A stretch of 64,000 nt of DNA from positions 4,278,001-4,342,000 of the forward strand of contig CDRNST010000080.1 in the NCBI GenBank assembly GCA_977016875.1, in the 5' to 3' direction. The number at the start of each line of letters is the position of its first letter. The first letter of the stretch is position 1. The stretch is from Pavona decussata (lineage: Eukaryota). Below the pieces are notes generated by a model that was given only the letters and a program-made list of their open reading frames with translations, did not search any database and was not told the origin of the DNA. The position numbers and the translations under genes are program-made. This document shows, piece by piece, positions 1 to 64,000 of this stretch.

Positions 1-142
1 GCTCAGGCGATTGACGAAAACGAAGAAGATGCTCTCAGTTTTTGAGGCAGGGAAATTCGGCGACTCCAATACAGTTGCACTTCAAAGGACTGTGTGGTGG
101 TTTTTATCCCTACACCTGGGTTTCCAAACCAGAGATGAGAGC
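1..142 (+). pseudogene. Crypton-type tyrosine recombinase (DUF3504-like) fragment, frameshifted
   Basis: Manual translation AQAIDENEEDAL / FEAGKFGDSNTVALQRTVWWFLSLHLGFQTRDES resembles the Crypton/ZMYM motif LQRTVWWFLSLHFGFRxRDE. Confidence 0.65.
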
Positions 143-510
143 GATGAGGACGATTGACTTAATGCTGCTTCTTTTAAAGTTGAATGTGATTTTCACAGCA
201 ACCTTTTCTTGATCCGTACTTTGTGATGGGCTAGTAAAGTTTCGACGAAACCAGTTTTGTGAGTTTCAAAAACAAACCGCAGCTGTTAAGATTTTCGTCA
301 AATTCCGCTACAAATCGTTCTTGAAGTCTTTTCTATAATCAACATGATTACATGTAAACGTTTAGTAAATTTGCTTTTAAACTCGTGGTACCGAAGCTTG
401 CTCTTTCTGGGTTGCTCGCGTCATCAAAAACACGTCACGCGGGAAACCCTTTGAATTCAAGTGACCGGAAGTGCGTTTTTATAAATAAACAAGTTTGCTC
501 CGAGTGCCAT

Positions 511-673
511 ATAATAAACTACTTACTAACCTAGCTTGCTCGAGCCGTACTGGGGAATATTGGCCCTCAGTCGTTTTTGTAAGGACCTCGCTGCACTCGG
601 TCCGTACTGCCACGACCTCGGGCCAATATTCCCCAGTACGGCCCTCGCGCTCGGTTAGTAAGAGGTTAATATT
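511..673. mobile_element. Palindromic MITE-like element or Crypton-type terminal hairpin
   Basis: Inverted arms cgtactggggaatattggccc (~547-567) and gggccaatattccccagtacg (620-640); outer arms cttactaac/gttagtaag. Confidence 0.7.
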
Positions 674-769
674 TTTTATTGCTTGTTGAACAGGATGTGA
701 ACAGGAAACCATATGCAGCAAAGATTTGAGTGCAGCTGAGATCTTCAATTCTTATCGTAATGAAGTGGT

Positions 770-1180
770 TGCCCACCAATGTGGCACTCAGTTTATTTCA
801 GTAAACAGGATGCAAATATCACTGGTTATGCAACTGATGTGCATTTATAAAGATCCAAGACTAGATCTGACTAAACCACTTAATGTGAACTTTGTTGGTG
901 AACATGGAGCTGATGTTGGTGGACCAACAAAAGAGTATTTCCATGAGGCCATATCAATCTTAAGGTGGACACTCTTTACAATATTCAGCTGTTTGGTGGG
1001 CAAGAAGGCCATTTACTTCCCTTGTATGGGGTTGATACCATCTCTTCAGGTTGCTTCGAAATGGCTGGCAAGCTTATTGCCCATAATGTACTTCATGGAG
1101 GGCCTGGGATGGCAGGGTTGAGCCCAGTTGTGATAAAATACTTAGCCACAGGATCAATCGATGAGGCTAAGGAATATATA
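770..1180 (+). pseudogene. HECT E3 ubiquitin ligase (G2E3-like) N-lobe fragment, frameshifted
   Basis: PLNVNFVGEHGADVGGPTKEYF in one frame, then LFGGQEGHLLP...FEMAGKLIAHNVLHGGPGMAGLSP in another; frameshift near 960. Confidence 0.8.
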
Positions 1181-1474
1181 GACCATAATTATGACATTGT
1201 CAAGAGAATTTGCTGTGTGCCTTGCACATGTTATGTCTGTGTGTGCATGTGAATGTAAAAACTAAAAGAAATTGTACAGTTATATATGGTTGAAATTAAA
1301 CAAAAAAGGAATTAAGACGTCTACTCAAAAAGGGCCATCAGTCAGAAATGGAAGAGCCCAATACATATATCTACTTTGATGGGGGGGGGGGGGGGGGTAC
1401 TGCATTTTTGAAAGTGGCCTACAAGAGACTCAATGAAAGATCCACTTGCATGTAGTGCACGACATAAGCATTAC

Positions 1475-2081
1475 CTTTAGGGTCAACTCTCCTCATTGCC
1501 TCCCTGATCCTTTCCTCTTGAACTTTATGACCCTTGCACAGAAGATGGCCCCGCATTGATTTGTAGCCACAGTTTGGGAAATTGTGGAGTATATCCAGAA
1601 TGATAATGTCTAACTCCACTTCACTTATATCTGAGTAGCTCGCGCGAACCGGTAATTCAAATTCTTGTAGTCTCTTATAAACTGTTTTATTGCTGACACT
1701 GAGCATCCTCACTATGTCACTGCCCTTAAAACCTTTCTCTAGGAAATACTCAAGCTGATTTCGACTGATATATATATTTGGCCTCCCTTTATTGCCAGTT
1801 ACTATCATCGGTCTGTTGTTGTGGACGTGTGCAGATTCCTCATTGCATCTAATCATAAGTGAAATGACATTATGGGCTTGACGTAACTTTGGAAGGAGAG
1901 CTGCTTCAAATGTTCCCCCAAGCCTCAAAACCAGCGAGCATAACCACTCCACCTTATACAAGCCATAATCAAGATCTGCATTGCAAGCCAGTTGATTCAT
2001 AACATCAAGAAGTACCGTTTTTATGTTACTTTCTATAAGTTTTTGTGACGTTCGATGTTGACCCTGCAGGTGAGCCGCCAT
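1475..2081 (-). pseudogene. IS3EU-like DDE transposase, N-terminal HTH exon; catalytic core absent
   Basis: GRPNIYISRNQLEYFL..GF...IVRMLSVS..TVYKRLQEF...YSDISEVELD...PNCGYKSMRGHL..KGHKVQEERIREAMRRVDPKG; likely ATG at 2081 (MAAHLQ); splice donor aaag|gtaatg after 1475. Confidence 0.75.
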
Positions 2082-2159
2082 ATTTGCTGTTATGTATCTG
2101 GAAAAGCACTCTAGGAAACAAACTTTTTTCAATAAGCCGCTGGCCCGATGGAATGACGT

Positions 2160-2460
2160 TTCTGATCCAATGACATGAAGTTCGATCTGGTGGCATGATG
2201 TATATAGTTCGAGTGAATGGTCTACGATCCAATAACAGGAATGTGGTTTTCTGGCAGAATGATGCATTGCAATGACATAAAGCCCCACATAAATATAAGA
2301 TACGGTAGAATGACGTATGATCCAATAAAATGAAGTCCGATCCAATGACATGAAGCATATTGTCGGATAGAATGATGTATGATTCGGTGGCATGGCGTTA
2401 ATGGTCCAATGGCATGAAACTCGATTCAATTACATTTTCGTCCCAATTCCCCCTCCACAT
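2160..2460. repeat. Subterminal short repeats (gatccaatgacatgaa-like) of the IS3EU-like element
   Basis: Degenerate copies at ~2164, 2227, 2319, 2339 and 2403, upstream of the transposase; possible terminus near 2460. Confidence 0.55.
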
Positions 2461-2924
2461 GTTTGGAACATAATTTGTTTGTCCAATGAAACACACTTTT
2501 TAAGGACTGAAGTCAGTAGACAATCTACCTTTAGCTGCAGTCAAAGCAATTGAATAGACTGAGTTTGAAAAAAGAACGCAACTGGATATTGTATTGGATT
2601 GTGATCAGTCAGTGATCGGTATTGCCTATACTACCGGTTAGGCAACAGTATACTGAAAGGCATAAAAAAATTATGAAACTCTAGTCAAAATCTCTGCGTT
2701 TCTGAAACTATTGTTTTTGGTATTTTAAAAACCACAAAGCCACCAAAACTGTATAACATGATTAGCATTTTTCTAAAATTATGCAGAGTTTAACCAATGG
2801 TCTGTGTAGCAGGCTGAAAAAAGCCCTTATCCTTGTCTGAGATCGATTGTATTTTGATTGGCAATTTGCTTATGTTGATTCTTTGGCAAATTCCTTTCGT
2901 TTTGATTTTGCAAACAACCTGTAA

Positions 2925-3093
2925 TTAGAATGACGTATTATTCTAGAAAGTGACACAGACATACTCGGGAAAAAATCCGAGGAACCCTATCAGGAGTCGA
3001 ACCCAAGACAACTCCTGATAGGGGCACTCTAGAATAATACATCATTCTCATTCACTCACCAGGCTGAAAAAATACTATCACCTTTGTTTCGTA
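2925..3093. mobile_element. Fold-back insertion carrying a tRNA B-box fragment, with 9-bp TSD
   Basis: Arms agaatgacgtattattctag (2927-2946) and ctagaataatacatcattct (3029-3048); inner arms cctatcaggagt/actcctgatagg; ggagtcgaacc is a reverse B box; aacctgtaa at 2916-2924 and 3094-3102. Confidence 0.6.
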
Positions 3094-3171
3094 AACCTGT
3101 AACATGCTGTGATAGTTGCTGGCTAATACGGGGACATTTCAGTCAAAATTGCATTAAAAATTACATCACAG

Positions 3172-4625
3172 GTGCCCTTCTATATTATGGGCATTTGTCT
3201 ATGAGAGGTGCACACAGAATTTGTAATGAAGATTTATGGAAAGGCACTGCTTAGTCAGCTGAGGGACATCTCAGCAGGGAGCTTTGGGCTCTGGCAAAGG
3301 AAGAAGGCTTAAAAGCTGCAATAAATTGGCAGGATGCTGATTCATCTTCTGCTAAAGGTCTTAGATACTCTTTTCCAAATGAACAGGAGTCAAAGATTAG
3401 GTTGTGTGGGGGCCATATAGGGAGGGCACATGAAATAAGGGGTAAATCCTCATTCACACCAGCATTTATTGCCCTGCACAAATCAGAATTTCGGTGAAAT
3501 GCTGTTGTGCTGGCAAAAAACATACATTTGTTGCTACAAGAAACAAGCCTGCTTGTGGTTGCATTAGTCCTGCATTCATTCAAAATGCCAAGAGGAATCA
3601 TTACTGTGCTTTGATTGAAGCTGACACCAGCCCTGAGAAGTACAAAGATACCACACTGACTCTAGGCAAATACCACAGCAGGGACATTCATGAGTGGGAG
3701 GGGGGCTCCTGTTCATTTCACCCACTAGTAAAATGTATGTGTAAGGAGTGTGTTGCGGATAACAATATGTTTTATCCAGACATGAAGTGCCAAGGACAGC
3801 CATATCGCTCTGCTCACCCGCTGAAATGTGAATTTCATGCGCTGACTTATGAGATAGAGTGTGCTAAAAGGGCAAACAAAGCAGGCCAAGTAATTAACCA
3901 GGATTTGGGGAAGGGGCATTCGAACTTACCAGAGGCCACCTTTAGTGTGTTGCCCAAATTTAGGGCCAAGGATACAAATCTGCACCAAAAGCACTATCAA
4001 GCCTCAACAAATTTGGGCTTGCTTCAAGCCAGCATGACCTGGTGCTACAGGCAAAAGGGACCGCAGTACCATTGGATTGTAGAATTGTATTCACAGATTG
4101 GACTGCCAGTTCTCAGTGGAGTTCAGGAAATGGTATGTATCAGAAATCTTTAGTTTGAACTAAAAGTATTCAGACAGGTTACAGGAAATGAAAATAGACC
4201 ATTGAAGAGACAATACCGACTAAATCCAACCGTTTTTAAAACTTTTGATGAATAAAGTTTTATGGTTTACAGTTCTATTTCAGAATACTTTCATAGATTA
4301 CACACTTTTCTATCCCGGAGTAATGCAATGTAATGTGTAGCACTACACTTTCTCTATAGTCATATTTGGCATAACAGTAATTGAATATTTCTATGTCGTT
4401 GTCATTCAAAAGACAAGAAAATATTCAATGCTAGTAATCCTTGAGCATATGGAGACAGGATCAGATAATGGAAATGTCCATAAGTTGGCGCAAATGTTAT
4501 GTTTAATTATTTTTGCTAGTGCCAACAGGACAACGAAGACAGAATGAAGCAGTTAGAGCGCTACAAAACAGATGCTGAAAAAAAAAGGTGCAAAAAAAAA
4601 ATCGTGCAGAGGAGCAAGAATTAAG
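3172..4625 (+). pseudogene. Mutator-like DDE transposase, spliced, with stop and frameshift
   Basis: GALLYYGH..WKGTA*SAEG..NWQDADSSS..LCGGHIGRAH (CxxH)..HSNLPEATFSV; cag acceptor at 3171, donor after 4131, further exon ~4520-4625. Confidence 0.65.
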
Positions 4626-5602
4626 GTAAATAAGGGTATTGGTGACTTTTGACTGTTTTTTTTTTCAGCTACAGTACGAACTCATGATGGGATGGAGACC
4701 CTTGGTCTAAGAACCGTCGGAATGAAAGCAAAATTCGTAGAAGAAACACAAAAACTTGCAGGTACATTGCAGCTTCTAGTTTATGCTGTCAGTTTTTCTA
4801 CTTTGAAACGGAAAAATCGGGTCACTTATTTTGAAGGCTACTGAAATATCTTAGAAACTGTAGTAGGAAAATTGTCTTTGTAGTCCCAGCCACTCTTGTG
4901 TGAATATGTTTCAACATCAGTCCATATGGTTCCTTGCCCTTTGACATTATTTAGAACGAAGTAAGAACAGAAAAGTGATTCATGAGTTAAATGCAACTTT
5001 ACAAATTCAACAACTATTTCAAATGTCAATTTAACTTGTAATTCGAGTTGATCCAAAGAGTAATAATTAGATTTGGCACATGTAAAATGCAATGTTTATC
5101 GTGGGCCCAATTGTAGTCTTTGCAATAGACAGAATACTGTGGAATAACTCCATTGTTAACTTAAATTACCCTCTATATTCCAGAAGGATGTGCTGACAGA
5201 AAGAAGGACAAACTTGGAGATGTATAACCCAGAAAATTTACAATGGTGGATCGAATCTTAAATAATGCTGAAAAAAACCTGTTGAAAAGCATGGATCGGT
5301 CTATCTATGATACAAAGTAAGTTGAGCCAATTTTAATTGAAGACATGGGCAGCTCATGACCACATGTACCTTAAAGAATCTGTCCAAGGGGGAATTTCAT
5401 TACTGTTATTAATCATTTCATTTTCAGTAAATAACTCAAAATCATGTTATTCTACATGTAGATTTCTTGTGTTGTTATTGTGTCTCTGTGTAACTACCGG
5501 TAATCCTGTGCAAGTACCAAAGTCTAAAGCAGCAGTCATGATCCGAGCAATCTCCAGCACCCTTCTAGAAAGAGAGTTAGTCCAGGTAACCACTCCATTA
5601 CA

Positions 5603-6305
5603 CAATATCTCGAGAGAAAGTGTTGTGGTGAAGGTCTAAATTCTTGCTATTGTTTGGTGTATCTTGAGCTCAAGAAATGTAATGCTGATAGTGAAGGACT
5701 AATACCAGTGTTCTTGCTTAATTATCAATACTATTAGTCTACCTAGAAAACACAGTTAGTAAAGGTCACCGCTCCGTTAAACAGTATCTCAAGAAAAAGT
5801 GTTGTGGTGAAGGTCTAAATAAGTTCTTGCTATTATTTGATGTCTCTTGAGCTCAAGAAAAATGTTGATATTATTGATCGTGAAGGACTAAAGGTGCATT
5901 TCCCCTCCGTTAAACACTATCTCGAGAAAATGTGTTGTAGTGAAGGTCTGAATAAGTTCTTGCTATTATTTGATATCTCTTGAGCTCAAGAAATATGTTG
6001 ATATTGCTGATAGTGAAGGACTAAAGATGCATTTACGCAACAGCAACAGTGTCTCGAGAAAAAGTGTTGTAGTGAAGGTCTGCATAAGTTCTTGCTACTA
6101 TTTGATGTCTCTTTAGCTCAAGAAATATAATGTTCATATTGTTGATAGTGAAGGACTAAAAATGCATTTTCGCAACAGCAACAGTATCTCGAGAAAAAGT
6201 GTTGTGGTGAAGGTCTAAATAAGTTCTTGCTATTGTTTGGTTATCTTGAGCTCAAGAAATAAATTATAATGTTCATATTGTTGATAGTGAAGGTCTAAAT
6301 ATCAG
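5603..6305. repeat. Tandem array, ~133-bp unit, 5 copies
   Basis: tatctcgagaaaaagtgttgtggtgaaggtct... starts at ~5603, 5781, 5914, 6046 and 6181. Confidence 0.9.
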
Positions 6306-6447
6306 TGTCCTCGCTGTTAGTTGCTGTGTTTTCATCTCAAGTAAAATATGTTGAAGCAATGTACCTTAAAGAAAACAAATGGCAATAAATTGATGTTCAA
6401 GTTGTTTGTTCAAAGTGTATTTTTCAAAGTATTTGCATTGGCCTAGA

Positions 6448-6725
6448 TGTAAAACTCGAATCCCTGCTCTGTTTATGTAAAAATCAAGGTCTGATTTATC
6501 AGAATCATTCCTGTAAAACTTGAATCCGTAAACTGGATATATAACAATCCAGGTCTGGTTTGTTGGAATCCATTCTTGTAAAACTCAAATCCCTAGCCGG
6601 TTTATATAACAACCCAGGTCTGGTTTCTTGGAATCCATTCTATAAAAACGTGAATTCCCAGCCTGTTTATGTAACAATTCAGGTCTGGTTTGTTAGAATC
6701 CATTCTTGTAAAACGCAAACCCCAA
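6448..6725. repeat. Tandem array, ~65-bp unit, ~4.3 copies
   Basis: tgtaaaactc.aatccc...ccaggtctggtttgttggaatccattc at ~6448, 6512, 6577, 6641 and 6707. Confidence 0.85.
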
Positions 6726-6769
6726 GCTTGTGATCTTGCACAATTTAGGGCATTAAAGTTTGGATCACG

Positions 6770-6982
6770 CAAAATCCAAGTGAATGAGGAAAGTTCCTAT
6801 TCCTGGATAACTCAATTTCCCAGTCTGGATTTTTCCAGTTTTCCATTTTTTTGGTATCTGCCAAATCCAGACAGAGAACCAAAATTGGATAAATTGCACT
6901 TTTTCCAAGTTTGGATTAGTAACGAAATCCAAGTAAAAACCAAGTTAAATCCAACTTGGAAATTTGAGAATTTTTTCCAGTG
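6770..6982. mobile_element. EnSpm/CACTA-type (CACTG) transposon end with aaatccaag subterminal repeats
   Basis: Ends ttttttcCAGTG (6978-6982); repeated aaatccaa/ttggattt motifs in both orientations. Confidence 0.5.
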
Positions 6983-7120
6983 GACTGTACCTTAATTTTT
7001 CTTGTGATTTTCCTCTTTTTTTTAGCCATGACTGTGACAGGTACACATGATGCGTTTCGAGGTTTTATCGAAGGGCTGAAAATGGCACAAGTTGGGTATA
7101 ATTGAAGGCACTGTGGCCCC

Positions 7121-7345
7121 AGTAGTTATAGAGTCGGCGGTACCAGCTCAGTTTTGAAAATTCTGAAATCTCAACTCTGAAATCCAACATAATTATTAGT
7201 CCTATAAATTGGAGAGGGGCTACCAGCTCAGTTTTCAAAATTCTGAAAATCCAAAACTGAGATCCAATTTCTGAAATCCAAAATCGAAATCCAAAATCTG
7301 AAATCCAAATCCAAAACTAGATCAAGATATTATTAAGTAAGAAAT
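7121..7345 (+). mobile_element. Candidate Polinton/Maverick terminus (AGTAGT) with ctgaaatcc repeats
   Basis: Starts agtagttatagag; duplicated taccagctcagtttt.aaaattctgaaa at 7141 and 7221; no matching opposite end found. Confidence 0.4.
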
Positions 7346-7581
7346 CAATCCAATCCAATCTCGAAATTCTTTCCATGAATACCACTGCTTACAATAAAAT
7401 GTAATAAAAAATTAGTATCTGAACTAATCCAGAGTCAACACAATTATTCCATTGCATGACATTCTCGGTAAACAGGAAGTTGATGATCTCATTCTCTGGG
7501 ACTTTCCCGCTTTCGTCTAAATTCAGTCTATTGTTTTCAAGGTCACGAGACAGTCATATGATTTTTTAACCCAAGGACGAA

Positions 7582-8229
7582 TTGTCCGATGCATCAGACA
7601 GATTCTTTGTTGAAATCAATGAAGTTGAAGGGAAGGAGTATTTCAGTAAAAACATGAACAAGAAACGTTTCACGGAATTTGCAAGCTACCTTGAAGGTTT
7701 TACACAAAGGATTGTCATTCACTTTCCAAATACCAAGGATTTTGTCTACAACGAGAAGAAAAAAATGTTGGAGAAATTTCCAGAGCTTGCAACATCTTCT
7801 AATCCCTCATCAGGACAAAGCAAGTTTGATGTTGTGAAATATAAATTAGATTCTTCAGTGAACAATGAAAGACGCATGTGTTACCGCAATGTTGAGATCA
7901 AAACGAGCTCACCCGAAGAGTGTGTAGAAACTGTCAACACATTAGCAAGAGCTGTCGAAAATGCACACAGAGATATTTTATATTATTCTTCCATCCAAGG
8001 TCAAATACTTTCAAATTTGAAAGATTGTTGCGGTCAATCATTCACTGTGATTTTACGAAATAATATCAACATTTCAAAGTCACACGCTTACTTTTTCATG
8101 AAATTTCACAAACTTGCGTTGGAATACCCAAGACTTTTGAAATGTGAACTACCGCTTAGCTATTTTCAAAAAAACTTTGCAAACATTAAGTTGATTTGTG
8201 AAAATGAGAAAATAGTATGGAAGGCTTGA
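7582..8229 (+). CDS. Unknown 215-aa protein, probably TE or virus accessory; true start uncertain (TTG in track; ATG at 7654)
   Basis: Uninterrupted intronless ORF in AT-rich DNA, lying between two AGTAGT-starting ends. Confidence 0.5.
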   Translation: MSDASDRFFVEINEVEGKEYFSKNMNKKRFTEFASYLEGFTQRIVIHFPNTKDFVYNEKKKMLEKFPELATSSNPSSGQSKFDVVKYKLDSSVNNERRMCYRNVEIKTSSPEECVETVNTLARAVENAHRDILYYSSIQGQILSNLKDCCGQSFTVILRNNINISKSHAYFFMKFHKLALEYPRLLKCELPLSYFQKNFANIKLICENEKIVWKA

Positions 8230-8510
8230 AGTAGTATATGTTCAGCAAAATTAACCCTTGTTAGTGACTTCCCTTGGAATTTCCTTCCTTCCCGCATACT
8301 AATTTTTGACTTCCTTCATACTAATTAAGTGCCTAGTCAGTGCCTTCCCGCATACTAATTTTTTTACTTCCTCCATACTAATAAGTGCCGAGGTTTACTT
8401 ATGAGCGTCACTCTTGCAAAAAGGAAACAATTGACGTGCCCAGGCTTGTCCGCTCTATACCCACCCTGATTGGATATTGCAGAATCTATTATGTTTTCCA
8501 AATAAAAGTG
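8230..8510 (+). mobile_element. Polinton/Maverick terminal region
   Basis: AGTAGTatatgttcagcaaaattaacc and catactaattaagtgcctagtcagtg blocks match the end at 21742-22095, which leads into pPolB. Confidence 0.7.
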
Positions 8511-8617
8511 CGCTTTTGTTGATCGCATCATTTCACCATTCGATCTCAAGCTATATTTGCTTCGTTCTTGTTCCGTTCATTTCAAACGTTCTCTCCAGAT
8601 GGCTTACTCTGACCTGA

Positions 8618-9354
8618 ATGCTATCAAAAATGCTATGGTTACTTCTTCATGGAACTGCCTTAAAAAAAGTGTCCTACGATGTAGAAAGCGTGTCTCAAGA
8701 AATTCCTACCTTGATTCTTTCTCCTGAACGTAATCTGGAAGCTGTTACTGAAGGTTTAAAGCGATGGAAGAAACACGCTGGACTTTTAAGCTGGAATCTA
8801 ACCGTTCATTCATTATTACTGCACAACGATGCACACAGTAGCCGCATGTTGACCGCAGCTGTGTCTTGCGGGATGGCGGTCCAACTTCTGGTCGTTCAAT
8901 TGGAGAAATTGTTATTTAATCAGAAAGAGAAAAGTGCGGAAGATGCACTGTGGTTGCAAATTCAAGGTTTGGTGAAGAAATTTGGAGTCCTTCTGCTTAA
9001 TAGATTCACAAGAGAGCAATGTGGCGTAGATGATTTCTCGCTTGAGAGGCCTGGTATCGTCGATCCAAGCAAGACAGTGGGAAAGTCCACAAAAAGTCGC
9101 CAGTGCTCTAAAAGGCAAACCCCTTTCAAATACGCTCTCAGCAAATTCTTTGCCAAATGAAGAAACCCTCCAAAACTAGCCATCGAGATTCCCAAGGCAA
9201 GTTCACGACCAAAACTGCAAAGACAAAACAGGGTTATCGAGCAGTGATGAGGAAAACAGATGCGTTTTACTTGATTTGTGATACTCGTGCTGACAGTTTT
9301 CTTGAAAAACAATTTGATTGTATATCAGTGTTAAGTTCATTTTCTGAGTCCTAA
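8618..9354 (+). other. Two small overlapping ORFs (180 and 65 aa) followed by AATAAA; possible Polinton accessory genes
   Basis: ATGA stop/start overlap at 9157-9160; aataaa overlapping the stop at 9354; no recognisable motif. Confidence 0.3.
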
Positions 9355-10009
9355 TAAACCGTTGATGTATAAACCTATCTGTCTTCTAATCTTTAAATTT
9401 CATTAAAGCACAATACTGCAGCTATGTTAACGAATTTTACTCTATCTCGTATTAAGCCAAGAAAGCGTATGTGCACTGAAGTGAATTATGTTAACTCAGT
9501 TGATCAAATTTGCATGAGAAATTAGAACCTTTTTGTTTAACTAAGTACCTTTATATTTGGGCTGCATGTAAAAGAAATGTTGAGACACATAACCGCTGTT
9601 AGTCAACACGGATTTGTTTTGGTTAGAACTTTATTATGTTTTTAACATAAAAGCGCCAACGTTCAAGCCTAGCCACAAGTCCTTGCATTTTTGCTGGAGT
9701 TAATAAACGTTTATCGTTCAATTTTCCGTTTTTTTCTCCAATTTCCATCATTTAAACTACCGAGTACTACTTAGAAGTTATTATTTCAATTTACCGCTTG
9801 AAAAAGGTTTTTTTTTTTCTGAAAACGGCACATCAGAGTCTTAACTTCATACATGTGGCCGCCATTGAATGAAAACAACCTTTCAAATGATGATTTGCTT
9901 TGACGTCACACAGGAAGGGATGAGTGGGTCCCCTCCCTTAAGATATACGCGCCGATAATGGATTTTGATTGGACGTTTTTCTCTCAGGGACCAACACGTG
10001 GTTTTAAAA

Positions 10010-10235
10010 CTGACAGACAAACCTATTTCTTAACTGACTAAATCACCAACTGATTGACTAACCAACTCCTTGACTGACTAAATCACCAACTGACAGCCAG
10101 ACCAATTTCTTAACTGACTAGATCACCTCTGCTGACTGACTAACCTTTTGACTGACTAGACTTATTTAAAATTGGTTTTCATAGTTCAACTGACTAATTA
10201 GGGCCAGCTAATCGAGCTAACTAATTTAGCTAATT
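10010..10235. repeat. Low-complexity actgacta repeat
   Basis: Multiple actgactaaatcaccaac-like units. Confidence 0.7.
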
Positions 10236-10267
10236 AAGTTATGGAAACGGAATTGTATTTGCGGCAG

Positions 10268-10379
10268 AAATCAACGAGTGTGAGAGCAGCCGCTGTCTCA
10301 ATAATGGAACGTGTGAGGATGAAATAAATGGCTTCAACTGCAGCTGTCCACCACGTTTTGTCAGAAACAGATGCGATAG
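10268..10379 (+). pseudogene. Calcium-binding EGF-like exon, 112 bp (frame-breaking)
   Basis: ag|EINECESSRCLNNGTCEDEINGFNCSCPPRFVRNRCD|gt; 2 bp shorter than the 114-bp sister exon. Confidence 0.85.
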
Positions 10380-10415
10380 GTGCGAGGCAATTTTGCATAA
10401 TCGCACAAAACTGCA

Positions 10416-10500
10416 AATATCAAAGAATGTGAGGGTAACCCGTGTTTAAATAATGGCATTTGTGTTGCTGCAAGTAACAGCTTTAACTTCAACTTTACGC
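10416..10500 (+). pseudogene. Degenerate EGF-like exon relic
   Basis: NIKECEGNPCLNNGICVAASNSFNF; acceptor reads ctgcaa instead of ctgcag. Confidence 0.55.
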
Positions 10501-10833
10501 GTAGAAACCTGCAGTAGCTTAGTGTGGGTTATTTACAATAAAATCATGCAACGGAATTTTGCATGGTTTTTCACTGATCCGGTGCCAGGTCCTCAGCATT
10601 TAACGAAATGGCGAACATTAGCTTCAGGGGCAAGAATCACAAAATTCTACTTGGTTAAGATGCATCCTTATTGTTGTTGTTGTTGTTAAATCAGAAAAAT
10701 ACTCGTCTGGCCGCATACAATTTATCCAGGGAAAGTTCTGTAAGGTGATACAGAACAATCATGAATATGAAAAACAAAATGACTGAACACAGTGCTTATT
10801 TATTTACAATAAATTCATGACTTTTTTCAACAG

Positions 10834-10947
10834 AAATCAACTAGTGTGAGAGCAGCCCCTGTCTAAACAATGGAACCTGTAAGGATGAAATAAATGGCTT
10901 TAACTTCAGCTGTCCACCTGGCTTTGTCAGAAACAGATGTGAGACAG
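10834..10947 (+). pseudogene. Calcium-binding EGF-like exon, 114 bp, with in-frame stop
   Basis: cag|EIN*CESSPCLNNGTCKDEINGFNFSCPPGFVRNRCET|gtaaga; phase 1-1. Confidence 0.85.
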
Positions 10948-11125
10948 GTAAGAGAATTTTGTGCACTAAGTATTCTGTGTTTAAATAATGTAACCAGTGT
11001 CGCTATAAGAAACAGCTCTAGCATCAGCTTTTTATACAAGAAAAAAGCTAAAGTGTGTGTTATTTACAATTAAATTGTTGAAAGGAACCTTTTTTTTAAC
11101 TTGATCCAGTGTAACGGCCCCAGCC

Positions 11126-11330
11126 TTAAAGTGCCCCTAACTCCTAAATTTGTTTTTGCATTATGACAAATGTAAATGACTTGGAGATGATTAAAACAAA
11201 AATTAAGAAAATTAATAAAATCCTCACATTGCTATGGATGTTTAAAGTCGCAATGTTCTTGTTCACTACTGCACTGTGAGAGGTCTGGGTCCTAAAAGAT
11301 TGATGATGTCAGCCGGGGAACTGGGTTTTT
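11126..11330 (+). mobile_element. Candidate Kolobok-type end
   Basis: TTAA followed by AGTGCCCCTAACTCC, where similarity between the EGF duplicates stops; partner end not found. Confidence 0.4.
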
Positions 11331-13228
11331 CCTTTGTTGATGATCATTTTCCCACGGAAAACTCCACGTTTCTCTTTTTTAAAACTTATTATGAGTGAGA
11401 AATGTCACGAAGTAGTTCAAATTCTGAGTGTTCAATCGATTCAGAGGCCTTAGGTTATATTCCTGACTACGACATTGAGACCAAAGATAATTGCAAGTCG
11501 AGTTGCTTGAGAGATGTGTGAACGGCACTGAATGAGTGGATTCTTCTGGGTAGTTTGCACTCGTGTCAGACATCAAGCTCATATCAAGCTCATATCTTGA
11601 GCTTACATAATGATGGCTGAGTTCCTTTTCAATGGATCCCCTGATAAAAAGCATATTTCTTTAGTACGTGTATATCAGTTACAATTCATGACGTTCATTG
11701 GATGTCCACTCCTGTCTGTTAGCTAACGGATGAAGGGCTGTAGTGATTGAGCTATTTTGTATTTCTTATCTGTTTCTTTCCTTAAATTCTACTTGTATAG
11801 ATCTCAGACAAGGCTTGCCAAGATGAATAGATCACTCCTTTTAAAGCTTCCTAAATATCAAGTACCTTACTTGTCGCTAATTTGTTTACATATCAAGTCT
11901 TGTGCTCGGGCTACTTGCGTCGATGCAGTAGAGCTACAATCAACTACTTTACGCAAAGTGCAATAGATGAGTCCTTTTAGGTATACAAGCAGAAGGCTTG
12001 CAGCTGTAAAATTAGTTATAATCTCAATCTCTGCTGCTCAACAAAGTTCCAGTTGGCTAGATCCCGCAAACCTAGGAGTTTTGACGAGCTCTGTCCTGCT
12101 AGTGATCTAGTTGCTCTGGAGTTAATTTCCCCCATCACAGTTGTTAAGCTGCCGAAAGTCTGTGAAGCCTAATTTGCACCCGTTGTGCACTCGCGTAAGA
12201 AAAATGGAACGTTACAGTAGGTGGAGAAGAGTAGGGCTGACTGGATTGTCAAGAACCAATACAAGACAACAAAGTGAAAATGTCAAGTACCAACCTGGAA
12301 GGTTCACAAGAGAAGTAACCCCTTGCACACTGAAAGGATTGTAAATGCTGTTCAAGTACCATGAGTAATAAAAATACCTTGTTAGCTGATGAAGTTAGTC
12401 TGGAAAGTTTTAGGAAAGACTCTGGATAGATTTAACTTGAGAAGTAATCCGATAGCTAATTTCTGTGCTACCACAAGTATGCCTAAAGTTCAAGTAAACA
12501 GCTCCATTCAAGTCGATTTAGCTCAAGAAGAGGACAATTGTAAACTCATTGTTTGCCGAGTTACCTTTTTGTACATCTCCTAGGGATGACGTGCCACAAG
12601 ACAACACGACCAAGTGAATTGAACTTTAGAAATGTATCAAAACCCCAAACTTGTTCGGCACTCTCCACACTTGACCATGCAGACCTTACTACAAAAGAAC
12701 CCACAGATATTAGGCTTGATCCAAGTAGTGATTCCTTTGTTTACCCAAGTTTACAAAAAGAAGTGAGCCCCTTGAATCTGCTCAATTCACCTGAAAGTGG
12801 TCAATTTCCCCCGCCATAGTTGTCAAGTCGCCGAAAATCCATGAAGCCTTATTTGTACCTGGGGTGAGCTTGAGAAGGAAAAAACCTGTCGTTCAATGAA
12901 GGAGTATATTATTAAGCTTATGGATGGTCTTATTCCTTTAACAGGGTCTTTTTGTTCTCTTGTATTGTTCAGGCCCTTTCTTGATTATTTTAGAAAATTA
13001 ACCGATTTGCTTGCCATTTTGAAGACATTGAACAGCTTCTTGAAAGCAAAGTACAGACGGGGGCCAGCTGAAAACGGCCAGCTGACAGGTAACTTTGATT
13101 GAACTTTGAATATTGTTTGGTTTATCGAGCCACTAATACGACTTTCAATTTTGTACGATGATTCTGATATCCCTCTTAATAAAAAGTCAAGACAGGCATG
13201 TGAGACTTGTGGAAAAGTCAAAAACACC

Positions 13229-14400
13229 ATCAGAAGAATCATTCAAAAGAGAAAAAACACCACTGTCCCAAATGTGAAAAACCTTTCATCACAAACCGGA
13301 TTTACAACGCCATGAGAAAAAAGTTCAGGAAAAACGATTGGCTCAGCAAGTGCTCTACCTGCAGGGAAGTCTTTCACAACATGACCCCATTCCAAGCACA
13401 CCACAAAACAGCTCACTACATACCATCTACAGCCACAAAACGATCATGCAAAGACTTAGGTAGGAAGTAGTAAGATAAACTTTTCAGTTTCCTTACAGTA
13501 AAATCACATTTGACAAAAGGATTATTTCGTACCTTTAATCCCTCTTTTGGACACAATCAATATTCTCTGTGTCTATTTCAGCGTGTATTTTGCAAACCAT
13601 TAGCAATTCCACTCTTTTGTTTCTATTCTCAGGCCATCGTTGAACAATCATAATTGTCTTTGTTACATGGTTGTTTTCTTGTAATTCATTTATTTTGCTA
13701 CTTAATTCTTTTTCTCTTTGTTTAATGATTCTATTTTGTGTTGTTAATTTTCTTTTCCTTTTGAGCATGTAAACAACTATCAATGTTACCCACCTCGAAT
13801 AGCCCTTGCTAATTGTGGGTAACTAATATTGTAAAAAGTGTCTTCTCTTACAATAAATTGTTGTTGATGTGGTTTATTACTCTTTTGGATGTCTTCCTCT
13901 TTTTCCACATTCATTGTTTTAGGTCATTCTTTTATTCGTAGGTTCCACAATGGGCTTTTGCCATCAGGAGAATCATTCACAAGAGAAAAAACACCACTGT
14001 TCCAAATGTGAAAAGACTTTTCATCACAAAACGGATTAACAACACCATGAGAAACAAGTTATCGAAAAACAGCCACAAAACGATCATGCAAAGACTTAGG
14101 TAGGAAGCAGTAAGATAAACTTTTCAGTTTTCTTACAGTAAAATTACATTTGATGAAAGGATTATTTCGTGCCTTTAATCCCTCTTTCAAACACAATCAA
14201 TTTCTCTGTGTCTATTTAAGGGTGTATTTTGTAAACCGTTAGCAATTCCACCGGGGTTTGTTTTTTCTATTCTTAGGCCATTGTTGCACAATCACTGTTG
14301 TCTTTGTTACATCCAGTTGTTTTATTGTGGTTTATTACTCTTTTGGATGTCTTACTCTTCTTCCACAGTCATTGTTTTAGGTCATTCTTTTATTCAAAGG
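13229..14400 (+). repeat. Local tandem duplication (~13229-13945 vs ~13962-14400) carrying a C2H2 zinc-finger relic
   Basis: catcag.agaatcattca.aagagaaaaaacaccactgt in both copies; HCSKCEKTFHHKTD*QHHEK and CSTCREVFHNMTPFQAHHKTAH. Confidence 0.75.
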
Positions 14401-14900
14401 CACCACAATGACCTTTCGCCAAAGTTCTATTCACAGGCTGATGAGACTTTTTGCCTCTTCATGATGCCATCATTCATTTACATGGCACTAGCGGTCTAAC
14501 TGTTGCCAGATTGCATTGCTGCCTCCACATTGTTTCTTCATTCTCTCCCGAGGTCATACTTCAAATAGGAACAAATGACCTACTTTGCCTTCGTCGGCAG
14601 TTAACTGAATTCGAAATAGAGGAGTTGGTGTGCTCACTTTTGGAAACCTCTTGTCTGAGTCATTGGTGTGTGCAAGGTGATACCTTGTGTCAAAGCGCCA
14701 TTCTTCAATGCTGCTGCATCAGTGCTAAACCATTACCATTGTGGAGTGTCAGATCCCATCCCTAATGTTCTTGTTGGCAGCATCAAGGTTTTAGCAAACC
14801 CTCTGTCCACCCATGTTTGTCTGATGGACTTCATGTGAACCCTTTAGGGCAATATTGTTTGTACTGCAGCTATCGGGCACCATTTTGAAAGCTATTCACA
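14347..14900 (+). pseudogene. SGNH/GDSL hydrolase ORF of the kind carried by Ngaro/DIRS-like retrotransposons, frameshifted
   Basis: Blocks VIVLGHSFIQR, HLHGTSGLTV, VILQIGTNDL and DGLHVNPLGQY. Confidence 0.75.
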
Positions 14901-15329
14901 TGCTTTTGCCTATTTCACCTCCCAAGTAAATTATTCGTTTGTTTTTGCTGTTTTTTTTTTTTTTTATCAGACCCTGTTCCACTTAGCTTCTTTAGTTTAT
15001 TTTCTGTAAGATGTAATGTTTATGTTGCTTCTTTAATTTAGCATATTTGCTGTTTTGATTTCATGTTCTCATTTATTTACTGTGTAAGGTTATGTTCTTC
15101 TGTTGTTTTACTGTTTAGAGTAGGTCACTTTCTTCGCTTTACCTTTTTTTTAGGGCAGTTATGAGGCTCGTTGCTATGACAAAAAGTTAGCCAGGCTTGT
15201 CCTGGACCATCCATTGTATATAAGACCATGTTCCTCAGTTCATCCTTAATTTCAACCAATGAGAAATACCTACCGAATGAAGCAGGCAACATATAATACA
15301 TAAATTAGCTTCAAGAGAGATAAAGTGGA

Positions 15330-15497
15330 AGTGTTTGATGTAGCATGCCCTCGAATTATTGAGAAGTTAAACATTGAAAATCTCAAAGCTGTACAATGGG
15401 AATCTTTGAAAACTTTAGTTACCAAGCAAGATGTATTTGTTATTTAACCAACTGGATCAGGAAAGTCTCTAATTTTCCAAGCTATGCCAATGGTTTT
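15330..15497 (+). pseudogene. RecQ-family helicase N-terminal fragment (Q motif and Walker A)
   Basis: KLNIENLKAVQWESLKTLVTKQDVFVI*PTGSGKSLIFQAMP (manual translation; absent from the ORF track). Confidence 0.75.
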
Positions 15498-16485
15498 CAG
15501 TAGACACTAGAGAAATCCTTGATTATCGTGTTGTTTCCAAATCGTGTCAGAAATGTGCAATAAAGAGAGGGAAATGCGAAAATGATGAGGAATTTGAAGA
15601 GTGGTTATTAGAGCATGAATGTGACATAAACTTCACCAGGAGTTCACCTGCTATGGAATCGGAAAGATTTGTTGTGTTGTGGGAAAGGTCAGAGGAATGT
15701 CACAATCATGCATACAATCAGTGATAGGGACAGCAAGGCCTTCAATTCTGTTGAGAACATTTTATGGAGAGATCAAAGTAGAGAACTTAGACTGCGTTGG
15801 ACATGTTCAGAAAAGAATGGGCAAGCACCTGTTAAACCAGAAAGCCAAAACAAAAGGAAAACTAGCAGATGGTTAGCCAATTGGTGGTCATGGCAATCTA
15901 AGTGAAACTAAAATCAAGTAATTTCAAAAGTATTATGGGCTAGCAATTAGGCAAAACTCCGTTAAAAAGTCAAATCCAACAACGAGAGATATAGATGTTG
16001 CAGTTTAAGCAATGAAGAAAAATCTCGTTGCAATTCTTAATCATAGTGTGACGTCTAAAGACTCTAGCAAGCAGCATCGCTTCTGTCCCCCAGGAGAGTC
16101 CTCTTGGTGTAATTGGCAACAAGACAAAGCAACAGGAACTTCACAAGAATGATGACTGTTTACCTGAGGTCTTTCTAGAAGTTCTCAAACCTACATTCGT
16201 GACTGTCAGTGATAACCAGCTTCTTGAGAGTTGTCTTCTTGGAACCACACAAAACCGCAATGAGTGTGTGAAATCCATGGTGTGGGTGTAGTGTCACAAG
16301 CACAAACGTCATGGTGGTAAAATTGTTTGCTGTGCGGTTGCATCAGCAGTGTGTCACCACCACAGTGGAGCTGCAAGTAGATTGAAAGTAATGGAGACTA
16401 TCCAAACCAGGTAGAACATCCACAAGGAAGGCAACACGAGCAAAAGATGCAAAAAGGATCAAAAGGTCAGACTTGCAAAATTGAT
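15497..16485 (+). pseudogene. Mutator-like (Kolobok-Hydra/Phantom-type) transposase, degraded, copy A
   Basis: SVDTREILDYRVVSKSCQKC..SDRDSKAF..DCVGHVQKRMGKHL..QKYYGLAIRQN..HRFCPPGESSWC..GTTQNRNEC. Confidence 0.8.
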
Positions 16486-17339
16486 ATAAATTTTCAAAGG
16501 GTTTTTATTAAAAATTGTTAGTTATTTTACTGCTATGCAGTAATGTTGCCGTTATTTTAAGCTTACCGAAGAGCCTTGAAAATAATGAATCAAGGAGCAA
16601 AACTTTTAATTAGCTCCATGTGCAGCTATTATCCTGGTAAACAAGACATTAGGGGACACTTAACTCTTATGGAAATTTTTCCCATTTTACTTTGCTTGAA
16701 CAACATCAACGTCTTTGCTGCCAGTCGCTCATTAACATAATCCCTCCCTCCCTCCCTGTCTGTTCCATGTTGAGGGACGTTGGGAAGGAGTAAAATCATG
16801 TCTACATATCGGCCCAAGCAAGGCCTCTGTTCCAAACAATTTGGGAAGGATTGCATAATGACAATATGTCTGTATTGTGGGACATTTGAATCAGATTCTT
16901 GGCTGTTAATGACTTGATTTTAAGTACATGTACATGCAGTTGAAATAACTTCACATGAAATTATTTCCTAATTTCACTCGTCACCATTTGATTAATTACA
17001 TATACAAATTCGCCTAGGATTATGGATTATTCAGACCTCCCCTAGTACAGCCTCTGTAATGCAGTTTGTAGCAAGAAAATTGTATAGATTTATTATGTGG
17101 CATTTTAAAGGGCCAGAAAGAATTCTGAGACCTCATTGATCTCATTTCTGTAAAAAAAAAAAAATCAGTCTTAAATTAACGTAGTTCAACTACCGGTCAG
17201 AAATATTAACTTTCATTGAAGTGTATTTACTGGTTTATAATCTTGTGTAAACACTGTGTATATTACTGAGCACTGACATTGGCCGTAAGTCAACACTAGT
17301 CTAGGAAGAGGTCATCTCAGCACTCAAGAGAGTTTGAAA

Positions 17340-19325
17340 AAACTGTAAAGTGTTTGCTAGAAAGCAAAAGCAAGAAGCAAAAGATGTGGCTGAGGAAAGA
17401 AAGAACAAAATACGGCAGCAAACACGGGAAAGGGTAAGAAAAAAGAAGGGAAAAAATGCACCGAGATTCAGATGAGGATACCGCCAGACCTTCAACTCCC
17501 ACTTTCACAAACAGGATGGCTGAGACTCAAGCACTGAAGAAAACAGTTGACGCCCTGCCCAAAACGTCAGAGAAAAAGGCAGAACTTTTAGAAGCAATTT
17601 CATCTAGTCCACAGACCAGAAAAATTCTAGAAAACCAAGGAGATAAAAAAACTCTTGAGGAAATGAAGGAAACCGTGGCACTTTGAGCTACCACGGCAGA
17701 TATTTCGGAAGGTGTTGGTCATGTCAAGGGTGGCTCAAATAACAGCAGAGCTGCATGTTCTGCATTTAAAATGCTAGCCTTTGGCCAAAATCTTGCTTTT
17801 TAAACTAGTAAATGTCAGACGTAAGGGCGTGCAAAAGGCGGTCAAAGAGAGGCAGAAAATACTATCGGGAGAGAAAAAGAGTTCAATTTATCTAGAGCGA
17901 AAAACAAGAGGTGATGCAGTCAGCCAGGAGGCTACGCAGCTTTCTTTTTTTTAATTTCTGGACGCACGAAGCCAGCAGACCAACCGGAGATAAAACGGAC
18001 GTTATCAGATAAAGGGTAGGGAAAAAGCAACACATTGATCACGTCAAGCACGCCCTTGAAAAAACGCAAACAGAAGCGTTTCTGGAATTCCAGGCTGTTC
18101 ACCCGGATGTGAAAATCAAGCATCGGAAATTTGAATCTTTGAAATCGTTTTTCATCCGTGCTGCAAAAGAAAAGGAGAGAAGGTCATGTCTCTGCAGGAA
18201 GCACATTGAAACATAGATTGTTTTTAAGGACTGTATGAGATTTCGCAAATCTGTGTGCAAGAAATGGAAGAAATGATGTACCAGTTCTCTCCACTTGAAC
18301 AGAAGCAGTTAATCTAACTTTGTGTGAAAAATCAGATGAACAAAGCTATCACAATTTGAAATGCTTAAAAAGGGAATGTGACGAATGTGGGGTGGATAAA
18401 TTTGTACTTCTTCCAGAAAAACTCTCTGAAGACACTTAGGAACAACTTATTTGAAAACGTTATGCTTATGTATTAACCGGGAAATTTTTGTCAAATGGGT
18501 AAGAAAAGAAAAAGATTGCCTTGACCACAAAGCAAACCTCGCCATAGGAATTATTACATATTTTCAGGGCCTTTTGAAAGAATATTCATACCACTCCTTT
18601 ATGGCAAAATGGCAAAGAGACCAAATAGACAACCTCATTGAGTACCTTCCATTCAAAAAGGAGCTTTGTGTTCATGGTTACTCAGAGGGTTACAGCTGTA
18701 GGCAACAAGAGGAGCTGTAATCTGAGTACTTTGATGTGGCTCAAGTCTCCCTCCAAACCACCATCCTCTATCGTCATGTAGTGGAATCCATAGATGGCAA
18801 GACAAGTATAGTAAACGACTCCACAGATAATCAAGGAGCACCTGTTTGTGATCTCAGATGATGAAGTCCAGGACTATCACTCAGTACACAAGGAACAGCA
18901 ACTGGTAAAAGGCTGCCTGGAAGAACAGCTTAAAATAAAGATCAACAAGCTGTATGAGTTCACAGATGGGTGTGCTGCCCAATACAAGTCAAGGCACTGT
19001 ATCAGAGATCTTTCTTGCTCTCTTGCCGACTATGCATTCAATGTGCAGAGAAGCTACTTTGAGACTTCCCATGCCAAAGGAGAGCAGGACGCTGCAGGAG
19101 CCAATGTCAAACAGAACGTGAGCCAGGCCGTGCTGAGAAAAACAGCAGTGATCAGAAATGCCAAGAACATGAAAGATTTCCTAGCTGAAAACTTCACCAC
19201 TCCAGCAGCCTCATCGTTTGTTTCCCGTAACCAAGCAATTGGGCTATCTTGCAGGGTTTTCTTATATGTCCCAACAGAAGGCGAAGAGGCTGTGGTGAGA
19301 TGCAGACCAGGCAGAACCTTAACGA
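17340..19325 (+). pseudogene. Sola (Sola2-like) transposase, degraded, copy A
   Basis: CLCRKH..HGYSEGYSCRQQEEL*SEYF..QVSL..VISDD..QD..EFTDGCAAQYKSRH..RSYFETSHAKGEQDAAGANVKQ. Confidence 0.75.
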
Positions 19326-19590
19326 CAAATCGTCAAATTTTAGGTATCACAGCACCTTTTTCATTGATGACCATAGGAAATCAATTTCCAGAGGAAAAAA
19401 ATGATTGTGGTCATACAAGTAAAATAATTCGTGTGGGCATAGTCACTGCATTTAAACAGTGACTACGTTCACTGATGTTTACTTTTCTTTTCTTAGAGCT
19501 TGTAATGTATAATTCGATATCATCTGTGATGAAGAAAACTTACGAAAATATACAAGTTAATAGCATGAAGAGTGTAGGTTTTAATATTAA

Positions 19591-19740
19591 GGGTGTATTC
19601 TTTTGGTTATTCTGGTTATTCTTACTGCGGTTCACGAATAACAGAATAGACAGAATTTTATTTCTGCAAAGAATGCAATTATGCCTATTCCTGTCTATTG
19701 TGTGTATTCCTATTACAGATTAGTCCCAAAAGAATACTCC
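19591..19740. mobile_element. PIF/Harbinger-like MITE (second copy ~28007-28156)
   Basis: taa|gggtgtattcttttgg ... ccaaaagaatactcc imperfect TIRs. Confidence 0.5.
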
Positions 19741-21374
19741 TGGAGTCATCTTGACACCAAGTGTAATCCAGTTATTATTCTTATGAGAATGCTGAGATGA
19801 CAATTTCGATTTAGTTAGAGCCTTTCTATCTTAATGCTGCCCTTTTTTATAAAAATTGTCAGTTATTTTACTGCTATGCAGTAACGTTGTTGTTATTTTA
19901 AGCTCACCGAAGAGCCTTGAAAATAATGAATCAAGGAGCAGAACTTTTAATAAGCGGCTAATGTTTTCTTACCTGTTATATGGCAAAGGATGCTGGAATT
20001 TCTCATTTTTTTATGCAATTTTTTTTAAAGTTATCTCCTGATAATTAATGATTATATTTCTGGCAAACTATTTTCATGGCAACTGATAAATTGTTTTCCT
20101 TTCTAACTAAAGTAATTTCAAGTATTGTCAACATTATAATTGATTCTATTCTGCTTACAATTATTATGAGAATTGAGAAAGTATCCCACGACAAGAATGA
20201 CAGCTTCATGTGCAACTATTATCCTGGTAAACAAGACATTAGGGGAAACCTGACTCTTTTGGAAATTTTCCCATTTTACTTTGCTTGAACAACATCAACA
20301 TCTTTGCTGCCAGTCGCTCATTAACATAATCCCTCCCTCCTTCCCTGTTCAGTGTTGAGGATTTCTACTTGTTGATTCATCTTTGTTCATCGCTATTGTA
20401 ACGGAGGGATGTTGGGGAGGAGTAAAATCATGTCTACATATGCGCCCAAGCGAGGCCCATGTTCCAAACAATTTGGCCAGGATTGCATAATGAAAATATG
20501 ACTGCATTGTGGGACATTTGAATCAGATCTTTGGCTGTTAATGACTTAATTATTTAAAATTTTGAAAAATTGCACATAAAATTATTTCATAATTTCACTC
20601 GTCACCATTTGATTAATTACATGTACAAAATTGCCAAGGATTATGGATTATTCAGACCTCCTCTAGTATGGCCTCTGTGATGCAGTTTGTAGCAAGAAAG
20701 GTTAGATGTGTTTTAAATGTGGCATTTTTAAGGGCTGGAAAGAATTGCGAGACCTCATTGATCTCATTTCTGTTAAAACAGAAATCAGTCTTATAATTAA
20801 TGTAGTTCAACTACCAGTCAGAAATATTAAATTTCATTGAAGTGTATTTACTGGTTTATAATCTTGTGTAATCACTGTGTATATTACTGAACACTGATAT
20901 TGGCCTTAAAGTCAACACTAGTCAAGGAAGAGGTCATGTCAACACTCAAGAGAGTTTGGAAAAACTGTAGTGTTTGTTTGAATTGACATAAACATTCAAG
21001 TTCTCCCAAACCTACTGTGGTTAGATCGTGTAATTTAACAACTCACACAAAGTTGTTAATTGAAGAGTTTTCATTATTACAATAAAGTTTTACTGGAATA
21101 TTTGTTTTGAAGTATTACAGGGTACGTTATTTTGCATAAAAATTCGCATTTTATTTCCCGGTTTTATATTCACATAAATTCGAGCTTTATTTTCCAGATT
21201 GAAATATTTTCTTTACTGCCAACTTCATAGACAAGAAATGACGCTTTTGTACAGTGTACATAGCATCAAGATCAAATATAACAAACAGAACACCTTCAAC
21301 CTAGGTGTGATGAAAATGACAGAATTTAAAAAAAAAAGTGAACAAAGCCAGCGGGAGATAAGTCTCCTCCTTAG

Positions 21375-21660
21375 TAAGCTCAAGCTCATCCAAAGGGTGA
21401 AGGATGCTAAGCGGTTCAGCATCCTTGTGGATGAAGTGACGGACTGTGCTACTATCGAGCAACTTCCGATTTACCTCAGTTATGTAGATGAGGAAGGAAA
21501 GCCACACTGTCGATCTAACAAGTTCTAGAGACATCGGATGCATCTGATTGTACAACCATCACATGAATCATGAATGAATTTCTGCAGAGCTCAAAATCCT
21601 TTGGTTCAAATCTTTTTTTGGTTTTTGGTTTTGGCTCTGATGGTGCCAGTGTCATGACTT
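21375..21660 (+). pseudogene. hAT-family (ZNF862-like) transposase fragment, copy A
   Basis: RFSILVDEVTDCATIEQLPIYLSYVD and GFGSDGASVMT motifs. Confidence 0.75.
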
Positions 21661-21741
21661 GTAATCCAGTTATTAATCTTTTGAGAATGCTAAGATGACA
21701 ATTTTATTTTAGTTAGAACCTTTTATCTTAATGCTGCCTGT

Positions 21742-23610
21742 GTAGTAGGGCTTCAGCAAAATTAACCTTGTTAGTGTATAGGTATAGGTATAGGTATAGG
21801 TATAGGTATAGGTATAGGTATAGGTTAATCATGGATATGTATAGGGGTCGAGTCCATGACGTCACCCATTGTCATAACCTAGGAAAAGAATACGTTCCTC
21901 CATACTAATTAAGTGCCTAGTCAGTGTCTTCCTGCATTCTAATTTTTTGACTTCCGCCATACTAAGTGCACAGGTTTACTAATGAGCGTCGCTCTAGTAC
22001 AATGGAAACAATAAACTTGCCTAGGCTTGCCTGCTAATAGTAAACACGGATTGGCTCATAAAAAATCTTTTATGTTTTCAAAATAAAAGCCCGCTCTCCG
22101 TTTAGCATTTTATTCTTGTCACAAACTCGAGTAAATTATATTTTTATTACAAGATAGCTCCAGACATGCAAGTCGAATCAAGTGCGACACCTCTGTTGCC
22201 GGTAGACGAAGTGGAACAAGTCCATCGACAAAGGGCAGTCAGTCTTATCGGCCATGTTTTTCAGCTAACGTATGCCGCCATACTAAACGCAAGGATTCAA
22301 GAAGAAAAAGTAACTCGCTGCCACGGTTGTGCTATTCAACATCCCAGTCAAAGACAGCACTCCTGCCTGATGATGGATAGTGAAGATGCTTGGTTCTATT
22401 TCCAAAATGATGCGGTAGAGAAAATGAAGCCTAATGATGTCCTAAAGATCGCTGCTCAAGTACCCTGGCGGCACGTACAATGTACCGAAGACTGTCTTTG
22501 AAGAACTTGAGGAAGAAGGAATTATCGTACCAGAAGAAGAGCGCTATTTTCCTTACCGCACCACATTCGATTTTGAGTGCTACTTCGATAAAAAAAAGCG
22601 AAAGACTTGAAGAAATCTGACAAGTTAACCTGGCAATCAGCGCATGTTCCCCTCGGTGTAAGTGTCTGCAGTAACGTAACCGGTTATGAAGACCCCAAGT
22701 GTTTTGTCTCTAACGGTGATCAAGGCCAGTTTATTTCAGAGTTTATCCAGTACCTTGTTTCTCTGAGTACGAAAAGTGCTCCTATTCTCCGCGAACAGTT
22801 TGCACCTGTGTTTGAAGCACTGCAGCAAGTACCTAACCACGATGAGTCAAAAGAAGATCAACTCACGCAAATACTCATTGATATCCAGCAGGGCAGTGAC
22901 AATAACAATGAAGTTGAAAGTGAACAAGAGGAAAATAAAAAAGAAGAGAGCGAAGATGACAGCAGAGGGATTGATTTAATGGCCAGTGATGACGATGACG
23001 ACAAGGAAGAAATCAAACATGAAAACAATGAAGATCGCGCGTTTCTCAATGATTAGACAGAAGAACAGGAAGATGCATCTTTTTACCGAAGATTAAACGT
23101 TGAGTTGGATACTGAAAGGAGACAAGAGAGAAGAAAACAGCAAGAAGAACTAGCAGAGCACAAAGCTAGCTGAAAAACTGAACGCATACTTACAAGAACT
23201 ACTAGTCCTTGGCTTCAATTCTGGCAAGTACGATCTCGATGCTGTGAAAGAATTTCTCTTTCCCTACCTCGTTGAGACTCAACCCATCAAGTTCACCATC
23301 AAAACCGAATTCCCCAAGCTCCTGGATATTTCTAACTATCTCGCTCCTGGATTTAGCTATGACCAGTTCCTTAAAGCTTACGAGTGTGACTAGAACAAAG
23401 GTTTCTTCCACTATGAATGGATTGACAGGCTGGACAAATTAGAAGAAACATCGCTGCCTCCACATGAAACCTTCTACTCAAGTCCGAAGAATCAAAACAT
23501 TACAGAAGAAGAGTACCAATACTGTCAGCAAGTCTGGGAGGAAAACGAAATGGTCACCTTTAAAGGTTTTCTGGTCTGGTACAATAATCTGGATGTGGTT
23601 CCTTTCCTCT
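21742..23610 (+). mobile_element. Polinton/Maverick left end plus truncated pPolB, copy A (~1.7-kb internal deletion)
   Basis: gtAGTAG terminus; (TATAGG)n at ~21777-21823; small ORF at 22166; FDFECYF, GFNSGKYDL, KGFF.YEWID and WYNNLDVVPFL exonuclease motifs. Confidence 0.85.
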
Positions 23611-23765
23611 TAATGGAGGGACAATGGAGAGGAGTAAAATCATGTCTACATATCGGCCCAAACGAGGCCTGCATTCCAAACAATTTGGCCAGGATTGCAT
23701 AATGAATATATGACTGCATTGTGGGACAACTGAATCAGATCCTTGGCTGTTCATGAGTTGATGAA

Positions 23766-24525
23766 AGGGACAGCAAGGCCTTCAATTCTGTTGAGAACAT
23801 TTTATGGAGAGATCAAAGTAGAGAACTTAGACTGCGTTGGACATGTTCAGAAAAGAATGGGCAAGCACCTGTTAAACCAGAAAGCCAAAACAAAAGGAAA
23901 ACTAGCAGATGGTTAGCCAATTGGTGGTCGTGGCAATCTAAGTGAAACTAAAATCAAGTAATTTCAAAAGCATTATGGGCTAGCAATTAGGCAAAACTCC
24001 GTTAAAAAGTCACATCCAACAACGAGAGATATAGATGTTGCAGTTTAAGCAATGAAGAAAAATCTCGTTGCAATTCTTAATCATAGTGTGACGTCTAAAG
24101 ACTCTAGCAAGCAGCATCGCTTCTGTCCCCCAGGAGAGTCCTCTTAGTGTAATTAGCAACAAGACAAAGCAACAGGAACTTCACTTACAAGAATGATGAC
24201 TTGTTTACCTGAGGTCTTTCAAGAAGTTCTCAAACCTACATTCGTGACTCTCAGTGATAACCAGCTTCTTGAGAGGTGTCTTCTTGGAACCACACAAAAC
24301 CGCAATGAGTGTGTGAAATCCATGGTCTGGGTGTAGTGTCACAAGCACAAACGTCATGGTGGTAAAATTGTTTGCTGTGCGGTTGCATCAGCAGTGTGTC
24401 ACCACCACAGTGGAGCTGCAAGTAGATTGAAAGTAATGGAGACTATCCAAACCAGGTGGAACATCCACAAGGCAGGCAACACGAGCAAAAGATGCAAAAA
24501 GGATCAGAAGGTCAGACTTGCAAAA
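23766..24525 (+). pseudogene. Mutator-like transposase, copy B (5'-truncated at the duplication junction)
   Basis: Near-identical to 15726-16485. Confidence 0.8.
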
Positions 24526-25409
24526 TTGATATAAATGTTCAAATGGCTTTTATTAAAAATTGTTCGTTATTTTACTGCTATGCAGTAATGTCGCCGTTAT
24601 TTTAAGCTTACCGAAGAGCCTTGAAAGTAATGAATCAAGGAGCAGAACTTTTAATTAGCTCCATGTGCAGCTATTATCCTGGTAAACAAGACATTAGGGG
24701 ACACTTAACTCTTATGGAAATTTTTCCCATCTTACTTTGATTGCACAACATCAACGTCTTTGCTGCCAGTCGCTCATTAACATAATCCCTCCCTCCCTGT
24801 CTGTTCCATGTTGAGGGACGTTGGGAAGGAGTAAAATCATGTCTACATATCGGCCCAAGCAAGGCCTCTGTTCCAAACAATTTGGGAAGGATTGCATAAT
24901 GACAATATGTCTGTATTGTGGGACATTTGAATCAGATTCTTGGCTGTTAATGACTTGATTTTAAGTACATGTACATGCAGTTAAAATAAAATTTAAACTA
25001 TTAGAATTTTCACAATTTTCACATGAAATTATTTCCTAATTTCACTCGTCACCATTTGATTAATTACATATACAAATTCGCCTAGGATTATGGATTATTC
25101 AGACCTCCCCTAGTACAGCCTCTGTAATGCAGTTTGTAGCAAGAAAATTATAAAGATTTATTATGTGGCATTTTTAAGGGCCAGAAAGAATTGTGAGACC
25201 TCATTGATCTCATTTCTGTAAAAAAAGAAAAAAATCAGTCTTAAATTAATGTAGTTCAACTACCGGTCAGAAATATTAACTTTCATTGAAGTGTATTTAC
25301 TGGTTTATAATCTTGTGTAATCACTGTGTATATTACTGAGCACTGACATTGGCCTTAAGACAACACTAGTCTAGGAAGAGGTCATGTCAACACTCAAGAG
25401 AGTTTGAGA

Positions 25410-27745
25410 AAACTGTAAAGTGTTTGCTAGAAAGCAAAAGCAAGAGGCAAAAGATGCGGCTGAGGAAAGAAAGAACAAAATACCGCAGCAAACACGGGAA
25501 AGGGTAAGAAAAAAGAAGGGAAGAAATGCGCCGAGATTCAGATGAGGATACCGCCAGACCTTCAACTCCCGCTTTCACAAACAGGATGGCTGAGACTCGA
25601 GCACTGAAGAAAACAGTTGACGCCCTGCCCAAAACGTCAGAGAAAAAGGCAGAACTTTGAGAAGCAATTTCATCTAGTCCACAGACCAGAAAAATTCTAG
25701 AAAACCAAGGAGATAAAAAAACTCCTGAGGAAATGAAGGAAACCGTGGCACTTTGAGCTACCAGGGCAGATATTTGGGAAGGTGTTGGTCATGTCAAGGG
25801 TGGCTCAAACGACAGCAGAGCTGCATGTTCTGCATTTAAAAAGCTAGCCTTTGGCCAAAATGTTGCTTTCTAAACTAGTAAATGTCAGACGTAAGGGCGT
25901 GCAAAAGGCGGTCAAAGAGAGGCAGAAAATACTATCGGGAGAGAAAAAGAGTTCAATTTATCTAGAGCCCTGCCCAAAACGTCAGAGAAAAAGGCAGAAC
26001 TTTTAGAAGCAATTTCATCTAGTCCACAGACCAGAAAAATTCTAGAAAACCAAGGAGATAAAAAAACTCCCGAGGAAATGAAGGAAACCGTGGCACTTTG
26101 AGCTACCACGGCAGATATTTCGGCAGGTGTTGGTCATGTCAAGGGTGGCTCAAACGACAGCAGAGCTGCATGTTCTGCATTTAAAAAGCTAGCCTTTGGC
26201 CAAAATGTTGCTTTCTAAACTAGTAAATGTCAGACATAAGGGCGTGCAAAAGGCGGTCAAAGAGAGGCCGAAAATACTATCGAGAGAGAAAAAGAGTTCA
26301 ATTTATCTAGAGCGAAAAACAAGAGGTGATGCAGTCAGCCAGGAGGTAAAGCAGCTTTTTTTTTTTTTGATTTCTGGACGCACGAAGCCAGCAGACCAAC
26401 CGGAGATAAAACGGATGTTATCAGATAAAGGGTAAGGAAAAAGCAACACATTGATCACGTCAAGCACGCCCTTGAAAAAAATGCAAACAGAAGTGTTTCT
26501 GGAATTCCAGGCTGTTCACCCGGATGTGAAAATCAAGCATCGGAAATTTGAATCTTTGAAATCGTTTTTCATATGCCTGCAAAAGAAAAGGACAGAAGGT
26601 CATGTCTCTGCAGGAAGCACATTGAAGCATAGATTGTTTTTAAGGACTGTATGAGATTTCGCAAATCTGTGCAAAAGAAATGGAAGAAATGATGTACCAG
26701 TTCTCTCCACTTTAACAGAAGCAGTTAATCTAACTTTGTGTGAAAAATCAGATGAACAAAGCTATCACAATTTGAAATCCTTAAAAGGGGAATGTGACGA
26801 ACGTGGGGTGGATAAATTTGTACTTCTTCCAGAAAAACTCTCTGAAGACACTTAGGAACAATTTATTTGAAAACGTTATGCTTATGTATTAACCGGGAAA
26901 TTTTTGTCAAATGGGTAAGAAAAGAAAAAGATTGCTTTGATCACAAAGCAAACCCCGCCATAGGAATTATTTACATATTTTCAGGGCCTTTTGAAAGAAT
27001 ATTCATACCACTCCTTTATGGCAAAATGGCTAAGAGACCAAATGGACAACCTCATTGAGTACCTTCCATTCAAAAAGGTGCTTTGTGTTCATGGTTACTC
27101 AGAGGGTTACAGCTGTAGGCAACAAGAGGAGCTGTAATCTAAGTTCTTTGATGTGGCTGAAGTCTCCCTCCAAACCACCATCCTCCATCGTCATGTAGTG
27201 GAATCCATAGATGGCAAGACAAGCATAGTAAACGACTCCACAGATAATCAAGGAGCACCTGTTTGTGATCTCAGATGATGAAGTCCAGGACTATCACTCA
27301 GTACACAAGGAACAGCAACTGGTAAAAGGCTGCCTTGAAGAACAGCTTAAAATAAAGATCAGCAAGCTGCATGAGTTCACAGATGAGTGTGCTGCCCAAT
27401 ACAAGTCAAGGCACTGTATCAGAGATCTTTCTTGCTCTCTTGCCGACTATGCATTCAATGTGCAGAGAAGCTACTTTGAGACTTCCCATGCCAAAGGAGA
27501 GCAGGACGCTGCAGGAGCCAATGTCAAACAGAACGTGAGCCAGGCCGTGCTGAGAAAAACAGCAGTGATGAGAAATGCCAAGAACATGAAAGATTTCCTT
27601 GCTAAAAACTTCACCACTCCAGCAGCCTCCTCATTTGTTTCCCGTAACCAAGCAGTTGGGCTATCTTGCAGGGTTTTCTTTTATGTCCCAACAGAAGGCG
27701 AAGAGGCTGTGGTGAGATGCAGACCAGGCAGAACCTTAAAGGCAA
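25410..27745 (+). pseudogene. Sola-like transposase, copy B, with a 345-bp internal tandem duplication
   Basis: EFTDECAAQYKS..ETSHAKGEQDAAG; 25622-25966 repeated at 25967-26311. Confidence 0.75.
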
Positions 27746-29789
27746 ATCGTCAAATTTTAGGTATCACAGCACCTTTTTCATTGATGACCATAGGAAATCA
27801 ATTTCCAGAGGAAAAAATGATTGTGGTCATACAAGTAAAATAATTCGTGTGGGCATAGTCACTGCATTTAAACAGTGACTACGTTCACTGATGTTTACTT
27901 TTCTTTTCTTAGAGCTTGTAATGTATAATTCGATATCATCTGTGATGAAGAAAACTTACGAAAATATACAAGTTAATAGCATGAAGAGTGTAGGTTTGAA
28001 TATTGAGGGTGTATTCTTTTGGTTATTCTGGTTATTCTTACTGCGGTTCACGAATAACAGAATAGACAGAATTTTATTTCTGCAAAGAATGCAATTATGC
28101 CTATTCCTGTCTATTGTGTGTATTCCTATTACAGATTAGTCCCAAAAGAATACTCCTGGAGTCATCTTGACACCAAGTGCAATCCAGTTATTATTCTTAT
28201 GAGAATGCTGAGATGACAATTTCGATTTAGTTAGAGCCTTTCTATCTTAATGCTGCCCTTTTTTATAAAAATTGTCAGTTATTTTACTGCTATGCAGTAA
28301 TGTTGCTGTTATTTTAAGCTCACCGAAGAGCCTTGAAAATAATGAATCAAGGAGCAGTACTTTTAATAAGCGGCTAATGTTTTCTTACCTGTTATATGGC
28401 AAAGGATGCTGGAATTTCTCATTTTTTTATGCAATTTTTTTTAAAGTTATCTCCTGATAATTAATGATTATATTTTTGGCAAACTATTTTCATGGCAACT
28501 GATAAATTGTTTTCCTCTCTAACTAAAGTAATTTCAAGTATTGTCAACATTATAATTGATTCTCATCTGCTTACAATTATTATGAGAATTGAGAAAGTAT
28601 CCCACGACAAGAATGACAGCTTCATGTGCAACTATTATCCTGGTAAACAAGACATTAGGGGACACCTGACTCTTTTGGAAATTTTTCCCATTTTACTTTG
28701 CTTGAACAACATCAACATCTTTGCTGCCAGTCGCTCATTAACATAATCCCTCCCTCCTTCCCTGTTCAATGTTGAGGATTTCTACTTGTTGATTCATCTT
28801 TGTTCAACACTATTGTAACGGAGGGACGTTGGGGAGGAGTAAAATCATGTCTACATATCGGCCCAAGCGAGGCCCATGTTCTAAACAATTTGGCCAGGAT
28901 TGCATAATGAAAATATGACTGCATTGTGGGACATTTGAATCAGATCTTTGGCTGTTAATGACTTCATTATTTGGAATTTTGAAAAATTGCACATGAAATT
29001 ATTTCATAATTCCACTCGTCAACATTTGATTAATTACATGTACAAAATTGCCTAGGATTATGGATTATTCAGACCTTCCCTAGTATGGCCTCTTTAATGC
29101 AGTTTGTAGCAAGAAAAGTTAGATGTGTGTTAAATGTGGCATTTTTAAGGGCTTGAAAGAATTGTGAGACCTCATTGATCCCATATCTGTTAAAACAGAA
29201 ATCAGTCTCAAATTAATGTAGTTCAACTACCAGTCAGAAATATTAAACTTTATTGAAGTGTATTTACTGGTTTATAATCTTGTGTAATCACTGTGTATAT
29301 TACTGAACACTGATATTGGCCTTTAAGTCAACACTAGTCCAGGAAGAGGTCATGTCAACACTCAAGAGAGTTTGGAAAAACTGTAGTGTTTGTTTGAATT
29401 GACATAAACATTCAAGTTCTCCCAAACCTACTGTGGTTAGATCGTGTAATTTAACAACTCACACAAGTTTGTTAATTGAAGAGTTTTCGTTATTACAATA
29501 AAAGTTTTACTGGAATATTTGTTTTGAGGTCTTACAGGGTACGTTATTTTGCATAAAAATTCGCATTTTATTTCCCGGTTTTATATTCACATAAATTCGA
29601 GCTTTATTTTCCAGATTGAAATATTTTCTTTACTGCCAACCTCATAGACAAGAAATGACACTTTTGTACAGTGAACATAACATCCAGATCAAATATAACA
29701 AACAGAACACCTTCAACCTAGGTGTGATGAAAATGAGAAAATTTTAAAATACAAGTGAACAAAGCCAGCGGGAGATAAGTCTCCTCCTT

Positions 29790-30130
29790 AGTAAGCTCAA
29801 GCTCATCCAAAGGGTGAAGGATGCTAAGTGGTTCAGCTTCGTTGTGGATGAAGTAACGGACTGTGCTACTATCGAGCAGCTTCCGATTTACCTCAGTTAT
29901 GTAGACGAGGAAGAGAAGCCACACTGTCGGTCTAACAAGTTCTAGAGACATCCGATGCATCTGATTCTACAACCATCACATGAATCACTCTGCAGAGCTC
30001 AAATCCTTTGGTTCAAATCTTTCTTTGGTTTTTGGTTTTGGCTCTGATGGTGCCAGTGTCATGACTTCCAAGAACAATTGTGTTGGTGCAAGGCTTCAAA
30101 GAGTTTGTGGTATCATAGTGCATAGTCACT
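29790..30130 (+). pseudogene. hAT transposase fragment, copy B (extends further than copy A)
   Basis: FSFVVDEVTDCATIEQL..GFGSDGASVMTSKNNCVGARLQRVCGIIVHSH. Confidence 0.75.
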
Positions 30131-30753
30131 CAACTTGAAATTTCAGAACAGATCAGATCAAGTCACAAAATGAAACAGTGACATTAACAGAGTTCGAAAC
30201 GTCCATGCAGTTAACAAAGTAGAAAGATTTCTTGGATGCTTCAACTGTCAAAAAAAAAGATTCAATGAACTTCAGGTCACATCATGCACTGCAGACACAC
30301 AATGATATATTAGTATATCACATAATTATAACACAGTCTAACCTGTGGACTGTTAGTCCCACGACAAATCATAGCCAAATGGATTTACCTTGTGAAGTCA
30401 TTGTTGCTGACATGACTGTGGACTGCCTAAAATGGGAGGTCCAAAGAGAGTCCATGACGTCACCTATTGTTATAACCTAGGGAAAGAATGCGTTCCTCCA
30501 TACTAATTAAGTGCCTAGTCTTGCTGCATTCTAATTTTTTGACTTCCGCCATACCAAGTGCGCAGGTTTACTAATGAGCATCGCTCTAGTACAATGGAAA
30601 CAATAAGCCTAGGCTTGCCTGCTAATAGTAAACACGGATTGGCTCACAAAAAATCTATTATGTTTTCAAAATAAAAGCACGCTCTCTGTTTAGCATTTTA
30701 TTCTTGTCACAAACTCGAGTAAATTATATTTTTATTACAAGATAGCTCCAGAC

Positions 30754-31197
30754 ATGCAAGTCGAATCAAGTACTACACCTCTGTTGATGGTAGACGAAGT
30801 GGAACAAGTCCATCGACAAAGGGCAGTCAGTCTTATCAGCCATGTTTTTCAGCTAACGTATGCCACCATACTAGACGCAAGGATTCAAGAAGAAAAAGTA
30901 ACTCGCTGCCACAGTTGTGCTATTCAACATCCCAGTCAAAGACAGCACTCCTGCCTGATGATGGATAGTGAAGATGCTTGGTTTTATTTCCGAAATGATG
31001 CAGTAGAGAAAATGAACCGTAATGATGTTCTAAAGATCGCTGGTAGTGTGTGTAATACTCTTGGATTTAAGTTAGGCAAATCCTGGGAAGCCTACGTGAG
31101 CGATCTCGCAAAGATGCCTTGGACCAGTCTATATCTCACATCTCTGGAACTTGAAGGATTCTGTGAAGGTACTGAAGCGAAGCAGCTACAAGATTGA
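30754..31197 (+). CDS. Polinton terminal small protein with CxxC-HPSQRQHSC motif (probably extends to ~31380 past a premature stop)
   Basis: ORF track; lies between the Polinton subterminal region and pPolB; homologue at 22166. Confidence 0.55.
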   Translation: MQVESSTTPLLMVDEVEQVHRQRAVSLISHVFQLTYATILDARIQEEKVTRCHSCAIQHPSQRQHSCLMMDSEDAWFYFRNDAVEKMNRNDVLKIAGSVCNTLGFKLGKSWEAYVSDLAKMPWTSLYLTSLELEGFCEGTEAKQLQD

Positions 31198-31473
31198 ATT
31201 TTGCATGATGTTTATGATGGTCCCAATGGCCTCAAGTGGAAAAATTTCAGTGAAAGAGTCAATTTAGAGAACAATGACCTCAATGAAGTTGAATGTCCTG
31301 AAACTATTGTCAAAAAAGGCTGAGAACCAATGGACCTCGCCCTTGTAATGAAGGAAATTCAAAATAAGCTATTTCTGTAAAAGTAATAAAGCATGTACAC
31401 GATTTGATCTTGATCCAGTGTGTGTTTATCTGTCTACACCTGAACATGGGTTTTACTGTTTCAGTTCTTAGGG

Positions 31474-33935
31474 TATGATTTTACTTTTATTGCCTTATGC
31501 GCAACCTGCGGAGAAACATTCCATAACTGCACCACTTACAACACACATGTCCGCACCTCTGATCAACAACAACAAACAACCGTAAATGCAGCGCTGCGAC
31601 TTCAAATGATGCACCAGCTGCGAAAAAATCCAAGGGGACAGACCAAACAGCTGTGAGTACAGCGTCTGAACCATCAGCCACGCCTCATTCCGCTCCTCCA
31701 GCATCTGCAGCAACTGCAGGTTCCAGTTGGTAAGTGGATCCCATTCTTATCACTTCAAACCTTCTTTCAAGCTCTGACAAAAATATTGCTCAGACGTACC
31801 GACAACACTGGTCCCAGATCTGTACCCGATTTAGCTGCCACAACAGACTTCAAGACTGATACAATTTCCGCCAATTTCCGTCAACCCCCACAGCCTCCGC
31901 GAGCAACTAAGCCAGATCGTCGCTGATCAACCCACCGTCTTCAAAATCTACTTGTCGTTTGGTTTCATTCTGCGAAACACAGAGACTGGCGTCCTCCAGT
32001 ACCACCACCTGTCTGCCAACAATAATTTGGTCTTAGAACAGTCTTTCCTGGTCTCGAATCACAAAGACTTAGAGCGCGCAATACAAGAAATCAGCAACAT
32101 TGACTTTCTCGACTGGGTTCACCGGCAAAGGCTCAGCAGTAAATGGGTAGTGGATTTGATTACGAACCTCACCTGGTTTGTTTGGAAAATCCGCAATCAT
32201 TGAATAGGCCGAGGCAAATACCTACCCAGGTATGTTGCCGAAAACCAAGGAATCAACGCGCTGGAAAGCAATGCACAGACAGGCAAACCCTATGAAGACA
32301 ATCTCTGTTTTTTCGGCTCCCTGGCTCTCCATAATGGTTGCCATAAGAAGAACCTAGAGAGAGACACACAGTCCTATTACCAACAATACCAAGAAGCTGG
32401 GTTAGGAAAAAAGAAGTTCTATGGAGTCAAGTTGTCCGAACTAGACGAACTGGAAAAACTATATGCAGTCAACATACAAGTATACAGTCTCACGCCAGCA
32501 CGAACCCACAGTGAAGACCAAGGCGATCAAGAAAATACTTCCAACATTGCCACGCTCTCACCACCATTACGCTGGCACTCTTTACTTGAACTTGTACGAA
32601 AATCATTTTTCATATATTAAAGATCTCGCCTGGTACTCAAAGTCCTTTTGTTGTTCCTGCTGCGGCAAGTACTGGAAATGCGCAAGTAATTCAAGGCAAC
32701 ATGAAGCAACTTGTGACGGGAAAGTCCACCTCAAGTAGCCTGTCGGCACGTACCATGTACTGAAGACTGTCTTTGAAGAACTTGAGGAAGGAATTATCGT
32801 ACCAGAAGAAGCACGCTATTTTCCTCAATGCACCATGTTCGATTTTGAGTGCTTCTTCAATAAAGAAAAAGCGAAAGACTTGAAGAAAACTGACAAGTTA
32901 ACCTGGCAATTGGCGCATGTTCCCCTCAGTGTAAGTGTCTGCAGTAACGTAACCAGTTATGAAGACCCCAAATGTTTTGTCTCTAATGGTGATCCAGGCC
33001 AGTTTATTTCAGAGTTTATCCAGTACCTTGTTTCTCTGAGTACGAAAAGTGCTTCTATTCTCCGCAAACAGTTTGCAACTGTGTTTGAAGTACTGCAGCA
33101 AGTACCTAACCACGATGAGTCAAAAGAAGATCAACTCACGCAAATACTCCTTGATATCCAGGAGGGCAGTGACAATAACAATGAAGTTGAAAGTGAACAA
33201 GAGGAAAATAATGAAGAAGAGAGCGAGGATGACAGCTGAGGGATCGATTTGATGGCCAGTGATGACGATGACGACGAGGAAGAAATGGAACCACAAAACA
33301 ATGAAGATTGCGCGTTTCTCCATGATGAGACAGAAGAACAGGAAGATGCATCCTTTTACCGAAGATTAAACGTTGAGTTGGATACTGAAAGGAGACAAGA
33401 GAGAAAAAAACGGCGAGAAGAACTAGTAGAGCGCAAAGATGTGTTATTCAGAGAAATGAAAACCTCGAACAACAAAGTCTTAACAAAGCTAACTGAAAAA
33501 CTGAACGCAAACTTACAAGACCTACTAGTCCTTGGCTTCAATTCTGGCAAGTACGACCTCAATGCTGTGAAAGAATTTCTCTTTCCCTACCTCGTTGAGA
33601 CTCAACTCATCAAGTTCACCATCCAGACCGAATTCCCCAAGCTCCTGGATATTTCTAACTATCTCGCTCCTGGATTTCGCTATAACCAGTTCCTTAAAGC
33701 TTACGAGTGTGACCAGAACAAAGGTTTCTTCCCCTACAAATGGATTGATAGGCTGGACAAATTAGAAGAAACATCGCTGCCCCCACATGAAACCTTCTAC
33801 TCAAGTCCAAAGAATCAAAACATTACAGAAGAAGAGTACAAATACTGTCAGCAAGTCTGGGAGGAAAACGAAATGGTCATCTTTAAAGGTTTTCTGGTCT
33901 GGTACAATAATCTGGATGCGGTTCCTTTCCTCTTA
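31474..33935 (+). pseudogene. Polinton/Maverick protein-primed DNA polymerase B, N-terminal and exonuclease region, copy B
   Basis: C2H2 CATCGETF..HVRT; SFGFILRN; DNLCFF; FDFEC; GFNSGKYDL; KGFFPY; YNNLDAVPF; many stops and frameshifts; polymerase palm absent. Confidence 0.88.
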
Positions 33936-34420
33936 ATGGAGGGACAATGGAGAGGAGTAAAATCATGTCTACATATCAGCCCAAGCGAGGCCTGCATTCC
34001 AAACAATTTGGCCAGGATTTTATAATAAAAATATGACTGCATTGTGGGACAACTGAATCAGATCCTTGGCTGTTAATGAGTTGATTTTATGTACATGTAA
34101 ATGCAGTCAATATAAAATTAAAATTATTAGAATTTTGACAAACTGCACATGAAATTATTTCCTAATTTCACTCGTCACCATTTGATTAATTACATGTACA
34201 AATTTGCCTAGGATTATGGATTATTCAGACCTCCCCTAGTAGGGCCTCTGTAATGCAGTTTGTAGCAAGAAAATTATTTACAGTTGTATTAAATGTGGCA
34301 TTTTTAAGAGCTGGAAAGAATTGTGAGACCTCATTGATCTCATTTCTGTTAAAACAGAAATCAGTCTTAACTTAATGTAGTTCAACTACTAGTCAGAAAT
34401 ATTAAATTTCATTGAAGTGT

Positions 34421-36599
34421 ATTGTTATCCATGCAATATACATGTAGGAGAGAATGAATACTTATTCCATTGATGTAGTTTTATTGTAGAGTAACATCAA
34501 AATTAAATGTTCATTTAATTGTTGCTGCTGTCCCTTCAGGCTCACGGGATTTTGAGCCTAGTTTTAACTTTCAGTTTTCATGATTTTTCTGGTCCCCTCC
34601 GTGACAGCTTAAATAAAGGACCAAACCTTCCCACGAGTTGCAGGAATAATTTTGAAAAGAAGGATGTTAAAATGTACTGGTCCACCAAATTCTCATCCCT
34701 TTCACTGCCATATTTTCCATCAGTCATATCAAGAAACCTTTACCAGCTGATTTCAAAGTTCTTGCACTGTAATGACAATACAAGCGAAGAAGTGTGTCAT
34801 GATTCTCCGAGGTACAGGTACAACCCATTGCACAAATATAGGTTGCTTTTGTATTTGCTAAATAGTTCTTGTAAACGCTATTACCTTTCAGAATGCCTAC
34901 TTTCAATTGATGAAAACCTAATTGGATTGAAAAAATCGCACTGAACTGATTCAGTACATAGCCGACAAGCATCACCATTAGTGGGGTGTCAGGTTGTATA
35001 CTGCTACCAAATCACAGATCACATACCCATTGCATACACAGTTTACTGTGGAAAAAAGCGTGCTCCTACAGCCTCTGAATTTGGCCATTCTTATGATGTG
35101 GTGTTTGATCTTCTTACCCAAGCAGGATTATTGAACAAGGGTTACCACTTATTTGTGCACAATTTTTACACCAGCCCAACCATAGAAGACCACCTGTTTT
35201 CCAAGGACACCCTTCTCACAGGAACTCTTTTCTCCAACAGGAAGGGTGTTCCAGCAGTCCTCAAGGCAGCATAGCCGAAGAAGAACGAGTATGTTTACTT
35301 TAGGAAAGGATTGATTCTTGCCTCTCCTGGCGGGAGAAGAAAACACAGAAAAACCCCTTCCTTCTCCTTAGCACAGGCATCCCAGCTGGTATGGTGCAGC
35401 ACAGGAAACGCGATAGAACAGTCAAGGAACTACCTTATCCTGTGTCTACACACAACAAGCACATAGGTGGGGCAGATCTCCTTGACCAAATGGTTGACCG
35501 TGTCGCTGCAGAAGGACCTATCATAAATTTTGGAAGTGTTTTTTTGCAATCATAGATCGAATGGCATTTTGTGCATATCTCTTTTATGAGAAGAACACAG
35601 CAGCCGAGCAAAAGCTTTCACGGTTTGATTTTATGTGTACTCTGATGGAGGAACTGTGTGGTAAGAGTTTAAATGAAGAAGGAGAAACCCATCCAGTTCA
35701 GCCAAAAGGGCACAGGATTAAAAGAATTCCAGACGGCAAGGCAAGGGATTGTGCAGTACGTTCCGACAGGAGTGTTCCGGGTGGCCGCAAAAGGGCTAAG
35801 ACCCAGTGTGTTGGTTGCCAGGTGGGAGTCCATTTGGACTGTTCTGGGTCTTTGGACCACAGGAACAAGAAGAGGAAGCTATGAACATTATATTTGAACG
35901 GAGACTGGAGTGTATATAACTTTCATTTTTTTTTTTTGTTCTACTGCGTCGCCTTAGAAAAAGGAGCTCTCAAAAAGAACTTTTATACTTGTTATTATAA
36001 GAGTGTTATGCTTGTAGAAGAAAATTGTGTTTGTTTTTGGTTCCTTTCTTGCATCATTTCTTTAAAAAAGGTAAAATCCAAACATTGCAAATTCTTTATA
36101 AAAGGTGGTTGTTTTGTTGCAGAAATGCTTAGCAGGAAAATATGTTTAAAAGAATCAATGAAAATTTTAGAAATCTGATACCAGAGGTGCCATGGAAACC
36201 AGAAATGAATGAAATATGAAAGCACATTTTATGAGGAATAAATTAGAGGTTGTTTCATTGAAATTTGACCTTTGCTTCCATAGTTAGAGCCATTTTTGTC
36301 AGCCCAGTCATTTTGCCCATTTTGGCTCTGGCACTGGGGCTGTCTGGAGACACCCCACAGCATTGGGGTAGACTCCAGAAGGACGTAGGGCGAGAGGGAG
36401 ACCAAAGACCACTTGGAGAAGGACTGTTGAGAGGGGGAGAAACAAGGCAGGGTAAAGAGTTGGAATGTAGCCAAGGCGGTGGCACAAAACATACAGTGTT
36501 GGTCAGAGAATGTGTCTGCCTTATGCACCTATTGGCGTGCGGAGATTTGATGAGGATGACTGGGGTCGTCACCCACCCAGAATTGTGGCACTTTTAGGG
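34421..36599 (+). mobile_element. piggyBac (PGBD4-like) element, copy 1, 5' part of transposase deleted
   Basis: SIDEN, WGVRLY, GYHLFVHNFYTSP, GGADLLDQ and C-terminal Cys-rich CVGCQVGVHLDC; 3' end cacttttAGGG. Confidence 0.85.
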
Positions 36600-37129
36600 T
36601 TTTAAATTAACATACTAATAAATGACCAAATGCGCATCACAATAAAACTATAACTACCAATACTAACTAAATATATATGAATATAATGAATAATACATAC
36701 ATGTATTTGTTTTTGTTTTGCAGAAAAAATAGGTAAACAACTGACTATTGAATACAGAGACATTGACACATTCAAATAATTGTGTGAGGAAGGGGATTAA
36801 AGATGAAAGTTGGAAGTTCTTAAAGAACCAGGGCTCTCTTCAGCATTTTTTGTGGTAACATTTCCTGGTAACATTACGAAAGGACTGCCTCAAGCCATTA
36901 AAACAAGGCTCTCATTTGAAACATCATTCAACCTTCCCTGTTATCAGGAGCCAGTTGTTGCAGCCTTACTGGCTAAAGCTGTTGCCTTCCGTGGCATTCC
37001 TCTTATCTCCATTAAAGACCTTAAAGCACTCTCAGCTGAGGAAGCATCTTATTCAGAGGACATGTGATACCAAACTTTATTATAGGTGCGTACCTGAATC
37101 TGCTGTCAGCTACTTTTAAAAATGTAACT

Positions 37130-37878
37130 GCTATAAAATGGGAGAGGTTTGAGAAAAGCAGTGATAAGAAACTTGGTGGTTTGTTGCTGAAGAAATGAAA
37201 GGTGTCTGACTACAATCTCATACTTGTCCCCTGCAACGAAGTTGGAAGCAACCACTGGTTTCTTCTCTGTGTTTACCCAAAGGTGCAGCATGTTGTGGTA
37301 CTTGATAGTGCAGCTGGAGAATTCATTAAGCCTACACATCAAAGAGCTATCACGAAGATGTGGAGAGCATTGGTTATAGCGAGTGGTGAACCAAGCCCCT
37401 GTGACTGGTCTTGTTATGTGAACAGTGATGATGATGTGCTGCAACAAGAAACGGATTTTGATTGTGGTGTTTTGTTTGCGTGTTTTCAAGAGCACTTGCT
37501 CTTGCAGATCCCCTCATCCTTAATGCAGACATCATGGATGTTAGAAAATCCATCATTCATGATCTGTATTTTCAAAGCCTCAGCCCAATGCCATCTGTAA
37601 GGGTTCAGGTAGGGATGAACTATGCAGTTGACTATGTGACCACTTTCTATTTTGGAAGAGTTACATCTGTAGAAGGCAGCTTTGTTGGACTTAAATTCTT
37701 GCACAGCAAAACCTCCACCACCTACGACTGGCCAAGAATGGATGATGTTGACAGAGTACACTGCAGTTGCACTTTTTATGGTCCTGTGTTGCTGGACGGC
37801 AATCGCCCTTCTACTATTTCAACTCAACATGAAGTTGAGAACGTGCACTTTTTCATTAAAAAGCCGCACAAACTGTAA
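37130..37878 (+). pseudogene. Ulp1/SENP (peptidase C48) domain plus a C-terminal domain, frameshifted
   Basis: NHWFLL..VVVLDS..QQETDFDCGV catalytic motifs; continues in a second frame YAVDY..FGRV..KFLH..YDWP..D..FYGP. Confidence 0.8.
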
Positions 37879-38366
37879 GCAGTACACCTAAAAAACTCTA
37901 AATACAGATAACATCAAACTGTCTGAAAAATGTGCTGGACGTAGATGTAATAATTATTATTACATATTAAGCATTTGCTAATAACTGTACTTGAAATACA
38001 ACAGTCATTACATTTATGACCAACATCAATTGAATTTCTGCAGAGGTCCAATTTTACATTTAGATTGTAGTTGGTATAAGCTTAGTAAAGTGTTGGCTGA
38101 AAGTTGTTTTTAAGGAGCATTGTACATAATACACGACTGTATAATTCATAAGTTGTTCTTGCCTCTTTTCATACATGGCATTTCTGTTCAATGAGCAATG
38201 TACATTTAGAAAACATTTTAATTGTAGTTATGTGGATGCATGCATAAATGAAGTTAATAGTCCTATAAAAAAGCCTTTTTCTATAGTACTCGACAATTCT
38301 GTGTTCAGTCAGTTGAAAGAGAAAAATTGACCATTAAATATCTGAGTTGTTTGGGTTCTCAGATAA

Positions 38367-40725
38367 CCCTACAAGACTTAGAAGTTAAAGTTTTGAAAAG
38401 GTCATGCATTTGATAGGACAAGGTCTTAATGAGCCTTTTAGAGTGTTGCCTTTTTCTCATGTCTAGCATTTTACATGAACCAAACTTAATTTTTCTCCAT
38501 AAAATTAAAAAAAATTTAAACTGAAAGTGATGCTGTTTGAGAAAGAATGCCATATTAAACTATGAATGTGCAACAACTTTACTGGCATACAGTGTAATAC
38601 TCATCAGGAAGGTTTTAGTTTATAGCCCTGTATCATTTTACTTTAAACACTTGGCTACCCAAGGGACAAAAGGTACCCTCCATGACACTCCCCTCTGTGA
38701 CAATAGCCACATCACTCATTGTTATCCATGCAGTATATGAGAGAATGAATACCTATTCCATTGATGTAGTTTTATTGCAGAGTAACACCAAAATTAAATG
38801 TGCATTTAATTGTTGCTGCTGTCCCTTTAGGCTCACAGGATTTTGAGCCTAAGTTTTAACTTTCAGTTTTCATGATTTTTCTGGTCCCCTCCGCGACAGC
38901 TTAAATAAAGGACCAAATCTTCCCACAAGTTGCAGGAATAATTTTGAAAAATATTGATAAGAAAGAGTCATAAGTAGTTTATCCTTTGAAAGTCCAGGGT
39001 GTGCAAAACTAAATTAGGTAAGGGAGTTATCTATGGCATTGTCTTTTAAGCTGTCCCCTCCACAACATGCTAAAAAACATGGAATTACCCTATAATAATA
39101 CTAATAATATGGTGCCACAGGTCACTGTGAAGTGCCAGGGCCACTCTGAATGACCCTTAGAAATAACAACAATTATGATTGGGTAGAATTTGAAAATAAT
39201 CTCTCTTGGTCCTACTATACAACAGATAACCAATGCCTAAATTGGAGAAGTTTGGATGTTATTTGGAAGACACGACGAGTAAATCCGAAAGTACGTGTCC
39301 TCATGATCTTAGGGCATGAACAAAATGGGGTCAAATGTTCACTCAGATCTTGAGGATAATTCCTGCAAAAAATTTTGACGCAGTTAGCAGTGATATTTAT
39401 TCAGAAGAAGAAGAATCAAGTCCAGAGGAAGGTGAAGAAGATTTCAGCAGAAAAGAAGATGTCAGCAATTCTGAACAACCAGAAAACAGAAGTCTTTGGA
39501 TTTGTGTTTATCTGCTGGAGGATTCGCATCCTGAAGATGATGTTACTTTTTCTGTTCAAAACCCTGGAGTTCGAAACATGCCGCCTTCCACTTCAACCTC
39601 TCTGATATATTTTCTCTTATTTCTCACACAAGAAATTCTGGCCAAGATTGTGCGAGAAACCAAATGCTATGCCAAAACCTTTTTCCACACGAACAGGGAC
39701 AATTTGTCACCTTAAAGCTGTGCGAGACGACGGGCAAGAGCCACTTTTGATGTTGCAAAACAAAAGAAATATCTTGGACTGACTTTATTGATGGGGCTTA
39801 TAAAGAAGAAGGATGCTAAAATGTACTGGTCCACCAAATTCTCATGCCTTTCAATGCCATATTTTCCCTCAGTCATGTCAAGAAACCTTTACCAGCTGAT
39901 TTCAAAGTTCTCGCACTGTAATAACAATACAAGCAAAGAAGTGCGGCGTGATTCTCTGAGGTATGACCCATTGCACAGTTTAGGTTGCTTTTGTATTTGC
40001 TAAATAGTTCTTGTAAATGCTATTACGTTCCAGAACGCCTACTTTCAATTGACAAAAGCCTAATTGGATTGAAAAATCGGACTGAACTGATTCAGTACAT
40101 ACACAACAAGCATCACCACAAGTGGGGTGTCAAGTTGTATGCTGTTACCAAATCACAGACCGGATACCAATTGCATACCACTGTTTACTGTGGAAAAAGG
40201 CATGCACCTGCAGCCTCTGAATTTGGCCATTCTAATGATGTGGTGTTTGATCTTCTTACCCAAGCAGGATTATTGAACAAGGGTTACTGCTTATTTGTGC
40301 ACAATTTAAACACCAGCCCAACCATAGCAGACCATCTGCTTTCCAAGGAACTCTTTGCTCCAACAGGAAGGGTGTTCCAGCAGTCTTCACGGCAGCATAG
40401 CCAAAGAAGAAAGAGTGTTTTTACTTTAGGAAAGGATTGATTCTTGCCTCTCCTGGAGGGAGAAGAAAACACAGAAAAACCCCTGCCTTCTCCTTAGTAC
40501 AGGCATCCCAGCTGGAATGGTGCAGCACAGGAAACGGTGTAGAACAGTCAAGGAACTACCTCATCCGGTGTCTACACACAACAAGCACATGTCACTGCAG
40601 AAAGGGCCTATCATAAATTTTGGAAGAAGTGTTTTTTTGCAATCATCAACCGAATGGCTTTCTGTGCATATCTCCTTTACGAGAAGAACACAGCGTGCGC
40701 ACCCAGAATTGTGGCACTTTTAGGG
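38367..40725 (+). mobile_element. piggyBac element, copy 2, 3' part of transposase deleted
   Basis: ataa|CCCTacaag putative 5' end; acidic N-terminus; YFLLFL..IVRETKCYA, SIDKS and KWGVKLY; same 3' end as copy 1. Confidence 0.8.
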
Positions 40726-41249
40726 TTTTAAATAAACATACTAATAAATGATCAAGTGCACATCAAAATAAAACTATAACTACCAATACTAACTAAACAC
40801 ACAACGAGCCGCAAGCCCTAAAATTTCTGTCCCGAAGTTAATTGAATTATACTTTTACCATTGACAGGTCGGTCAGAGGATTAAAGCGTCCGCTGGGGTG
40901 ATCATTTACACCTTCAGAATGAAAGAATGTCAAAAAGAAATTGACACCTCAAAGGATAATTGATAATTGCTTACGATAACAATGACACTTTACATGGTAC
41001 GCATCTGGTGTCAAAGGGATACATGACGTTTTCATTCTTGCTGTATGCATTTATAAATTCAGTGTATGATGACTTTTCAACCAGGCTCGAACATTTCTTT
41101 TTGTTTTTAACAAGCCTGCGAGGGAAGCGTTTTAACAATTTTGAAACCTTCTACAATAAAATATATTCAACTCTATTCTTCGCGTGCCGGTGCGACACAA
41201 TTCAGGACCATTCACACAGGAAGCAGAGGAGTCCTATTTGACCGACTGG

Positions 41250-41830
41250 CTGAAGATTTGCTTGTATATGTGTGGAACTACGCATTTAAACAGGACAGAT
41301 TTTCCAGACGATTTGAAACCAAACAGACCAGCAGTGAAAGCACTTTGTCATGGGGATCAATTTTTAGGCAGAAAGGGAACATTGTGACAATTGTCTGGAA
41401 AGACAAGAAGGCTGCATCTTTCATTAGCACGCAGTGTGATGTTAGAGGCGATGAAACAGTTCGCGAAAGCAGAAGGATGGAACGTACATCGAAGTTCCAA
41501 CGATCCCTGCCGTTACCCTTTACAACAAGTACATGGGGGAGTCGATCACAGGGACCAAATGTGCCAGTATTACGAGACCTCAAGGCAAGCAAAGAAGTGG
41601 TGGCGCTAACTGTTTTGCTTCTGCTTATAGGTGAATACTGTCAATGCCAATATTCTCATGCAGATCACCCAAAATCATCCAAATTTGACATAACTACAGT
41701 TCCGTATCGAACTGGTCAATGGGCTGACTGGAGAGTTCTCTTCGCGTCGACATACCATTCAACACGCGACTGTTCAGTCGGGGCACTGGCCAGTGAAAAT
41801 AACAAAAAGGGCAGACGCAAACAGTGCCTT
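41250..41830 (+). pseudogene. Second piggyBac-family transposase, C-terminal fragment
   Basis: CGTTHLNR..VWKDKKAASFIST..LYNKYMGGVDHRDQ..YY..KKWWR (across frameshifts). Confidence 0.8.
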
Positions 41831-42117
41831 AATGTTATCTGTGGAATTGTGCAAGATCCAGAAATGGGGCAGAAAATTGCATTTAATATGTGGCTAAATG
41901 TAATTTAGGCAAAGTTAAAATCGAGACAACTGCTGGTCAGCGGTGCCCGCATGGCTGGGACATGCAGGGCGGCCACCCTACTTTGCAGGGGCCCCTAGGT
42001 TCTTACAGCTCACACGTTTGTGCCAATTCATTTCGCATCTGTTCACTTGCCGGAGCTTGTGCTGTTTAAGTTTGTTGCTTCTTTTTCGTCCAGTTTTTCT
42101 CGTTTTACGTCTTTGTT

Positions 42118-43350
42118 ATGTCCCGAAACACTCACAATAGTTTACAGGCTCGGCTTTTCGCTGGCGACACGTCATCTACGGCGGATGGTTCGTCGAGTAT
42201 TCAATGTGAAAGTTCGCCTGCTGTTGAGACGTCTCTGCCTTCCACGTCAGCTAGTTTGACTTTGGCGGCTTCAGCGGCGCCCACTTTACCGCCCGAGATG
42301 ATTTCACTGATTACGCAAACGGTTCGAGCGGCCATGGCGGCCGAAAAACCTCCTGCATCCGAACAAGTGCAAGCGGTTCCGAGTGCTGTACCGCCCGCGA
42401 GTGCTGGGGGCGTTCCTGCCTCAAATTCCTTAGATGCTTCGGCTGCGAGTTTCATGGCATCGGGCAGTGCAATTCCTCTTGGACAGCTGTTACAAGGTAG
42501 GCCATCTTCTTGTGTTGTTGTCCCTTCATTTGTGCAAACGTTCGCTGCGCCCGTCATGTCGCTTACACCTTCGTTTACTCCGCCAAGCAATGTAATTCAA
42601 CAGGCTCCAGCGCTCACCACTCAACCCGCTTCGCTCCTGGATCAATCGTTCGTGGTCGGGCCGGGTTTTTCTCCCGTTCCAGCGAAGCTAGTGGCTCAGA
42701 TCGTGGGCGGCAAATACGTGGATTTAAGTGATCTCCTGGCCCCCAACCTGCAACAGTGAGAGCCCGAACCGCAACTTATGTTTGATGGCCGACTCGTTTT
42801 GACCTCGCAACCAAAACGGCAGCGCCGTCGCATCGAGGACATTGCCAGCTGGATGGAAGCGTTTTCCATCTTTTCACTCGTACTATCTTCCCACTTTCCC
42901 CACCGTTGGAAAGATTTAACTCAATACCAGCTCCTCATTTTGCGCACACATCGCCATTTTAGCGGTAAGGTGTGGCTGAACTATGACCGAGCGTTCCGTG
43001 AACATGCGGCCGCGACAAAGTTGACCGATTGGTCTTGCATAAATGTGCAGCTGTTTAACTTCCACGCAGCTGGCTCTTCGTCCCGCGGATCGTCATATGC
43101 CCAACCAGCTGAGGCTTCTGAGCCATCCGGTTCCGCCTTTTCAAGTACGCTGTGCAAGTCATGGAACAGGGGGCGGTGCACGGCTCCAGTCAACCCCTGT
43201 CGCTACGCGCATCGCTGCAGTCTGTGCTCAGGTTCTCACCGGGCTAACACGTGCCATGATAGCGCCGAGAAAGCTGATCGAGGGGATGCCAAGCGTCGCG
43301 GCAGCTCGCCCACCCCTAGCCATGCCTCAAGCAAGGCCTGGCGTGCCTAA
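42118..43350 (+). pseudogene. Ngaro gag-like ORF with one in-frame TGA (42757-42759)
   Basis: ORFs 42118 and 42778 are in the same frame; WLNYDRAFR and CKSWNRGRC..CRYAHRCSLCSGSH motifs. Confidence 0.85.
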
Positions 43351-43749
43351 TGTACTGTTGTAGCTTTGCAATTTTTTCTTGCCCCAGTTTTTTTTTTTCA
43401 CGCCGCTCTGCTTTATTAATTTCATCTCTCCAGTGGCAGGGGCCTTTTTGTTTGCCACCATGGCAGTTCACTTCGATTTTAGGTTACTTGCTTCGTATTG
43501 CTTGATTTTTCACCATCTCGTTAGCTACATGTGTCTCCTAATTGTATTTCGATAAAGCCAACATTCGCAACTGTGCATTTGGCCTTTAGGGCCTTTGTTG
43601 GGCATCTCTACTTCATTGTATAGGGTGATTGCCAATAAAAGTTTTTTATTTTTGGCTATTTTATCTGTATATACATATATTTTTCTCGTTGGGGCTACGT
43701 CTCCTAAGCATGTGCATTTTTTCCTTCCAGTGCCTTTGTGCTTCCCGCC

Positions 43750-44808
43750 TATCACGGTTATAAGTCCTTTGAATGCCTCAGAGTTTGCTCGGGAGTTGAC
43801 AGCTCACCCCCAGCCACAGCAGGTGTCTAATGTCCTCAATGGCCTCCGGAACGGCTTTAGACTCCGGTTCCAGCCCCTTCGGAAGCTGTCCTCTGCCCGA
43901 AAGAACAAACTTTCAGCGTTCCAGCACCCAAAAATTATAGATGACTACTTGGCCAATGAGGTTGCCTTTCATAGGGTAGCGGGCCCCTTTTCACATCCCC
44001 CCTTCCCTAATTTGCATATAAGCAGTTTTGGAGTTATCCCCAAGAAGGGCCAACCTGGGAAATGGCGCTTAATTGTGGACCTATCGTCTCCGAGCGGCAG
44101 TAGTGTTAACGATGGCACTGACCCGGAGGAATTTGCTATGCATCACGTTAAAGTGGATCAAATAATTCAAATGGCGGCTAAGTATGGCCCGGGAGCCACG
44201 ATGGCGAAATTTGACGTCGAGGCCGCTTATCGCAACATTGCTATCCACCCGGCTGATCGTTATTCCATCTAGATCTCCTTTGGTGGCACGAATTCCTTTC
44301 TGCTTGGCATGGAGTCAGCTTTTGGCTTTTCCCTGGGCTTTCAGCCGCTACGGACGTGGAAGTCACCTCGGACGCTGCTGGATCCCTCGGTTATGGGGCT
44401 TACCTTGGGGATGAGTGGTTCAGTGGCGCTTGGGGCCCATCCCAGGTCCCAGAGCCCATTGCGTACAAAGAGCTGTTTCCTGTAGTTGTCTCATCGTGCG
44501 TCTGGGGCCACCAATGGTTCAGGAAACACGTTCTGTTTCGGTCCGACAATGAGGCAGTGGTTTTCATCCTCCAGTCCAGGACCTCTAAGATCCCCGCGCT
44601 AATGCGGCTTTTGCGTAAGCTGCTGTCATCAGCGGCCCGTTTCAATTTTACCTTTACCTCGCAACATGTTCCCGGCATTCATAACCACATTGCTGACGCC
44701 CTTTCTCGCTATCGTTGGCAGGAGTTCAGACGATTAGCTCCACAGGCCTCGCCGTCTCCAGTTCCAATTCCGCAAAGCCTACTGGACGAATTGACCCTTC
44801 CAGCCTAG
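43750..44808 (+). pseudogene. Ngaro RT (catalytic core deleted) and RNase H
   Basis: SSFGVIPKK..KWRLIVDLS..AKFDVEAAYR ends ~44263 and jumps to LDLLWWHEFL; RNase H TSDAAG..ELFP..FRSDNEAVV..HVPG..IADALSR. Confidence 0.88.
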
Positions 44809-45755
44809 AAGACCAGTGCCGTGAGTTCCTGATTAAGGGCCTGGCTTCATCTACCCGAAACTCCTACGCTTCAGGACAGAGAAAGTTTTACGACTTCTGC
44901 CATCAGTTGGGCAAGATTCACTCATCTGGCTCTCCATGCCCAGCTGATGAGTGGACCCTGTGCTTGTTTGCCACGTTCCTGGCCAGGTCAGTACAGCACA
45001 CCACCATTAAGGTTTACCTATCTGCAGTGCGGTCCTTGCACATCCAACAAGGCTTTGCAGATCGTCTCCTCAACTGCCTGCGACTCCAACGGGTTTTGCG
45101 GGGAATCAAACGATCCCAAGGTGGCCCCTCCACTTCTCGGTTACCGATCACAGATCACATCATGCTGGTCATCTTTAAGTCGTTGGACCTGAGCATTTCA
45201 GACCACTGCATGTTTTGGGCCGCTTGCAATTTGGCCTGTTTTGGCTTTCTCCATTCTGCAGAGTTCACAGTTCCGAACCTTTCCAGTTTTTCTCTCGACA
45301 CCCATCTGGGGGTGCCCGATATCGCGTTTGACTCGGTGGTTGCTCCCACCTGCCTGAGGGTTAGGATAAAAGCGTCCAAGACCGACCCATTCCGCAAGGG
45401 GTGCTTTCTACACATTGGTCGAGGCTCCTATCCTTTGCGTGCCATCCAAGCATTGGTGGCGTACCTAGCTATCCGGGGAAGTGCACAGGGCCCCCTATTT
45501 TTACTTTGCGATGGTCGTCCCTTGTCATGGGTCCTTTTGACCGACTGGCCTTGCCGCATATTGTCATCCTCGGGAGTCCGAGGCAACTTTTCCAGCCACA
45601 GTTTCCGCATCGGTGCAGCCACGGTCGCAGCACGAAATGGGGTCCCGGATCATCTCGTTCAGGCTCTGGGCCGCTGGTCAAGCAATGCCTATCAATTGTA
45701 CATCAGAACTCCAACAGAGTCGTTAGCTACGCTATCTAAACAGCTCGCAAGTTAA
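44715..45755 (+). CDS. Ngaro tyrosine recombinase; ORF open but first catalytic Arg appears replaced by His
   Basis: FGFLHSAEF, SKTDPFRKG, HSFRIGAAT and GRWSSNAYQLYIR. Confidence 0.88.
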   Translation: MAGVQTISSTGLAVSSSNSAKPTGRIDPSSLEDQCREFLIKGLASSTRNSYASGQRKFYDFCHQLGKIHSSGSPCPADEWTLCLFATFLARSVQHTTIKVYLSAVRSLHIQQGFADRLLNCLRLQRVLRGIKRSQGGPSTSRLPITDHIMLVIFKSLDLSISDHCMFWAACNLACFGFLHSAEFTVPNLSSFSLDTHLGVPDIAFDSVVAPTCLRVRIKASKTDPFRKGCFLHIGRGSYPLRAIQALVAYLAIRGSAQGPLFLLCDGRPLSWVLLTDWPCRILSSSGVRGNFSSHSFRIGAATVAARNGVPDHLVQALGRWSSNAYQLYIRTPTESLATLSKQLAS

Positions 45756-47639
45756 GCGTCACCTGTGTTGTTCCCCTGGCCATCGGGTCATGTTCTTTAC
45801 GCCCCACGCCCCCACCCCCCTTCTGCCAGCAAGGGCGTGTGGTGGGGGTTTGACGGGCCCGCTTGCGCTTACCCTTCGTTCCTTGTAGCTGCCGTCTCTG
45901 CACTCAGGAGCCCTCCTTTGGGGGGTCCGTGGCTCAGTGCTGCCATCAACTGGACCTGCGGCACATGGCCTATTGGCGACAGGTTGTCGTTTTCTGAAAA
46001 TCCCTTTCCTCTACTGTTTGGTGCTTGTCATGGTTGTCCTGGCGGGTTCTGTCAGTAGTCAACAGTTGCGTTTCCGTTTTCCTGGAGTGGTATGTATGGC
46101 TTATTGTCTCTGCCTGTTACGCTTGTATGGCTTGGGGGGTCAGGTGCTTGGAAGAATTGGTGGGTTCAGGTCCCCCCTCTCCCTGTTCACGGGTCCTTCG
46201 CCCTCCAAGCGAGAGTGCAAGGTCTGGGTGGTTGCTGCTCACAGGGTTGCCATGGTTTCGCACCTCGCTTAGCTCACTTCACCTGTGGCACCACCGGTCT
46301 TTCAGGCACCAACCCCCAAGCTCATCCACTAACGATGAGTTTAAATGTGGCTAAATGTAATTTAGGCAAAGTTAAAATCGAGGCAAGTGCTGGTCAGCGG
46401 TGCCCGCATGGCTGGGACATGCGGGGCGGCCACCCTACTTTGCAGGGGTCCCTAGGTTCTTACAGCTCACACGTTTGTGCCAATTCATTTCGCATCTGTT
46501 CACTTGCCGGAGCTTGTGCTGTTTAAGTTTGTTGCTCCCAGTCCCTCCCACCCTTTGGTAAGTATGGTTTGTGGTGGGTGTGGTAAGTATTTTTATTTGT
46601 ATACTTTCTGTTTTATCTCCACTGATCTTTCAGTGTGACAGTGCCGGGTGGTTGCCGCTCACAGGGTTGCCATGGTTTCGCACCTCGCTTAGCTCACTTC
46701 ACCTGTGGCACCACCGGTCTTTCAGGCACCAACCCCCAAACTCATCCACTAACGATGAGTTTAATTTTAAGTTGCTTCATGCCACCGGGCCCTGAAAGGC
46801 AGTTTCTGGTTCAGGTCAAAATCTTTTGACCTTTCCATTTGGGTTTTCGCTGTGGTGCAGTTATCACGATCCTTACCTCTACTCCACTAGAGTGAGGAAA
46901 ATTTACTCTCCTGTGACTGGTCCCCGGGGGATAATTATCATCTAGAACATACGGTACTAGAACCTTTGAGCCTGTGAAAACATTGGCAAACCATTCCCTG
47001 TCACTGGTCAAGGTTTGTTGTTGGGAAGACAAATAACCTGTACTGTGAACTGTACGAAAATATGGCAATTCAACCCCCCAAGGCATTCTTATTTTAATTG
47101 CGAGCATTGAGTGCCTCCACCTCCTCCCCCCTTTCACTCTCCTCAAAGTCTTAGAGTACCGGTGCCGAATTGTTGCATCAACTACTCTTTGGATTACCCC
47201 AGACAGGTTTTTTTTTCTTTTTTTTTACACACCGAAGTCCTAAATGCAAGTTTTGTTGTTGTTGTTGGTTTCGGAAAACAGAAATGTTGAAAAAAGTCAA
47301 ATGGGTTTAGAAAATAATAATAAAATATTGATAATCAAATGATCCTAACACTTGTTGACCCGGACAAGTAGCAGTTAATATCGTTAGCTATAAACCGATA
47401 TTAACCAAAAGTTGACAATTGCGCCAGTTTTGAAATTTGCGCTGCATTTCGATCCAGTCTTATTGTAGTCATGATTGAAATGCTGTAACAAGTATACAGC
47501 ACGCGTCTAAATCCTGGGAAAGGCTGGTACGTCCTGAATGAGGATATTTGCAGGCCAGCTTTTCATAAATACCGCAAAAATTCTTTCTTCTGACTATTTC
47601 CAGACGAAGCACAGAAGGTGCCATACTGCAAACTTCGCA

Positions 47640-48267
47640 ATGAGAGTGGAAATGCTCTCGAGCTCTTCAACTTTAGGCCTTTGTGGGGCACTTATTCGCC
47701 AACGCGAATTAAACGACCAGAGCTACTTAACAAGTGACTCATTTAAAAGAATTGCAGTAGCCATTAACAATCATTGTGCCATCACTGGCCTCCCACGAAA
47801 TGGCGCAAGTTCTACACTGCATTACAACCCTTCAAAAGGAACTTGAGGAAGCCAAGGAAAAGGTCAAGGATCTTCAAAGTATTCTTGCTGACAAGTATCC
47901 AGCATCCAACCTTACCGACGAAAAATTGACTACATCGCCAAAACAAAAGAAGACAAGGCTTAGCAAAAAGGCGTGGGAAATTCTTCGTTCCCTGGAAGAT
48001 ATCTGTGGAAGGTACATTTGTGCACTCACGACCCCGCAAATCAGCCAAGTGAAGCTCGAGACATAATTTCTGAGATAGTCACCTCAGTCACCAAGAAAAA
48101 AAGGAGTGAAGTGAGGACTCCAAACCCTTGTCCCAGATGTTTCGCAACAATACGTGCATCAATTCCACGTCCCTGTCTAAGCTCTTCTTTACTTCAAACT
48201 TGAAGCCAAAATTCCCGATGAAGGATGGCAAACGATGATAAATCTGACGAAGCTGGGAAGAACAGGG
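47640..48267 (+). pseudogene. Degraded exon of an unidentified, probably transposase-like protein
   Basis: Coiled coil, KQKKTRLSKK, then LLYFKLEAKIPDEGWQTMINLTKLGRTG|gtaagt donor; frameshifts. Confidence 0.35.
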
Positions 48268-49698
48268 GTAAGTTAAAGTGAATTGTTCATTTTGCTACTA
48301 AATCGATTATTTAATATTTAACGCAGAGGGGGGGGGGGGTTAGCTCAATATGCTAGGAATAAAAAGACATTATGGGGCTGTGTGCTAAAAATTCTCAAAA
48401 GGCTTCCAGTGAAAGAGTACAGAATTAGACAATTTCATAGGGGTGGGGGTGGGGTTTTGTCAAATAGGAGGGGTAAACATGATTGGTTGTGCCTTATCAT
48501 ATTATAATTTTATTAGTCCTAACAAAGGTAATATCACTTACTTTTATTTCATGGCTTTCAGTGAAAATTAACAATATTAAACTCGTTTATATTCTACTCT
48601 TCTCCCCCACCCCACCTCCCTAACTACTGCCTCTTGTCTTTTAAGAAACAGAAATTCTGCCTTTTTAAGGTTAGATTATAAGATAATGAAAAACAGTTTT
48701 ACGTCAAATAACTAAATGTTATTCCTTTTATTAACAGAGAGATAGTGAAAAAAAAGATAGCAGAAAAACTAAAAGGGGACAACCTTGATTAAGGAAAGCA
48801 ACTTTTTCACATCAAAGATTTGCTGCAAAAAAATTGCTCCAGTTGCCTGCATTCGCATCAATATATTGTCAACTTTTATATCCTCTGCAAATAGGTTATA
48901 TCCCAATTTCTCGAAAAATATTCCAGCTTGTTTTGATCATAGTAAAAAGTTCATTTTTATGGAAAAATATAAATCGAAAATTCTACAACCTGAACATACA
49001 TGGTAACGTTAACTTGCTACTTGTCGACAAACCGGAGATTTTAAAATTTGTGATGTACCTTTGTTTCCACCGGCTGGGCCTGTGAAAGGGGGCTTGAACA
49101 GTGAGAGTGTGAGATACTGTAATTATAAACGTTCATTTACTAGCGGTCCCTTTAATTTGAGCTCCATGCATTACTGATGTCATGAAAGTTCCCAAGTAAA
49201 AGATAGCATCCCCATTACTCAGACGCAGATCCAGTACCAAGAGCTGCAATGGAATCCAAGAAAGAACTAAAGTGAGGACGTCGTGAACAAGAGTCAGAGG
49301 CTGGCGAAGATGGAGAACAGGCGAAGAAAAGGCATAATACTTACCACAAAAACTTAAGAAAAGCTCAAAAGAAAAGGCGAAAGGAAAGAAAGAAGATTGA
49401 GGCTGCTGGAAATAAGGGAAGGAAAGAAGATAAAACCGTCGTAGTCGGACAAAACTGAAGCACACAAACCGCATAACGACAGTAGTGTTGACAACAGAGC
49501 GGAGTGTAGGGATGCCAGGCAACAAGATTTCTCAAGAGGAAAACAAATGGTTTCTGCTGCACTCATAAGAAAGACAGAAGAAGGAAGAGACAATAAGCGA
49601 CTCAAAACAACAACGCAGGCAACTAAAGTATCAGGAAAGGGATACACAGCTCAGTCGAGTACCAGTGCCCTCAAAGACATCGACCCCGCTAATTTAAG

Positions 49699-50421
49699 GT
49701 GAGAGTTGGGAGCAAAGTTATCTTCGACACGTGCTTCCTTGCAAAGTACCAGGAAATTAAAGTGGTAGTTAAAGAGTACAAGAGTGCGGACAGTTCCACC
49801 AAAGGCAACAGCTTTGAAAGGCGTAGGAAAGAGGCTGCCCACGAGGCTCAGGTGATTCTGGAGCTGGGTGATCATCCAGGAATACCCCTTTTATTTGGGG
49901 CGAAATCTCAGCAACAGCCAGTCAGCATCATGCTGAAATTTCATGGGAACGGAAGCAAAAGCCTTACCCTCCTTAACGCAGCAAAGAAAAGAAAAATAGC
50001 AAAAGAGGATTGGAAGAAGATTTTTTGTGATGTTGCGGATGCCATGCAGCATATTCACCATTGTGGGTACATACAAAATGACCTGAAAAGCAATAATGTC
50101 GTCTTTGAGACAACTGAAAGTAGCCACCCGAAATCTGTAATCATCTACTTCAGAAAAAGTGTTTTGGCAGCAAAAGCGAAGAAGCCTAATGCAAAACCAC
50201 TCTGTATGGGAGTGCAATACAAGAACAGCTACATTGCGCCAGAGTTAATCAACGGTACATGCAAACCATCTGTAACTGATATTTTTTCCCTTTGTTTCTT
50301 GATCAAGTCAGTGTATGGGCTTTTGAAGTTTAATCTCCTACCAATTGTGTGGAATGCGCAAACTCAGCCTTCAGAAAGTCGACCCTCAATTGAAGTGACA
50401 ACGGACAATGGGAGACAATAA
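49699..50421 (+). pseudogene. Protein kinase relic
   Basis: VVVKEY, HEAQVI..HPGIPLLFG, QNDLKSNNV (HxD degenerate), YFRKS in place of DFG, YIAPE and DIFSL. Confidence 0.8.
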
Positions 50422-50446
50422 GCTGGAAACCAACTATTTTGAGCTG

Positions 50447-51241
50447 TGCCACGGATTTACAGAAAATTCCATCCAGAAAGTTTATCTTATGCCATTTGCA
50501 GTCACAAATGAAGTAAAAATAATAATGTTCCAGTATAAAGTTATTCATAACATGCTTCCAACCTGTGCTACACTTTATCGAGACGACATTTTAGAAAGCT
50601 CCATATGTAACTTATGCAACCCAGAAGAACAAATGTTGCACCACCTGCCAATAAATTGTACACTAACAATCGATTTCTGGATGCTGTTTCAAGACTGGTG
50701 GTACCAGAAAACAAATGAAACAATAGCATTATCCACAAGCCATATACTCTACACCTGGCATGATAGCGCAAAGCATTGGCAAGTCCTAAGTTATTGTTTA
50801 CTAATAGCCAAATATTGCATTTTTTGCACAAGCCTTCGCGGAGGTGTTTTAGATTTTCAAACCTTTCTTTTGTCCATTTCCAGAAAACTTGAAATTCTTA
50901 AAGGTTTGAGGTTTTAAGGTTTAAGGTTTTTAGTTGCTAAAAAAGCACTCCCGAATTTTCATCGCACGTGGAATCTTTTACTTTAATTTTATATGCTGCT
51001 GATGTTTATGATCAGATCATCTGTAATAAATTTTGCAAATGCTACTAATCAACCCTAAGTCAAGTAGTGATTGTATTGTAATGTATGTATTCTTACTAGT
51101 GCATGTATAAATTGTTTATGTATATTAAGTAGTGTAAGTTACAATTTCCGCAAGCATCAATGTAAGTGTAATATATGTATTACTACTGTGTGTAGTGTAA
51201 TGTAAAAGTTGTACCCTGTAAATAAAATTGCATTAAATAAA
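50447..51241 (+). mobile_element. 5'-truncated L1/Tx1-clade LINE (C-terminal Cys-rich end plus 3' UTR) with 15-bp TSD
   Basis: FQYKVIHNMLPT..CNLCN..HLPINC..FW; aataaa and A-rich tail; TSD aactattttgagctg at 50432-50446 and 51242-51256. Confidence 0.88.
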
Positions 51242-51523
51242 AACTATTTTGAGCTGACACAGAGTCAGAAAATTAATTCAGCCAATTACTAAGTTGTGCC
51301 GTCTGGTATTTGTTGGATGATGGACATTCTAACAGTTATAGTTACAGTTTTATCTAAACGAAGCAAAGAAGAACATAAATTTGTCATTATGCTATAGTTT
51401 TGTATTTCTTTCCAATTTTATTCAGGGTGATAGGCTCCTCACGTGGCTTTGTTATATGAAACCGATGTACGTCGGCATAAGATTCTGAAAATTGTGAGTT
51501 TCAGATGTATAAAGCCATCGGTA

Positions 51524-51710
51524 TACAGTACCGTGTAACTGTAAGTTGACAGTCTCGACTCGAAACTCGATCCTCGATCCTCGAAGCTATCGAGAATTGA
51601 GTATCGAGGTTCGAGGCTCGAGTTTCGAGTATCGAGTATCGAGACGCTCGAAGAATTTTTCGAGGATCTCGATGGCAGCTTTCAAGGAAACGATTAATTT
51701 CTCGAACCTT
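51524..51710. mobile_element. DNA-transposon end with TCGA-rich subterminal repeats
   Basis: ta|cagtaccg start followed by ctcgatc/atcgag arrays in both orientations. Confidence 0.45.
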
Positions 51711-52518
51711 AAACAATAAGAGAGAACAAAAGCGATTTTCCCATGGCTCTTGTATGTGGTCTTTTTTTTTTAGTTTGGTCGAAAGTTGAAGTAATTTAAA
51801 TCAGCGGCAGTGAGTGTTCGATAAATCTGTTTCGGCGCGTTTCTTCCTTCCGCGTATTATTTAATTTAAAACACATCTGTTCGTCGTTGTTGTGAAATTA
51901 AAACATGCTTAAATTTTTTCATATGCTACACCAATTCTTTTTAATCAAACTTCAAACTCGACGAAGCGAGCTTAAAACTACAAGATTGCGGCTTTTTCGC
52001 GGAATGTAACACGATCGCTTCTGAAATATCTTCGCTGCGCAAGGATTATACTTGATTGTATTTGAATCCTTCGAGTGAAAGCTTCGAAAAAAGCATTTCC
52101 TTATGTAAAAACGCACAATATTTACGGTAGATTCGGCAAGGAATCGGGGAAACTTCAACGTGGCCGTTCGCTTGCCTTTGAGCAGACTTCGAAAGCCGCC
52201 GCGAATGTTTACATTTGCGGCGTAGCGTTACAAATTTGCATAAATATTATCGAGATCATCTCGAAAGGCAATGTCACGTTTTCTTCATTTTCTATCAACT
52301 GTTGATTGCTGGCGAGCGTTAGCGAGACAGCTCACTATTCTTGTCAATAGGGGAAAAAATTCAAAAATTTGTCGGATGTAAGACTCGAAGCTTGCGCAGT
52401 GGAGCATTATCCGGGATGGTTGAGACGACAATCATGCGCAAATCACATGGCTGACATATAATCCGGGATACACACCTCACGTTGCGAGAATCACACGCTG
52501 TCAGACGCTTTCGGTTAC

Positions 52519-52848
52519 GAGGTGCAGTTGACGTTAGCTTTTGTAATCATTCATCAAGGTCACGAACGGAAAGATATCACTTTCCACGGGATTCATCATT
52601 GATCCGTTTCTTGACCTTGATGAATATTCACAAGCAAATGAAGACATCTAGCAAATAAAAAATTTTGAAATACTAACCTATTTGTTTTATGGCAAAGTCA
52701 ACTGCGCCTCGAAACTGTCTGTGCCTAAGATCGTGGTAAAATTTTCCCATGGAAAGTGATCTCAATTCTCAAGCGGTGGATCTATTAAAGCAGCCAAACA
52801 CAAATTGATCTCTTTCCGTTCGTGACCTTGATGAATGATTACAGAAGC
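52519..52848. repeat. Nested inverted repeats
   Basis: 52537-52579 vs 52806-52848 (41/43 complementary); gaggtgcagttgac vs gtcaactgcgcctc. Confidence 0.75.
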
Positions 52849-53573
52849 AAATAAAGAGAGCAAATAGAAAAAATACCGTGGAGGCTAATAATGATTTAAG
52901 AATAAATACTATTCACAGCATGTATTACTAACCAAATGGTTCCAGTTCCTGTATAAAGTGGAATTAATTTACCCCCTTTGGGCAAGTAAGTGCTCAAAGG
53001 AATTCACTGCGCAACTTGCACCATCTATGTCATTCAGTTCACGTCAGTACACGATTATTGCTTGTGCAGGAGTTTTGGAATTGAAAGTAAGGTGAGAATA
53101 AAAAGTTATCACGGAAAACTGAACAGCGTACTGGAAAATGAATGATACAAATACATGTCCAAACAAATGTCACTCTCTCGCTGTACACGAGTCATTTCTG
53201 AAATGTTTACAAGGCGTCACTTAATTGACAAGTGCCACAAGTTCCACAAAAAACCTCAGTTGGAGATGTCCACAGTTTGCATAAGCAAAGACTTGACGCC
53301 ACCACTGCACATGTGGCTGGAATTCGCCCGTATGGGGCCATTCTCCCTCTTCGCATTTCAAAGCACATCTTGGTGTAGGTTTTACGGATGATCCTTCCCC
53401 TCCCCAACAAGTGCCAGCACGTTTCCAGGCTAAGGCCATCTTATCCCTCACAGAAAGGTCACCAGCTGTAATTGGGGGATGTACCTCCTCATTGTTTCAA
53501 AAACACACTGTCCATTTTAGCGGCACTGGTGTTGTTGCAAAACATTGGTGAAGATAAAGACATCAAAAACCTT

Positions 53574-53975
53574 TTAAACAAGGATAATCGAAAATTCATG
53601 TTTTAAGGGTGGTGGATGGCGCGCTTCTCTTACCAAAAATGGCTTGGTTAGTCCCAAATCAAACAGTAGGTGCTGAAAATTTGCAATGAGTACCATGATG
53701 AGATCGATTCTGACCGATTTGCTCTTTACATTTGGCTTTACGCAGAAACTGATAAGCTCTGCAAGGCCATTTAAAAACTGTTTGTAGGCGCCTTCATAGG
53801 ACTGTCGCACTTTTCCGGCAACAGGCAAACGCACAGGCTCGGTTTCGCCCTGTTTAAAAAATTCAACGTCTCTCTCCTGGAAATCATGTCCTGTCTTTTG
53901 AGCATGTTTCCTCAATGATCTTTGCGTTGTGAATTTCCGAAAACAGGTAGAGCACTTTGTTTTTAAAGATGGCAT
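53574..53975 (-). CDS. Unknown protein with N-terminal C2H2 zinc finger; probably a TE relic continuing degraded to ~53200
   Basis: ATG start, CSTCFRKFTTQRSLRKHAQKTGH. Confidence 0.45.
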   Translation of the reverse strand: MPSLKTKCSTCFRKFTTQRSLRKHAQKTGHDFQERDVEFFKQGETEPVRLPVAGKVRQSYEGAYKQFLNGLAELISFCVKPNVKSKSVRIDLIMVLIANFQHLLFDLGLTKPFLVREARHPPPLKHEFSIILV

Positions 53976-55577
53976 GTTTGCACAACAGGCTTGCCCTTAA
54001 AAATGGAAGATGTGGAATGACAATTCACGTTTGTTGAGAAGCAGCGCTGAGTTAAAAATTAAATTTTGTGTAAATTTCCCTGTCAAGAAAGCATCTTAGC
54101 GAGCGACCATTTGGCTTTTGAAGAGGGGGGGGGGGTGGGGGCAGGGGCAGGAGCGTGGATGATTTCAGAAAAAAATATCCTGCAAACAGGCTTGGAACAA
54201 ATCGTCGATTGAGGGTGTGTAATGCCTAAGTGTTCACACAGTGATTAAAATCAGTCTCTTGTGTGGCACGAGACGATGCCAAAAACCTTTGAAAAGCTAA
54301 GTTTCAAAAAAAGAAACACAGCTCTGAGTCATATCTCTAGCTAACTTGTTAAAATGCGGATCTCAGTTATCTACATGTATATTTTCACTCAAAAGTGATT
54401 TCAGAAATAGGGATTTTCTTCTAATAAGTCTACGGACCGCGATTCTCCGGCTTTAAGCTTTCAAAGGCACTTTATATTGCTGACGTAGGCAACAGACTGA
54501 AAATGTAGTCAACCCAAAATCTGACACCTTCCCATTTATTTTATGTTGTGCTGTATCTTTTTAATTTAGCTTTGCCGTGTGGTACCTTTTCTCAAAACTG
54601 TGTGAGGAAGGGGATTAAAGATGAAAGTTGGAAGTTCTTAAAGAAAGAATGCTCTCTTCATCATTTTTTGTCCTGCCAACTAACACTGTAGAATTTAAGC
54701 TGGACTGTCATGTACATGTATTTTACACTCAGGTCAGGCCTTTTATTTCATGCCCAGCAAAGAACTTTCAAGAACACAATTATTGTCATTGAAGCTTCAA
54801 GGGCTTTTCAAAGTTGCTGGACATTATGTAACAGAAAATAGTTAAAATACAAAATAAGAAATAATAATTTAGGTTCATGTTTATGCTCCATATTCCATCC
54901 TTATAAAATTCTTTTGACCTGATATGCGCAGAAAATACAGCTCTTGCAAATACCAATATTGCTTACAAAAATTTTGATGTACATGTAAATAATACTTTTT
55001 TTTATTTTGGTCTCTGTTTCTTCTCCTCTCTAACTTTTTAAGAAGCAGTGTCCTTATTGAGTTACCTCCTTTCTGTTCATGTTGTCTGGTTTCTTAATAG
55101 AAGACATTGAATTGAAAGGTGCTGCCACCATTTCTCTGCATAATTTCATTGCAGTGCATCATTACTATTAGTATTGCTACTTTGTATCAAGTGTATTGTC
55201 TGTAGCATCTAGGATTGATACACCATCTTTTGTGTCTTTTTAATGCAATTAATCCCTAAGTTCCTCTTAACCTTTCAAAGCTCATTGTGTTTTGTGTACA
55301 GTACCTCTTTTTTGCCCTCTCTCAGTAGCTCATCTCTTCTATGCAGTGTTCTGCTCAGATGACATCTGCTGTCCTGACTGTCCCACTTTCTTGCCTTTTG
55401 TGGTAAAATCACTACTGCTACATCTGCATCAATGTGTTTTTTAACTCCTGAAAAAGGACCAACAAAGCCACTTAGTTATAGCTACATGTACTTCAAATGC
55501 TGTGTTTTCTTGGGAAGTGCTGATGCAAGTAAACAGTGTAGAATTGAATGCCTTTGAAGTGAATTGAAATGGCGTAA

Positions 55578-55872
55578 AGGCGCTGTTACACTAGGCAATT
55601 TTTCCTTGCAACTTGTCTCACAATTTCATTGCGCCGTTGCAACACAAGTTGCCCGAATCGTTGCCTAGTGTAACATGCCCTGAAATGAACATGGCTCGCA
55701 ATGTTTTTGGTGCAGTTACCATTGCAAAAAGTAGAACCAACTTCTTCTTCTTGCAAAAATTGCGGCAAGTTCATTTCAGAGCATGTTACACTTGGCAACA
55801 ATTTGTGCAACTTGTGTCGGAACAAAATTGCGAGACAAGTTGAAAGAAAAATTGCCTTGTGTAACATCGGCT
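55578..55872. mobile_element. PIF/Harbinger-type MITE with TAA TSD
   Basis: taa|aggcgctgttacactaggcaattttt ... aaaaattgccttgtgtaacatcggct|taa; internally palindromic. Confidence 0.8.
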
Positions 55873-57499
55873 TAAGTCAATAGATAATGTTTTCAATCTT
55901 GCTGGTATAACTGATACTGCTGTATTGCATGGTAAAACAGAACTCTGCATTTACACTGTACCCTGCCCTTGGGAAGAGAGGCTTATGATTATTACATACA
56001 TACTGTACATGTAGATACTTAGTTCAAGATACACAAATAAAAATAAAATTTATAAAAGCATCTTGAAGTTTCAGTTTATCCCAAAGGAAAAAACTTACAA
56101 TTAACAATTTAAAAATTAGAAGAGGGGGCATCTTTCAAAATCACAACAGCACTAATGGGTCATACATTACAAATACAATGCTATTTTTGCCTTAGCGAAA
56201 AAAAAAATCTGTATATTGAAGTCCTCCTAATACAAACGGACTGATTTCTTAACCATAGACCACCTGAGTACCGTTTTCTAACATGGGAAGGGGGCATTAA
56301 TAGAGAGGGGGGGGGGGGGGGTATAAAGAAGTCTGACCTCCAAATGGGGCACTGATAATGTATTACAAAAGGGGATTAGAAGGGGGAAGAGGGTATCTTG
56401 TCAACACCTGACTCTGCATTGAATTAACACTGCATGTATGTAGAGACAACAGAGATCATTCGCCAGTTGAGGGATCTATCTGTCTATCCAGTATTTTACA
56501 TGTATGTACTTCTTACAGGGTGTGTAGGGGGTAAAAAAAAAATTCCAGCCCTTTGGGCTTTGTATTCTGTGAACAAAAAGAGAGCCCTCTGTTAGATCTA
56601 GCAATGATAAATACGTGTAACTACATGTACTATTCAAAACTGACGTTCAATGGGTATAATTACATGATTGTATATTGTGGTTCACAATATTTGATTTTGG
56701 TTTGAAACTTTCAAACCGCCCTATTTTTGTTTTCCTTTTCAAGACTCAGATTCAAATTGTAATAACTTGAAGCAAAAGAAAATAAACATTGAACTGCATT
56801 GCAACAAACAAATTTATGCCAGAGAAAATACAGTTAGCTACATGTAAATGTAAGTCCTGGCCAGCCAAAGTAATTCAACATTAACTTTTAGTCAAGAGTA
56901 ATAACATTCATCATCACAGGATTGGTAAAGATACCTTCATTTCCCTCAGCCCCCCCCCCCCCTCCCCCCATACAATGTCATTCAACAGAGTTGAATGTAT
57001 GGTTATACATGTACAGGATTTTCAGATTTTCAAGTAATTCATTTGGTTGCTTCTTTACTTTACGAAAAAATAATATAATTATAGGTTTACAATTGACCAA
57101 AAGGTTTCATGTACCCTTGATCCACATTGTTCTTTCTGTTCTTGCTGGAGTGATGATGTACATCCAATATCAAAATAAATATCTGCAAAGCCCTGAAAAA
57201 GAAGCAGATTAATGTAGTTGCTACGTGTATTTGTAAGAAGAAGTATAATACACTGTAAATGAAGCCAAGGTTGTAGCCCTATTTTATTTGGGGGATAGGA
57301 TAGTTGTTTAGACTGAAACCTTCCTTTGCTATGAAAATGCTGCACCCTCCAAAAATTCAGTTAGGAGACTGTACAATACAGGTGTAGTTGCTTGGAAAAA
57401 AATAGGAAGCTGCATGTAGAGGGGAGTGCATATAATTACGTTGTGTAAAATCATAACTTGAGAGTGGGGGAGAGGGGCAGTTGAATGTAAAGTGAATTC

Positions 57500-57645
57500 A
57501 TAACAGTTGTGAAATATATAATAAGTACACGATGAAAGTTCTCGGGAAAAAAAATTCCAAGCCTTTAGTAGGAATCGAACCCACGACCTTTCAGTTACTA
57601 GTTTAGATGCTCTAGCCACTGTGCTATAGGTGACTCTTGTGGTGA
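57500..57645 (-). mobile_element. tRNA-derived SINE-like element
   Basis: Minus strand A box tagcacagtgg and B box ggttcgattcc; acceptor stem does not pair; related to 2925-3093. Confidence 0.6.
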
Positions 57646-57648
57646 GTA

Positions 57649-57808
57649 TGTTGTAGGTTAAAATGAATCCAGGTTAAAATGATTTCAACCTGGGTTGATT
57701 TGTACTTTCCTTTGTTAAGGTTGGGTAATTTACATCTAAAACAAACGAAAATACAAATCAACCTAGGTTGAAATCATTTTAACCTGGGATTCATTTTAAC
57801 CTTCAACA
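57649..57808. mobile_element. 160-bp MITE with TGT...ACA termini and 4-bp TSD (Ginger-like)
   Basis: ~55-bp TIRs; AGTA at 57645-57648 and 57809-57812. Confidence 0.8.
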
Positions 57809-57959
57809 AGTATGTCACAGGCTTGGGGTCATAAGTCTCAGAACTTTGCATCTCATGAGTACATGAGTACACTGGACGCTAATCATACATGCACATGTAA
57901 AAGCACCACACTAATTAATTAACCACATCTCGCAAGCACTGAGACTTATAATCCCAAGC

Positions 57960-58078
57960 CTGTGACCTGTTGGTAACTTGTCAGTAATCTGTTGGTAACC
58001 TGTTGGTAACCTGTCAGTAATCTGTTGGCCAACAGTCGACTGACAGTCAGTGGACGTGAGCTGTTCTTCACAATTACC
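57960..58078. mobile_element. MITE end with 11-bp ctgttggtaac repeats
   Basis: Tandem ctgttggtaac/ctgtcagtaat units ending gagctgttcttcacaattacc. Confidence 0.45.
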
Positions 58079-58903
58079 GAAACATGTATCATTTCCATAT
58101 TTCATGTGGACGCCTCAAAGGAATGTACGTGAATGCATCAAAGAAGTTGGATTTATAGCTAAAACGTTGCTATTCATTCATTCATTTTCGACTGCATGAA
58201 GAGACTAATACTTCATTTAAATAATGTACGCTTTTCAGATAGCTAAGGTACAGTGATGTATTTATTTCAGATGCATTTTCGCACGTGTCGTGAACATGAT
58301 AACCTTGATTTACTGCGTGGCAATACGGGACCACCCCTTGAAAACCTCTGGCGCTTACACATACGACACAGGTGAAATCTTGGCAAAAATGTCAATAAGC
58401 TTATACATTGGTGGATTCCGGGTACATTTATCCAGATTTATCTTGATTTGCATTTTCTTTATGAACGGAAAAATGCACGGAAACGTTTCAACGACTGACA
58501 ACAACTCAACAAGCACGTGAGATATGCTTGCAGATCGAACAGACTTCGCTTATCACTTTTATATGCGAGTTTTAAAGACAAAAACGAGTAAAATACATAC
58601 CTGTATATTGGTCACACTATAAAGCCACAGAGCCAGGTTGTTTAGGCCCCTTCTCAGCTGTTTTATGTTGAACCAGAGTTGAACGATGCAACGCTCCACA
58701 ATGCGACGCCCGTGTGTGCATCGGTGTGAATCGCTGTTTATCGGGTCGTCTATCGGGGTTACAAAAAACTGGTCAGCGGTCGCCTAGATCGTCATGTAGC
58801 GGCCTTCCTTCAGTCCCAAGGAACCCCTGGATCGAGGGCAACGAGTCCAAGAATCTCCCTCCTCAGCTCCGCAGCGCACAGAGGTTCGATGGGGTGTTAT
58901 GTG

Positions 58904-59026
58904 TAGCCGAAGAAACCCTTCTCTGGCGAGTTTACTGTTCAACAGTGTTGCCGACCGAAGGCCGGTACTAGAGAAAGGGAGGCACTGTTGAACAGTAAAC
59001 GCGCCAGAGAAGGGTTTCTACGGCTC
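58904..59026. mobile_element. Hairpin MITE (TAGCC-type end, Academ-like)
   Basis: 43-bp arms 58905-58947 and 58983-59025. Confidence 0.65.
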
Positions 59027-59691
59027 GGAATGGCAAAAAAACACCACGCGTGACTCAATCAGCATTTCCTTGAAACTTTATTTCAACATATAGGTGAAAG
59101 ACGACTTTAAATATCTCTACTTAGTAAAAATTTCAACCGATCGTGTCGCGTGAATATAAAGTCTCAAGTTGCAAACAGTCATTACACCACACAAACAGAG
59201 GGTGGTCAGGCTGTGCCTTATCTAGGAAGATCGAAGGGATCTGCTCGCAGAGTATCATTGCTGATCCTGTTCTACACAAAGATTCGGCTTCACTTTGGTA
59301 CTGTTCAGTACAAGTGGCCCTTGCATTATTGAAGTGAATTCAGTTGTCAGTTAGCTGTTCATGTAAGATACCGTTGAATGCAGCCGTAACCCTACAGGGC
59401 CACAAATTGTTGCAAAGCTAGATCGAGAGAGAGGGGGAAGCCCCCCTCCCTCCCCCTCCCCTCTCCCCGTATTTCCCACGGATAACGCTACTTGAGATTT
59501 TTGTGAGAACAACAGAGGTTCATCTCTTACCCATATCTAAGTTATGAACCCAGTATGTTTAATGAAGTTGGCTTTTTCGTGTTTTCCGTTGTTATTATGG
59601 TTTTTCGAGCGAGGCGAAGATCATGGAGATCTCTCCTTTGTTAGTAATGATGGATTTTGAAATGTAGTGGAGAAACAGTGCAGCAACCCAT

Positions 59692-59818
59692 TTTTTTCTT
59701 TTTTTTTTTTTATGTCACTCTTTTTTACAATTACAAACACTACAGTTACAAACACTACAAATACTACAGATACTCTGCCTACACAACTGAAAATACAAAT
59801 CTCACGCTACATTGTACT
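59692..59818 (-). mobile_element. Very short retroposed 3' tail (LINE UTR-like) with poly(A) and 11-bp TSD
   Basis: cagcaacccat at 59681-59691 and 59819-59829; poly-T on the + strand. Confidence 0.8.
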
Positions 59819-60237
59819 CAGCAACCCATAGTTGTCGTGGCAAGGTTTCATAGCAAGTACCTCAATTAGCTATGCAGATACCTTCAGGGTACCTTGTTCT
59901 CAAGCTGAAAGTTTGATGAAACGGCTTCTCTCCCTTGTCCTTCACAGCGATCATCGTTGTCGTAATACCGTTTAAACGACAACCACAAACTTCCCAAAAA
60001 TTGAACGCGGTAAAAAAGACACGCATACAAAAGTCGTAACGATGCTTTATTTATGCTTTAAGTTTGGGGATGAGGCTTGAGGGGCTTGCTCTTATTTTTT
60101 TTATTTTTTATTTATTTTTTCATTTTTTTGCAATTTCAGCCTGAAAACGTTCTTAAGATCTTCCTAAGTTATCTGTTTCAGTACTTCCATAAGTCAACGC
60201 ACATGAGACCAGAAACCTGTCAAAAAACGTTATTTGC

Positions 60238-60362
60238 TATTTAACAATTATTCCACGGGAGCTGGTTGGATATGAGATGATAGATAGCTAACGAGGCGCG
60301 ATACGCCGAGTTGGCTATAATCATCTCATATCCAACAAGCGTGAGTTGAATAATTGTTTTAT
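60238..60362. mobile_element. Palindromic element end (Crypton-like MITE)
   Basis: aacaattatt..gttggatatgagatgat vs atcatctcatatccaac..aataattgtt. Confidence 0.6.
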
Positions 60363-60571
60363 CAAAACAACCAAGAAATATTGCTAGATCTTGCTGATTT
60401 CGCTTTCCAAGAATAACCAGAAAACAATTTAATGGTCGCTATATCTTGAGCATGGTATATAATGACTCAAACAGCTGTTGCAATAACGTTGTCGGACCAA
60501 AGTATAAAACTACAAGGCAAGACCACAAGGTTATGTGAGATTTTTTATGAATAAATTCATCAAAATCAGTT

Positions 60572-60670
60572 ATGCCTCGCCCGTTCAGTGAAGATCTACG
60601 ATGGCGAGCCATTTGGATCAAAGAAATGTTAGAATATCTTGAAAGTGGATGAGTTGGCAGCTGCTTTGAG
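60572..60670 (+). pseudogene. Tc1/IS630-like transposase N-terminal HTH fragment
   Basis: MPRPFSEDLRWRAIWIKEMLEY / VDELAAALR. Confidence 0.5.
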
Positions 60671-61832
60671 AAAGTCTTTAAGCTTGAAGCTTTGATCCCA
60701 CAACGTTTATTGAAATAGCTGTATACTAAAGCCAATCAAATCCCTGGAATTGCGTTTTACAATGATCCATACAGTTTTTAATAAAATGTTGTATCAAGCT
60801 ACCTGTGACATGCTTGCGCGACCTATTCTTGTGCTGCGTACAAGATATCGTACCAGTCAACTCTCAGCAGTTTTGGTTAATTGTACTGATCAGACTAAAG
60901 TTTCTTTTACCCGTATTCATAATGCTAATTTTAATAAGCGAAAGGTCAAAATAAAAACGTTCTTAACCGACTGACTTTCAGCCTGGGGTATGTTCTTAGT
61001 ATGTTCCCTTGTTTTGGTTAATCTCAGCATCAACGTTCTTATAAAGATTCTTATATTAAAAAACACAGAAACAAAGAGTGCATGCAGGATGAATGTTACA
61101 TGTGAAACTTAGCAGATGACGTCCAGCCCTGTCATGTGACACTCGTTACCATATCTCAAACTGACTTTTGTCTTTCTCTTAAAATTACATGAAGTAAACC
61201 TTATTTGAACTTAAGCGTAAAAGAAGGGGGGAAATCAGAAAAGTGTACGACCTGAGCGTGAGTCTTTTTTTTCTTTTCTTTTCCTCTTTTTTCTGCTATC
61301 AACGAGGACAAGCTGCTATGGATTTTAATTTGCACACGCTAATAATACATATATAATGAGGAATAAATAATTTAAAATGCTCATGTAAACGTAAGCGACA
61401 ATAAAAAGTATTGCGGAAACACAGGTTCCCCAAGCCCACAAAATAAGAGGTCAATGGAATGATGAGCAATGAGGCAATGTTGCATGCGTGGGTGACCTGT
61501 GGAGGTAAAAGATGTAATATAACATCCAATGTCTTCTCGCGTTTTCACTGGACATCTTCGACTTTGCTAAATCTAACTTTTGTTACTGGTTGTGAGAGAC
61601 AATTACTTAAATAGGTTAGACTTTTTATGGATTTAACATTTTGCTAAAACTTAAGGTGTATGAAAGACGCATAATTGTATGAATTTCAAGAAGACCCGAA
61701 ATAAATGAGACAAAGAGAAAGTCAATAGTCAAATTGGTAGAATTTGCAGCTTCACCAAGCAAAACTTCCTGGATTATTCAAGTTCAACAATAACAACACT
61801 TATCAGAAGAGGAGTAACTCTTTTAGTTTTAC

Positions 61833-62834
61833 CTATTCTCTATGTAAGGCGCAGTTTTCAAGCCCCACATTCGTCCCGCATTTGTCCATATCACTGAGTG
61901 CAGTGCTAACTGAAGGCACAATCGACACAGTGGACCTCCTCTTCCTTCCTTCCCAGCCCACGAACAATGGGTGAATCCTACCAAACGCTCTGCGGAAGCT
62001 ACTCATGCGCCATGCGTACAAGAACTGATTACATGAGGAGTTGATGAGTACCAGCAAGTACTGAAGGTCCCTAAACCAGTGTATAACGTCACAACTGCAC
62101 GTGCTGCACAAGTTTATGACGTAAATCATGACGCAAGATGGGAAACTGCATACAAAGAAGAAAATTAAAATCCGAAAGAAGCACTTTGTGGCCTTCCTTT
62201 CCACGCGAAGACCTCTTCGTTGGCTGTCCTGACCAAGAACAGCTTTCATGCGTTTTTCATGAGCGTTTAGACTACGAACAATTCTAACGAAATAGAAAGC
62301 TAACAAGATAAGGGTTAGAATTATTGCTGTATTGGCGTAAATGAAGGCGAAGCTGTAAAATCCAAATGCGAAATAAAGAAAAGGCAGACCTACGGAAATA
62401 AGCCAGATTGCGATAGAGGCGGCAATAGCTCTCGTGGAAGACAGCTTTCTTATAGTTGTTGAAGTCAAAGCTAAGTAGCGGTCCGTAGCCAGAGCGGCTA
62501 TGCTTAGCACCGAAGCTGTAGAAGTCATAAAATATGACATATAAACCAACCAACGTAGTCCCAAGACTTCTTCGTGCATTGCCTCCGAAGTGTGGTACCA
62601 CACGAACACTGGTTCAGTGACAATTCCAATGAAGGAATCAGCGATAGCCAGATTCAGAATCAAGTAGTTAAACGAAGATGTCAGTTCTCTGTTTGGATCT
62701 TTAATGATTGCCCAACAGATAAGCAAATTGCCGGGAACGGTGATAGTACACAAAATGGCCGAAACACAGGCTGTTGTCACAGATGTGGCGAACGGGGCCC
62801 AGACATCGTCGCATAGATTGGCCCCGAACTTCAT
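61833..62834 (-). CDS. Class A (rhodopsin-like) GPCR, intronless CDS, ~333 aa
   Basis: Seven hydrophobic segments; GN in TM1, LAIAD in TM2, DRY, CSFP and NQFLY (NPxxY variant); first in-frame ATG at 62834; splice acceptor ttttcag upstream, exon starting 63043. Confidence 0.92.
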   Translation of the reverse strand: MKFGANLCDDVWAPFATSVTTACVSAILCTITVPGNLLICWAIIKDPNRELTSSFNYLILNLAIADSFIGIVTEPVFVWYHTSEAMHEEVLGLRWLVYMSYFMTSTASVLSIAALATDRYLALTSTTIRKLSSTRAIAASIAIWLISVGLPFLYFAFGFYSFAFIYANTAIILTLILLAFYFVRIVRSLNAHEKRMKAVLGQDSQRRGLRVERKATKCFFRILIFFFVCSFPSCVMIYVINLCSTCSCDVIHWFRDLQYLLVLINSSCNQFLYAWRMSSFRRAFGRIHPLFVGWEGRKRRSTVSIVPSVSTALSDMDKCGTNVGLENCALHRE

Positions 62835-64000
62835 CTCCTTTTTTGAAATACGAACTGAGTAGCAATATTCCGGCAATCTAATCCCGACTAGTTCGTAACG
62901 TCTGTCACCTGTTCTCGAGAATGTCACTTGCCGGAAACTTTTGATATCTCTCTTGCTGAATCTTATTTCCTTTATTTGTCGCTTTACACTCAAACTTTCT
63001 ATTGCGTCATGGTGACGGCGCGCAATTATATCTTCCAGTCACCCTGAAAATGATGAAAGAATTGTTAGCCTGCAAAAGATGGCAATAATAAACTTGGATT
63101 TAAAACGAGAAGAATGAAGAGCGGCGAATGTTTGTTTTTGTTGCCGAAGAAACCAATTTCCTTTTTTGCTTTTGTTGACCATAGTAGATAAGATAAACAG
63201 GCTCAATGTAGGACCCACCGTTAAAATGATGTCTTCTTTCTAAATTTTACTTGAGGGTTTTTCTTTTAGGATTAGAGCCATTATTTAACGTGCGAAAACT
63301 CCAACTGCCTTGTCCAAATATCCAAAGACGGCTGTTCTTCTTCTGCAGTTGTAATATTATTCTTTAAGTGTTTTACAACCACAGAGTGACAAGTTAATTT
63401 CCTGTCGAGTTTAGATGAATTTTCGGAGAATCGGAGTTTGCATATATACTGATTAGCAATTATGATTACAGTGCAAAATTTCATATTTTTCTTAGGACTT
63501 AGGTTAAGCAAAAATTCATCCGTTAATGGCGTAAATAGGGATTATAAAAGATTCACACGTTACAACTCGTTCAACAAAATGAAATTAAGGAGTAAACGGG
63601 ATCGAATAAAAATGCACGTCTTCTCTTTTGAACTCAAAAATGACCTCCGAGCTATTATTTTGCTTAAAAAAAATCTCGGAGAGTTTGAAAACGTTACAGA
63701 ATGTTTATCAAAGAAACTGTTTATTTGAATGCAGCTTGATGCGGTAAACAATTCGAGAGCTTTCAATCATTTAGGTGTCGTAAACAACACTAGGTCTACA
63801 AGAAATGTCTAATCATGATTATCTTTTAAAAAGTAAAGGGTGATAGGATACTTTTTGTCGCTTTACAGGAAGTGAGCCGTACCTTCATCAGTTTACTACC
63901 ACATTGAAATAAACACTGACAAAATTGGTTGCTGCTTATTTGTTATCTCCACTTTCACGTCTCTTGGCAGGTGTCATGAATGTAAAAAGTAATTTGTCGC

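Follow-up and report, generated by a model that had tools for sequence, protein, structure and literature searches.

A strand-biased array of transposable-element remnants in the coral Pavona decussata as a candidate unistrand piRNA source locus

Organization of the locus

The window analysed is a 64,000-nucleotide stretch of the genome of the scleractinian coral Pavona decussata (contig CDRNST010000080.1, positions 4,278,001 to 4,342,000). Positions 1-51256 hold a packed block of transposable-element (TE) remnants of about 40-50 kb, and an intact host gene stands in the unique sequence to its right (Table 1).

Table 1. Features of the window, with positions, strand and supporting evidence
Feature	Position	Strand	Evidence or remark
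HECT-like domain fragment	690..1249	+	Weak match to start of E6AP HECT catalytic domain, E=0.01
Only TE-type ORF on minus strand	1440..2401	-	Multi-copy family; relatives carry PF27079
EGF-like exon-sized fragment, calcium-binding type	10279..10374	+	Pfam EGF/hEGF, E ~1e-6
Mutator-like transposase fragment	15473..16285	+	PF20700, E=3e-11
Tandem duplication unit A	15722..23761		Self-blastn, 95.9-96.5% to unit B; ~8 kb
Repeat R copy 1	16612..17362	+	Self-blastn, alignment
Unclassified multi-copy TE protein, family X	17356..19348	+	Truncated at both ends; tblastn
Further R copies	20202-20982, 24657-25432, 28618-29398, 33934-34423	All direct	Five copies in total
Protein-primed B-family polymerase (Polinton-type) fragment, unit A	22461..23612	+	tblastn with long relatives
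R stub	23611-23762	Direct	
Tandem duplication unit B	23762..34085		Self-blastn; retains ~1.7 kb missing from unit A
Protein-primed B-family polymerase fragment, unit B	31725..33935	+	tblastn, outer bounds
piggyBac transposase fragment 1	34421..35601	+	DDE_Tnp_1_7, E=4e-10 and 3e-8
Ulp1/C48 cysteine protease fragment	37199..37597	+	Peptidase_C48, E=9e-11
piggyBac transposase fragment 2	38718..41792	+	DDE_Tnp_1_7, E=3e-18; tblastn with 360 aa piggyBac of second haplotype
Ngaro-type tyrosine-recombinase retroelement	41883..46764	+	Split direct repeats, Pfam
Fragment akin to 223 aa ORF of second haplotype's extra unit	47489..47765	+	tblastn, E=3e-7
Protein kinase domain fragment	49693..50418	+	Pkinase, E=1e-15
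CpG-rich stretch, right block edge	50001..54000		CpG o/e 0.93
zf-RVT C-terminal region, 5'-truncated non-LTR retrotransposon	50399..50914	+	zf-RVT, E=7e-6
Intact rhodopsin-type GPCR gene, adenosine-receptor-like	61836..62834	-	7tm_1, E=6e-23; unique flanking host gene

The HECT-like fragment at the left end is of host type and degenerate, and gave no Pfam match. The minus-strand ORF beside it has 27 relatives, the best of which is 83% identical and comes from a 43-member cluster, and tblastn with a member of this family (P0035) returned minus-strand matches only. The EGF-like fragment is the only one with the six-cysteine EGF pattern. The Mutator-like fragment has weak tblastx/tblastn matches to the Mutator ORFs of another locus (L006), and the tandem duplication begins within it.

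Self-blastn found 24 internal repeats of 150 bp or longer, every one of them direct and none inverted; the window contains neither terminal inverted repeats nor any inverted repeats of 80 bp or more. The copies of repeat R have their 3' part in common and differ in their 5' start points; R is absent from ~150 kb of other coral loci. The A/B junction of the duplication is common to a second haplotype or individual, which is colinear at ~98% (L002, L004) and differs by one whole additional same-strand unit of 7.8 kb between R copies. In the second haplotype, the left flank of R copy 3 (33934..34423) has its counterpart at one R and the right flank at the next, so this copy marks the 7.8 kb difference. 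The extra families of the second haplotype, namely pogo (DDE_1, 415 aa), a distant piggyBac (360 aa) and a 223 aa ORF, all lie on the plus strand. The array grew and shrank by local tandem duplication and unequal exchange between direct R copies, and orientation was therefore copied along.

Family X has a duplicate copy at 25625-27756 and at least 198 relatives, and it recurs in other loci at 89.6% (L005) and 71% (L006) DNA identity. The polymerase fragment of unit A is shortened through an internal deletion. Its counterpart in unit B comprises just the N-terminal half, with three or more interruptions (in-frame stops and frameshifts), and terminates at repeat R, into which the reading frame runs. 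The polymerase fragment has 2882 relatives; the long ones carry DNA_pol_B_2, some with N-terminal C2H2 fingers. A full Polinton/Maverick has terminal inverted repeats, a retroviral-type integrase, a packaging ATPase and capsid genes in a 15-20 kb unit. Here the hallmark polymerase is present as an interrupted N-terminal half, inverted repeats of 80 bp or longer are missing from the window, and Pfam returned neither an rve nor an ATPase match. A Polinton element copy was thus rejected in favor of an isolated polymerase fragment. The C48 protease fragment lies 3 kb from the polymerase fragment, and no tie between the two is demonstrable.

The two piggyBac fragments are 85-92% identical; the second has several interruptions and extends to the Ngaro insertion. 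The Ngaro element, a retrotransposon of the DIRS order, encodes gag-like, RT, RNase H and YR genes; a single in-frame stop disrupts the gag-like gene. Its split direct repeats (A1 41883-42079; B1 46212-46344; A2 46340-46536; B2 46632-46764) follow the order A1, ORFs, B1, A2, B2, and no inverted repeats or rve match were found in 41883..46764. The Phage_integrase (E=4e-4) and RVT_3 (E=3.5e-3) matches, in line with a tyrosine recombinase instead of a DDE integrase and with RT and RNase H, are weak and below the Pfam cut-offs; an identical weak integrase match is recorded for other copies of the family. The element is GC-rich (0.51-0.54) and belongs to a cluster of 22 members at 90% identity, intact 410 aa forms among them. 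It is a young element and a later insertion, also on the plus strand.

The right edge of the block at ~51 kb coincides with the CpG-rich stretch and with unique sequence conserved in a related coral, and the long ORFs change to the minus strand within 50001..54000. The GPCR is 85% identical to that of Oculina patagonica and 80% to that of Montipora. Synteny with the related coral covers 54.9-63.8 kb, in a comparison limited to the 10 kb flank that ends short of the block.

Strand bias of the coding remnants

The initial annotation claimed a strong co-orientation of TE fragments and worried that the plus strand might simply be easier to read. The co-orientation was borne out when both strands were screened alike: stop-to-stop ORFs of at least 150 aa in 1-51256 number 19 on the plus strand and one on the minus strand, and those of at least 100 aa number 45 and 15. 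A single Pfam protocol covered every ORF of 52 aa or longer on both strands. The plus strand gave DDE_Tnp_1_7 (four times), Mutator (three times), zf-RVT, Phage_integrase and RVT_3 as well as Peptidase_C48, Pkinase and EGF, and the minus strand of 1-51256 gave neither a TE-type nor a host-type domain. Searches by tblastn with fuller relatives placed the polymerase fragment, both piggyBac fragments and the unclassified multi-copy TE on the plus strand, and the 1440-2401 ORF was the lone minus-strand match. Base composition was rejected as the cause, since the base counts of the window predict slightly fewer stop codons on the minus strand. The plus-strand excess is thus genuine and free of reading bias.

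Its size is smaller than first stated. The annotation counted 15:1 (p of about 5e-4) and cautioned that some fragments might share a parent; several ORFs do belong to single elements. A count that merges the tandem duplication, the five-copy repeat R and multi-ORF elements keeps the direction and reduces the split to about 10:1 (two-sided binomial p=0.012), or 12:1 (p=0.003) once EGF and HECT are included. This test is post hoc, on a window chosen because it looked biased, which counts against the piRNA reading. Elements other than the anchors split only ~10:6 in four TE-anchored loci unrelated to this one. The bias is concentrated in 12-51 kb, a part of ~39 kb, and is weak over 1-12 kb; at least ten unrelated protein families lie as truncated, abutting pieces on the plus strand as compared with one family on the minus strand. 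Local duplication accounts for part of the bias; duplication and common parent elements together appear to leave a residue. The host-type fragments (EGF, HECT, kinase) are biased too, which a TE-silencing filter would not predict.

Most labels of the initial annotation agree with the domain evidence of Table 1, namely Mutator-like, piggyBac, Ulp1, kinase, EGF, Tx1 (the zf-RVT LINE tail) and, weakly, HECT; the Ngaro label is supported by the split direct repeats and the Polinton pPolB label by DNA_pol_B_2 in the long relatives. The Crypton, SGNH, RecQ, Sola and hAT labels found no backing in Pfam, nor in a PDB sequence search where one was run. The presumed RecQ/Sola stretch is indeed a TE, of a multi-copy family of unclassified type. 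The ORF labelled IS3EU-like holds its place as the lone minus-strand multi-copy TE ORF, with PF27079 as the Pfam domain of its relatives; its IS3EU class is putative.

Possible origins of the residual bias

Judged from the sequence, the tentatively favored explanation is an old TE graveyard whose residual bias may come from a minus-strand transcription filter, with a unistrand piRNA source locus as the leading form. Transcription of the minus strand would start near the CpG-rich 50-54 kb and run through the block. Insertions antisense to this transcript would be retained, and a unistrand precursor would be processed to antisense piRNAs against the families in the block. The CpG o/e of 0.47 over 12-41.9 kb beside the CpG-rich edge is what would be expected of a long body methylated in the germline and adjoining an unmethylated start. 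The lone opposite-strand TE stands at the other end of the block from the putative start, in keeping with the report that unistrand clusters tolerate sense insertions close to their 3' end (PMC10643416).

Several observations count against this reading or weaken it. CpG depletion recurs at 54-58 kb, outside the block. ORFs of the window were found in genome-type ENA contigs only and in none of the read-run assemblies. Most fragments of the block have no partner at 90% identity besides the allele, so few would match active copies well. The piRNA case is weakened by duplication and parent sharing, by these old single-copy fragments, and by AATAAA motifs that are not depleted on the minus strand (27 on the plus and 28 on the minus strand of the block, where a ratio of 1.5 was expected).

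An ordinary TE-rich intergenic region with no strand-specific function is a possible, if rather unlikely, alternative, in which chance, orientation-preserving duplication and fragments of the same parents produced the excess. The exclusively direct repeats, the doubled 8 kb unit and the five R copies favor it, as do the undepleted minus-strand poly(A) signals and the selection of the window after inspection. The polymerase and Ulp1 fragments may derive from one parent, and the kinase and zf-RVT fragments from another; perhaps 7-10 independent events remain, and a 7:1 split would give p=0.07. Co-oriented runs of ORFs of at least 150 aa also occur at other loci (L011, 10:0; L006, 9:1; L005, 13:4). 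Against this, ten tool-verified families stand opposite one even after collapsing, the second haplotype brings more plus-strand families, no minus-strand TE domain appears in ORFs down to 52 aa, and the background ratio is far less skewed.

The block could also sit inside a minus-strand host gene, as a very long intron or untranslated region purged of sense insertions and with no piRNA role, which is improbable. Its geometry would be identical to that of the piRNA model. Sense insertions bring splice and termination signals and hence would be removed, minus-strand ORFs including a C2H2-finger ORF (53577-53996) start just right of the block, and invertebrate gene bodies are usually CpG-poor beside a CpG-rich start. 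However, no minus-strand host-type domain was found in 1-51256, and so large an intron or UTR (above 50 kb) would be exceptional in corals. Intronic antisense bias is, moreover, mild and carried chiefly by retroelements, whereas the bias here is borne by DNA transposon fragments.

Equally improbable is a single orientation-preserving assembly process (rolling-circle or composite capture, template-switch chimeras ending in R, or an exonised plus-strand unit): it would suit the sharp abutment of fragments, the R copies with a common 3' part and the polymerase frame running into R, the mixture of host-type and TE-type fragments on one strand and the differing content of R-bounded units, but family X is truncated at both ends and not at the 5' end only, R is unlike a dispersed mobile element in its absence from ~150 kb of other loci, terminal or long inverted repeats are missing from the window, and Pfam found no helicase or Rep-type domain.

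Relation to known systems

What defines a piRNA cluster is a dense population of uniquely mapping, 1U-biased RNAs of 24-31 nt that derive from one strand, plus a long precursor transcript. The block, as far as its sequence goes, is a reasonable but unproven candidate for a unistrand piRNA source locus and a moderately unusual TE-fragment array. It resembles flamenco in being a TE-fragment array of tens of kb with single-strand bias and a unique gene flank, whose content differs by a whole unit between haplotypes, reminiscent of the rapid turnover of known clusters, and whose lone opposite insertion lies far from the putative start.

The strand bias of Drosophila flamenco-like loci is due to Gypsy-type LTR elements exclusively; such loci usually span hundreds of kb and have a mapped promoter (PMC10643416). 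In contrast, the coral block consists of DNA transposons and a polymerase fragment, with one Ngaro and one LINE tail as its only retroelements; its strongly biased part is ~39 kb, and it is known from sequence alone. ORFs of at least 52 aa on either strand gave no RVT_1, rve, Chromo or gag-type LTR matches, and Gypsy or ERV sequences were not found. The locus is therefore not flamenco-like in composition, and the initial "flamenco-like" label does not hold in its strict sense.

In Nematostella vectensis, 402 of 457 piRNA clusters are unistrand (PMC5731801), and reef corals have 47-107 proTRAC piRNA clusters per species, with a TE density lower than expected (PMC13343488). These cnidarians belong to the same phylum, the corals to the same order, and one-strand loci are the common type among cnidarians. 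Their clusters are defined by small-RNA reads, whereas the present locus is defined by TE orientation and is very TE-dense. Intronic antisense TE bias is similar in that one transcribed strand filters and the survivors face the opposite way, but no minus-strand exons were found in the block. Tandem segmental duplication arrays maintained through unequal crossing-over share with the block the exclusively direct orientation of repeats, the difference in unit number between haplotypes and the junction in a common repeat, yet plain duplication leaves unexplained why unrelated families in different units occupy one strand.

Significance

If the candidate is not confirmed, the block would be an ordinary duplicated TE graveyard, and a reminder that orientation counts need correction for duplication and parent elements. 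Confirmation would be an incremental advance, since unistrand clusters as such have been documented in both Nematostella and corals. It is conceivable, though doubtful, that the block is a working "antisense trap" read from the minus strand (~51-54 kb), which would store a memory made up mainly of DNA-transposon and Polinton-type polymerase fragments, and not of retrovirus-like elements, in whole units gained and lost through unequal exchange between local repeats; it would then be a cnidarian equivalent of flamenco with other targets. If the piRNA reading is true, the block would be a well-resolved, TE-dense unistrand piRNA locus of a coral with unit-level variation between haplotypes already mapped, and it would show that orientation bias can serve as a marker of such loci beyond Drosophila, with DNA transposons and Polinton-type fragments in the place of Gypsy.

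Strand bias of the coding fragments

The initial annotation counted 15 coding fragments on the plus strand against 1 on the minus strand and proposed a flamenco-like uni-strand piRNA cluster. Identical procedures were run on both strands to test this co-orientation in 1-51256. The window contains 0 N and has a GC content of about 0.39, with a GC-rich stretch at 42-46.5 kb. Stop-to-stop ORFs in 1-51256 were split 19:1 (plus:minus) at a minimum length of 150 aa; lowering the minimum to 100 aa gave 45:15, and lowering it to 80 aa gave 77:42. The excess on the plus strand is weak at 1-12 kb, strong at 12-51 kb, and reversed beyond about 51 kb. A base-composition artefact was ruled out by arithmetic, as the base counts of the window would give the minus strand slightly fewer stop codons.

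Because a Pfam search with 20 of the longest ORFs gave almost no matches, strand-wide Pfam scans (all ORFs of at least 70 aa per strand, then all ORFs of 52-69 aa within 1-51256) and searches with fuller relatives were used. Plus-strand matches were DDE_Tnp_1_7 (four), Mutator (three), Peptidase_C48, Pkinase, EGF, zf-RVT, Phage_integrase, and RVT_3. Minus-strand matches were limited to the flanking GPCR and a C2H2 finger, which both lie outside the interval, and one chance-like Rubredoxin match. In tblastn with fuller relatives, the fragment of a protein-primed B-family polymerase of Polinton type (pPolB), piggyBac, a 223 aa ORF family, and family X, an unclassified multi-copy transposable element (TE) protein family, were found on the plus strand only; the minus strand was matched only by the known ORF at 1440-2401. 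The reported co-orientation was thus confirmed, both by the longest ORFs and by TE-type Pfam matches that occur on the plus strand only. Easier reading of the plus strand, a caveat raised at the time, does not account for it; screens under the same protocol on both strands are still biased, and therefore the bias resides in the sequence and not in the reading.

Identity of the fragments

Several of the original labels were retained, namely HECT (weakly), Mutator, pPolB, two piggyBac, Ulp1, kinase, EGF, Ngaro, and a zf-RVT LINE tail, while Crypton, SGNH, RecQ, Sola, and hAT found no support in Pfam, or in the PDB sequence search where it was run. The pPolB fragment has at least 2882 relatives, the long ones carrying DNA_pol_B_2. 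The minus-strand ORF at 1440-2401 belongs to a multi-copy family whose relatives carry PF27079. The stretch taken to be the one labelled RecQ/Sola is family X, a genuine, highly multi-copy TE protein of unknown class. No PDB sequence matched the pPolB fragment, the minus-strand ORF, the SGNH-like ORF, the ORFs at 3446-4150 and 41111-41905, or family X (both the window ORF and a fuller relative of 467 aa). The entire window was also scanned against Rfam with gathering thresholds, and no family matched.

The Ngaro label is borne out by structure, with split direct repeats (A1 / B1-A2-B2) and no inverted repeats; its protein matches, a tyrosine recombinase and an RNase H, are both weak. The element has a high GC content, and its family is young, numbering 22 members at 90% identity. 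Its gag-like gene has one break, an in-frame stop, compared with intact relatives of 410 aa. Ngaro is a young insertion within a degenerate array. Another contig (ERZ25073751 ctg98178, 30 kb, flagged circular) carries a mirror-image palindrome of two Ngaro copies with flanking sequence, probably produced by misassembly or by inverted duplication.

Array structure and decay

The window has 24 internal repeats of 150 bp or longer, all of them direct and none inverted. An intact Polinton or other large element with terminal inverted repeats was ruled out by the absence from the window of inverted repeats of at least 80 bp. The array contains a tandem duplication, units A and B, whose copies are 96% identical over most of their length, with an identity of only 90.6% in the final 1.3 kb. 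Local repeat R is 0.5-0.8 kb long and has five copies, all direct, with a common 3' part and varying 5' extents. R was rejected as a dispersed mobile element, as about 150 kb of other coral loci contained 0 copies.

Coordinates of the main features of the array and its flank
Feature	Coordinates	Strand	Description
Unit A	15722-23761		tandem copy of unit B
Unit B	23762-34085		tandem copy of unit A
Extra 7.8 kb unit, absent from window	L002:13672-20444 + L004:1-4579 (loci of the second haplotype)		between window 33934 and 34423, bounded by two R copies
Intact adenosine-receptor-like GPCR gene	61836-62834	-	flanks the block

The array consists of truncated pieces lying end to end. In the window, family X is missing both of its ends, the polymerase fragment ends at R, and the second piggyBac fragment reaches up to Ngaro. 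The unit B polymerase fragment lacks about its C-terminal half and has at least three interruptions, comprising in-frame stops and frameshifts; about 1.7 kb of it is lost from unit A, and a further internal deletion affects the unit A copy. The two piggyBac fragments share 85-92% identity and carry several interruptions.

Smaller structures were also recorded. Unit B alone has two tandem copies (97%) of a 345 bp stretch of family X at 25622-26313, a small local duplication later than the 8 kb one. Tandem arrays occupy 5780-6299 (133 bp unit, 3.9 copies, 87% matches) and 6448-6731 (65/130 bp unit, 4.4/2.2 copies). At 479-748, ORFs on opposite strands encode similar peptides, suggesting a foldback or MITE-like inverted structure too short for the repeat finder to report.

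Comparison with a second haplotype

The window ORFs were found on ENA metagenome-type long-read contigs. A second assembly, ERZ25073751, contains the same locus from a second haplotype or individual and is about 98% colinear over window 21.2-60.4 kb. The A/B duplication and Ngaro are common to both. The extra unit carries, all on the plus strand, a 223 aa ORF, a distantly related piggyBac (360 aa), and an apparently full-length pogo-type transposase of 415 aa with HTH_Tnp_Tc5 and DDE_1. The third R of the window takes its left flank from one R of the second haplotype and its right flank from the other; therefore, unequal exchange between direct R copies best accounts for the 7.8 kb difference. 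The comparison directly shows array change with orientation kept, and the second haplotype contributes further independent same-strand families. At about 53096, a 523 bp insertion or deletion also separates the two.

Independent events and background

After duplicates and multi-ORF elements were collapsed, the tool-verified plus-strand families were Mutator, family X, pPolB, piggyBac, Ulp1, Ngaro, kinase, and zf-RVT, to which the second haplotype adds pogo and a second piggyBac family. The resulting split is 10 on plus versus 1 on minus (two-sided binomial p=0.012, post hoc), or 12:1 with EGF and HECT included (p=0.003, post hoc). The earlier value of 5e-4 was therefore too optimistic, given duplicates, multi-ORF elements, and possible shared parents. 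If pPolB and Ulp1 share one parent and kinase and zf-RVT another, the split falls to about 7-8:1, with p of about 0.04-0.07.

Four unrelated TE-anchored loci of the same or related corals served as background, a sample too small for a firm null. Co-oriented runs of ORFs of at least 150 aa occur there too (10:0 at L011 and 9:1 at L006), and by element, with the anchor left out, these loci give about 10:6. The window is more extreme than this four-locus background. An explanation of the bias by chance, duplication, and shared parent elements is rather unlikely, though it is the most serious competitor of a strand-specific filter. A second strongly co-oriented TE patch was seen at another coral locus (L005, ERZ26692694 ctg14965, 20.9 kb), where a family X copy lies amid three Gypsy-type elements and a single strand carries 20 of the 21 called genes.

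Flanks, CpG, and poly(A) signals

To the right of 54.9 kb the sequence is unique and shows synteny with a related coral. Identity of the flanking GPCR is 85% with Oculina patagonica, 80% with Montipora, and 79% with Desmophyllum, which identifies the host as a scleractinian coral. A dinoflagellate-style unidirectional gene array, considered in view of the holobiont metagenome source, is ruled out by this 79-85% identity to scleractinian proteins. In the syntenic GPCR region of the related coral (L013:16843-19849), 3 kb of inserted sequence codes for a 761 aa hAT-type transposase that the window lacks. Directly right of the block, a minus-strand ORF of 133-140 aa with a C2H2 zinc finger (53577-53996) is without relatives at 90% identity and may represent either a TE remnant or the opening exon of a gene on the minus strand.

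CpG depletion in invertebrates follows germline methylation of transcribed bodies. The observed/expected ratio is 0.47 at 12-41.9 kb, 0.77 in Ngaro, 0.93 at 50-54 kb, and 0.8-1.0 around the GPCR. A second patch, strongly CpG-poor (0.26-0.39), occupies 54001-58000, beyond the TE block and within sequence that the related coral shares. The pattern is compatible with a long transcribed unit starting near 50-54 kb, as a feature that gives no direction and is not specific to the block.

AATAAA occurs 27 times on plus and 28 times on minus in the block, where composition predicts a 1.5:1 excess on plus; this test of poly(A)-hexamer asymmetry over the block found no minus-strand depletion. The counts weakly disfavour an ordinary minus-strand transcript on which selection has acted against termination signals. 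That the block lies in a long intron or UTR of a host gene on the minus strand is an improbable explanation of the bias. Equally improbable is an orientation-preserving capture or chimera process, or a plus-strand unit.

Interpretation

The locus is a degenerate array of TE fragments with a real single-strand bias, and it has grown by tandem duplication and unequal exchange. Minus-strand transcription would impose a strand-specific filter on insertions. Such a filter is tentatively preferred from sequence features, with a unistrand piRNA source locus as the leading candidate. In Nematostella, most piRNA clusters are unistrand (402 of 457; PMC5731801), and proTRAC piRNA clusters with low TE density have been reported from three reef corals (PMC13343488).

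The array resembles flamenco-like loci in its orientation bias and its unique-gene flank, and probably also in its turnover and in the position of its lone insertion on the opposite strand, which would be sense to a minus-strand transcript. In contrast to them, it lacks the Gypsy/ERV-type LTR enrichment that carries the strand bias there (PMC10643416). As this enrichment is lacking, the locus is not to be filed as flamenco-like. The array may function as a unistrand cluster, a kind already known, to which it would add a member at best. Its practical value lies in a structure resolved at haplotype level, which provides a test case for orientation bias as a predictor of piRNA loci in corals.
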